Source: the human T2T-CHM13v2.0 reference genome, Homo sapiens
Length of the DNA stretch: 64,000 nucleotides
Direction: 5' to 3' (one strand)
Assembly: GCF_009914755.1 (NCBI RefSeq)
Contig: NC_060931.1
Positions 1 through 64,000 of this stretch are shown here, piece by piece; the stretch's first letter is position 1; each line of letters starts with the position of its first letter. The notes under the pieces are model-generated. The model was given only the letters and a program-made list of their open reading frames with translations, was not told where the DNA came from and did not search any database. Both the position numbers and the translations under genes were made by a program.

Positions 1-1384
<1,384 letters not shown>

Positions 1385-1877
1385 TAATGTTTTTTCAACA
1401 TATTTCAGTTAAACGTGGCTTACCTTTATAAACAGCATATTTATTTCAAGCTATAATTATGTTTTATAATCTGTAAATTTTTAGAAATTTTAAGTCTAGC
1501 GATGAAGCTTTCATATGAGAAAGTGCACATTTTATATATGTTTAAAATATTAATTTTTCATTAAAGTGTGTAATAACACATGAATAGAAAGCATAAATTA
1601 AGTCGTAAATTTAGACAAATATTTTGAATCATTAACTTTTTTTTTTTTTTGCTTATCTCTGAGTCTGTTAAGAGTACTTTGTTCTTACACAATAAGAATT
1701 GAATACTTTTTGGAAGAAGTGAGATGCTTTTTCTTTTCATTTTCTCCTTTTTTCTTTGAGTGTGAGTTGATTTTTTTTTTTTATAAGGTAGTTAGTTGTT
1801 CATGCTGCTAGTGACTTTACCATCATACTGAAATGTTTTGACCTTGGTAGAAAATGTCCTGTTCTTTATTTACTTAG

Positions 1878-2077
1878 GTCCATGCCTGAGAGATGTAGTT
1901 ATAAGGAAGCAAAAAGTTCAAGACTGTATCTACAGCCATGCTCACCATATCAAATACTTATGTTCTCAACTAACATTAAGCTTGGTATCCAGGAGCTCCT
2001 CTGGCTGGCATTGGAGGAGTCACAGCTTTGTGGTCATGTCAGGGAAGGGGAGGGATCTTATTTGTAGGCAGAATCAG
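1878..2077 (+). pseudogene. Candidate first coding exon (ATG 1882)
   Basis: Acceptor ttctttatttacttag| and donor CAG|GTATGA. Reads MPERCSYKEAK...GHVREGEGSYL*AES and ends in phase 1, matching the next exon. Confidence 0.5.
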
Positions 2078-2692
2078 GTATGATGTCTTGTTCACCTACT
2101 AAATGCAGGAACCTGGGACAAAATGAAATAATTTTCAATGACTGGGAACAGACCGAATTGCTCAGTCTTGGCTTACCTGTGAATGTTAGGACTAAGGGCA
2201 ATAGACTCAAGGGGTCATATTCAGAACACACAAATAGCAGGTTTTCAGGTGCCCCGGAACAACACTCCTCCCCTGCTTTTGGTCCGTCAAATGCACTTCT
2301 TGTGTAGATCAGATATCCTACCCCTAAGGTTAGGCACATGACTCGAACCAAGTCCCCAAGAGGCTTTCTCTGAGATTTAAAGAAAAAGGCTTGAAGTTTA
2401 CCATGTTTTAAAGGAATATTTTATTTGCATATAATCTAAAACTTATAGAAAATGGCAAGAACCTTATAAAGAACTCCTGTGTACAGTTTATTATGATTCA
2501 CCAGTTGTTAACATTTTCCCCAACTGTTTTGTTATTCATTTTTTTATCTCTTTATCCTGTACTCCTAAACCATTTCAGAGTGTGTATGGTGTTTGTTAGC
2601 CCCCAATATTGATAATGCTAACATAATTATTTATTTAGGGTATTGTTTAACAGGTCTCTCCACTGTAAAATTAATGTTTTCTCTTTGGTGAT

Positions 2693-3155
2693 TGACAAAG
2701 ATTCTCTCCATGACCAAACTTTCATCAGGCTTCTCTGAACTCTGTTCTTCTCAACTAGGTCCTGACTTGTGGGCTTCTGTGTTCATCTTTGCATTGTCCA
2801 TTTTTAGCAAAAGTTCTGCTATGTCAGTTTAACCAGAATCCCTCACTCTCGCTATCTGATTACCTTTGCTATCTGACCAAATTCCTTAACCCCCACTATC
2901 TCTCAGGCAATATCTGATCACCTTGGCCTGCCTTCAGAATTCTGTTAGGTCATTTCAGCAAAGAATTATCCCACTCTCTTAATTTTTCCCTCCACTGGCC
3001 CCTCTACCAACCTGGCTTCTTGTCTATAAATTCCTATATTTCCTTATTGTTTTTGGAATTAAGGCCAATCTCTCTTCCCTACTGCAAAACCCCATTGCGG
3101 TAGTTTCTTCTTGAATAAAGTCTTCCTTATTGTTTTTAACAAGTGTCTGAGTAAT
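2693..3155 (+). mobile_element. MER31-type ERV1 solo LTR
   Basis: Starts TGACAAAGATTCTCT...TGACCAAACTTT and has AATAAA near 3114. Confidence 0.75.
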
Positions 3156-3403
3156 CCTATATCCTGCATCATTACATAACTAATATGTTTTTCTGCATCA
3201 GTGTAGATTCTATTTCATTCACTGGATTATAACCTGTTACTATCATTATTTTGATACTCAAATAGTACTTAGTGTAGAGTTCTTATATATACTTTTAATA
3301 TTTAAATCTAAATATTTTTGAAATTGTAGTAAATTGAATTTTAAAATTTATGTGTCCAATTATTTGCTTCTAGAATCAGAAATAAACTTCAGCATATTGA
3401 TTT

Positions 3404-4415
3404 TGCATTAGTTATCTATTGCTGCATAACCAATTTTATTCAAATTTAGCCCCTTAAAACAACACATTTACTCCACCTTTTCTATATGGGGATTCACGTG
3501 AAGCCTAGCTAGATACCTGGACTCAGGGTCTTTCATACAGCTGCAATCAAGGCGTTGGCCAAGGCTGCAGTCATCTTATGATTGGATGGTGGGGCCAGGG
3601 TGTCCACTTTTAGGTCCACTTACATGGCTGTAGACTGGCCACAGGTCCTTGCTGGTTATTGGTTGCTGGCATCAATTCCTTGCTATGGGCCTTCCCACAG
3701 GATAGCTCACAATAGAACCGAGGGCTTCCCTTAGAATAAGCAAGTGATGCAATGTGAGAGGGAACCCTGGTGAAAGCCAGAGTTTCTTTGTAACCCAATC
3801 TCAAAAATAAAAAGTCATTATTTTAGCCACTTGTGGTAGGCACAATAACACAAGCCTTGTTCCCATGCCAAAAGAAATCCACATCCTAATCCCTGGAACC
3901 TGTAAATATGTTATCTTATGTAGCAAAGGGGATTTTGTAGTTGTGATTAAGTTAAGAACCTTAAGAGGATTATCTGGGTGTTCCCCAGTAATCAGAGATG
4001 GAGAGGTGCCCCAACAGAAGAGTCAGAGAGAAATTTGATACACTGATGACTTTGAAGATGCAGGAAGGGATCACAAGTCAGGGAATGCAGACATCCTCTA
4101 GAGGCTGGAAAAGGCAAGGGAAGTGATTCTGCCTGGAGCCTCCAGACAGAAGGAATGCAGCCCGCTAACACCTTGATTTTTGCACATTGAAATGCCTTTT
4201 GGACTTTTAAATTTCAGAGCTCTATGAAAATAAATTTGGGTTGTTCAAAGCTACTAAATTTGTGGTAATTTATTACTACGGGTATTAGGAATTTAATACA
4301 TGGTCATTTTATTTTAGAAATAATTCACTAATACAGCCACACTCAAAGGGAAGAGATTACACAAAGGCCTGAGTGCCAGGGTGTGGGGTGGCCATGATAA
4401 AGACTGCCTACCACA
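3404..4415 (-). mobile_element. MLT1F-like MaLR LTR, split by MLT1D
   Basis: Runs tgcattagttatctattgctgcataac ... ctgcctaccaca, in pieces 3404-3831 and 4301-4415. Confidence 0.75.
3832..4300 (+). mobile_element. MLT1D MaLR LTR
   Basis: TGTGGTAGGC...cctaatccctggaacctgtaaatatgtt...taaatttgtggtaattt...AATACA. Confidence 0.85.
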
Positions 4416-6779
4416 TAATTTGAATACTGCAAGCTTATAATTTATTAATTCTAGTAGTTGTTTTGTAAATTTATTATTTTCCACAAAAAATGTTATGTAA
4501 ATTATGCCTACATGATTTTGCCTTTAAGAAAACATGAAGTAAAAGGAAATATCTGGTCTTCGATATAGATAGTTATACCATGCTCTTTCAAATATTGCAC
4601 CAGGAAGGGTGTCCAAAATATGTTGAATAGCAATGATGCCAGTGGATACTCTTGTCTTGTTCCTATTCTTACAAGGAAAGTATAGAATATTTTCCAATTT
4701 AGTATGATGTTAGGTATTAATTTTTGTTGTTATTTTAACTTAGATGCCCAATATCAGATTTAGGATTTTTTAGTTCTCTATTTATAGTTTGCTAAGAGTT
4801 TTTAGCATGAATGGGTGTTGAATTCAATAATTTTTTTGGCATTCATTGAAATGATCATATGATTTTTTTCTTTGTTCTGTTAATATGTGCAATTTTGTTG
4901 TTTAATTTTCAAATATTAAACTAATGTTGCATTTCTGGAGTAAATCAACTTAATCGTGATGTATTACTTTTATTATATGTTCCTGAATTCAAGTGAAGTT
5001 ATTTTGATGAAAATTCTAGCTTCTCTTTTTCAATGATGTTCTTTTTTTGTTATGTGTTTGACCGGTTTTCATATCATGGTTATGTTGCCTTATAAAATTA
5101 GATGGGAAATGTTCCTTTCTTATTTTTTTCCTCCAAGAGTACGTCTACAATTGGTATTATTTCTTCCTTAAATCTCTGATAGAATTCACTAGTGAAATTT
5201 TGTAGACTTTGAATTGCTTCCTGGGAAGAATTTTAACTGAAAAATAAATTTCTTTAACCAAGATAGTGACATTTTGATTTTGTTTTATTCTTCCTGTATC
5301 AGTTTTAATCAGTTATTTTTTTTTCCCAAGAAATCTAGCCATTGCAACTACACTAATGGCAGCAAGTTTATAATATTCCCATATTTTCCTTTTGATATCT
5401 ATTAGATCTTTGTAGATAGCTCACTTTCTATTCCTAATATTTGTAATTGTGTGTTTGCTTCTTTTAATTGATCAGTCCTGTTAGAGGTTAATACATTTTA
5501 TTTTTCTCCCAAATTACCCATTTTTGGTATTTTTTTCTATGGTAATTTGCCTGATGTCTATTTCATGGAAATATTTTATATCTATTTGTATTTCATTTTT
5601 GTTTTTATCTTGATTATTTCTTTCTTCTACTTTTTTGGGATTAATTCGTTCAGTTTTTTTCTAGCTTCTTAATGCAGAAGCTTAGTTCTATATATTACAC
5701 CTTTCTTTTTTAATATAAGCATTTAAAGTTATGCAATTCCCTGTATTCACAACTTTTCCTGCGCTACATACATTTAGATATATTGTATTTTTATTATTTA
5801 GTTCAAAATATTTTCTAATTTTTGCTGTAGTTTGTTCTTTGATCCAAGTGTTATTTAGAAGTGTTTGGTATGGACATTTTGAGATTTTCCTGGATATCTT
5901 ATTGCTACTGAATCTAATTTAATAGCATTATTTGATAATTATAAAAATTTACTTTCTGGCTGAGCATATAGTCTGTGAATATTCCATGTGCACTTAAAAT
6001 TGACGTGTATTGTTCAGTTGTTGCTATGTTCTATAATTTGCAGTTAGTCAAGTTGGTTCATGGTGTTGTTTAGATCTTTTATATTGTATTTTTACTGGCT
6101 CTCTAATTGTTCTATTTAGATACAGTCAGGGGAATCACCAAATATGAATGTATCATATTCCTTTAGATCTAATTTTGGCACTTTTGAATAAAATTTACAA
6201 AATTATTATATTGCAAAATAATGACTTTTTTAAAAGTTCTTTTGTTCTATAGGGAAGATCTCTCACTCTCTCACAGCCTCTCCCCCTTTCCTAAAACTAT
6301 CTCTCTGGCCATATTGATCCTTTTAATTTTCTTAGTCAATGTGTTATATGCCATTATCAGTATTTTCTGATGTTTTATTTGCTCTAAATTTCAAGAGTGA
6401 AAGTCTTTTGAGGTAATCTCCTGCGTCTTTTCAATGTGCCCCCTTTGTATCTGAACACATCTTTGCTTTCTAATACAGCAAACTGTGTCAGGCTTACTTT
6501 TTATTTTCCCAGTGCCAAACCGATTATCTTTTAGTTGGAAGTGATATTTAAAAACCAAAATCTAGGCATTATATTATGTATACTAATTGTTTAGATGATA
6601 TTTCTTCTAAGCCTTTCAACTAAATAGTTTGGAAGTATATTTCTTAGCAATCATTAGTCCATACTGATACCTCTTACTGGAATTCAACAACACAGGGTTC
6701 ACCTTCACACTTTCCCATTCCATATTCCTGTTTTCCTTTTCTCAGTAAATACTAATATCCACACATCTAAAGCTTAAAC

Positions 6780-9490
6780 AGAAGAAATAAATGAAATACT
6801 AACCATAGTCTGAATAACACTAAAGAGGGAAGGAAAGGAAGAAAAGAGAACTGAAAACATGGCATAAATAGAAGACAAACAGCAACATATTAGAAATAGT
6901 TCAACCACATCTATATTTATTTTCAATTTAAATAAAGTAACACTGCAATTAGAAGTCAGAGGTTGTCAGAATGAGTAACAAAAGCATGATCAAGCTTTGT
7001 GCTATCTAAAGTAGATGCACATTAAATATAAAGACAAAATAGATTGAAAGTAGTAGGATGACAAATTATATGCCAATGTTAAGAATAAACATAATAAAGC
7101 TGATGCATGTATAGTCATGTCAGATGGAATAGACTTTCAAACAATGAATATTGTTAGGGATAAAAAATATTTCATTATGATAAAAGGATCATTTTATGAA
7201 GAAGACAGAATGCAAATGTACTTAATAACAGGATTTCAAGGCCGGGCGTGGTGGCTCACGCCTGTAATCCCAGCACTTTGGGAGGCCGAGGCGGGAGGAT
7301 CACGAGGTCAAGAGATCGAGACCATCCTGGCTAACACGGTGAAACCCCGTCTCTACTAAAAATACAAAAATTAGCCAGGAGTGGTGGCAGGTGCCTGTAG
7401 TCCCAGCTACTCAGGAGGTTGAGGCAGGAGAATGGCGTGAAGCCGGGAGGCGGAGCTTGCAGTGAGCTGAGATCGCACCACCGCACTCCAGCATGGGTGA
7501 CAGAGCGATACTCTGTCTCAAAAAAAAACAGGACTTCAAAATACATGAAGCAAAAACTGGCAGAACCAATGGGAGAAATAGAGTGATCATAATAATTGAA
7601 GATTTTTAACACTTCTCTCTCAGTAATTGATAAAACAAATAGGCAAAAAGATTAGTAAGTATATAAAAAATATGACCAATGATAACAGCCAACTTGGCTT
7701 AATTAATATTTAGAGAAATTATAGCCAACAACTGAACAAGAAATGCTCACCAAACAGATCAATGCTGTTTAAGAGGCATTTAATTTGCCATTAAATAGAT
7801 CACAATATTTTTAAAAAGATTAAAATCATTCAGGGTATGTTGCCTTGCTATAATCCAATTAAATTATATAATCAGTACAAATAAGATATGTATAACTCTC
7901 ATAATATTTGAGGGAAAAAATGACACAATTCTAAACCATCAATGGACTAATGTCAATATTAAAAAAGAAAATGGAAAACACTGAGAACTGAGTAATAGCA
8001 AAAATGCAATCTATCACTCTTTTTCTCTTATATTATTTATATTACATTTAAAAAAGAAAAATTTAAAATAAACAAACTAAGCAGACAAAATAAGAAAAAT
8101 AAAGAAAAAATAATAACAAAAGAGAAAGTAAATAGGAAGTGAACAAATAATAGAAAAAAGTCAAAATTGTTTCTTTGAATAGGTTAACATAATTGGTAAA
8201 CTTTAATAAGACTAAAATAAAATACAAATTACCAATATTAGTAATGAAATAGGGATATCTACAGAGTGTATGTACATTTAAAAGAGAAATATTATAAACA
8301 ACTATAAATTTTACAGCTTGTGTGAAATGAACAAATCTTTAACAATCACGCATACTAAAACTAATCAAGAAGTACAAAAATTTTAACCACCATATGTTAA
8401 TTAGAATCATTAATTTTGTACTTTAAAGTTTTCATGCAAATAATTCTGGGTCATTGGCATATTCTAACAAATATTTGATGAATGTAATACAAATATTCCA
8501 ATATTTAATACAAGGGAAGCAATAACAGTATTGCACAAATTCTTTCAGAAAATAGAAGAGGACAGATATCTTCCTCAATTGTTTTATACATCGAGGATGT
8601 CAGTGATATCCAAACCTGGTAACAATGCCATTGCAAAAAAAGAAATGTGTAGAACAATATGCCTCACAAACACAGCCACAACATTTGTTAACTAAACATG
8701 GCAAGTAAATATAGAAATATATAACAAAATATAGCAAAATTATACTATGACCCAGGTAGGTTTTAATTTAAGGGTTTAAGATTAGTTTGTTATTAACAAA
8801 TCAATCTAATGGAATACTACTACGTAATAAAATGGAACAAACCATTGCTGTTTACAACAGCATGGATAAATCACAAACGCATTAGGCTAGATTAAAAAAC
8901 CCAATATTAAAATGTTACATATTGTATAATTCCATTTATTTGACATTTTAGAAAAGGTGATATATGAGAAGACAGAACAGATTAGTCATTGCCAGAAGTT
9001 AGGCTGGGAGGAGGTTCAGAATAAAATGCAATAAATGAGATAATTATTTGAGCTGTAGAATATTTTGTGTATCTTCTCTCTAGTTCTGGTAATGATAATC
9101 CATACAGATGTAAAAATTCATAGAAGTTTACAATAAAAAGTGACTTTTGCTCTATGTAAATTCAAAATATTAAAATCCAAAGAGTCAATGTAATGTTCTT
9201 AAATAGAGTAAAGCAGAAAAGCAATCATCTTTTAAAAATTCAGACTATCCATTTGACAAAAGACAACACTCCTTATGATAAAATATCCAAGACCCTTTGG
9301 AGTAGAAGAAAACTTTCTCACTCTGTTAAAGCATTTCTGCAGCAAACCTGCAGTTAATATCATACTGATGACACAGTGAACACCTTCCCTCCAGGATCAA
9401 GAATGAGCAAGTGAGTAAACACATTGTCACTACCTCTACTCATTATCACACTGGGCAGCAAGGCTAAAAGAAAACCCTCAAATCCAGAAA
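6780..9490 (+). mobile_element. Old L1M ORF2 (EN to RT), with an L1 3'-end fragment inserted at ~8805-9175
   Basis: Degenerate EN motifs (MSDGIDFQTMNIVRDKKYFIMIKGS) in A-rich L1 sequence. Confidence 0.75.
7240..7526 (+). mobile_element. AluY
   Basis: GAGATCGAGACCATCCTGGCTAACACGG diagnostics. TSD aacaggatttcaa / aacaggacttcaa. Confidence 0.95.
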
Positions 9491-9599
9491 GGAGGTGTTA
9501 TCGGAAAGCAAAGAATACTTTCAGCCATCTAAAAACCTGAAAGCCAGGCTGTGAAGCAGGGGAAGTACTGAAAGCTCTGTTCTGAAAGCTAGCAACTTA

Positions 9600-9839
9600 C
9601 AGGTGATCCTTAACGCAGATTTGAACTGTGTGGGTCTAATTACATGCAGGTTGTTTTCAACCAAATGTTGTTGGGGTGTGTATTATAGGATGTTCTGGAA
9701 TGTGAAACCTGCATATATGGAGTGCTGACTTTTCATATGTGTCAGTTCTGCAGGGTTGCCTGTAGGTTTGAGTGTGTACAAATTTTGGTTTATGCAGAGG
9801 GCCTGGAACCAATCTCTTGTGTGTACTGAGGGATCACTT
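9600..9839 (-). mobile_element. MER8 (TcMar-Tigger MITE)
   Basis: About 240 bp, including tttgaactgtgtgggtc...ctggaaccaatc...actgaggga. Confidence 0.75.
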
Positions 9840-10079
9840 ACAAACTTCACATCACAGGCCTTAATGCCAGGAATAGATTCATGTTACCCTCAAAATGGTT
9901 AAAACCAGAAGTAAACTCAATCAAACTAAATTTGCCATGTGCCAAAACTGTTTGACTATAGATTTGATTGACTCAGCCCACAATCTGGTAACCTAGGAGA
10001 AGAAGGTGCTAATTCCTGAAGAGAGATATTAATGATATCACTGTCTATTGTGTTATACAAAATCTCTATGATATAAATA

Positions 10080-13000
10080 ATAATAATACTAAAGACATAA
10101 AGAAGCAAGAAAACGTGACCTATGGCCAAGACATAAAACAGTCAGTAGAACAGACCTAGAGATAGCCCATATGTTAGAATTGTAAGAAAGACACATTAAA
10201 CAATTATGATAAAATGGTAAAGTTCGTAGTGAAAATGGTAGCCAAGTGAGAAAGAAATGGTGAATTTTAGCACAGACGTAGATGCTAGTAATATACAATT
10301 AAAATACTAGAAGTGAAAAATATCAAAAATAAAGACTTTTCTCATGGGCTTAATAACAGACTGAATATTGCAGAGAAAGAGATTAAAAAAATTGAAGACA
10401 ATTCAATAGAAAGTATCAAAACTGAAAAACAGAAGACAAAGTTAAATGAAAACAAAACAAAATATCTGAGACCTATGCAACAATATTGCATGGTCAAACA
10501 CAGGGTTTCTAAACCTTGGCACTATTGACATTTTGGGTCAGATAATTATTTGTTGTTGGGGATATCCTGTGCATTGTAAGATGGCTGGCAGCATCCCTAA
10601 CCTCTATCCACTAGATGCTAGTAGCAATCTGCCTTCTAGTCTTGACAACTAAATATGTGTCTAGACATTGTTAAATGTCTCTTGGGGGACAAAATTGCAC
10701 CTGGTTGATATCCTCTGGTGTAAAATAAATCCCAAAAGGGATGAGGAGAGAAGAGAGAAAATGGATGGATCAAAGGAAATATTTGAAAAACTACTAGATG
10801 AGAACTTTCCAAAATTGATGAAAGACCTCAACCTGTATTTCCAAAGAGGTAAGTAAAAATTTAAAAGCAGAATAAATAAATCAAAATCCCCACATTGGCA
10901 TATTATAGTCAATGACACAGAGCAGATATAAACCCATATAGAAAGACATATTATACACAAGGTAACATGAATGTAACTACTGCTCATGCAGCAGAAACAA
11001 CAGAGATGAGAAAGAAATAGGACAAAATTTTTTAATTGCTGAAAGAAAAAAATCATACCAACCTAGAATTCTTTTCCTAGACAAATATCCTTCAATATGA
11101 CGGTGAATAAAAATATTTAAGAGCGTCAAAACTTGCGAGAGCAGGCTTGCACTACAATGCATGCTAAAAGAAGATACTCAGGATGAAGGGAAAGGGTGCC
11201 AGATAGAAGCATAAAATGAATTTGCAAGAAGGAATTAAAAAACACTCTAAATTATTAAGAGATGCAGTATAATCCACACCAAATTCAAGTGGGCTCTTTT
11301 GAAAAAAATAGTTAAGCTATTTCTAAAATTAAAAAAAAAAATACAATCTAGAACAACCACAACAATGTTGACAAAGAATAAACTTGGAGGATTTCACTAC
11401 CTGATTTCAACATTTACTACAAAGCTATAGTAATCAAAAGACCGTGATATGGGTGCAATGGAGACACAAATACATCAGACAAACCAAATAGTCCAGAAAT
11501 TGACCCCCACACAAATGAGCAGTTGGTTTTTTAACGAGCCACCAAGGCCACTTGTTGGGAAACTTTAACAAATAAATGGTGCTGAAACAGCTGGTTGTAT
11601 GTATGAAAAAATTAGATCTTAAAACCTATCTTACTCTGTCCAAAAAAATTAATTTGAGATTAATCATGGACATGAAATAAAACCTAGAACAATAAAGTAT
11701 TTAAAAGAAAAAAAACCACAGCGAATATCTTCAAGACTTTGGGGTAGGAAATGTTTACTTGGTCAGAACATAAACTTATCATAAAAGAAAAACAGTGATA
11801 AAGTGGTCTTTTGTAAACATGATAATTTCTGATTAAAACAAAACTCTAATAGAAAGCTATAGTCTGGGAAAAATACATTTATAACACATATATTTAAGAA
11901 AGACTTTAAGACAGTATATGGAGACCTACTAATAACAATAAAAAGATTAACAACCCAATTTAAAAATTGACAATCTAAACAGCCATGTTATAAAAATATA
12001 TAAGAGTAGTCAATAAGCAAATGAAAACTCAAAACTGCACTGATATACTGTTCCACAAGAGTGGGTAAAATTGAAAAGACTGACAACACTAAATGTTTTC
12101 ATCAATTTGGAGAAATGGAGCTCTCCTACATTGGTGGTGACAGTGCAAAATGGCTCAACTAGTTTGGAAAATTGTTTGGCCATTTCTTATAACATTAAAT
12201 ATAATCTACCCAATGACCCTGCAATTTTACTCCTTGGTGTTGACCCAAGAGAAATGAAAACATGTCTACAAAAGAATTGCACAAGAAAGCTTATATTAGC
12301 TTTATTTATAATAGCTCACTAGTTGAAACAACTCAAAGTCCATTTACGAAAGAATGGATAAACTTACTGTGTTAAACAAAGTAACACTTGTCAGGATTAA
12401 ATGAAAAAATACATAGAGAACAACCTCTATATCTACTGATATAGGGAGCAACACTGATGAATTTCAACATGGATTAATCATGTGAAAGAAGTCAGGCACA
12501 AAATAGTATTTAAAATACCATTTGTATAAAGTCCAAGACCAGCAAATCTTGAAATTAATTGTGTTAGAAAGTTTTTGGTTTTGAGCGAGTGTGGATTTAG
12601 TGAAAGGAGAAGAAGGAAAATTTCTGTAAAGATGAAAATACTCTATATTTTAAGTGAATTAGTTCACACAGGCAGATGCATAGGCCAAAAGTCATCAAAA
12701 AATATATGAGACAGGTGCATTTTTTCATGTTAATTATACCTCAATATGGACAAACAACCCAATAAAACAAAATGGCAGAAGACTTGGCAGTTCACAAAAA
12801 AAGACACAAGAATGACAAGAAAGCACATGAAAGATGCTCAATATCATTACTCATCAGGTAAATGAAAATTAAAACCTGGAGTAGCTACCACTTTATGTTC
12901 ATTAGAATAGCAAAATTTAAATAGATTGATAAGAATGTGGAAGAAATGGAACTCTCATACATTGCTGGTAGAAGTGTAAAGTGCTAAAATCAGTTTAGAA

Positions 13001-13542
13001 AACTATTTGGTGGCTCCTTATAGTTAAACATAAATATCACCTTTGACATAGAAATCGTACTCCTAGGTATTTACTTAGGGGAGGAAACATGTCCACAGAA
13101 AAAATTCTTACCAAGAATGTTTATAACTGTTTTATTAGTAATATTCCCAAACTGAAAAAAAGTTCATCAGTGGAATACTATATTCCATTAATATAGCAAT
13201 GAAAAATGAATGAACTATACACACTGCAACATGGATGCATCTCAAAATTATTTTGATCAAAAAAACCCAGAAGCAAAAATACACATACTGCCTGAACCTA
13301 TTTATATGATTTCCTAGAGAGGCAAAACTGGTCTGTGGTTGTAGAGCTCAGAAGAGGTGGCCTGCAGAATGTAGAAATGGATTGGAAAGGGCCATGAAGG
13401 AAATTTCTGTGGTGATGTGGTGACAAGAATGTTTTGTACTTGATGGAGGTATAGTTAATCATTAATAATTTTATCAAAACATCGAATTTTATACTTAAGA
13501 TCTGTGTTTCACTGTCTATACATTTTACCTCAATAATAAAAA
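10080..13542 (+). mobile_element. Old L1M pieces: ORF1 (~10080-11240), ORF2/3' end (~11250-12750) and a second 3' end (~12755-13542)
   Basis: ORF1-like GLNNRLNIAEKEI and ENFPKLMKDLN, plus ORF2 C-terminal DPAILLLGVDPREMK. Confidence 0.75.
10501..10717 (+). mobile_element. MER20 (hAT-Charlie)
   Basis: cagggtttctaaaccttggcactattgacattttggg ... ggacaaaattgcacctggttga. Confidence 0.9.
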
Positions 13543-13599
13543 GGAGACTGAACATAGGGAATTAGGAATTCCCTAATTAGGGACTAGGAATTCAATTGA

Positions 13600-14310
13600 T
13601 AGGCTTGATGAATGGACTTTAGGGTGAGCTTACAGGAATGGTCTCCCAAGCATGACATAACTGCCCCACTAGGGTAGCTACTACTTCTGCCAAAATCAAA
13701 GACCACTATTAAATGTACAAGTTAAAGTTCAAGGACTATGAGGTGGCATAGTTGTAGCCTAACCAACAGGTTGGGAAACCAGCATCAGCAAGCCACTGAT
13801 GGAGCAACTGCACTATCAACTCACGTGAAGCTGATGCCTGGAGACTGGAATGCATAGTCTGGCTGCGGTCCCTCCGCAGTGAACTCTTGACCATCATAAA
13901 CTGGGGCTGAATACTGGAATATGACTGGAGAGAAAAACAAAATCCACATCTTTATGCTCTTGTTTTCCATAGCCAAAAAGCAACAAGAAGGTAGTCTGTG
14001 CCTCATTTTCACTTTCAAACTTGCAGAGATACAAATAATTGGTGAAACATATCTTGAAGGCAGAATTCTAGCTCTAAGAGAGTATGGGAAATACTGTTTT
14101 CATTTTTCAGTGTGTCTAGAGGAGGAAGGCCCAAAAGAAGGATGTTGCAACGGAGACCAAGCATTCATCAACCATATCCAACAAAGGTTGAAGTATCATT
14201 ATGATTTATATTTTGCAGATGCTGAGCCTTAGCAATGCTAAAATTAATTTCTTATTAGGGCTGGAAATTGAATGCTAAAATTTGTAACCACTAAGCTCTA
14301 CTCCGTAAGT
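13600..14310. mobile_element. Very old MaLR-like LTR remnant followed by a MIR core (~14190-14310)
   Basis: ctagctctaagagagtatgggaaatactgtttt motif; ttttgcagatgctgag MIR core. Confidence 0.4.
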
Positions 14311-14637
14311 CACACTCTGCTTTTCTCTGCATTATAATTACTCTACCCCAGTATTTTGTCTAGTCTGATCCAAGGTCTGTGATCCAGTGAATAATGACAT
14401 TGGAAGTTTAGTTTGGAATATTGAGAAAGTGAATTTGAGAAAACTCTCATCACCTGAGGTTTACTTTTTAAAAAATATCCAGACATTTTTAGCTAGTCAT
14501 TTTCAATTAAATGAAACATAATTATATGATTAGACTTAGATGAGCCACTGAGAAATTCACCAATCTAATTGAAACTAAAAATAATTGGAAAGCCTATCTA
14601 TGATGCCTCAAACTGTAGGAAATATTAACTTTATCAG

Positions 14638-14721
14638 TGACTCTGCACTGAAAATTATTCTGGGCCTGCAACTGCAAGGCTTACTATAGAGAATGGTGTT
14701 GCAGAATTTTGAGTCCATATG
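14638..14721 (+). pseudogene. Exon, start of DUF4062-like domain
   Basis: ttaactttatcag| ... G|GCAAAT (GC donor). 84 bp, phase 1-1. Reads TLH*KLFWACNCKAYYREWCCRILSPY. Confidence 0.5.
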
Positions 14722-14868
14722 GCAAATTAATAAAGGTCATCATTCTGGGTCCTTCAAAGTTATATTTCACATTTTACTTTGCAAATTACTTCAAAATTTA
14801 TTTTTCTGTCTTGGCATGAGATTAGTTTAGCCACCTAAAGGCTATCAACAGTGTCTTTTGACTGACAG

Positions 14869-15066
14869 TCTCTGCGTTGGGAGTTAAGTTTGAATTTGCA
14901 TTTCAAAGCATCAATTTGTAGGCAGCAGAAGCCAGAGACTTTTCTAGAGCCCATTCTACCTTGTTAAAGAGATAGTTCCTGGACACCAAAATGTTTGAGC
15001 TGTGCCTGTGGTCACAGCCAACTTTCACAGATCTTCATTTCCTTCTGACCTATCAGAGCCTGTTAG
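14869..15066 (+). pseudogene. Exon, DUF4062-like domain
   Basis: cttttgactgacag| ... TAG|GTAATG. 198 bp, phase 1-1. Reads SALGVKFEFAFQSINL*AAEARDF...LLKR*FLDTKMFELCLWSQPTFTDLHFLLTYQSLL. Confidence 0.6.
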
Positions 15067-15729
15067 GTAATGAGAAGAAAATGGACAATGCTGTGCTCCT
15101 ACTATCATGTACTATTCGTTCACTGTCACCTCTACTGGCTTCTAGGAAGAAGTACAAATCTTAGAGGAGTAGTTTGATTCCTTGTCACAGTTAAAAACTG
15201 ATATAATCAAAGAATGAGCTTCTTGCTGGTGTCCAGTTTTTGTTACATTTTTTTTTTTAATCCAAGAGAAATATTTTTTCTAGGATAAGATTTGGAATTA
15301 CCCTCAAGCAGTTACTTAGCTCAGGAACTACTTACTGAATACCTAAATCAGTAACAACAAAGGAATTTTGTTGAGAAGGAAATTAGTGCAAATAAAATAC
15401 TCATGGCTAGTAAAATAGTATTAATAATTACATGGATGAAAAATAATGTTAAAATGGAATTTCACTAAGTGGCCTTTTGAAAGAAGAGTGAACACAAGAG
15501 GATATAATTGTTTATTAATTTGAAAAATAGGAGGAGATGTGGACTTGTGTGAATATTGTTTCTTATATTTATTTCTGTCTATAAAGAATAATTTTTTAAA
15601 CACTTGCATAAGCAGGAATCAGTGGATAGAGAGAAATAACAGTGACACAGAAAATTATAAAAAAAAATTTTAGGTAGTATAAGATAAAAGAAAGTACCAG
15701 ATAGAATGAATCACATAATATATTGCCAG

Positions 15730-15844
15730 TTGCTGGTGTAGCCAAATGTCCTCAGAAGGGAGTTGACCAAGCAGAATTGATCTCCTGTCTCCAGAATACT
15801 AACACCTTGCATAGCCCTATCACATGTGATAGGATGCCAAAGAG
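15730..15844 (+). pseudogene. Exon
   Basis: tattgccag| ... GAG|GCAAGA (GC donor). 115 bp, phase 1-2, no stops. Reads AGVAKCPQKGVDQAELISCLQNTNTLHSPITCDRMPK. Confidence 0.5.
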
Positions 15845-16502
15845 GCAAGAAGTAAATCATAAACTAAGGAAGAGCTCAGTGAAGTAGTTAAATAGAACTC
15901 AATAAATACATATGCGATATGAGCTATGGCAATGTTAGGAATTAGAAACATGAAAAATTAGAAAACAGATCGTATGTATGTAATTAATTAATTTCTGTAT
16001 AAGCCAAACTTTCCACTATGTTTTTGAGTTAAAGTAGGCTATAATGCATTAAACTGAAACTTGTGCAGGGTGTAAGCCTGAGTTTCAGCATATTTTATCT
16101 CTCATAAAGACTCTTACTGATTAGTGGTAGCTACTTGAATGACTCTATGAGGATATATTGTGAAACTACACCCAAACATTGTAAGAGTGTCATAATCAAT
16201 TACTTATATCTGCAGTGATTATAGAAATGGAACATGGGAGCATGACTTCTTACCATGAACAAGACCTTTCAAAACAGGAATTTTATATAAACTAGGGCTC
16301 AAATCAGACCAGGACTGAAAATTTGTCACACTTCTAATGTTACGAATTTGATAGGTTTGATGATAAATAAATGGCTAGTGTTTGTATATTCTAAGGACCA
16401 GTTAGAATCTAAATCTGTGCCTAACAGACAGCCTAAACTCTGATTTGAAGAAGAACCTGAAGTCATATTAAATCAGTTGATTTTTGGTTTGGAATCTTAA
16501 AG

Positions 16503-16650
16503 ATTTGAGGAGCAAGCAGATTCAGCTAACAGAATCTTTCTGGCTGATGAAGGCTGAGATTGGCTGAACATTAGTGTATCTTTTTGGATCTCTGGTTTAT
16601 GAATTTATAAATGGCGTTTTAAAATCTTCTTCCTGAGCTTAGGAACAAAG
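16503..16650 (+). pseudogene. Exon (3' boundary uncertain)
   Basis: tttttggtttggaatcttaaag|. The phase-2 start joins the previous exon (AG+A=Arg). Reads FEEQADSANRIFLADEG*DWLNISVSFW. Donor not securely placed. Confidence 0.45.
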
Positions 16651-16794
16651 GTCATAAGGACTCCATAGGCTTAGGGCACATCACTGAGGGTGTTCACTTA
16701 GGTTCAGATAGTATAGCACATTCTGGCCAGGAAACTGGTTGGCAGTTCTTGCAGATATTTCTTTGATGGCTTGTTTGTTTGCTTTTAAACTAGG

Positions 16795-17246
16795 TATATT
16801 ACTCAGGGTTCTCTAGAGGGACAGCACTAATAGGATAGATGTGTATATAAAGGGGAGTTTATTAAGGAGTATTGACTCACACGATCACAAGTTGAGGTCC
16901 TACAATAGGCCTTCTGCAAGCTGAGGTGCAAGGAAGCCAGTCCAAGCACCAAAGCTGAAGAACTTGGAGTCCGATGTTCAAGGGCAGGAAGCATCCAGCA
17001 CAGGAGAAAGATGTAGGCCAGAAGACTAAACCAGTATAATCTTTAAAAGTTCTTCTGCCTGCTTTTATTCTGGCCATGTCGGCAGCTTATTAGGTTGTGC
17101 CCACCCAGATTGAGGGTGGGTCTGCCTTTCTCAGTCCACTGACTCAAATGTTAATCTCCTTTGGCAACACCCTCACAGACACACCCAGGATCAATACTTT
17201 GCATCCTTCAATCCAATCAAATTGACACTCAATGTTAACCATCACA
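16795..17246 (-). mobile_element. MLT2A (HERV-L) solo LTR
   Basis: Runs from cagggttctctagagggacag to ttaaccatcaca. 5-bp TSD ctagg / caagg. Confidence 0.92.
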
Positions 17247-18059
17247 CAAGGCTTTTAGGAAAAACAGGTATAGTAGTAGAATGCTTCAGAATATCAGACA
17301 AAATTGGATGCAATTTGTGAGATTGTAGGCCAAATTCAATGGTTCAGTTGGAACGTCTGACGTTGAGACTATCTGGATGTGCAAAACCAAAAGATACGTC
17401 AGAGAAAAGAAATGATTAATGCAATAGTGCTCTTAGCAATTTTAATTATAATGGAAAACTGTCTGCTGGAGCAGATAACTGGCAGAAATTCTAGCCTGCA
17501 GATATTTGTTTGCTATGGAAGAGTGGTAACTTTTGAAGTTGGAAGGCTGGGAATCCAAGCGGGGTACTTGCAAATGAGACAGGGTCCCAGTTGTCAGTAT
17601 ACTCTAATCAATGAATTGGTGACATTGGGCTGTTGAGTAATATCATGAGGCTCCTACTTCTCTTGCCTGGACCCAGTTTTATAAGGAAAGTTAAAACCTA
17701 TGGAAGGATGCTATGACCAGGCTCAAAATCAAGGGCTGGAAAGATGTAAGGAGGAGAATGTGACATGAATGTCAAATGCTATTCAATTTTTAAAGTTTTC
17801 TGTAGATGTAACTTTTATAATCTCTTTGCAAGTCTATTCTATTGATTCAGGAATTTAAAAATAATTTTTATAGTTATATAATTGATTGCTCTTTTAGAAA
17901 TAAAATTATTCTTATTATATACCTATGAGTGTGGGAAAACAGTGTACTGAGAGAACAAGAGCAAATCAAACCTATAATTAATCGGAAGCAAGAACTAGCC
18001 TTGAAGTATCTTCATGGATCCTGAGGAAAAATAGGAGTGGAGTTTGAACAACCATTAAG

Positions 18060-18815
18060 CTTGTAAAGCTCTATCATATATATACAATTTTCATTGTCAT
18101 CTAACATTTTATAACGTATGACATAAATATACAACCTAAGTTTTCTGAAACTACATTCATCTGTGTAATCAGTGACTGGAACATTGGTAGCATCCTGGAA
18201 AGCCTCTTTTGTGCTCCTTCTAGTCACTAATCCCCCAACAAGGATAACTGCTATTCTGACTTTTAACCCCAGTGGTTGATTTTTGTACTTGATAGAAATG
18301 AAATTCTATGGCCGGTGCTTTTTTTTTTTTTTTGTCTGCCTTCCTTCATTTTACTTGTGAGGTTTACTCATGTTATTATGACTAGTTACAGATCGTTTAT
18401 TCTCATTCCTGTGTAATATTCCTCTGTGTGATATATGTCATGGTTTCTTTAGTCTACTGTGTTTGGGCATTGAGATATCTTACAGTATTGAGCTATTAGA
18501 CATAGTACATCTATAAAGATTTTAGTACATATCTTTTGGTAAATATATACAGGTATTTTGGTCATAAGCCAAGGAGTGGAAATTCTGGGTCATAAAGTCT
18601 AAATATGTTCAGCTTCAGGAGACACCAGCAAATGGTTTTTCAAAACGGTTATGCAATTTACACTTCCTCTAGCATGTCAGAGAATTCCAGAGTCTCACCA
18701 ACACCTGGTATTATCTGTGTTTCCCAGTTTAGTCTTTCTGGTAGATATCATAATGTGGTTTAAATTTGATGTCCCTAAAATCTAATGAAATTAAACACCT
18801 TTTCATGCCTTTTTT
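18060..18815 (-). mobile_element. L1ME/MD-type 3' end
   Basis: Antisense 3'UTR and ORF2 C-terminal sequence. Confidence 0.7.
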
Positions 18816-19682
18816 CATTATAATTTTATTTTTAGTGTTTACCTATGTAAGTTTACCAACTTCTTAGTCAATATCCATGAATTTATCAGATTGATTACTA
18901 AATATTATAGTGTGATATTTTATAGCAAAATTGATTCTTAATTATTGGATATTTGGATTATTTCTAATATTTTTCTTTCTAAATTATATGAGGCTGTTTT
19001 GCTTAGATGATTTCCATAGGGATATGATCCTAATAATGGATGGAATTACTCAGTTAAAGCCTATGCTATAAACATCTTTATTTAATGGAAAAGAAAACTG
19101 AAGCTTTGAAAGGTTAAATAATTCTATCCAGTCACATGGTATGTTTGATTACAATGTTGATTTAATTAGGGCACCAGACTAGAATAAACAAATGTCATTA
19201 GAATCCACCATCGCAACTACCATCACTTAGTAAAATGTGTGGACATTCTAAGAGAGATGATGAGTTTAAAACAATCAAATCTCCTTTATGAAATGAATAG
19301 TTTATTAACCTTAATCTATCCTGCCATTTATAAATCAAATAAAGATATATCATTAACTGATCATAAAAGGCTTTAGCTAAAATTAATTACTGTACTTCAC
19401 ATGTCTTCTACTCTAGACTCTGTACTTTCACTAGTGTAATTCTCTAATTTCAGTGTTCACTCTTCTGTCTTCTCAAAATGACATAGTAAAATAAAGTGTG
19501 TGCTTCAAATTCCTCTAATGTTTTTGCAACAAAAATGTGGCAGTAATAGATCAAACATTAAAAATGGAAATAAAAAGATATATCAATGCTCAAAAATAGT
19601 TATTTCTCTAGATTAGAAACGGAAGGGAAACATGAAGCATCAAAGCAGAAGTCTGAATCTGGAAATGGGAAAAGTTTATCTT

Positions 19683-19799
19683 CTATGGGGTGACAGTGTT
19701 CAAGTGTATAAACTATGGGGTGTCAGTGTTCAAGTGTATAAACTATGGGGTGTCAGTGTTCAAGTGTATAAACTATGGGGTGACAGTGTTCAAGTGTAT
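19683..19799. repeat. 30-bp minisatellite, ~4 copies
   Basis: Unit CTATGGGGTG(A/T)CAGTGTTCAAGTGTATAAA. The variable base runs A,T,T,A. Confidence 0.97.
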
Positions 19800-20149
19800 T
19801 TGAAGCCAAGAAGGGGGTGGAGCTAGGAACATGGCATAAAACCAGGTTCTTAAAACATTTGGAAGGAAAGTTGTGATTGTTAATTGCCTGCAATATGGCT
19901 TTTATGTACTTCAATACTTACAGAAATAGGAAAAAAGGTAATAAGACTTATGGTCATTATTATTAGTACTTACCTGTCCAATGGGAAGATAAATATCCCC
20001 GAGCTCACCAAGGGATAGGAGCTTCAAGGTGCCGGTGTTAGACCTACTTCTGCATGGGACAGACGTTATGGGTCAGGGTAGTACCAAAACAAGAATGGGT
20101 ATGTAGAAGAGAAGAAAAACTGCAACAGCAATAACAAAAGCAACAACAA

Positions 20150-21010
20150 CAATAAAATTGCTTAAGATGAGCCTACAAACCAATCTTCCAAAGCTTATAA
20201 GTCAAGCCAAGAAAGATTGCTACTGAATTAGCTAATGAGGAAATAATTCATTCATACAAAATAAAAATAAAGAACAATCTAAAAATTAATTAGAAACATT
20301 TCATTGTTAAATTCAGAGGTTTAATAATAGAAATTAAATTTATAAAAATAACCAAAAGCAAAAAGGAAGAAAAAATATATATGAAAAATTAATAAGTTGT
20401 AGAAATGAAAAATATATTGAAATAAAAACTCAATATTCTAGCTAAACTTTAATCTGTACAGAGTTGAGGGAATCCAAAGAATCAAAAAATGATTGTGAGG
20501 TACCTTCAATCTAACATAGTGAGATACTGAGATAAAGTCAAAATATAAAGGAGAAGTTAAGGACTAGAGAAGATATTATAGAATAACAGTACCAGAATGC
20601 AACAGACACATATAATCAAGGAACAGGACTAAAGGAAATAAAATATCAATACTTCAAAAAATAATGGCTGCAATTTTTTTTAAAAAAAGCCTGTAAAGAT
20701 TGAAATGCATGTTCATGCATCAGAATAGATAATAAATCCACACCAAAACATTATCCTGAAACTAGCAGATATCAAGAAAAGTGAAATTTTATGTGTGAGT
20801 AGGAAGGAAAGACAAATTTTACACAGTGATTAGAATTACAGCAGACTTTTTTCATCAGCAGTGCCAAGTACTAGAAGACAAGGAAATATTATCTTATATA
20901 AAATGCCAAATAAATTTAACACCAAAATTAAGGTATTGCCATGGATACAAAAAAGAACTGTTTTCCCTCCTGTAAACAGCTTCTGAGAGAATTATTAAAG
21001 GATGTATTTC
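20150..21010 (+). mobile_element. Degraded L1 ORF1/HAL1-like remnant
   Basis: A-rich, with ORF1-type motifs aaatccacaccaaaacattatcctgaaact and tagaattacagcagactt. Confidence 0.5.
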
Positions 21011-21059
21011 AAAAGGTGGGTTATACAGAAATTCATAAAAACATGACCACAGTTTAGCT

Positions 21060-21614
<555 letters not shown>

Positions 21615-21697
21615 CTACGTGGTCTGGTGGTACCCAGCATCAGAATTAATATAGAAATGGCACGGAATTTTCAATCTCTGTATTTGCAATATCCACA

Positions 21698-22026
21698 CAG
21701 TCATGTGACGCATAATGGCATTTTAGTCAACAATGGTTCACATATATAACGATAATCCCATCAAGTAATAACACCATATTTTTGCTGTAACTTCTCTATG
21801 TTTAGATACACAAATACTTACCATTGTGTTACAACTGCCTGCAGTATCCGGTAAAGCCACATGCTAAGGTTTGTAGCTTAGAATGGGGTTATACCATGTC
21901 GTGGAGGTGTATAGTAGGCTATACCATCTAGATTTGTGTATGTACACTTTATGATGGTCATACAACAACACAATCACCTAATGAATTTCTCAAAATGTGT
22001 GCCCGAAGCTAAGTGCTTCATGACTG
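21698..22026 (+). mobile_element. Tigger3a (MER7A)
   Basis: TIRs CAGTCATG...CATGACTG; internal tatgtttagatacacaaatacttaccattgtgttaca. Confidence 0.9.
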
Positions 22027-22308
22027 TATTACAAACTTATACCTGTATGAGAATTTGGCAACAATGTGCATATCTTGATCATCATTTGTATTTTACCTGT
22101 CTAATTTTGTATAATTCTCATCTCATCAGAAGAAGGGTTTATGTATGGAGAGGCCATCATTGTTCCCTGAAACACTGGGGTCAGATAGGTCTCTCTAGAT
22201 TTTTGTGCTTTTGGATAAAACAAAATTGTCTTCTAAACTGAAAGCCACATGGAAAACTTCACATGATTACTCAGATGCCTTTTGCTGTTTCAATTTCTCA
22301 TTACAAAG

Positions 22309-22398
22309 AGCCTTACCACAGAGAAACAACTTTCTCTCAGAGCTGGATTTAGCAGAGTGTGTTTGTTCATATAATTTATTCACCCCCAATGCAAAAGG
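22309..22398 (+). pseudogene. Exon candidate
   Basis: Pyrimidine-rich acceptor ...tttctcattacaaag|. Reads ALPQRNNFLSELDLAECVCSYNLFTPNAK. Donor is weak. Confidence 0.4.
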
Positions 22399-22769
22399 GT
22401 TGCTTTCATATTACTGGTTATTGGCAGAGTTGGCAATTTTTTAAGTTAATTGACTTCTTGGCATTAAAGATTATACTTTTAGAAACACTTTTATCAGAAG
22501 AAACGTGAAGCAAAAGCTGAGCCTAAGTTCCTAAATCATTCTCGGGTTTTATTGTGGTTCTCTCATTCATGCAATTTGAGATAGAAACTCTGGACCCAGG
22601 CAAGCCAGACACGCCTGCTACTGTTAACAAAAAAGAGGTGCTGTGGAAAGTTCTTATCTGCCTATGCCTAGAAATGTGTTTTTTTCTGACTCTGCATGAT
22701 TCTAAATACTTACTGAAAAATGCATGTTTCTTTTAATTTTTTACTGACTTCTTTTTCAATAATATTAAA

Positions 22770-23006
22770 TATGTAACATTAAATGTTAAATTTATATAGT
22801 GTAGGTTTTGTATAGGAGGTCAAAATATAAAATTTGTACAATAAAAATTATGTAATGTTAAATGTTAAATTTGTATAGTGTAGGTTTTGTATAGGAGGTC
22901 AAAATATAAAATTTGTACAATAAAAATTATGTAATGTTAAATGTTAAATTTGTATAGTGTAGGTTTTGTATAGGAGGTCAAAATATAAAATTTGTACAAT
23001 AAAATT
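22770..23006. repeat. 79-bp tandem repeat, 3 copies
   Basis: Units start at 22770, 22849 and 22928. Copies 2 and 3 are nearly identical. Confidence 0.97.
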
Positions 23007-23700
23007 ATATTTGGTGGATTTCAAGTGGTTATGAATTTATAAATCTCAGTCATTTGTATAATAAAAATTTACTTATTTCCTTCATTGGTCCAAAAATAAT
23101 TCAAGAAACCTCAGGTGTAAAATATGAAATGCAAGATGAGAATTAAAGTAAGTGAAGGAAACAGGTGAAAAAAAATTAAAGAGGGGAAATAATGTCAGAA
23201 TTAAAACTTATTATAAAATTTGTGATATTAGATACTTCATGCTTACTACTGTGCCATAAATTTGGCTCTTAGCTTCCAGATAGCCAAAGCTAAGAGAGAA
23301 AATACGATGGTTAAGGACGAGCTACTTTTTCCTTGGTGGCAAACCAGGGGTCTTCATAAAGCAAACATTGTGATGTACTGAACGTATGCCTGCAATAAAC
23401 ATTTCAGAGAAAGCTTGCAGCTGACGCTCTATACGGAAAGTCTAGTTGTAAAAGTAGTTCAGTTGTTCTATTAGGGGCTAAGATGGCACAGGTCAAGTAT
23501 AATTACTGCCTTGTAATCTGGGTTGACAACAAGGACTACAAGGATAATTTTAGAATATCTGTGGGGAGAGATAAAGTGAACATCCTTTAGCTAATACTCC
23601 ACTAAAATTCTGTAATTGAGCTTTTGAGATGAGTAGTTTAACAGAAAATTCAATGCCGTATTCTTTAGTAAATATCAAAAGTACAGAATTTTGAAGTGTC

Positions 23701-23863
23701 TTTTTTCTTAACTTTTGTTTTAACTCCAGGGGTACCAGTGCAGATTTGTTATGTAGATAAACTTGTGTCATGGAGATTTGTTGTACAAATTATTTCATCA
23801 CCCAGGTATTAAGCCTAGTACCCATTAGTTATTTTTCCTGATCCCCTGCCTCCTCCCACTCTT
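23701..23863 (-). mobile_element. Short L1PA(13-16)-type 3' end
   Basis: ttatttcatcacccaggtattaagcctagtacccattagttatttttcctgatc. Confidence 0.85.
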
Positions 23864-24336
23864 GTGCTAGGTTGTTATACATTAATGTTCTTTTTTAGGG
23901 CAAATAAAGCATTTAAACTAATTTGTCTAGAGATGACCAGTTTAATTTCACTGAATCAGGCTGACAAGGATATAAAGCTTATGTCTGTGTTTATGATTAG
24001 AGATAGTGTTTTGGGGAAATCGAGATGACTTAAGTTTTGCTTATGAGTTTATGGGATTTGGCTTTGGAATATATCTGAAACGTGGCCTTTATTTTTATTT
24101 TTCTTGAACAATAAGAATCTACATTTTGCAGTGTGCTTTGGACACATTTTGTAAAGCATTGCTCTAGACATGGTGAATCTCTCCTCTGGGGCTGAGATTA
24201 CTGCCATGTTAGTAAAAATTGTCAGTGGGCTATTATTAACAAATTTTGTTTCTTTTAATTTTCCCCCTTTGGAGGTGAAAGATTATGTCTTTTTCTTAGG
24301 ATTTTTATAAGATTGCCTTCATTCATTTAAATCTAG

Positions 24337-24370
24337 ATGTTCAGGGAAAGATAAAGGAGACTCCCTGGGG
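24337..24370 (+). pseudogene. Micro-exon candidate
   Basis: ttcatttaaatctag| ... GGG|GTAAGA. Phase 1-2, reads (D)VQGKIKETPW and fits the next exon. Confidence 0.4.
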
Positions 24371-24516
24371 GTAAGATAAAAATCTCTCCTAGTTAAGAAT
24401 TTTCAGTGAATGCTGTACAGTGAAATTGCCAGGCAACAACTTTGTATTTATACTGTATTAATATAGTTCATCGACTTTTAGTATTATTATTCTTGAAAAC
24501 TTCTTATTGTTCACAG

Positions 24517-24703
24517 TACGCCTGAGGGAGACCATATTATTTATAGTTGTGTAGCTATAAACAGACATGAGCTGCATTACTAAGTATCAAAAAAAATGGG
24601 GCATAACTGGGCAGAGGAGGCAGTTTTGCTTCCAGCATTCCACGGATGTGCTGGTGAAGAATGGATCACCCGGCTAGGCTACCTGCTTGAGTGGTTCAAG
24701 CAG
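24517..24703 (+). pseudogene. Exon
   Basis: ttcttattgttcacag| ... CAG|GTGAAG. Phase 2-0. Reads TPEGDHIIYSCVAINRHELHY*VSKKMGHNWAEEAVLLPAFHGCAGEEWITRLGYLLEWFKQ. Confidence 0.65.
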
Positions 24704-25409
24704 GTGAAGAATTTGCATATTTTTAGCTCATCTGCAATCCAGTCATTTGCCTTCTTAAAAAGAGAGCTGCCAAAAACATTGTGTCATGCTTAAATTCCCA
24801 CTAACAGCAGTAACAAAGAATGAACTTTTCTTTCTCTGTCTTCAACTCTGGATTAATTTACCTAATCATTTCCAACATTACATTTTCAGAGTCAAACACT
24901 GAAGAATGTAAATTTTTGACTAAAATATTAAAACTGACATGCGTTCTTTCTACCATTTCCCAGACAGTGTGTTGGGTTGTGGGGATGAAGGGATGAATAA
25001 AGCTGATAGCCCCAAGGCATTTATATCTAACACTCACTTCATCAATGGGTTCTGCACTGGTTTACATTACTCTCTGTCCACTCAGATAATTTCTCCTTGT
25101 GAGACAGGTCACCAGATGAAGAAATTTCTTCACTAGTTTATTTTCTATTACTAGGGCTTTTAAAATCTTATGTTTGGGCAACAAATGTTGCTATATTTCT
25201 AATATCAGTGAGTAGGGGTAGCGAATGAAATCAATTTTTTCAGAAAAATATCAGAAGGACAAAAGGAAAAATGTAGAGTAGGCAATGAAGCGGCTATGAT
25301 TTTCTTTTCATCCAAAGATAACTCAATCCACAGAGGTTTCGTGTTGCTTATGTTAATGTTGTAGATTTTCTTTCCAAGTGAGTGAGTGAGTGAGTGAATG
25401 AGATGTTGG

Positions 25410-25600
25410 CAGTTATGTGCAGATGATACAAAATTCTGGGACTCTTGAATGAGAGCAGTTTTCGTCAGTTAGTGTGCAGCAGTCTTGCCTTCTTGTAAGA
25501 GTGGCCTCAAATGAAAGCCCCTGCAAAATGGCTTTGGATGCAAACTTGGTTCCAACTTCTGTAGAAAAGCCAAGTGTAAGAAACACTGAGCAATCAAGAA
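25410..25600 (+). mobile_element. CR1/L3-like RT fossil
   Basis: TGT GCA GAT GAT ACA AAA reads CADDTK (compare FADDTKL), with downstream AKCKKH (compare KCKVLH). Confidence 0.4.
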
Positions 25601-25630
25601 GACGGTTGATGAGTTAAAAATGGGTGATGA

Positions 25631-25718
25631 CAGGAGTTTGACACTGCAGTGGGCTATGACTGTGTCACTGCACACCAGCCTGGGTGACAGAGTGAGACCC
25701 TGTCTCTAAAAATAAAAA
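25631..25718 (+). mobile_element. AluJ/FRAM 3' fragment
   Basis: ctgcagtgggctatga...agagtgagaccctgtctctaaaaataaaaa. Confidence 0.8.
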
Positions 25719-26024
25719 GGGGTATTCTATTCCAGCTGGGTGACAGAAAGTAAAGTTAGGCCAAGTAATAACTGATGAAAAATGATTTTAACATGCAACA
25801 TTAGTGAGAAAATTAGATATGTATCCCTGGAGTACTTAAATATTTATCTAATTGATAGATCATCTACTTTAGTATTTTCAGTGAATTTGTAGTGTATACT
25901 TGTTTCCATTTTGTTAAATTATTTTATTAAAAGCCAACCAAAAAGAACTAAGAGTTTAGAAATATGTTAAACACACACACACTTGCCTGTGTTAATTTTA
26001 TCTATTGGGGTGTTTGGTTATTAG

Positions 26025-26167
26025 GACAAAAGACCACAGGAAGAGATCGCTGCTTTACCTACAGTACCTTTCTTAAGAAAGAAACAACTTTATGCAGATT
26101 GGTTGTCAGATTGAATTAAAGAAATTTTCACCAAACATGGCTTCTTCAGCTGATACTCTTCACATAG
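26025..26167 (+). pseudogene. Exon
   Basis: tgtttggttattag| ... TAG|GCATAC (GC donor). Phase 0-2. Reads DKRPQEEIAALPTVPFLRKKQLYADWLSD*IKEIFTKHGFFS*YSSH. Confidence 0.6.
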
Positions 26168-26733
26168 GCATACAACATGGGCTTCCCAGACTGATTTCTT
26201 TGCTCATTCTCCCTTGCTTTTCTTGAAGAGGACATTTTCACACAGACTTTGCCTCTACTCAATATTCACTTCAAATCCTTCCTCAGAGCCTACGTCCTTC
26301 AGGGAGGCTTCCCTGAATCCCTCTTTTTGACCCTGATCATACATTTCCTTCAACCTTGGCACCAACATATTACAATAATTCAGTGGCTTTTTGCTGTGTC
26401 AAGGATTACACAGAAAACTCACCTAAAGGGCAGACAAATGCGGTCTCTTCCTCTGCAGTCTGATGGCTCTTCTCACAGTGGAAAGAAAGGAAGTGTGAGC
26501 TGAGGACCGAACTAGTGAATGCAATGCTTGGCTTCTAGTCCACATTAGGCACGTGGTCAGCCATGGAACTTGGGCTAGTTAGGCATTTCTCCAGTTCTTT
26601 AACGAATAGTGCCTGCTCACCAGCAGACAAAACTAATGTCAGTTCAGAGGTAAAGGGTAAGAATGTGTTTTGTAGACTATAAAGTGCTCTATAAGTGCAA
26701 GAACTTTGTGTTGCTTTCATTCTCCCTTGTCTG

Positions 26734-28401
26734 CAGCTCTGGCCTCCTAAGCCTACGACTTGTGCAGTCACAGGGGCCTTGCTCTCAGGTGTCACGCCTG
26801 GTTCAATGCTCTGCTATCACCATCTTGAAATTCTCAACAATTCTTTTAATTTGTATTTTGTAAGTGAACTCCAGTGGGAAAATGGATCACCAGAGATGTA
26901 CGCAATATGTGTAACATGGATGTCCACAGTTCCTTACTGCCTTATTTGCACATAGCACAGAAGTCTAGTGAAATATGACATATGGGAGTTCAGTAATACT
27001 CAAAGCCACTGGGAGATGGAATGTTATGTCTATGACTGACTTCCCTAGAGGCCACACTTTTCTTTTGAGCCAAAACTTGCTTTTAATCCAGAAAGAAGGC
27101 AATGATGGCATTCTCAAAACACAGCCAAGGAACCCTATCATGCTCTTATTTGTGTTACTTCCTTGCATTAGCTAACCACTTACATTGAAAATATTGACAT
27201 AAAAGGAAATACAGAGCAACTAGATTATTTCATTTTCAGTTCTTCCTTACTCATCACTCAGGTAGAGAGTGTTGCTAGAATGTGTGTACATCAAGAAGTG
27301 AAATGAAGATGGTGATGATTGCACAGCAATATGAATGTACCCAATACCACTGAATTGTATACTTACACATGGTTAAAACAGTAAATTTTATGTTATATTT
27401 ATTTTATCAAAATTACATTTACCAACATGATTTGTTTTCACCTAATTTTTAAAAAGCAGTAAAATTAAAAGAATCAGCTTAATTTATAGCAGGAAGTTCT
27501 CAGCATTCTGGCTGGGCCTAAAAATAAAACTGACAATGAGAGACAGGAGAAAAGCCTATTAATTAATAAATAAATAAATGTTACATGACATGAGAGATAG
27601 CCTTTAAAAGGAAATGAAGATCAAAAGAAACAGGGAAATCTGTGTATACTTTGTGCTAAGTCTGATTAAAGAATCTAGCTATGAAGCAATGTGATTAGAC
27701 ACAAACGGTTATGCTCTGATGATAATACGTTGGGAATTCAGCAAGTCCTGTTTGTTCAGATTCTTTTCTGTGTCTCTGTGACATTCTCGTTCTCCATGTT
27801 TAGGGCAGGATGCCTGCTACATGAAGGCGTTTAGGGGAGAAGGAGGGGAGGAGGTCAGAGAGTTACCTTCCTAGGTTTTAGGGCCTGCTTTTAGGGAGAA
27901 AGGGGGATTGAGAAGATCAGAGAGACCATCTATCTTCTGTAGTTTTCTTAATTTTCTTCATGTTAAAATACTTATTATGCTAAGGTGCCTTATTTTGGGG
28001 TATCACATTCTGAGCCCAACATTAGTTTTGTGGAATCATTCCACCATTCTGGTAAGATTGATGTACATATACATATACAAGATAAGGAATACAAATTGTG
28101 TAATTTGGTGATGCTACATATAAGTAAAATGCACTCATTTTTATTTAAAATGAACATTGTGTAATATAAAGAAGAATGGTAAGATTCATACAAGTTATTT
28201 AAAATTTTAACTTTTAAAAATTTAGAATGCTGTTAAATGGCAAATAATAAACACCGTGATAAGTCGAGTGAGAGACTGTAGAAGAAAGGAAAAAAAATAT
28301 CTAATTTAGTAATTTTAATAGCATGGCTTTTTTCCTGCCTTTTGAACAAGAGGCCCCACATGCCATTTTGTACTTGACCTCACATTATGTAGCTAGCCCT
28401 G
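26734..28401 (+). mobile_element. MER45 (long form, hAT-Tip100), interrupted by an L1M 3' fragment (~27308-27415) and an LTR
   Basis: MER45 termini tgtgcagtcacaggggcc...aatgctctgct and ttttgaacaagaggcccc...attatgtagctagccctg. Decayed 8-bp TSD cttgtctg / ttcatctg. Confidence 0.75.
27486..28020 (-). mobile_element. MER34A/MER39-type ERV1 solo LTR
   Basis: Reverse complement starts TGTTGGGCTCAGAATGTGATACCCCAAAATA. Confidence 0.75.
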
Positions 28402-29101
28402 TTCATCTGTAGCATGTTTACATTGGTGAGGAATGTTTTTGCAAAAGGTAAAGAATACATAACCCCACGTATGTAGTGTGAGCCTTTTATTCATTTTATG
28501 TTGTTAACAAGCTTCTTCTGTGGGTTCTCTTGACTCGCTTTTTTCCTTTGATCTGTATTTTGATATATGCGGTCTTTGGGAGACATATTCAATGTCTCAG
28601 CCTCACATTTAATCAGTGACAACATTTAACCATAAAAACCTAATGAAACAGAAAGGATTTTAATTGTTCATAACCATCTTTTCACTTTCCCTAATTACCT
28701 TGTGGGTTTTTCATACATCTTCTTAAGGTTAAAATAATTCTCAAAAAGAAAAGAAGAAAGAAAGAAAGACTTTTAAATTCCTACGGGCCTTTTCAAGTTG
28801 TTCTTATCAATTCCATGGCAATAAAAAGAAAAAAGGAACGTTTCCCACTGCTATGAAGACCCCACAGTGCTAAGTTGGGCATTGAAGTCTGGTCTGTCTC
28901 CTTTTTAATCAATTTTTACATCTGTGGTTCTTTGTTGTAACTTTTTGTATAGAATTTATCTTTAAATGTTCCTTATGCTAATATTTCCATATATTACTGA
29001 TTACTGTCAGGAAGAAGATAGGAATTATCAGTAAGTTCTTTTCTTTACTATATTTCCTTTATTTCACTTTATCTTTTTTTTCTCCCTTCCTGCACCTACA
29101 T

Positions 29102-29245
29102 GACTGACTCAAGTGCTTGTCATCTTCAAAGCACACTTGGGGCCTGTGTCACAGCTGCCGGGAACTAGGCAGACAATGATCCTTGGAATCTTGCTGTTCT
29201 TTTAAATGTGAAAGGGTCAGGAAAGTCTGCCCTGTTGCCCACTTG
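29102..29245 (+). pseudogene. Exon with Walker A-like motif
   Basis: A long polypyrimidine tract ends in CAT (acceptor AG apparently mutated). Donor TTG|GTAGGT. 144 bp, phase 2-2. Reads TDSSACHLQSTLGACVTAAGN*ADNDPWNLAVLLNVKGSGKSALLPT(W). Confidence 0.7.
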
Positions 29246-29593
29246 GTAGGTATGTCTAAACTTAAGCTTTATTTTTATTTTTAAGGGATATAAAGTAAGC
29301 TGTCTTTTATAGTAAGAAAGATCCTACTGTCCTTCTATCAATAAAGCCTGCACTTCGAATTGTATTTTTATGTGGAGCAATGATTCATCAACATCCCTTT
29401 TCATCATCCACTCTGGGACTAACAGCATGCTGTGAAAGGCACACTTGATGGGGTTGTGCATATGGCCCAGTGTGTGGATGTGAAACAGATTGTTCACAGA
29501 CAGATTTGTTAGAACCTGATTCCTGTTCCACTAACATGCTTTATCAAACATCACCAAATATCCCAAATCTAGTGAATAATTTTCTGTGCATGG

Positions 29594-30140
29594 TGTAGGG
29601 GAAGAAAAAATAATTTTACTTCTACACTTCTAAATTTTCAGCTGGGACTCCTGTAACAGAAAACAGATAAATAAGGGAAAAGTAAACAAGCTTATTAACA
29701 TCTATATCTCATAAACACATGGGAGATACTCAGGGAATGAGTAATTCTCAAAAGGTTAGCCTAAAACTCTGGTTTATATAGCATCTTCAACTGAAACAAA
29801 GAAAAAAGATATGAGGAAGTTCAGTTGTAAGGAGGCGACCAGGAAAAATATGGTAAACAAGAATAAGATTTGTTATGCAGATTTAAGTCCCTGCCTTCCC
29901 TATTGATGAATCTCTTGGGATTTAGTCATCCTTCTTTTCCTGGTACAGAGAGGGAGACACTATTGAAAGGAGATTTTCTTTATAGATGCATTTTTTTTCT
30001 TTTTCTTTTTCTTTTTCTTTTTTTTTACAAAAGGGTATGTTCTACTCTGTGTTTAGAACTTCTCCTGTGTCTGCTGTTTCTCAAAATAATCCTTGTGCTA
30101 AAAAGACATATTTTGGGCTGGCATATTCTGGTCTCCTGCA
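29594..30140 (-). mobile_element. MER34-family ERV1 solo LTR
   Basis: Ends catattttgggctggcatattctggtctcctgca. 4-bp TSD atgg / gtgg. Confidence 0.85.
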
Positions 30141-30449
30141 GTGGTTAGTTCTACTTCTTTGTAGCATTTGAACCCTGACACGTTTTCTCTTGATTTCTAG
30201 GACATAATTTTCTCTTTTCAGTCTCTCTCTTTATGGTTGTATGCCTTTCTTCAGTTGCTCCTTTCTCCTACCAGTTTCTCTGACATGACAATATTATACA
30301 ACACTTGATTCCTCGCCCTCTTTTTATTTTACTCTATAATATTCTCTCTTGGTGATCTTATTCAAACCCAAGGCTTCAACTGCTATAACTACCCAGCTGA
30401 TCTGTCTCCTGCCAAGCCCTCTTTCTAGAGTTGTTCTTTAGGTATACCC

Positions 30450-30945
30450 TATATCAATTAGGAAAGTGTCAGCTGTAACTAACAGAAAATTTGACAAACA
30501 GTAGCTGAAAGAAATAGGGCATATTTTTTCCACACATGTTAACTATTAATTCCAGAGGTAGGCAGCCAGTGGCTTTTGCAGGAGTCCGTCTAGTCATTAA
30601 TATCCCAGAGTTCCAGCTGCCTTTCTGCTCCAGAATTATTACATTGTTTTTGTCAATAATGCTTATTGCTTCCTAGTCACACAATGGCTGTTGCATCTCT
30701 TGGCATTGCATCCGTGATCCAGAAAGAGAGAAAAAGGAGGAAATCTGTCTCTTTTTATTAGGAAACAGAATCTTCACTAGAAATCTCACCAAGCACATAT
30801 TCAGATATGTCTCTGATAAACTGTCTATATGGCCACCTGTAACTTCAATGTGGGCTATAAGATTATTAAGATTTTTCTCCTTTATAATTGAGAAAGGCAA
30901 GGCTGAATGTAGTTATGAATAGCTCATCTACAGTTTGGGTACCCA
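30450..30945 (-). mobile_element. Old MLT1 (J/K-like) MaLR LTR
   Basis: cagctgtaactaacagaaaa...tccagaggtaggcag...gtcacacaatggctg. Confidence 0.65.
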
Positions 30946-31275
30946 ATCCACAGTTTGGGCCCATTTATTTACATACTTTACATCTCCACCTGGATATTCC
31001 GTGGACACTTTAAACTCAGCCTGTTGATGTAAAATATATATCCCCTCTCTTGTAATCCCTATCTCCATGAAATTTATTATTGGTTAAAACGGAAACTCAA
31101 AGTCCTTCTAGACTCTTCCTACCTCCTTACCCAATTATTTACCAGGTCCTATAACATTAGTATCTTAAAGAAAACTTATTTCCTTTGTTAATGTATGCCC
31201 CTGGTCAACAGACAAAATGAACTCCCTATGGCCAACTGAGGTGCTTAAAGTTAAAACAGAACCTGGTAGCCATAG

Positions 31276-31927
31276 TAATATGCCTCCGATGACTGGAGGG
31301 ACACCAGGGTTCTTGATCTCACATGGATGGGATTAACAGTACAGACACATGTGGAGTAGTTTTAAGGAGAGAAAAGTTTAATGGGCAAGAAAGAAAGAAG
31401 GAAGGAAGAAGAAAACAGCTCCCCCGTACAGAGACAGAGGGAGGGGGGATTTGAACAAAGAGAAAACCTGTGTGGTGTGGAAAAGTGGCTGCTTATATTG
31501 GGATGCTCTAGGAGGCGGTGTCTGGTTTCCATAGGGCCCAGGGGACTGGTTTGACCAGGTGTGTCATTCATGAAGCCCACGAAAAAACTCGCCCTCCCAC
31601 CCTAGCCTTTTAATATGCAAGTGCAGGGCACCATGATGTTCTACACACATGGGGATATGCGGGGTTGCCATGTCATGTTGCTAGGCACATGTGGGGGCAA
31701 GGGCAAGAAGAAGATGGCAGGAATCACCATGTTTAGGTGGACCCCGTTTCTAATGGCCAACATTTGCATATCAAAGCTTGCCAGCCAAGCTCTAAGAGCT
31801 GGTGCTTTCCTGCTAGTCAACAAACATTTCTAGAGCTGCTTTAAAAGAAATGAAAACTTCCCAAGGACCCCAAGGACCCCCTTTCCCTCTATCTGCCTAA
31901 AATAATTTCTTAATAACTCCTTTAACA
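31276..31927 (-). mobile_element. LTR9-family solo LTR
   Basis: Reverse complement starts TGTTAAAGGAGTTATTAAGAAATTATTTTAGGCAGATAGAG. Perfect TSD atag / atag. Confidence 0.9.
31762..31776 (-). promoter_or_regulatory. Composite SOX/TCF-octamer motif in LTR9
   Basis: Minus strand reads CTTTGATATGCAAAT, with a perfect ATGCAAAT. Motif only; no activity data. Confidence 0.5.
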
Positions 31928-32520
31928 ATAGCAGAGTGAAGGAGTGGTCTTGTACTTTATATTTTCAGAAAGATGTAAAAGTGTCACAGGACCTCCCTTT
32001 CTGCAGTCAAGCCAAACCAGTTCCTGTTGTCTGTGCAGAGATAGACATCAGCTAGCTATTCTCCCAAGTGGCCACCAGCAGACCATTTGATGCCAGCCAG
32101 TAAAGAAAGACTTGCAATGTCTGACTTAAAGACCATTCCATTGAACCCTGCACCTGATTGCTCCCCGCGTCCTATGCTTTTTGCCTTTTTAAACTTCCGC
32201 TCCCTAAACCTTCCTCAGACATCACTTAGTGTTGCACTGAAAGCTGCATCTCCCCAGTCTCCAAGTTGCCTTTAGAAAATAAAGTTCCCCTTTTGCCTCT
32301 GCAGATCTTACTGGTCTGTTAATACCTTTGCTCAAAGAAGGACAGATCTCGGCCCAGATCTTTATCATTTCTCATTTGGATCACAAAAGTAATTTTCTAA
32401 TTGGTTTACTTGTCTCTTTAAACCACTGCAAGTCATCCTCTACAGTAGTGTTTCTCAAACCTTAATGTGGAGATAAATTGGCTGAGAAACTTGTTAAAGT
32501 GCAGATTTTGATTTAGTAGG

Positions 32521-32816
32521 GTTCTTTTTCTGAGACGGAGTCTCTCTCTGTCACCCAGGCTGGAGTGCAGTGGCTCCATCTTGGCTTGGCTCACTGCAAG
32601 CTCCACCTCCCAGGTTCACACCATTCTCCTGCCTCAGCCTCCTGAGTGGCTGGGACTACAGGCACTTGCCACCACGCCTGGCTAATTTTTTGTATTTTTA
32701 GTAGAGACGGGGTTTCACCGTGTTAGCCAGGATGTTCTCAATCTCCTGACCTCGTGATCTGCCCACCTCGGCCTCCCAAAGTGCTGAGATTACAGGCCTG
32801 AGCCACCGCACCCGGC
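32521..32816 (-). mobile_element. AluY
   Basis: Y diagnostics. TSD tgatttagtagg (32509-32520 / 32817-32828). Confidence 0.92.
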
Positions 32817-32874
32817 TGATTTAGTAGGTCTTTAGAGGGGCTGAGTTTCAGCCTTTCTAAAAAGTTTCAGCATT

Positions 32875-33181
32875 CCTTTATTTTTTAAATTTTTTAGAGA
32901 CAGCGTGTTACTCTGTCACCCAGGATGGAGTGCTGTGGCACAATTATAGCTCATTGTAACCTCGAACTCCTAGGCTCAAGGGATCCTCCTACATCAGCCT
33001 CCTGAGTGGCTGGAACTGCAGTTGTGTACCACCACACCTGGCTAATTAAATATGCATATTTTTGTAGAGATGGGGTCTCTTTATGTTGCCCAGGCTGGTC
33101 TCTAACTCTTGGCCTCAAGCAATCTTTCTAACTTGCCTTCCAAATTGCTGAGATTACAGGCATGAGCTACTGTGCCTGGCC
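32875..33181 (-). mobile_element. AluJ
   Basis: J-type atagctcattgtaacctcgaactcct. TSD aagtttcagcatt. Confidence 0.9.
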
Positions 33182-35280
33182 AAGTTTCAGCATTTCTAAA
33201 AAATTTCAGAAGCTGCTGTCCTGTGGGCCACACTCTGAGAAACAAGGCTCTGCAATGATGTGATGAAATGCAAATTTCATTATATTACACTACTGCCTAA
33301 AACCCTACAGTCAAAATTCCATTTTAACTATGAAGGAATAAGGTTGCAGTACACTGAAACTTTTCATAGGTAAGGATAATCTTTGGAGAAAGAAAGCAAA
33401 ACAAAACAAGTGCTTGAAGGCTCTGGAGCATGACCCAAGGCAGACAGATTTTGAAGGGGATAAAAACTTGGAAAAAGTAAGTGGTAAATAATAAGCCTCC
33501 TGACTTGTGGTTGTAGCCTCATTTCTTGGTGTATGACAATTGACACTTCTGTAGAAAACCTGCTGGCTTTATATCCAGAAGCATCAAGAGACAGAGCCTG
33601 TGGCAACGACAGCTGGAGGAAAGAGAGGAGTTCGTCCCAGAATGGAATGATCCAGAAAATGGAAGCTGAGGTATGTGTGGGAACTTTAACCAAATGCCTG
33701 GCTGACTGAGAACTGCACTTGAAACAACAGACTCAAAGATGTTAAAAATGAAAGGATTGAGATTTGAATTGTCACTTGCTGCAAGGGAAATAGAATTAGA
33801 GTTTGGTGTAATCAAGTTAATTGCCTGCATTTTCTGCCAAAATAAAAATAACATTATTCAGAACAATATAACAAAACTAGACACTCTACACATATATTGT
33901 GCAATATATAGAACCAAATCCTTTTTTTTTTTTTAGCTTGAAATATGAAAAGCTGGGAAAAACGTGAGTCATTTTCAAGGCAAAAAAACATCAGCTGAGA
34001 TCAACTCCTAGCTGTTCCATAGTTTTGATTTTTTTGTTTTAAAGTAGCTGTTATAAGTGGGCACAAATAGTAATTAAAGAAAAAAATCTTTATAGATGAA
34101 AAGAAAGTATCAGGGGATCTGAAAAATACCTGAAATATAAAATAGTGCATAGGTTTAGAAACACAATAAATATGATAGAGTCAGTGGATTTAAAAAAACT
34201 AAAGATGAGAGAGAATATATTTTAAAAAATAGAACAGAATTTCACAGACTTGGAAAAATTTCAACAAATTTAAAATATAGGCAACCACAATGTAGAATAA
34301 AAAGAGAAAAAGAATGAATCCCAAAAAAATATTTAAATAGTGAAATTTCCTAAAGTTCTTAAATGATGTGCATTTACAACACTTTCAAGAAGCTCAGAAA
34401 ACCCCAAACAGGGTAAATTACAGGATAACTTCACATAGGAACATCATAGTCAAACTCTTGTTAACTAAGGATAAAAATGAAATCTTGGAAGTAGCCGAAG
34501 AGAAAAATAACAATGTACACACAGAGGAACAATAGTTAAAATGACTCTGGATTTATCAGAAACCATGGCAATCAAACAATAGTGGAATAACATCTGTGAT
34601 CAACTTATCAATGTATAGTACTTACTCTGGTAAAATATTCTGTAAGAATACATTTTCAGATAAAGGAGAGCGAAGGAAATTATCTGACAGCCAATTGGTA
34701 CTGTAAGAATGCTAAGGAAGTGCTTCTTTCCTTCCTGCTGAGGGAGACTGATTCCAGAAAGAAACTTAGACTTTTAGAATTGACTGAAGACCTTGAGAAA
34801 AAGTGAATATTTCAGTAACATAAAATATAATTTTTTAAAGATTCTGTTTAATAAATCTGACTGTTTAAAACAAAAACCATATAGTAATGTCTTCTGGAGT
34901 TTATAATATAAACAGGTGGATACATATAACAACCCTAACATAGCATATAGGAGAGTAAATTGTTACATGGTTAAACAAGGCTTCTTAATTTTACATGAAC
35001 TGGTCTGGTAGTAACTCTACATAGTATATACAAATTTAAATATGCAAATTTTTGTTTCTAGAACAACCACAAATTAATACAAATAAATGTAGCTTAAAAG
35101 CTAACAAAAAAATTAAAAAGGAATTTTGAAATAATTAAAAGAATTGTAGGCAAAATGGGGATCAATGTAAATAACTTAGCAAGAACAAAGTTAAATAATA
35201 AAATGATAGACCTAAATGCAGTCATATCAACAACTAAAATAAATCTTAATGGACTAAAGCCTTCGATTTAAAGATAGATG

Positions 35281-37130
35281 TTTTTGCCTCCAAGATGGAA
35301 GATTGGAGACTTGAGTGGGCCTCAGCCACTTGGAAATAGCAAAATAGTGCATAAAGATAAACTCTGTGAGCCCTGCTTCAAAAAGGAAAATGGGAATCCA
35401 GCAGCATTGTGAAGGACACCCCAGATGCTGGGGAGGAGAATGTGGGCAAACAGTCCCCATGATGGTGTCCAGCTGATAGAAGTGAGTGAAGCCCCAGTAT
35501 GTAACAGGGGCAAAGACCCTCCCTCTTTGACTCACCTGTACACTGGGGATCTGAGCAACCCAGGGTTAGGGAGAGCACTTTGTTTCTCTCATGCCCTGGC
35601 ACTAACTTGGGAAGAGGCTGGGAGATGCTGAGAGGGAAAGACATTAGAAAAAGCTCCATGCAGTTTCCCAGACCCAAGATTGAGAGAAGGATGGCATTTT
35701 TAATTTGGGTGCATACAAAGTCAATCATTCTTTGGTGACCTGGCACTATGGACATGCAGGCATTTTAGTCTCAGGCAAAAGATTGGAGTGCTTGCTCCAG
35801 GGCAGGGTAGGGCCCTCCACAGCCAGAATTATGGAAAGCACCTCAGTTGTAGGTGCTGTAATTGTTCCTTCCCCCATCACAGGCCTGAAGTGGGAGGAGA
35901 GTTGCTACAGCTGTGATTTCTCCTGAGGCAAAAAGATTTGCAGCCAGAACCAGCTTGGCAATGTGGAACTGGTCTGTGCATATCACAGCTGGGTGCCCTA
36001 TCCTGTTCCCCTGAGATCCTGCAGTGGACCCCTTCCAGTTCACTCAAGGCAGAGCTCCAGGCATTGAGAGCAATTTCTTGGCTGGAACAGCAGCCTGAGC
36101 TTCCCCACCCTTTCTGGGCATAGATTGTGGTGCAGTGGGACCCTCTGCTCCATCCACAAGCAGAAATAAAGGTAACCTATAGAGTGGGAGAAAGTAGTTG
36201 CAAACTGCATATGACAAAGGTCTAATATCCAGAATTTATAGTGAACCTAAGCAAATCAATAAGTGAAAAACAACCTCATTAAAAAGTGGGCAAAATACAT
36301 GAATAGATACTTCTCAAAAGAAGACATACAAGTGGCCGAGAAACATCAAAAAATGTTCAACATCACCAGCCATCACCAGAGAAATGCACATGAAAACCAC
36401 AGTGAGATACCATCCTACACTATTTAGAATGACTATTAAAAAGTAAAAAAACAAAACATACTGGCAAGGCTTCAGAGAAAAGGGAATGCCTAAACACTAT
36501 TGGTAGAAATGTAAATTAGTTCCGCCACTGTGGAAAGCATTTTGACGATTTCTCAAAAAATTTAAAACAGAGCTAAAATTTGACCCAGCAATCCCATGAT
36601 TGCGTATATACCTAAAGGAAAATAAATCATCCTACCAAAAAGACACATGAACTCGTATGTTTTCGCAGTGGTATTTACAACAGCAAAGACATGGAATCAA
36701 CTCAGGTGCCCTAACAGTGGACTGAATAAAGAAAATGTGGTACATACACACTGTGGAATACTACGGAGCCATAAAAAATAAAATCATGTCCTTTGCGCAA
36801 CATGGATATAGCTGCAGGCCATCATCCTAAGCTAATTTAAGCAGGAAGAGAAAACCAAATGCCACATGTTTTCACTTATAAGTGGCAGCTAAACATTAGG
36901 TACTCATGTACATAAAAATAGCAACAAATGGGAACTAGGGACTACTGGAGAAGGGAAAGTAGGAGGCAGACAAGAGTTGAAAAACTACCTATTGGGTATT
37001 ATGCTTAGTACCTGGTTGATGGGGCCAATTTTACCCCATATCTCAGCATCATGCAATGTATCCAGATAACAAACCTTCATATGTACCCTTGAATCTAAAA
37101 TAAAAGTTGAAATTATGTAAAATACAAAAA
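35281..37130 (+). mobile_element. L1PA15/16-type element with the 5'UTR joined directly to the last ~1 kb
   Basis: 5' start ccaagatgg, junction at ~36161-36164, 3' end gaatctaaaataaaagttgaaat. Decayed TSD aaagatagat / aaaaacagat. Confidence 0.75.
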
Positions 37131-37947
37131 CAGATTACAAGAATGGATTTTAAAAGTTGACACTTAACGCTTTTCTAAAGATGCAATTTAAGTAGAAAAT
37201 TCCAGATAGATTGGAAGTAAATGAATGGAGAAAGACATAATCAGCAAGCATAAGAAGGCCACAATGGCTATGTTAATATCAGACAAGTAGACTTCAAGAC
37301 AAAGGATGTTATCAAAGATAAAGAAGAGCATTTTCAAATGATGAAAGGATCAACACAAAAGAAAACAAAGCAATAATAAATTTGTTTGTTCCTAACCTGC
37401 AAGAACGTGTTGAACCTGAAAAAAAAAAAAAAGCAAAAATTGACAGAGAAACAGAAAATTTGACAAGCACAATGGGAGATTTTAACATCAATCTCTTGGT
37501 AAATGATTATACAATAAAAAGAGAATCAATGAAGGTAAAGTTTCTGAACAAGCACCTTAAACTAATTAAAAGTTTTAGAATATGATACTTAAATACCCAG
37601 TTTATACCTGGTTTCAAATGCATATATTACAACAAGTGCCCTATCCTGGCACAAAAAATAGTGTTAAATTATACTTCAAAAGATTGAAATGACACAGAGT
37701 ATATTCTTAGATTAAAATAAAATTGGGAATCGATAGCAAAAAGTTGTTTAAGAAAACTTCAATGATTGGGAAATTTAATAGTATATTTTAAGAATTTATA
37801 TATAGAGAGAGAAAAATACAACTTATCAAAATCTATGTGATAAAGTAAAAGTAGCACTTAGAGGAAAGTTTATAGTTTTAAATGTGTTAATTTGAAATAA
37901 GGAAATGTATCAAATCAGTGACCTGAAAATCCACACTATAAAGGCAG

Positions 37948-38003
37948 AATAAGAAAGAGCAATCCAGTGTAATAAGAAAGAGCAATCCAGTGTAATAAGA
38001 AAG
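37948..38003. repeat. 23-bp perfect tandem duplication (2.4 copies)
   Basis: AATAAGAAAGAGCAATCCAGTGT twice, plus AATAAGAAAG. Confidence 0.95.
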
Positions 38004-41000
38004 CCTGACTTGTAAAAACTGTAGTAAAGCTCAATAAGCTGGACTGATTTACATTCCCACTTATAGTATGTAAGTGTTTTCTTTTCACTACAGCCTCACC
38101 AGCATCTGTTATTTTTTGACTTTTTAATAATAGTCATTCTGACTGGCGTGAGATGGTATCTTATTGTGGTTTTGATTTTTTGATTTGCATTTCTCTAATG
38201 ATGAGTTATGTTGAGCATTTGTATGTTTGTAGGCAATTCGTATGTCTTATTTTGAAAAATGTTCATGTCATTTGCCATTTTTAATGGTGTTGTTTATTTT
38301 TTGCTTGTTGATTTGTTTATGTTCCCTTTAGATTCTGCATAGCATCAAACGCATAGTTTTGCAATATCTTCTTCCATTCTGTAGGTAGTCTGTTTACTCT
38401 GTTGATAGCTTATTTTTAATTTTTAAAAATTATTTAAAAATTTTGGTGGGAACACAAAAGATATATAGCATATATTTATGGGGAACATGAGATGTTTTGA
38501 TACAGGCATGTAATGTGAAATAAGTACATCACGGAGAATGGGGTAACCATCCTCTCAAGCATTTATCCTTTGAGTTACAAACAATCCAATTACATAATTT
38601 ATTTTAAAATATAGAATTAAGTTATTGACTACAGTCACCCTATTGTGCTGTAAAAATTCATTGTTTTTTTTTTTTGGTACACATTAACCATCTCCACCTC
38701 CCCCTGATTTCCCCACTACCCTTCCCAGCCTCCAGTAAACTTTATATACTCTCTATTTCCATGAGTTCAATTGTTTTGATTTTTAGGTTCCAAAAGTAAA
38801 TGAGAGCATGTGATGTTTGTCTTTCTATGCTTGGCTAATTTTACTTAACATAATGATCTCCGGTTACATCTATGTTATTAAAAATGACTGGATCTCATTC
38901 TTTTTTATGGCTGAATAGTATGCCATTGTGTATATGTACCACATTTCCTTCATCCTTTCATCTGCTGATGGACACTTAGGTTGCTTCCAAGTCTTAGCTA
39001 CTGCAAACAGTGCTGCAACAAACATGGGAGTGTAGATATCTCTTAGATATACTGATTTCCTTTTTCTTTTGGGTATATACCCAGCAGTAGGATTGCTAGA
39101 TGATGTGGTAGCTCTACTTTTAGTTTTTTGAGGAAACTCCAAACTGTTCTCCATAGTTTATTATAATACATTTTCATCAACAGTGTACACGGTTTCCCTT
39201 TTCTCCTCATCCCCACCAGCATTGTTATTGCCTGTCTTTTGGATATAAGCCATTTTAACTGGGGTGAGATGCTACCTCATTATAGTTTTGATTTGCATTT
39301 CTCTGATGATCAATGATGTTGAGCACTTTTTCATATGGCTCATTGCCATTTATATGTCTTCTTTGGAGAAATGTCTATTCAAATCTATTGCCCATTTTTT
39401 GATTGGATTATTAAATATTTTTCCTATAGAGTTTGAGCTTCTTATATGTTCTGGCTATTAATCTCTTGTCAGAGGGGTAGTTTGAAAATATTTTCTCCCA
39501 TTATGTGAGTTGTCTCTTTACTTTGTTAATTGCGTCCTTTTCTGTGCAGAAGCTTTTTAACTTAATGTGATTCCATTTGCCCATCTTTGCTTTGGTTGCC
39601 TGTACTTGTTAGGTATTGCTCAACAAATCTTTGCCCAGATCTATGTCCTGGAGATTTCCCTCAATGTTTTCTTGTAGTAGTTGCGTAATTCAAGGTGTTA
39701 GATTTAAATCTTTATTTTGATTTGATTTTTGTACATGGTGAGAGATTGGTATCTAATTTCGTTCTTTTGCATATGGATATCAAATTTTCCCAGCACCATT
39801 TATTGAAGAGACTGTCTTTCCCCAATGTGTGTTTTTAGCACCCTTGTCAAAAATTACTTCACTTTAGGTGTGTGGACTTATTTCTGGGTTCTCTATTCTG
39901 TTCAATTTGTTTGTGTCTGTTTTTATGCCAGTACCATGCTGTTTTGGTTACCATAGCTTTGTAGCAGAAGTTGAAGTCAGATAACGTGATTCCTCTAGTT
40001 ATTTTTATTTTTGCTTAGGACAGCTTTGGCTGTTCTGGGTCTTTGTGGTTCCATATAAATTTTAGGATTGTTTTTTCTATTTCTGTAAAGAATGTCGTTG
40101 GTACTTTGATAGGGATTGCTTTGAATCCCTAGATTGCTTTGGGTAGTATGGATATTTTAATAATACTGATTCTTCCAATCCATGAACGTGGCATATCTTT
40201 CCAATTTTTGCTGTCTGCCTCACTTTCCTTTCTCAGAGTTTTATAGTTTTTATTATAGTGATCTTTCACTTCTTTGGTTAATTCCTAGGTATTTGATTTT
40301 ATCTTTGGCTATTGTAAATCAGATTACTTTTTAAATTTCTGTTTCACATGGTTCACTTTTGTCATATAGAAATGCTATTGAATTTTGTATGTTGCTTTTG
40401 TATCCAACTTTACTGAATTTATAATTTCTAATAGTTTTCTTGTGGGGTCTTTAGGTTTTTCCAAATATAAGATTAAGTCACCAGGAAACAAGGACAGTTT
40501 GACTTTTTCCTTTCCAATTTGGATGCCCTTTATATGTTTCTCTTGTCTGACCCCTCGAGCTAGGACTTTCGTACAATCTTGAATAACAGTGGTGGCAGTG
40601 GGCATCCTTGTTGTGTTGCTGATATAAAAGGAGAGACTTTCAGTTTTTCCTCATTCAGTATGATACTAGCTGTGGGTCTTACCTGTATGCTTTTTATGAT
40701 ATTGAGGTATGTTCCTTCTGTCCCCAGTTTTTGAAGAATTTTTATCATGAAGGGATGTTGAATAATATTAAATGCTTTTTCAGCATTGGTTAAAATGATC
40801 ACATGGTTCTTATCCTTAATTCTTTTGATATGATATATCACACTGATTGATTTGCATATGATGAACCATCCTTTAATCCCAGGGATAAATCCCACTTGGT
40901 CCTGATGAATGATCTTTCTAATGTATTGTTGAATTTGGTTTGCTAGTGTTCTGTTGAGGATTTTTACATCAATACTCATCAGATATATTGGCAGGTAGTT

Positions 41001-41956
41001 TTCTTTTCTTGATGTGTCCTTGTCTGGTTTTGATATCAGGGTAATATTACCCTTATAGGATGAGTTAGGAAGGATTCTCTTCTCTGTTTTTCAAAATAAT
41101 TTGAGTAGGATTGGTATCAGTTCTTCTTTAAGTGTTTGGTAGAATTCAGCAGTGAAGCCATCAGGTCCTGGGCTTTTCTTTACTGGAAGACATTTTATTA
41201 TGGCTTTGATCATGTTACTTGTTATTGGTCTGTTCAGGTTTTGGATTTTTTCCTGGTTCCATCTTGGTAGGCTGTATGTATTTAGAAATTTGTCAATTTC
41301 TTCTAGATTTTCCAATTTATTGCCATATAGTTGCTCATAGTAGCCAGTAATGATACTTCAAATTTCTGCAGTATCAGTTGTAATGTCACTTTTTTCATTT
41401 CTAATTTTATTTATTTGCCTCTTCTCTCTTTTTTCGTAGTCTGGCTAAAGGTTTGTCAATTTCGTTCAACTTTTTAAAAAACCAACTTTGTATTTTGTTG
41501 ATATTTTGTATTTCATTGATATTTTGTAATTTTTTCATTTTATTTGTATTTATTTCTGCTCTGATCTTTATTATTTCTTTTCTTCTATTAGATTTGGGTT
41601 CAGTTTGCCCTTGCTTTTCTAGTTCTTTAAGATGCATCATTAGATTGTTTATTTGAAGTTTTTTTCTCTTTTTTGATGTAGACACTTATAGCTATCACCT
41701 TCCCTCTGGTTACTGCTTTTGCTGTATTCCTTAGGTTTTGGTATGTCGTGTTTCCATTATCAGTTGTTTCGAGAAATTTTTTAATTTCCTTATTAATTTC
41801 TTCATTAACCCACTGGTCATTCTGGAGAATATTGCTTAATTTCCATGTATTTGTATAATTTTCTAAATTCCTCTTATTAATTTCTAGTTTTATTCTACTG
41901 TGGTCGGAGAAGATGCTTGATATTTTAATTTTTTTGAAAGTTTTAAGACTTGTTTT

Positions 41957-42366
<410 letters not shown>

Positions 42367-43853
42367 CTATGACATCCATTTGGTCTGTAGTACAGATTAA
42401 GTCTGATGTTTCATTGTTAATTTTCTGTCTGGAAGATGTATCCAGTGCTGAAAGTGAAGTGCTGAAGTTTCCAGCTTTCATTGTATTGGGGCCCATCTCT
42501 CTCTTCTGCTCTAATAATATTCCCTTTATATATTTGAGTGCTCTTGTGTTGGATGCGTGTATATTTAAAATTGTTATACCCTCTTACTGAATTGACTATA
42601 ATGACCTTCTTTGTCTCTAGAGTTTTTGTCTTGAACTTTATTTTCTCTGATATAAGTATAGTGAATCCTGCTCTTTTTTGGTTTCCATTGCATGGAATAT
42701 CTTTTTCCATCCCTTTATTTTCATTCTATGTGTGTCTTTATATCTGAAGTGTGTTTCTTGTAGGTGACAGATCAATGGGTTTTGTGTGTTTTTTTAATCT
42801 CTTCAGCCACTCTATGTCTTTTGATTGAAGAGTTTAGTCCATTCACATTCAATGTTATTATTGATAAATAAAGACTTATTCCTACCATTTTGTTATTTGT
42901 TTTCTGGTTCTTTTGTGGTGTTCCCTTTTTTCTTTCGCTTATTTCTCTTTTTTTTCTATTGAAGATAATTTTCTCTGGTGATATGATTTCATTTCTTAAT
43001 TTTTATTTTTTGTGTATTAATTGTATGTTTTTTGGTTTGAAGTTATCACAAGGCTTGCAAATACTATCTTATAACCCATTAGTTTCATCTGATAACAACT
43101 TAACATTATTTGCATCACCAAACAAATAAGCAAAAGGAAAAACTAATAAAAAATGCACCTTAACTTCATGCCCATACTTTTTCAGTTTTTGTTGTTTTTG
43201 TTCATATATTCATATACTATTGTGCTGACTATGTCTTGAAAAGTTGTTGTAGTTCTTATTTTTAATTGGTTCATTGTTTAGTCTTTCCACTTAGGTAAGA
43301 GTAGTTTACACAGAACAGTTACAGTGTTATAATATTCTGTGTTTTTCTGTGTATTTACTGTTACCAGTTAGTTTGTACCTTTGGGTGAGTATTTCTTGCT
43401 CATTAATTTCCTTTTCTTTCTAGTTGATGTATTTCCTTTAACATTTCTTATAGGATGGGTCTTGTATTGATGAAATTCCTCAGCTTTTGTTTTTCTGGGA
43501 GTCTTTATTTCTCCTTCATGTTTGAAGGATAGTTTCACCAGATATACTATTCCAAGGTAAAAGTTTTTTTTTTTGTTTGTTTGTTTGTTTTTGTTCAGCA
43601 CTTTAATATGTAATGCCACTCTCTCCTGACCTGTAAGATTTCAACTGAAAAGTCTGCTGCCAGATGTACTGGAGCTCCATTGCATGTTATTTGTTTCTTT
43701 TCTCTTGCTGCTCTTAGGATCCTTTCTTTATCCTTGACCTTTGGGAATTTGATTATTTAATGCCTTGAGGTAGTATTCTTTGGGTTAAATATGCTTGGTA
43801 TTCTATAACCTTCTTGTATTTGGATATTGATATCTTTCTCTAGGTTTGAGAAG

Positions 43854-44856
43854 TTCTCTGTTATTATCCCTTTGAATAAACTTTCTACCTCTATCTCTTT
43901 CTCTACCTCCTCTTTAAGGCCAATAACTCTCAGATTTGCTCTTTTGAAGCTATTTTCTAGATTCTGTAGCCATGCTTCATTGTTTTTTATTCTTTTTCTT
44001 TTGTCTCCTCTGACTGTATATTTTCAAATAGACTGACTTCAAGTTCACTAATTCTTCTGCTTGATCCATTCTGCTATTAAAGGACCATGATCCATTCTTC
44101 AGTATGTCAATTGCATTTTTCAGCTCCAGAATTTCTGCTTGGTTGTTGTTCATTGTTTCAATTTCTTGTTAAATTTATTTGATAGAATTCTGAATTCCGT
44201 CTCTGTGTTATCTTGAATTTCTTTGAGTTTTCTCAATGCAGCTATTTTGAATTCACTGTCTGAAAGGTCACATATCTCTGTTTCTCCAGTATTGGTCCCT
44301 GGTGACTTATTTAGCTCATTTGGTGAGGTTAAATTTTCCTGGATGGTGTTGATGCTAGTAGATGTTCTTGAGTGTCTGGGCATTGAAGAGTTAGGTATTG
44401 TAGTATTCACTGGGATTATTTGTAGTCATCCTTCTTTCTCTGTTATTATTCCTTTGAATAAACTTTCTACTTCTATCTCTTTCTCTACCTTCTCTTTAAG
44501 GTAAATAACAATCAGATTTGCTCTTTTGAGGCTATTTTCTATATTCTGTAGGCATGCTTCATTGTTTTTTATTCTTTTTCTTTTGTCTCCTCTGTGTATT
44601 TTCAAATAGCCTATCTTCAAGGTCACTAATTCTTTCTTCTGCTTGATCAATTCTTCTATTAAAGGACTGTGATCCATTCTTCACTACACCAACTGCATTT
44701 TTCAACTCCAGAATTTCTGCTTGGTTATTTTCCATAATTTCAATTTTGTTGTTAAACTTATTTGATAGAATTCTGAATTCATTCTCTGCGTTATCTTGAA
44801 TTTGAGTTTTCTCAATGCAGTCTTCACTGTCTGGGATTATTTGTAGCCATCCTTCT
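43854..44856. repeat. Old tandem duplication of L1 ORF1 5' region
   Basis: Copy 1 at 43854-44435 and copy 2 at 44436-44856. Copy 2 lacks ~160 bp internally. Confidence 0.85.
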
Positions 44857-47800
44857 TGGAAAGGCTTTCTAGTTATTTGAAAAAAACCTGGGCATGTGAT
44901 CTAAGTTGTATCTGCTTTAGGGGGCACCTCAGGCCCAGTAACACTATGGTTCTTGAAGACTTATAGAGGGTACTGCCTTGATAGTCTTGGACAAGATATG
45001 GGAGAATCCTGTGGAGGGGAGATACTCTTGTTCTTTTCCCTTGCTTTCTCCCAAACATACAGAGTCTCTGTCTCTGTTCTGGGCCACCTAAAACTGGAAG
45101 TGGAGTGACACAAGCACCCCTGTGGCCACCACCACCATTACTGCACTGGGTCAGACCTGAAACCAGCACAGTGCTGGGTCTTGCAAAAGGCCCACTGTAA
45201 CCACTCCCTGGCTAGTGCTTTTGTTCACTCAAGGCCCTGGGGCTCTACAACAGCAGTTGGAAAAGCCAGCTGGGCCTGTGTCTTTCCCTTCAAAGCAGCG
45301 AGTTCCCCTGGGCCCTGGGTGGGCCCAGAAGTACCTTCAGGGGTCAGAGCTAGAATCACAAACTTTAGAAGTCTATCTGGTATTCTATTGTATTGCAGCT
45401 GAGCGGACACTCACACCACAAGATGCAGTCCTTCTCACTCTTCCTTCCACTTTCCAAAAGAAGAGGAGCCTCGCCTAGTAGCCACTACCGCCCCTGGCCA
45501 TGAGGAATACTGCTGGACTGCCACCGATATTCCCTTAAGGCCCAAGGTGTCTTAAGTCAGCTTGTGGTAAATGTTGACTGGCCTGGGACTCACCATTCAT
45601 TCAAGGCAGTGGGCTCCCCTCAGGCCCAGGGCAGGTCCAGAAATGCTGTTCAGGAATCAAGTCCTGTAAATGGGGACCCCAAGAGCCTATTTGGTGCTCT
45701 AACCCCCTGTGGTGGTCTTGGTACCTAAGGTGCAAGACAAAATCCTCTTTCCTTTTCCCTCAGCTTTATTAAAGCAGAAGGAGCTTTGCTCCATAGTCAT
45801 CACATCTGGTAATATGCTGAGTCTCATCTGAAGCTAGCAAGTCTCAGAGGCTGACCTGGGTCCTTGATGTGGTATCTGGGTATTGCTGCTGGTTATTCAG
45901 GGCCCAAGGGCTTTTCAATTAGCAGGTGATGAATGCTAGCAGAACTGGGTCATATCCTTCAAGTCAGTGGGTTCCCTTCTGGCCCAGGATTGTCTAGAAA
46001 TTTTGTCTGGGAGCTAGGGCCTGGAGTGGGTCCCTCTTGACTCTGACCAGTGCCCTATCCTACTGTGGCTGAGCTGGTATTCAAGGTGCAAGACAATGTC
46101 CTCCCAACTTTTCCCTCTCCTCTCCTCAAGCGGGAGGAAGGGGTTTCTTTTGAAGCCATGAGCTGCGCTGCCTGGGGTTAGAGGAGAGGTAATACCATGC
46201 CCCAGCTGGTGTCTCAGTATGTGGTATGCCCCCACAGTCCACTGTCTTCACCCTAGGACTCACCTAGGAGTTTAGCCCTAGGACTTGCCTACAAGTTGCA
46301 GTCCTTATGGCATAGTCTGCCTTTCAAGTTTACTTAGAGACCAAAAGCACTTTGGCTCTAGATAATGAGGTTTGTGGGTACTCAAGTTCAGACCCCCAGG
46401 ATTGGTGGTTCCTCTCTGGCTAAGGGCTGGTTGAAATGCTCCCTCTGTCAGTGGGCATCAGCTGAGTTTGGTCTGGTTTTCCTTTCTGCTCTAACAGAAC
46501 AGCACTGAATTCACTTCCTTACAAGTGCTGTGTTCTTTCTTCCACAGCACCTAGAGATACTCTCCAAACCATGTTGCCACTGCTGGAAGAGGGGGAGAGA
46601 TGGCATCAGTGATTTAGGACTAGTTTTTCTATCTCTTCATTCTCTTTCAAGATATGAAGTTAAAACCAGGTACTGTGAGTGCTCACCTGATTTTTGGTTG
46701 TTACAAAAGTTTATTTTATTTTATATTTTTGTAGATAGTTGTTAACTTGGTGTCCTTGCAGGGGGAATGACTGCAGCTTTCTATTTCACCATCTTGCTTT
46801 ACCTTCTGTTGTAGTTTCTTTTGCTGTGCAGAAGCTCTTTACTTTAATTAGGTCCCATTTGTCTATTTTTGTGTTAGTTGAAGTTGCTTTTGGGGATTTA
46901 GCCAACAGCCTCTTTGGAAAGCAGTCTGGAGATTTCTCAGTGAACTTAAAATAGAGCTACCATTCAACTTAGTAATCCCATTACTGGGTATGTACCCAAA
47001 GGAAAATAAATTATTCTACCAAAAATACACGTGCACTCATATGTTTATTACTGCTTTAGTCACAATAGTAAAGTCATGGAATCAACACAGTTGCCATCAG
47101 TGGTAGATCATATAAAGAAAATATGGTACATACATGCCATGGAATACTACACGCCCATAAAAAAGAACAAGATGCAGGAACATAAAACCAAATACCTCAC
47201 TTTCTCACTTTTAAGTGGGGGCACATATAGATGTAAATATGGACACACATAGACAAAAACAATTTGACACTGCCAAGGTGGGGGAGGGGGGTGTGGGTTG
47301 AAAAACTACCTATCAAATGTTATTCTCACTACTTGGGTGATGGGATCTTTACCCCAAACCTCAGCATCATGCAGTATTTTCATGTAACAAACCTGCACAT
47401 ATACCCCAATATCTAAAATAAAATTTGAAATAAAAAACTCAGTAAACTAGAAAACAGGCAAATAATACAGAAGTTTAATAAAGCCAAAGTGAATTCTTTA
47501 AAAAGATCAACAAAATTGATAACCCATGAATTAAAAATTCAAAAAGAAGAGAGAACCCAATTTATAGGTTATTACTACATGTTCTATAGTCATTAAGCGG
47601 AAATAAGTACTTTGAGTTTAAGAAGAAATTAAGATGAAATTTGAACTTAAATAGGAATATTAACAACAGCATGAAAACACTTCCAACAAATTATACTAAG
47701 TGGTTAAATTTCTTGAAACACCAACAAAACTTAAGAAATGTGAGTTAAATAGTACTAAATCTATTCAACATTCTGAATTTCCAGAAGGTGGTGAATTCTA

Positions 47801-48289
47801 CAAAACATTTAAGTGTGCTATCAAACAAATGCTTCAAAAAATAAAAAGGTGAACAAATTTTTCCAAACTTTTTATGAAGCCATCATTACTGATAACAAAA
47901 CCAAATATATTGCAAAAATAAATCCTGCAGACCAGTATTTCTCATAAACAAAAGTTTATAAAATATTTTCAAATAGAATCCAGAAATACCTAAAGTGAAA
48001 CCAAGTGACCAGCTGCGGTTTATCATAGAAATGCAAGGTTGGCTTAATATTAAAAAATCAATCAATCATGGAAACAGAATAAAGTACAAAAATCATATGA
48101 TCCTTACAATCCATGTAGAACAAGCGTTTTTTTTTAAATAAATGTCTGTTCATTATAAAAATTATCAGAAAACTATCAAGAGTTATTAAATTGATAAAGG
48201 ACATTTAAGAAAAGCTTATAACTAGCATACTTATTGGTGAAATACTGTACAGTATCCCCCTAAAATCAGGAACATAGTAAGGGTTTTCA

Positions 48290-50947
48290 TTCTATTTTTT
48301 TTTTTCCAACCCTGCACTGGAGATTACAGCCATTGCAAACCTGTTGTACTTCTAATTCTGTCTGCATCCTGGAGAACCTGCCTGATAGAGTTGGTATAAA
48401 GATTGTTTTGAGAAAGCAGCCAGAAAAATAAATGGTTCTCTCTGCCTGATTGACAATGAGTACCCCCATCTAGATGCTATGTAGGACAGAAATTATCCAT
48501 GGCACACAATGGCAACGTAATTTCTTAAACTTTCACAAGGAAAATATTTTTGGACAAAATTCCCTTGGAGGGGGATATGATGCTGATGTAATGATTCAAA
48601 TCTTTGAAAGGGACAAGGGGAGAGTGAGCTAATGGAATTGGTTGGTTGTTAGTAAATTGCATCGAAGCCCGACAGAAGTATATTGAAAAGCTTAGGGCAG
48701 TTAACAATCAATTAAAAACTTAATACAAAGGTTATTGAGCTTCTTCAGAAGCTTACAAAAGGTGTTTATCTCTTGCCAGAGGGAAGTACGAATAACTGAA
48801 GACCAAGTCAGGATTTAAAATCAGAGTTGCCTGCTGCAAAAATGATTGAATGCTCAACTGAAGTGTTTGTTATGACAAGGTCAGACCTCGGATGGGTAAA
48901 CCCGGGAACAGGACAGATAGAATAGGGACCACTGGATGAAGGTCCTTAAAGATACTGGCTCCATAAAGTTCTTTGAATCCTCAGAGCTTACCAGATGCCC
49001 ATTTCTCCCCCATAAAGAGCTAGTACTCTTCCCGTTTAGAAAGACACTGCAGAGGCCTTCCCTTGCAAGGCAAAAGGAAAATCTTTCATTATCTATCTTC
49101 TTCTCTCCTCATTCCTAGAGTTAATTACAGCATAAAAAAGCCAGGCATGTAAATCTGGTAAGATAGAAAAGAGATTATCTTCTCCTTGCCTCCAAAGAAT
49201 TTTGGAGAATTAACCAGAGTGTATCAACAGGAGCTAGGTGAATACCCCTGAGGCTAGACTTGGAGATTGCTTGATCAGGAGAGCCAGAACATAGCACTTC
49301 ATAAGGAATAGCTTATTGGCTTGGAGCATGCTCATGGAATTTAGGATTTTAATACCACGAGAAGTAGGCCAGGTTATGGTGCGAACTCTTCCCTAGAGTG
49401 GCTTCTAGAAGACTGAAGAACATGATGGCCTACACAGAACAGAGGTGTCATGTATGAATTGCTGTGGCAGATGATGGCTGGAAGGGTTTAAAAGGTTCAT
49501 GAAAGTGTGTTTTTCCTATTGAATTGTTTGAGTTCCTTATATATCTGGTTATTAATCCCTTGTCAGATGGATAGTTTGCAAATATTTTCTCATGTTCAAA
49601 GGTTTATGTCTTCACCTTGTTGATTATTTTCTTTGAGAAGCTTTTTAGCTTGACATAATCCCATCTGTCTATTTTTGTTTCTGTTGCCTGTGCTTTTAAG
49701 GTCTTCCAGAAAAAATATTTGCCTAAACCAATATCCTGTTGTGTTTCTTCAAGCTTTTTCTAGTAGTTTCATAGTTTCAGATCAAAGACTTAAGTCTTAA
49801 GTGCATTTTGATTTGATTTTTATATATGGTGAGAGATATGGGTGCTGTGTAACTCTTTTTCAAATGGTATAATGTTATTATGTGAAACCAGAATACTCAC
49901 CAGAGGATTATGTATACAAGACAGTTAGGTTCTTCACATGATTATGTCTGCTGGACAGTCTGGAAGACACACTATTTACCAAGGCCACCAGGAATGTGAT
50001 GGTAAGAGAGTTGCCAGCATCATCAAGGAGATTAGTGATGCCTCTTTTCTGTAGGTCAGGGCTGACTGCAAGGGAGGTTGTTTCAGAGCCTCTTTGCTTA
50101 TTAATAGCAAAGGGTATGATGAGACCTCAAAGAAGCAGAAGCCAGGTGTTTATCTGCCAGAAGCTAGGACTTCTCAGCTAATGCAGTGACTGGCAAGGTA
50201 GGAATAGTGAGATTTAACCCCCCAAAAATTGTGGGGTTTGTGGAACATGGTATTCCTATGGATAAAATAGGGTAGGCAGCTAATAAGGGTAATGTTAAAT
50301 ATTCTTGTTAAATATTGTTAAATTGTGCAAGAGAAAGCAAGAATAGATGAACTCACGGTGGTTTTCCCAGTAAAAAGCCATGATTTTTTTACCCAAATAC
50401 GTGAGGCAGTTTTCAGACCCAAAAATCATTGACTAAAGAGATGGAGTGTCTGCAGGAGGAAGCCTGCAAAACCATAACAAATATATATTTGCCTCAAAAG
50501 ACCCATGGCTATTTACTTGGGTGAGTATACATAGGGGAAGAATGAATATCCAGACATTTTGAGGATTATTAGATACAGGATTTGAGTTGACATTGATATT
50601 TGAGGACAAGAAGAGTGGCATTGACCTATATTAAAGTAGAAAGCTCTGAGGACCAAGTAATAAATGAAATTTTGGCCCAAATTTGGCTTACAGTTGGTCT
50701 ACTAGGTCCATATACCCAGCCAGTGGTCACTGAATGCATAAATGAGATTAACAACATTGGCAGTTGGAACAACTTCTACTATCAGTCCTTGACTTAAGTG
50801 GAAATGACAACCATAGTGGAGAGGGTTGTCCTCTTTCCATTGACTAAGGGACAAATAAAATGCAATATCCCATCCTGGTGGTATGTGTGTTAGGGAGGTG
50901 ATGGCAGAGATTAGTGGGGATGTAGAATCTCAAGGATGCAGGGCTGG
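48290..50947 (+). mobile_element. ERVL-class provirus remnant: LTR 3' end, gag, protease and start of pol
   Basis: gag-like YQQELGEYP*G*TWRLLDQ and VRELPASSRRLVMPLFCRSGLT; protease GLLDTGFELTLI at ~50563; pol start LKDAGL. Confidence 0.8.
49506..49869. repeat. Direct dispersed copy of 52011-52370 inserted into ERVL gag
   Basis: About 12 substitutions and one 4-bp indel over ~360 bp by manual comparison. Confidence 0.95.
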
Positions 50948-51163
50948 CATTTTAATCTGTTTGTGCTGCTATAGCAAAATACCTAAAACTGAGTAATTTA
51001 TAAAGAACAGAAATTTATTTCTCATGACTTTAGAGACTGGAAATCCAATATCAAGGCACTGGCACGTTTGGTGTTTGGTGAAGTCCTGGTCTCTGCTTGC
51101 AAGATAGTGCGATATTGCTACCTCCTTGTGGATGTTTCCTGATTGGCAGATAAGATGAAAAGC

Positions 51164-51194
<31 letters not shown>

Positions 51195-51345
51195 GAAGTG
51201 GCTATGCTAGTTCTCTCTAGCCTTTTTATAAGGCACTAATCCATTTATGACTTAATCACTTCCCCCAAAGGCCCAACCTCTTAATAACACTGCAATGGAT
51301 ATGTTTCAGCACGAATTTTGGAGAGGAGACACATTCAAACCATAG
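50948..51345 (-). mobile_element. MST-family MaLR LTR with an internal A27 run (51164-51190)
   Basis: tgtttgtgctgctatagcaaaatacc...ttcaaaccatag. Probable TSD gctgg. Confidence 0.85.
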
Positions 51346-53049
51346 CTGGTAACCACCAATCTATCTATCTTCATGAGCTACATGCTTTTTTAGATCTCAC
51401 ATATGAGTGAGAACATGCAGTATTTGTCTTTCTATGCTTGGCTCATTTCACTTAACATAATGAACCTCTTCCATCCATGTTGTGGCAAATGATGGGATTT
51501 TATTCTTTTTTATGGCTGAATAATATTTCATTGTGTATATATACCACATTTTCCTTATCCATTCATCCAATGATGGACACTTAGGTTGATTCCATACTTT
51601 GGCTATTGTGAATAGCGCTGAAAAAAACATGGGAGTGCAGGTATCTCTATGACATATTGGTATCTTTTCTTTTGGATATATACCCAGTGGTAGAATTACT
51701 GGGTTATATGGCAGTTCTATTTTCAGTTTTTTGAAGAACTTGCATACTGTTTTCTATACTGGCTCTACTAATTTACATTTCTACTAACAGTGAACAAGAG
51801 TTCCCCTTTTTCCTCATTCTCACCAGCATCTGTTATTCATGTCTTTTTGATAAAATTCATTCTAACTGGTGTGGGATGATATCTCACGTGATTTTGATTT
51901 GCATTTATCCAATGATTAGTGATGTTGAGTATTTTTTCATATGCTTGTTGGCCATTTGCATGTCTTTTGAGAAATGTCTATTCAGATATTTGTCTATTTT
52001 TAAATTAGATTGTGTTTTTCCTATTGAATTGAGTTCCTTATATATCTGGTTATTAATCCCTTGTCAGATTGATAGTTTGCAAATATTTTCTCATGTTCAA
52101 AAGGTTATGTCTTCACCTTGTTGATTGTTTTCTTTGAGAAGCTTTTTAGCTTGACATAATCCCATCTGTCTATTTTTGTTTCTGTTGCTTGTGCTTTTAA
52201 GGTCTTCCAGAAAAAATATTTGCCTAGACCAATATCCTGGTGTGTTTCTTCAAGCTTTTTCTAGTAGTTTCATAGTTTCAGGTCTTAGACTTAAGTCTTA
52301 AGTGCATTTTGATTTGATTTTTATATGTGGTGAGAGATACGGGTGCTGTGTAACTCTTTTTCAAATGGTAATTCAGTTTTGTCAGCACCATTTATTGAAA
52401 CAACTTCCCTTTCTTCATTATATGTTCTTGGTGTCTTAGTAAAAAATGTTGTAAATATGTTGATTTACATCTAGGTCCTCTATTCTATTGCATTGGTCTG
52501 TGTCTCTTTTTAACACGTTAGACTGATTTGTTTACTATAGCTTTGTAGTATATTTTGAAGTCAGGTAGTGTCATGCCTTCAGTTATTATTTTTTTTCTTA
52601 CGATTGCTTTGTCTACTTAGAGTCTTTAATGGTTCCATATAAATTTTAGGACTTTTTTTTTCATTTCTGTGAAGAATGTCATTGGTATTTTGGTTAGACA
52701 GTTCACTGAATTTACATATTGCTTTGGGTAGTATTTTAATTTTAACAATATTAATTCTTCCAATCCATGAATATAAGATATTCTTCCACTTTTTGTATGT
52801 CCTCTTGTATTTTTTTCAGCAGTTTTTTATAGTTTTTTTAAAATGAGAACATCACATCTTTGGTTAAGTTGATTCCCTATTTTATATTCTTTGTAGCTGT
52901 TTTAAATAGGATTACATTCTTGATTTCCTTTTCAGATTTTTGGTTGTTGATGTAAATAAATGCTATTGACTTTTGTATGTTAATTCTGTATCCTGCACTT
53001 TTACTGAATAAGTTTATCCATTCTGATTTTTTTTTTGGTGGAGTTTTTA

Positions 53050-53374
<325 letters not shown>

Positions 53375-54598
53375 AAGATCATGTTGCCTGTGTACAAGGT
53401 TAATTTGGCTTCTTCCTTTCCAATTTTGTTGGGCTTTATATCTTTCTCTTGCCTGTTTGCTCTGGTCCAAACTTTTAGTATTATGTTGAATAAAAGTGAT
53501 GATGCTGTCTTATTCCAGATCTTAGAGAAAACTCTTTCAAATATTTTTCATTTAGTATGATGTTAGCTGTGGGTTTGTCATATATGGCCCTTATGATTTT
53601 GAGGTATGTTCCTTCTATACTCAGTCTGTTGAAGGTTTTTGTCATTAATATGTTGAATCTTATTGAATAAGTTTTCAGCATCTGTTGAAATGATCCTATG
53701 TTTTTTTGTTCTTGGTTCCATTACTGTGATGCACCATGTTTACTGATTTGTGCATATGGAGCCAGCCTTGCATCCTTAGTATGAATCCCACTTAATCGTG
53801 GTGAATGATATTGTTGAATGCAGTTTGCTAGTATTTTGTTGATAATTTTTGCATCTATGTTAATCAGTGATATTGATGCCTGTAGTCTTTATTTTTTGTT
53901 GTTGTAACCTTGTTTAGTCTTATTTTCAGGGTAATGTTAGCCTCATAGAAAGAATTTGACAGCATTTCTCCCTCTTCATTTTTTTTGGAACATTTTGAGC
54001 AGAATTGGTGTTTGTTTTTCTTTGAATTTGGTGGAATTCAGCAGTGAATCCATCAGGTCCTGGGCTTTGTTTGATGGGAGACTTTATTATGGCTTTGATC
54101 TCGTCACTCATTATTGGTTTGTTGAGGTTTTCTTTTCTTCATGTTTTAATCTTGGTAGATTTTATGTCTCTGGGAGTTTATTTCTTCTAGGTTTTCCAAT
54201 TTGTTGGCTATAATTATTCGTAATAGTTTTTAATGACTCTTTGTGTTCCTATGGTCTCACTTGTTATGTCCCCTTTTTTGTTTCTGATTTTATTTACTTG
54301 GGTCTTCTCTCTTTTTTTCTTAGTTCAGCTAAATAATTTTTTTCCAAAAATCAACTTTTTATTTCATTGATCTTTAGTATTTTTTAGATTCAATTTCATT
54401 TATTTCTGCTCTAATCTTTATTATTTATTTCATTCTACTAATTTGGTTTGTTTTGCTTTTCCATTTTCTTGAGGAGCACTGTTATAGTTTATTTGAAGCC
54501 TTTCTGTTTTTTTTTAATGTAGGTGGTTATTGCTATAAACTTCACATTTGTACTGTCATTGCTGTATCCCATAGATCTTGGTATGTTGTATTTGTTTT

Positions 54599-54635
<37 letters not shown>

Positions 54636-55140
54636 CTAGCTTCATTTACTCAACATAATGTTTATTAAATACATCTATATTGTTACAGATATCAATCATT
54701 ATTTTATTGCCTTGAATATTTTATTATATAAATATATCACAATGTATTCATTCTCATGATAATGGACATTTGAGTATTTCTCAAGCTTTGTTATTATAAA
54801 TAAATCTGCTAAGAACTTTCTTGTATGTGTCTTTTGGTGGATGGACGTATACACTCATTTTTCTTGAATATGTAGCTATGAGTGAAATTGCAAGATCCAA
54901 GGATATATATATGTTTAGCTTTCGTAGATACTTCCACATAATTTCCTGATTTTTATGTTGTAAAGCCAGCTTTATTTTTGTCAGTTTTTGCATGGTATAT
55001 TATTTTCCATTCTTTTACTTTCAAAAAGTCTGCATATTAATATTTAAAGTATATTACAAACAGCACATAGCTGGGTTTTGGGTTTTTAATTTTTCAAATT
55101 CAGTCTTCTATTTTTTCTCTTCTGTACACCTAAAGTCTTT

Positions 55141-55295
55141 GTTTTTTTTTTTTTGTTTTTTTTTTTTGTTTGTTTTTTTTGAGACCGGGGGATTCACTGC
55201 GTTGCCCAGGCAGGTATCAAAACTCCTGGGCTCAAACAATCCCCCCACCTCAGCCTCTCAAATAGCCAGGACCACAGCATGTGCCATCAGGCCAG
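55141..55295 (-). mobile_element. FLAM/AluJ monomer
   Basis: T-tract followed by gttgcccaggc...aactcctgggctcaa. Confidence 0.75.
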
Positions 55296-56046
55296 CACAC
55301 AAACACACACAGCTTTTTAGTTGGAATGCAGTATATATTGTCTAGTTACATCTAATGTAATTACTCATATAGTTAGGTTTAAGCTTACATCTTGTTATTT
55401 GTTTTCTATTTGCTCCAATTATTCTTTATTTCTTTATTACTACTTTTTCATCTTATGATAATTGTAAATATTTATGTTTTTCAATTTTATCGTCTCTGCT
55501 AGTTTTTTAATTATATCTTTTTACGTTACTGTTTTAGTGGCTACCCTAGAGATTACAATAGGTATCGCTGATTTATTGTAATCTAACTTAAATTGGTATA
55601 TTTATCACTTCCTGAACAACGCTAGAGCCTTTCAACAATTCAGTTCCATTTACCTGTCCTGCCATTTGGGTTACTGTTGTTATATATTTTCCTTGTGTGT
55701 ATATTCTAGACCCTACAAGACATGGTGATTGCCTAAAACAATCAATTTTCTTCATATTTATTGTACTCACACATTTACCCTTGCAAGTGTCCTTCATTTG
55801 TTTTTACACTTATGCGATTCTTTGTAGAATCATTTTTCTTCAACCCGAAAAACTCCCTTCACTGTGCTGAAGATAAATTGTTCAGTTTTTGTTTGTCTGA
55901 AAACATCTTTATTTTGCCTTCCTTTTAGATATATTTTTACCGGTTATATAATTCTAGGACTGCAAATGTTTCTTCTGTTTTTCAACTTTTTAAACATGCC
56001 ATTCCATGTGTTCTGGCTTCCACAGTTTCTATTGAAAAATCAGACG

Positions 56047-56363
56047 TGCTGGGTGCAGTGGCTGACACCTGTAATCCCAGCACTTTGGGAAGCCGAGGCG
56101 GGTGGATCATTTGAAGTCGGGAGTTCGAGACCAGCCTAACATGGTGAAACCCTGTCTCTACCAAATACAAAAAAATTAGCTGGGTGGGTGGTGCATCCCT
56201 GTAATCCCAGCTACTTGGGAGGCTGAGGCAGGAGAATCACTTCAACCCGAAGGGGGACGGAGGTTGCAGTGAGCAGAGATTGTGCCATTGCACTGCAGCC
56301 TAGGCAAAAAAATAAAACTCCATCTCAAAAAAAAAAAAAAAAAAAGGAAAGAAAGAAAGAAAG
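56047..56363 (+). mobile_element. AluS with an A/GAAA tail
   Basis: TSD aaaaatcagac. Confidence 0.9.
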
Positions 56364-58492
56364 AAAAATCAGACATTATTCTTATGTTGCCCTTTTAAAT
56401 ACAATGTCAATTTTCTCTATCCTACTGTTAAGGTTTTTATCTTTACCTTTGATTTTTAGTGATCTAACTACATGAAAAACTGAGGTGTGGCTTTCTTTGT
56501 ATTTGTCCCACTTAGGGTTTGCTGAACTCCTTGAATCTGGAGATGGAGTCATTCATCAGATTGGAAAGTTTTCAGCTATTATATTTTCAAATATTGCTTC
56601 TGCCCATTACCTTTATCCTCTGCTGCTAGAACCAATTACACATCTCTGTTATATTCCATTCTTTTCCATTTTTTGCAAGTATGTGTGAGTCAATTTGGAT
56701 ATTTTCTATTGACCTATCCTTGAATTCACTAATTCTGTCTCCTGCTGTGTCATCCGATTTGCTGTTAAACCCATTCAGAGTTGTGTTCCAGACGTCCATT
56801 TGTGTCTCCTTTCAAATTCCAGTTCTCTGTTGAAATTCTCCATCTTTTCATCTACTTTCCATCTTTTCCTCTATTGTTTAAAAAATAATCCTAATTATTT
56901 AAAGTTCTTATCTGTGAACTTAAACAATTGGATCATCTTTGTTTCTGCTTCTATTGTTTGCTTTTTTCTCTTGATTATTAGTCACATTTTCCTTTCTCTT
57001 CATATGTCTCCTCATTTTTATTGTATACTGGCCATATACAGTAACTGTATATACTGAGTTAGATGTTTTCTGCCAGAAAGCTTTTCCTGTTTTTCTGTCA
57101 GGCAGAGAAGATTAAAGTTGATGACCTCAATCCATTTGGATTTAATCCGGGTCATGGGTAAGTGCAACTTTGTCAGATTCAGCCCAACTCTTAATATCAG
57201 TAATCTCCGAAGTGAAATCTGACATGTATTTATTGCAGACCACTCCCTTTGGCAATCTGTCTCCCAGGTACTGAGAGATTGCAGGAGATTTCACTCTGCC
57301 TTATCAGCTCAGCACCAAACCTTCCATGCTAGCCGAGTTCTCAACAAATGTTGTATGAGAGAAAACAGCCATTTGTTTGATACTCCATCATGTTCCAATC
57401 TGTCAAACCGATTGGCCTGCCCATGAACATTTCTACTGGTTTCTCCTTCCCTCAGTAGAATTCCTCTGCCTAGGTAATGTCTGAACCTCATCTCAGACTC
57501 TGACTCAGCAAATTTCCTAATAGACAGCAACCTCAATCAATTTACCTAATTGGGACTATTCATTCTCTGTAATTTTAGTTCATCTAGTCTTTTTTTCTTC
57601 ACAGTTTCTTCACAGTTTTTTGATAACCTTATTTGATAACAGTTATTTGATAACTTTATTTGATAGTTATTTGATAACTTTAAAAAGTATATTTATGTGT
57701 GTAACTTTAAAAAGTATATATATGTGTGTGTGTGTGTACACACATGTGTGTGTAGGTTTTCACTCTGTCCCCCAGGCTGGAGTGCTGTGATATGACCATA
57801 GCTCATTGTAACCTTGAAACCTTGGACTTAAGTGATCCTCTCGCCTTAAGCTGGGACTGAGTGGCTGGGACTACAGTCATCAGTCATGCATCACTGCGCC
57901 CAGCTATCTATTTTCATTTGTTTCAGAAAAATTGTTAATTCCCTTAGTTTCTTCATTAGCCCATTGGTTGTTCAGGAGCATGTTGTTTATTCCTTGTGTT
58001 GGAGTAATTTCTGGGGTTCCTCTAGTTATTGATTTTTTAGCTTTATTTCATTGTGGTCAGAAAAGATACTTGATATAATATCTACTCTTTAAAATTTGAT
58101 GAGACTTATTTTGTCGCTAAAATGTGGTCTGTTTTGGAGAATATTCCATGTGCCGATGAAAAGAATTTGTATTCTGCAGCAGTTAACATGAAATGCTCAG
58201 TAAATGTCAGTTAGGCCTATTTGGTCTAGTATGTAGTTTAACTCAGAGGTTGCTTTGTTGATTTTCTGCCTAATGATCTGTCTATTACTGAGAGTGGAGT
58301 GTTGAAGTCGCCTACTATATTGTATTGCAGTCTATTCCTCCCTTTAGATCTAGTGATGTTTGCTTTATATGCTTGGGAGCTCTGGTGTTGAGTGCATAGA
58401 TGTTTATAATTGTTATATCCGCTGGCTATATTGACCTCTTTATCATTATATAGTAACCTTCTTTGTCTCTTCTTACAGTCTTAGTCTTGTAG

Positions 58493-58881
<389 letters not shown>

Positions 58882-59312
58882 TGCCTATGTGTGTCTTTAA
58901 GGTAAGGTGGATTTCTTGTAGGCAGCATATAGTTGCATCTTGTAAATTAGTGGTTACCAAACACCAGGAAGGGTAGGAAAGAGATGTGGATGAAGAAAGG
59001 TTGATTAATGTGTATCTATACACTCATATAGAAGAAATAAGACCTGGTGTTTGATAGATCAGTAGGGTAACTATAATTAACATTAATTGGTTGTACATTT
59101 CAAAATAGCTAGAAGAGAATGATTAGAATATAACTAGCAAAAATGAAAAATAACTATTTAAGGTGATGAATATCCTAATTATCCTAACTGGATTATATGA
59201 ATATATCAAATTATCACATGTAATCTGAAAATATATATATATATATAAAATAGATTATATACATATCAATTTAAAAAAGCATAATCCACATATCAGCTGA
59301 TTGTTAATTTAG

Positions 59313-59370
59313 GGCCACCACAGATGGTTGAACAGATTGAGTACATCACTATTTTGACTTCTACTAGAAA
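59313..59370 (+). pseudogene. Exon
   Basis: ttgttaatttag| ... AAA|GTGAGT. Phase 2-0. TG+G from the previous exon gives Trp after GKSALLPT. Three stops in this frame. Confidence 0.55.
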
Positions 59371-59731
59371 GTGAGTAGTACTTCCCCAAAGAGTACACCA
59401 CCTAGACAAATACACCCAGTGTCCTCCTCTCATAGCTCCTGTGCCCAGGAGTTCTGTCTCCATGTTTTGTTTACATCTACCAGAACATGGAACACAGCAC
59501 ATCTTCAAACACTCAAATATTCACTCACGCAAAATTGTTAGTACCATACATTTTACTGAAGATTTTACGGAAAAGATAGCAAAAGAAGTTTATATCATAT
59601 ACCTTCAGTGAACATTTTAAAAACTACCCCTTAGACATTTCTATTATTCTGCATATACTCTTCTGTTTTTCCACTAGTGGGCGTCTTTTTTCTCCATTTT
59701 TCCTAGTTACACAGATTTTCCTCCTTTTCAG

Positions 59732-59823
59732 AATTCTGATTTTTTGAACCACTGTGACAATGCATTGAAAAAGGAAGTAAACATCCTGAAGCCACCATGG
59801 AAAGTCTTTATTACATCAAAGAG
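59732..59823 (+). pseudogene. Exon
   Basis: ttttcctccttttcag| ... GAG|GTACAG. Phase 0-2, open. Reads NSDFLNHCDNALKKEVNILKPPWKVFITSK. Confidence 0.7.
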
Positions 59824-60004
59824 GTACAGATAGTGTTTGAAGGTTTTCAGAGATAAAGTTGGAATGCTAGCAAGACAAATCAGCACCAAAAACTATTTAT
59901 ATAGATAAACTATAAATATCTATACTTATGAATTGGCTCAAGTGACACAATATGATAATGCCTATACCACACATTATAAACCCTTCCTTGCTGAATTGAT
60001 AAAG

Positions 60005-60226
60005 TGTGGTTCCCTACCTGTCTGAAACCTTCAGAGCTCATAAAATGCTAACAGTAGCATACGCGAGTCCTGAGAATTCCCACCAAGAAAACAGGATTGG
60101 GCTGGCAGAACTCTATTACGGGATAGAATCGAGGCTTGTCCTCCCCACTGAAACATGGGCAGATAATTTTAGGGTTAATCTCCGGACAAGTGCAATTTGT
60201 ACCTGAGGTCAACTGAGGGGTGGCAG
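60005..60226 (+). pseudogene. Exon with Walker B- and sensor-1-like motifs
   Basis: ...ataaag| ... CAG|GTGAGA. 222 bp, phase 2-2, locally CpG-containing. Reads VVPYLSETF...NRIGLAELYYGIESRLVLPTETWADNFRVNLRTSAICT*GQLRGG. Confidence 0.7.
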
Positions 60227-60381
60227 GTGAGAATCAATATGAGGCAGGATCAGCTAATTTCCCAGCCGATAAATCCAAAGAGAGCCCTATCATATCTAAT
60301 GCTTTTCAGGCAGCTGCTATATAGGTTAATGACATGCGAAGGGGAAGACTGAGGAGCGTCTTTTCTTTTACTGCAACAAAG

Positions 60382-60437
60382 GCAGAAATCCAGTGAAAGT
60401 GGAATCACCCTTCAGCTCGAAACTACTGAGAAGCCCA
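60382..60437 (+). pseudogene. Exon
   Basis: ttttcttttactgcaacaaag| ... CCA|GTAAGG. Phase 2-1, open. Reads QKSSESGITLQLETTEKP. Confidence 0.6.
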
Positions 60438-60737
60438 GTAAGGTCTTTGGACCATTTGATGAAGCAGTGTTCAGTCAAACCCTGGAGCTCTGCACAGAAG
60501 GAGAGAGCTGTATGTTGGTTTAAACCCACACTACATTGTGTTTGCCACTTATTCCTCTGACAAAGTTACGTTAGTGCACAACAGAAAAGCCCAGCAAAAT
60601 ATACCATCTTGGGTTGATTAAACCGTGTGCTGATAATTAGTGCAAATATGCAGAAATATTTTATTAGGCCTTTTAGTTACCCATGAGGCTAGTTCTAGCT
60701 AAGGGAAACTTCTCTTTCTCCTTTTAACTGTGTTCAG

Positions 60738-61030
60738 ATGACAATGAACCATGTCTGGCAGGCAGAGGAGACACTGCAAACTTGTTTAAAGAAGAACACA
60801 GTTGCAGACTAGAGGAACATGAGTGACAAAGCTCTCCCTAGCCCTTCCAGTTAGTTCACATAGCTGCATTGCAGATTTGGACTCACTGACATACAAGAAT
60901 ATTAGAAGTATCCTCAGTCCATGAAGAGCAAGGCTCTTCTTGTTAGAATGCAATTTGTTGGCCGCTTAGAATCCAGTAATTCTTTCCAAAGATGTTGGCT
61001 GCGTCCACAGGATATATTCTTTACTGCTCT
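60738..61030 (+). pseudogene. Exon (3' boundary uncertain), post-NACHT helical region
   Basis: Strong acceptor ttctctttctccttttaactgtgttcag|, phase-1 start. Reads DNEPCL...QSSP*PFQLVHIAALQIWTH...PKMLAASTGYILYC. Confidence 0.55.
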
Positions 61031-61407
61031 GTGTTTTATTCTTTGCTTCTCAAAACGGCATTTTCTCTCCAGTTCTGTGGGTCTCTGAGGGGTTTTTGTT
61101 TGGTCAGTATTGCATTTAAGGCAGCCAAAGTAGTAATGTTATTAGTTCCAAATAGCAGAAAATATTTTTTTTTGATTATGTGAGTAGTGCTAGCTCATTG
61201 TTGAACATCTCCAAGGTATAAAAGAGTATTCTAAAAGATGCTTATATTCCTACTGCCTTGAGATAAATAAATACAATCATTTTTTTCTTGTGTAATTTGT
61301 AGTAATTGGAAATGGGATAGAAACTACAGACACATAGAGAAACAACCACAATGTCAGCAGAGCGCTAGAAGAGGGATCAGTAACCTCTCAGCTGAAGAAA
61401 CTTAGAT

Positions 61408-61568
61408 CCTTTCTACTCAAAGTGGGGTCTATAGACCAGCAGCATTGGTATCACCATGAGATTGTGGGAAATGAAGAATCTTAGGCCAATTCTCAGACTT
61501 AATGAATCAGAATCTACATTTTCACAAGATTCCCAGGTGAATCTCACCTTAAAGTTTGGGAAGCACTG
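61408..61568. mobile_element. MER5A1
   Basis: ctactcaaagtg...agaccagcagcat...aaagtttgggaagcactg. TSD-like acttagat / ctctagat. Confidence 0.8.
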
Positions 61569-61861
61569 CTCTAGATGATCTGGTGGCCACAGCTGTATTG
61601 GATCCTGAAAAATCTTCCTTCTGCCTTTGTGAGGCCTGATGGTATGCTCTGTCTTCCTGTATTTCCATGAATCCTGGTTCAAGTTCAAGAAGTTAATCAG
61701 CAGAAGAGCTGGGATTCAAAGAGGTGTTTGCCTCTGTAGTCCATCTAATTAACTATGATATTATATTTCTAGTCCTTCTACCCAGGAACACACAATGTTT
61801 TTCCATTAATTGAAGTCTTCCATTAGGTGTTACAATAAAGTTTTATTAATTTTTCAAAATA

Positions 61862-62170
61862 AAGCATAGCAGATTGTATTACCTATTGTAGGTCCATTTA
61901 AATAATTGCTTTGGCTCCTGAAGAAACCAGGTGGATTCTGGAGATTGACTGTAGACTTCAATACAAACTTATCCAAGTGGTTCTGATCATGCCTGCTATG
62001 TTAGACATGGTATCTGTTGCTAGATCAAATTAATATGACTCAAGGATTATGATATGCATTATTTTCTATTCCAGTGATGAAAAAGGAGGACACGCAGTTC
62101 ACATGTACACGGAACAAACAAAAAATACACATTTAGTCTTTTGTCCCAAGTTATATTAACTCTCCCATGG
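61862..62170 (+). mobile_element. ERVL pol (RT) continuation
   Basis: Reads VLPIVGPFK*LLWLLKKPGGFWRLTVDF...YINSP, the segment directly following LKDAG at 50930-50947. Confidence 0.75.
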
Positions 62171-62179
62171 TTTAATATT

Positions 62180-63062
62180 CTTAGAGAACAAAAACATGAA
62201 TCATAAAATAAAAAAATAGAATAAACTGGATGTTATCAAAATTAAAAAAACTTTAATTCTTTCAAAGATAATATCAAGAAAATGAAAACTTGAGATGCAG
62301 AATGCAAGAAAATATTCACAATAATATATCTGACAAAGATCTTATATCCAGCATATATGCAAAACTCCTATATCAGTAACAAGATAAACACTTCCTTACC
62401 CAAGAAAAATTAGATATAATATTTAAAATGACAACCCACCAAAAAAGCTGCACTTGTGTGAATAAACAAAAAGTACATGAAGAGATGCTCAACATCATTA
62501 GTCATCAGTGAAATGCTAATTAAAACCACGAGATAGCACTACACACCTATTAGAAAACTGATAATACCAATTGCTGTTGATGTTGCAGAGAAATTGGAAC
62601 AATCATACATGGCTGATGCAAATATGAAATCATATAACCACCTTGGAAAACTTGCAAACTCTTGAAATATTAAACATGCATGTAACATATAGGCCAAATA
62701 ATTCCACTCCTAGGTATTTTCCCAAAAGAAATGAAAACATATGTCTACACAAAGCTTGTTCCTAAATGTTTATGGTAGCTTTATTTGTATTAGCATCAAA
62801 CTGGGACACCACTTGTTTGACACACACAGACAACACTAATCTACAGAGACAAGAATAGACTATTGGTTGCCTGGGGCTGGATTGGGATAGGGGAATAGAT
62901 TACAAAGAGACCTTGAAGAAATTTGAGACAGTGATAGGAATGTTCTGATATTCATTATAGTGATGTTTATACAGTTTTATTTGCCTGTCAAAACTCATTG
63001 AATTACACTTTTTAAATGAACGCACTTTATTGTACATAAATTATAACTCAAAATTTATTTTA
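62180..63062 (+). mobile_element. Old L1M ORF2 end and 3'UTR
   Basis: atctgacaaagatcttatatccag, attccactcctaggtattt and an L1ME-like 3'UTR. Confidence 0.8.
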
Positions 63063-63064
63063 AA

Positions 63065-63520
63065 AAATTTTCAGCAAATTTCCACATCTTAATTCAGCCT
63101 CATAGCCAGTTGCCCTTGTCTCAACTCCTGGCACTCCCCCATATAAAACATACATAGAGACTTGTATTTTCCAACTGCATCACGCTGTTTGCACTTCAAT
63201 GTCCTTGTGCATCCTGTTCCTGCTGTCTAGACATTCTAATCTCCTTTTCTCTACCAAAAGAACTTTTACCAATTCTTTAAGCATCAGCTCATGCAGTGTC
63301 TTCTCCAGGAAATCTTCCATGGTTTCCTAGCGTGAGTTGCATTTATCTCCTGTGCCCCTGCAGTGCCCTGCACACAGCTCTCATGTCGCACGCTGAGTTG
63401 TTAATGTTGCCTTACTTCTCAGTCTTAGATTTTACATTCTGTGACATTGTAGTCATCTTTCTATCTTCAGTGTCTGGCAGTGAGTAGATATTCAGATATT
63501 TAACAAACATTTGCTGAATA
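63065..63520 (+). mobile_element. L2 3' end
   Basis: cttctccaggaaatcttcc...gtcatctttctatcttcagtgtctggca...aaacatttgctgaat. Confidence 0.75.
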
Positions 63521-64000
63521 TACTATTATATGTAAAGAATACTGTTTCTGGCATTTACATTGTTCTCGTTTGTAAGTTCAGAGAAATGGGGCAATCTAAG
63601 AAACTTCTGGAGGGAGGGGCAGCTATGTATGTGTGAATATTACGTAAAGTAAGGGGATTGATTTCTCCCATAGACTTTCTTCCTGTACTGTAGAACCCCT
63701 CCATGCTTGATAAAAACATGAAATAGATAAAACCTAACTATGGTTCTCTTCTTGGGGGCACTGTCTTTTCAATGAATACTAAATCTCAAGTGGCCTACGG
63801 TTCTTCAGAGCACTCTTTCATCATGCTGAAATATGTCTGGCCTCCTGAGTCTTCTCTCCCCAGGCATTACTTTTATTTCTCCTGTTTCTTGGCTATCACA
63901 TTATGCACCATCCTTTTCTATTCTTGTTCGAAAGCTCATGCTCTTCTTTAAAAATCTAGGTTGTATAAAAAATAATACTGAAATTTTAGGACTGATACAT

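What the first reader, a model, noticed from the sequence alone, without database searches (positions are those of the whole stretch)
1878..61030. Hidden ~15-exon fossil gene for a DUF4062-NACHT (NWD/TEP1-like) STAND NTPase
Seen: most unique islands hold a splice-site-bounded segment, and the phases chain without adjustment. Chain 1: 1878-2077(1) > 14638-14721(1) > 14869-15066(1) > 15730-15844(2) > 16503. Chain 2: 24337-24370(2) > 24517-24703(0) > 26025-26167(2) > 29102-29245(2) > 59313-59370(0) > 59732-59823(2) > 60005-60226(2) > 60382-60437(1) > 60738. The joined translation gives KLFWACN...REWCCRILSPYVSALGVKFEFAFQSINL, then AVLLNVKGSGKSALLPTW, then ~90 aa later RIGLAEL and NFRVNLRTS. Known (recalled, unverified): this order matches DUF4062 (xRxFISS...ER..L...P.L...C.....F..IDL), NACHT Walker A (GxxGxGKS), Walker B (DGLDEL) and sensor 1 in NWD1/NWD2/TEP1/TTC41-type proteins. 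Inference: a lost vertebrate STAND-family gene. The ORF track shows only scattered fragments of it because exons are short and contain stops. I do not recognise it as a named gene.
Basis: partly seen in the sequence, partly recalled or inferred. Interest (0 to 1): 0.92.

Follow-up and report, generated by a model that had tools for sequence, protein, structure and literature searches.

The report
Possible fossil NADase-ATPase gene, unproven
A gene-empty stretch of human chromosome 7 holds a string of short, stop-riddled, single-copy exon-like pieces that faintly resemble the TTC41/NPHP3/TEP1 family and are possibly (about even odds) the remains of a lost sixth member, but no living relative was found to prove it.

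Summary
The listed segments exist, and those tested are single-copy. The reading has flaws: one acceptor is AT, three donors are GC, chains 1 and 2 do not join in phase, and exon-like segments are as common on the other strand (70 vs 86). No Pfam hit and no homolog was found. Against profiles of TTC41-like DUF4062 (TeTIR/NIR)-NACHT proteins there is a weak signal. A Walker-A-like exon (29102-29245) ends at the same phase-2 intron in a Trp codon as human NPHP3. Against: unbiased spliced searches do not beat decoys, codon periodicity is absent, and 12 stops with no frameshift is not how old pseudogenes decay. Simulated decay shows a real fossil this old would be nearly invisible to these tests. 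Verdict: a possible unitary pseudogene of the TeTIR-NACHT family (0.5) versus a chance assembly (0.38). Vertebrate genome alignments would decide.

The parts
1878..2077 (+). Exon-like segment, strong splice sites; no contribution to the family alignment; membership doubtful
14638..14721 (+).
14869..15066 (+). Candidate exon; from about 14931 aligns to the start of the DUF4062/TeTIR profile (broad model about 23-62); 2 stops
15730..15844 (+). Candidate exon, GC donor, no stop; lies inside the collinear alignment but adds no score in 3 of 4 profiles
16503..16572 (+). Candidate exon start; short match to the mid-TeTIR Gly-x-x-Trp segment; end set by me after seeing the alignment, no fitting donor found
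24337..24370 (+). 34-nt exon-like segment, strong donor; neutral in family tests
24517..24703 (+). Exon-like segment, strong sites, stops 6/1/3 in the three frames; slightly negative in family tests
26025..26167 (+). Candidate exon, weak GC donor; small match to the end of TeTIR
29102..29245 (+). Walker-A-like exon (motif at 29196-29246); acceptor AT after a long pyrimidine tract, or AG at 29131; donor splits a Trp codon in phase 2 exactly as in NPHP3
59313..59370 (+). Candidate exon, 3 stops in 19 codons; small match to the strand after Walker A
59732..59823 (+). Candidate exon, best acceptor of the set, no stop; best-scoring exon after Walker A in the TTC41-like profiles
60005..60226 (+). 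Exon-like segment, stops 7/1/4; first about 12 residues extend the TTC41 alignment; proposed Walker B and sensor 1 unsupported
60382..60437 (+). Exon-like segment; no contribution
60738..60850 (+). Open-ended segment after an AG; no contribution; end arbitrary

Best explanation
The segments are single-copy where tested and carry 12 stops in the chained frame, and part of them (about 14869 to 60040) is likely the decayed remnant of an unannotated multi-exon gene of the TeTIR/NIR (DUF4062)-NACHT STAND family, nearest to TTC41 and NPHP3, which would make no protein today. Shown: the segments, their stops, the Walker-A-like exon and its intron position shared with NPHP3. Inferred from the family only: the ancestral protein would have coupled a C-terminal repeat sensor to a NACHT nucleotide switch controlling an N-terminal TIR-like domain that may have cut NAD+, as shown for TEP1.
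For: Walker-A-like match is the top hit of the + strand with a 66-sequence family profile (29.3 bits; best of three decoy strands 24.2, 21.4, 24.4); hmmsearch of chain 2 gives 9.8 bits, best of 1000 shuffles of the joined chains 3.4. Its donor splits the Trp codon six residues after GKS in phase 2, as in human NPHP3; not so in TEP1 or TTC41P; a donor this good follows 18 of 1068 such Trp codons in the window (1.7%; 5.2% at the looser cut). hhalign of chain 2 to TTC41: score 44.2, 250 columns, best of 25 shuffles 21.0. Keeping the Walker exon and replacing the others by decoy exons: 2 of 400, 11 of 200, 3 of 200, 5 of 200 reach the real score on four overlapping profiles; codon-aware version 1, 5 and 1 of 130, with one continuous alignment from 14931 to 59785 over broad-model columns 23-348. 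Protein-like amino-acid make-up.
Against: No homolog: exon 60006-60224 against 5.8 billion proteins of 129-2000 aa, 0 of 5 candidates; 14640-15842 against 1.84 billion representatives, 1 hit, a repeat artefact. No Pfam or PADLOC hit. Under the codon-aware model the Walker match (28.4) is beaten on all three decoy strands (31.1, 32.8, 40.2). Without the Walker exon the excess is small (5, 21, 18, 78 of 150 shuffles). No pairwise similarity to NPHP3 (133-198 of 300 shuffles reach it), TTC41P, TEP1 or NWD1 pieces. No codon periodicity. No frameshift where about 24 indels are expected at my assumed rate. No RWG motif, Walker B or catalytic Glu recognisable; only one intron position shared.
Confidence: 0.5

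Rival explanations
1. Chance assembly: ordinary old intergenic DNA holding one accidental Walker-A-like string, around which splice-like segments with few stops were picked and chained.
For: 70 exon-like candidates on the - strand against 86 on the + strand; unbiased spliced searches at decoy level; no homolog; no periodicity; no frameshifts despite 12 stops; three GC donors, one AT acceptor and an unjoined chain. The first stage read very many windows, so a one-in-a-hundred motif will turn up often (inference).
Confidence: 0.38
2. A real multi-exon fossil, but of another gene family or another part of such a protein; by eye some exons also fit the helical, winged-helix and TPR part that follows NACHT.
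For: Strong donors and protein-like make-up do not depend on the family. Weak local matches of exon 15730 to the winged-helix region (15.7 bits) and across the 24703/26025 junction to amphioxus TTC41-like residues 634-669 (E 0.096). One search left out proteins over 2000 aa.
Against: Those matches are at decoy level; full-length profiles that include the helical and TPR regions still place chain 2 on Walker A; no other Pfam family in any frame scanned.
Confidence: 0.1
3. Some segments belong to an unannotated but still transcribed or constrained element (lncRNA exons or an exapted fossil).
For: Well-kept donors; long low-stop frames without frameshifts could reflect late or partial constraint (inference).
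Against: No gene or functional element annotated in or within 100 kb of the window (hub note); no Rfam match; stops in 8 of 12 bounded segments.
Confidence: 0.02

Closest known systems
TTC41 (human TTC41P, a unitary pseudogene) and invertebrate TTC41-like DUF4062-NACHT-TPR proteins
   Same: Best-fitting profiles; similar Walker A context ending in Trp, a following strand and helix, and a similar length from the DUF4062 start to Walker A. Would likewise be a dead human family member.
   Different: Not a copy of TTC41P: no significant match to that locus, 3.2 bits on the TTC41 HMM. TTC41P has its TeTIR in one exon and no intron at Walker A; here the same span is cut into many short exons. TTC41P shows 2 stops in 735 codons, this chain 12 in 507.
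NPHP3
   Same: Phase-2 intron inside the Trp codon six residues after GKS; many short exons.
   Different: No pairwise protein similarity above shuffles; exon lengths and phases after Walker A differ (115, 144, 98 nt against 58, 92, 222 nt).
TEP1, NWD1, NWD2 (TeTIR/NIR-NACHT-WD40)
   Same: Same proposed domain order; TEP1's TeTIR is a shown NADase (10.64898/2026.09.21.753143; 10.64898/2026.09.04.749371).
   Different: TEP1's intron lies two codons earlier, phase 0; no significant match to the TEP1 or NWD1 pieces tested; no RWG motif or WD40 repeats found. NWD2 was not compared.

Membership tests
TeTIR/NIR (DUF4062)-NACHT STAND proteins | Significant DUF4062/TeTIR profile match at the N-terminus | tested here: inconclusive
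   No Pfam hit; upstream exons alone reached by 6-38 of 100 shuffles; part of one collinear alignment when the Walker exon is included; a TEP1-like TeTIR decayed to 0.2 still scored 37-53 in 4 of 5 runs against 23.1 here
TeTIR/NIR (DUF4062)-NACHT STAND proteins | RWG loop motif | tested here: not met
   In the chain frame the aligned place reads DLHF; an LRW string at the start of exon 14869 in another frame was not chosen by any frameshift-aware alignment. Decay could explain the loss.
TeTIR/NIR (DUF4062)-NACHT STAND proteins | Catalytic glutamate of the S-x-T-E-L-E type motif | tested here: inconclusive
   That column falls on the unresolved join between chains 1 and 2
TeTIR/NIR (DUF4062)-NACHT STAND proteins | NACHT Walker A (GxxGxGKS) after a hydrophobic strand | tested here: inconclusive
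   GSGKS with the family-typical following residues is present at 29196-29246, but the first Gly is Asn; top hit under the amino-acid model, not under the codon model
TeTIR/NIR (DUF4062)-NACHT STAND proteins | Walker B (hydrophobic strand, then DG/DA, then DEL-like) | tested here: not met
TeTIR/NIR (DUF4062)-NACHT STAND proteins | TeTIR directly upstream of NACHT, collinear | tested here: inconclusive
   Order and length fit; 1-5 of 130 decoy sets reach the score; not recovered when exons are chosen freely
TeTIR/NIR (DUF4062)-NACHT STAND proteins | C-terminal WD40 or TPR repeats | tested here: inconclusive
   None in 60.5-64 kb, in 20 kb beyond either end or in genome-wide NPHP3 TPR and family searches; these tests are insensitive to old fossils
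TeTIR/NIR (DUF4062)-NACHT STAND proteins | NADase activity of the effector domain | not testable with these tools
   Needs an intact ortholog and an assay
Unitary pseudogene | No living paralogous source copy in the same genome | tested here: met
   Single-copy in DNA searches of three exon clusters and one protein search
Unitary pseudogene | Intact syntenic ortholog in another species | not testable with these tools
   No vertebrate genomes but human are held; protein searches found none; only the best 120 of 743 hits were visible
Unitary pseudogene | Disablements typical of neutral decay (stops and frameshifts in similar numbers; ratio recalled) | tested here: not met
   12 stops, no frameshift in the chain as given; about 24 indels expected at 0.2 divergence under my assumed rate of 0.08 per substitution

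The most novel reading that the evidence does not exclude
The human genome holds a sixth TeTIR/NIR-NACHT locus: the fossil of a separate vertebrate subfamily beside TTC41 and NPHP3, sharing an ancient intron with NPHP3, lost in mammals and still intact but unnamed between DNAJB9 and IMMP2L in other vertebrates, where it could be an NLR-like NAD+-cleaving receptor.
Probability: 0.35. Interest if true: 0.68.

Novelty: new member of a known kind. Interest (0 to 1): 0.42.

Why it matters
Two 2026 preprints show that DUF4062 is a TIR-like NADase linked to bacterial Avs immunity and count five human family members, one already a pseudogene (10.64898/2026.09.21.753143; 10.64898/2026.09.04.749371). 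A sixth, dead member would point to repeated loss of NLR-like NADases in mammals and name a locus where an intact, testable receptor should be sought in other vertebrates. If false, the case shows that phase-chained, low-stop exon strings can be built from ordinary human DNA.

Tried and rejected
Pfam on 11 single exons: best E 0.13. Pfam on 21 genomic frames, one given twice: best E 0.066; 18 more frames on both strands: none. PADLOC, 7 pieces: none. PDB sequences, exon 60006: none. Rfam: none. Genome-wide DUF4062, AAA_16, NPHP3_N, TPR_NPHP3 and family-alignment searches never hit this locus; the DUF4062 search also missed TTC41P, so it is insensitive. P0119, the only hit, is a tandem-repeat protein whose summed short matches partly lie in the intron: rejected. 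TTC41 retro- or duplicate copy: rejected. NPHP3 duplicate: not supported. Search restricted to the exon regions scored 39.5, 37.7, 42.7 against decoy maxima 33.9, 40.4, 32.4 of 22 each, but the regions were chosen with the Walker exon in them. Three readings made by eye (LRW in another frame of exon 14869; a frameshifted catalytic motif at the 1878/14638 junction; a winged-helix plus TPR mapping) got no statistical support. The alignment of exons with full proteins was scrambled and not used. Atlas searches with two natural family members showed no further chordate TeTIR-NACHT cluster that could be tied to this locus and give no sequences; no atlas result exists for the window's own exons. No structure was predicted, as single short exons would not be informative.
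Full report
Setting. The window is G000:C7:110422001-110486000 of the human T2T genome. No gene is annotated in it or within 100 kb (hub note). It lies in the desert between DNAJB9 and IMMP2L, at roughly hg38 chr7:109.10-109.17 Mb (both recalled, offset not checked). Much of 31-58 kb is L1, Alu and LTR sequence (ORF translations, family names recalled).

Observation. The 14 segments exist and translate as quoted. 13 of 14 acceptors are AG; 29102 is AT, though an in-phase AG lies 30 nt further. Three of 12 donors are GC. Ten of 12 donors rank in the top 5% of the window, three of 14 acceptors in the top 6% (recalled tables). The chain holds 12 stops in 507 codons against 29 in shuffles. This is not proof: the same kind of filter finds 86 candidates on the + strand and 70 on the - strand. 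Chains 1 and 2 do not join in phase. The three exon clusters tested are single-copy; repeats lie only between exons, at 25631-25719 and 26762-28401.

Homolog searches. Pfam, PADLOC, PDB and Rfam gave nothing. Exon 60006-60224 found 0 of 5 candidates among proteins of 129-2000 aa. The stretch 14640-15842, which holds three exons in one frame, gave one hit among 1.84 billion representatives, a tandem-repeat artefact. So no close relative in those frames is in these databases. I then tested the family directly. I located TTC41P, fetched 118 TTC41-like proteins and 57 more invertebrate, protist and prokaryote DUF4062-NACHT-TPR proteins (best 120 of 743 shown; no second vertebrate subfamily among them), and built four overlapping profiles of 33 to 66 sequences chosen for spread; most mammalian TTC41 rows were left out as redundant.

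Family signal, for. The best 2-kb-window hit of the + strand is the Walker-A-like string at 29196-29246 (29.3 bits; decoy strands 24.2, 21.4, 24.4). Chain 2 scores 9.8 bits by hmmsearch, 1000 shuffles of the joined chains at most 3.4, and 44.2 by hhalign against TTC41, 25 shuffles at most 21.0. The exon's donor splits the Trp codon six residues after GKS in phase 2. Human NPHP3 has an intron at exactly that place; TEP1's is two codons earlier and TTC41P has none. A donor this good follows 1.7% of 1068 such Trp codons in the window, 5.2% at a looser cut; three genes were compared. With the Walker exon fixed and the rest shuffled or replaced, the real chain is reached by 1, 6, 39, 2 of 120, 5, 21, 23 of 400, 9, 7, 0, 22 of 150, 2 of 400 and 11, 3, 5 of 200 and 5, 1, 1 of 130 (order TTC41, broad, invertebrate). 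In one search the broad profile gives one local alignment from 14931 to 59785 over columns 23-348, that is the whole TeTIR and the first half of NACHT, with one frameshift at my own join of the chains. The score comes from exons 14869, 16503, 26025, 59313 and 59732, each 1-4 bits; 1878, 24517, 60005, 60382 and 60738 add none. The end of exon 16503 was set by me after seeing an alignment, and these tests share sequences, so they count as one line of evidence at about the 1-5% level.

Family signal, against. When a spliced aligner chooses exons freely, nothing beyond Walker A is recovered: 27.0 vs 21.6-24.9; TeTIR 23.1 vs 16.9-27.4 and NACHT 27.8 vs 26.3-36.4. Under a codon-level decay model the Walker match (28.4) is beaten on all three decoy strands. 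Without the Walker exon, 5, 21, 18 and 78 of 150 shuffles reach the chain. There is no pairwise similarity to NPHP3 or to TTC41P, TEP1 and NWD1 pieces, and none of the family in 20 kb on either side. Twelve stops fit about 0.2-0.25 substitutions per site, at which my assumed indel rate gives about 24 indels in 1.5 kb; the chain has none. So even if the gene is real, some frames and boundaries must be wrong.

Power. TEP1 and NPHP3 NACHT regions score 70 undecayed but 17-27 after simulated decay to 0.2, the decoy range; TEP1's TeTIR stays at 37-53 in 4 of 5 runs and falls to 18-22 in 4 of 5 at 0.3. The negatives therefore exclude a young or TEP1-like fossil, not an old divergent one.

Mechanism. 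Today the locus would be inert: stops lie in 8 of 12 bounded segments. If it was a family member, the ancestral protein would have been an NLR-like switch: repeat sensor, NACHT, and an N-terminal TIR-like domain. NADase activity is shown for TEP1, weak for NWD2, absent for NPHP3 (10.64898/2026.09.21.753143, first two of seven parts, search passages and first part of the Discussion read), and DUF4062 is an NADase effector of bacterial Avs systems (10.64898/2026.09.04.749371, passages and section 8). Whether this member was catalytic cannot be told.

What is in print. The first preprint counts five human members (TEP1, NWD1, NWD2, TTC41P, NPHP3); neither text, as far as read, names a chr7 locus; their supplements are closed and may list vertebrate members that bear on this. 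The 44-locus unitary pseudogene table of PMC6886504 has four chr7 rows, none near 109 Mb; six coordinate prefixes were not found as chr7 starts in the stored half of its Data S6 (passages of the main text). PMC10195156's supplement has four chr7 mentions; the two shown are elsewhere, two were not seen. The synteny table of PMC8081664 lists no gene between DNAJB9 and IMMP2L or LRRN3 in the tetrapod and shark rows, but it may omit unnamed models (supplement rows only). PMC9004415 (passages and section 13) reports 4,303 new host-gene fossils without listing them in the text; its supplement was not read. PMC6842137 (passages) lists Ttc41 as lost in long-lived mammals. PMC3296468: listing only, supplement unavailable. 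Eight paper searches showed no description of this locus; GENCODE itself could not be consulted.

Verdict. A plausible but unproven unitary pseudogene of the TeTIR/NIR-NACHT family (0.5), against chance assembly (0.38), a fossil of another kind (0.1) or a living non-coding element (0.02). It is not filed as a member, because RWG and Walker B were tested and not met and no ortholog is in hand. If true it is a new member of a known kind. Interest 0.42.

Noticed in passing
window 22770-23008 and 19683-19799: Young-looking tandem arrays: 79-mer x3.0 and 30-mer x3.9, both 97% matched; likely VNTRs.
   Followed up: no
window about 38500-44900, - strand: Long old L1 remnant with ORF1- and ORF2-like open frames, interrupted by an Alu (names recalled); it fills much of the 30-kb gap after the Walker-A-like exon.
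   Followed up: no
window 25631-25719 and 26762-28401: Dispersed repeat at 66-93% identity to dozens of genome sites, not among the longest masked stretches in the hub note; probably an old LTR element.
   Followed up: partly
window 60005-60226: 5 CpG in 222 nt against 5.3 per kb for the window; only mildly high once GC content is allowed for.
   Followed up: partly
window about 60420-60445 and 60575-60600: Short local duplication: the same seven-residue string appears twice in one frame, once across the 60437 donor.
   Followed up: no
window 60489-60557 and 3522-3722: Chance-level strings resembling the post-Walker-B motif and a Walker B; they show how easily family-like motifs arise here.
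   Followed up: partly
(protein lists): TTC41-like hits came from mammals, amphibians, coelacanth, basal ray-finned fish, a few teleosts, sharks and invertebrates, but no named bird, turtle, crocodilian or lizard; a loss in reptiles and birds or a search gap.
   Followed up: no
L007-L016 (G000:C12 about 103.806-103.878 Mb, - strand): TTC41P is barely decayed over the part aligned: 2 stops and no frameshift in 735 codons.
   Followed up: partly
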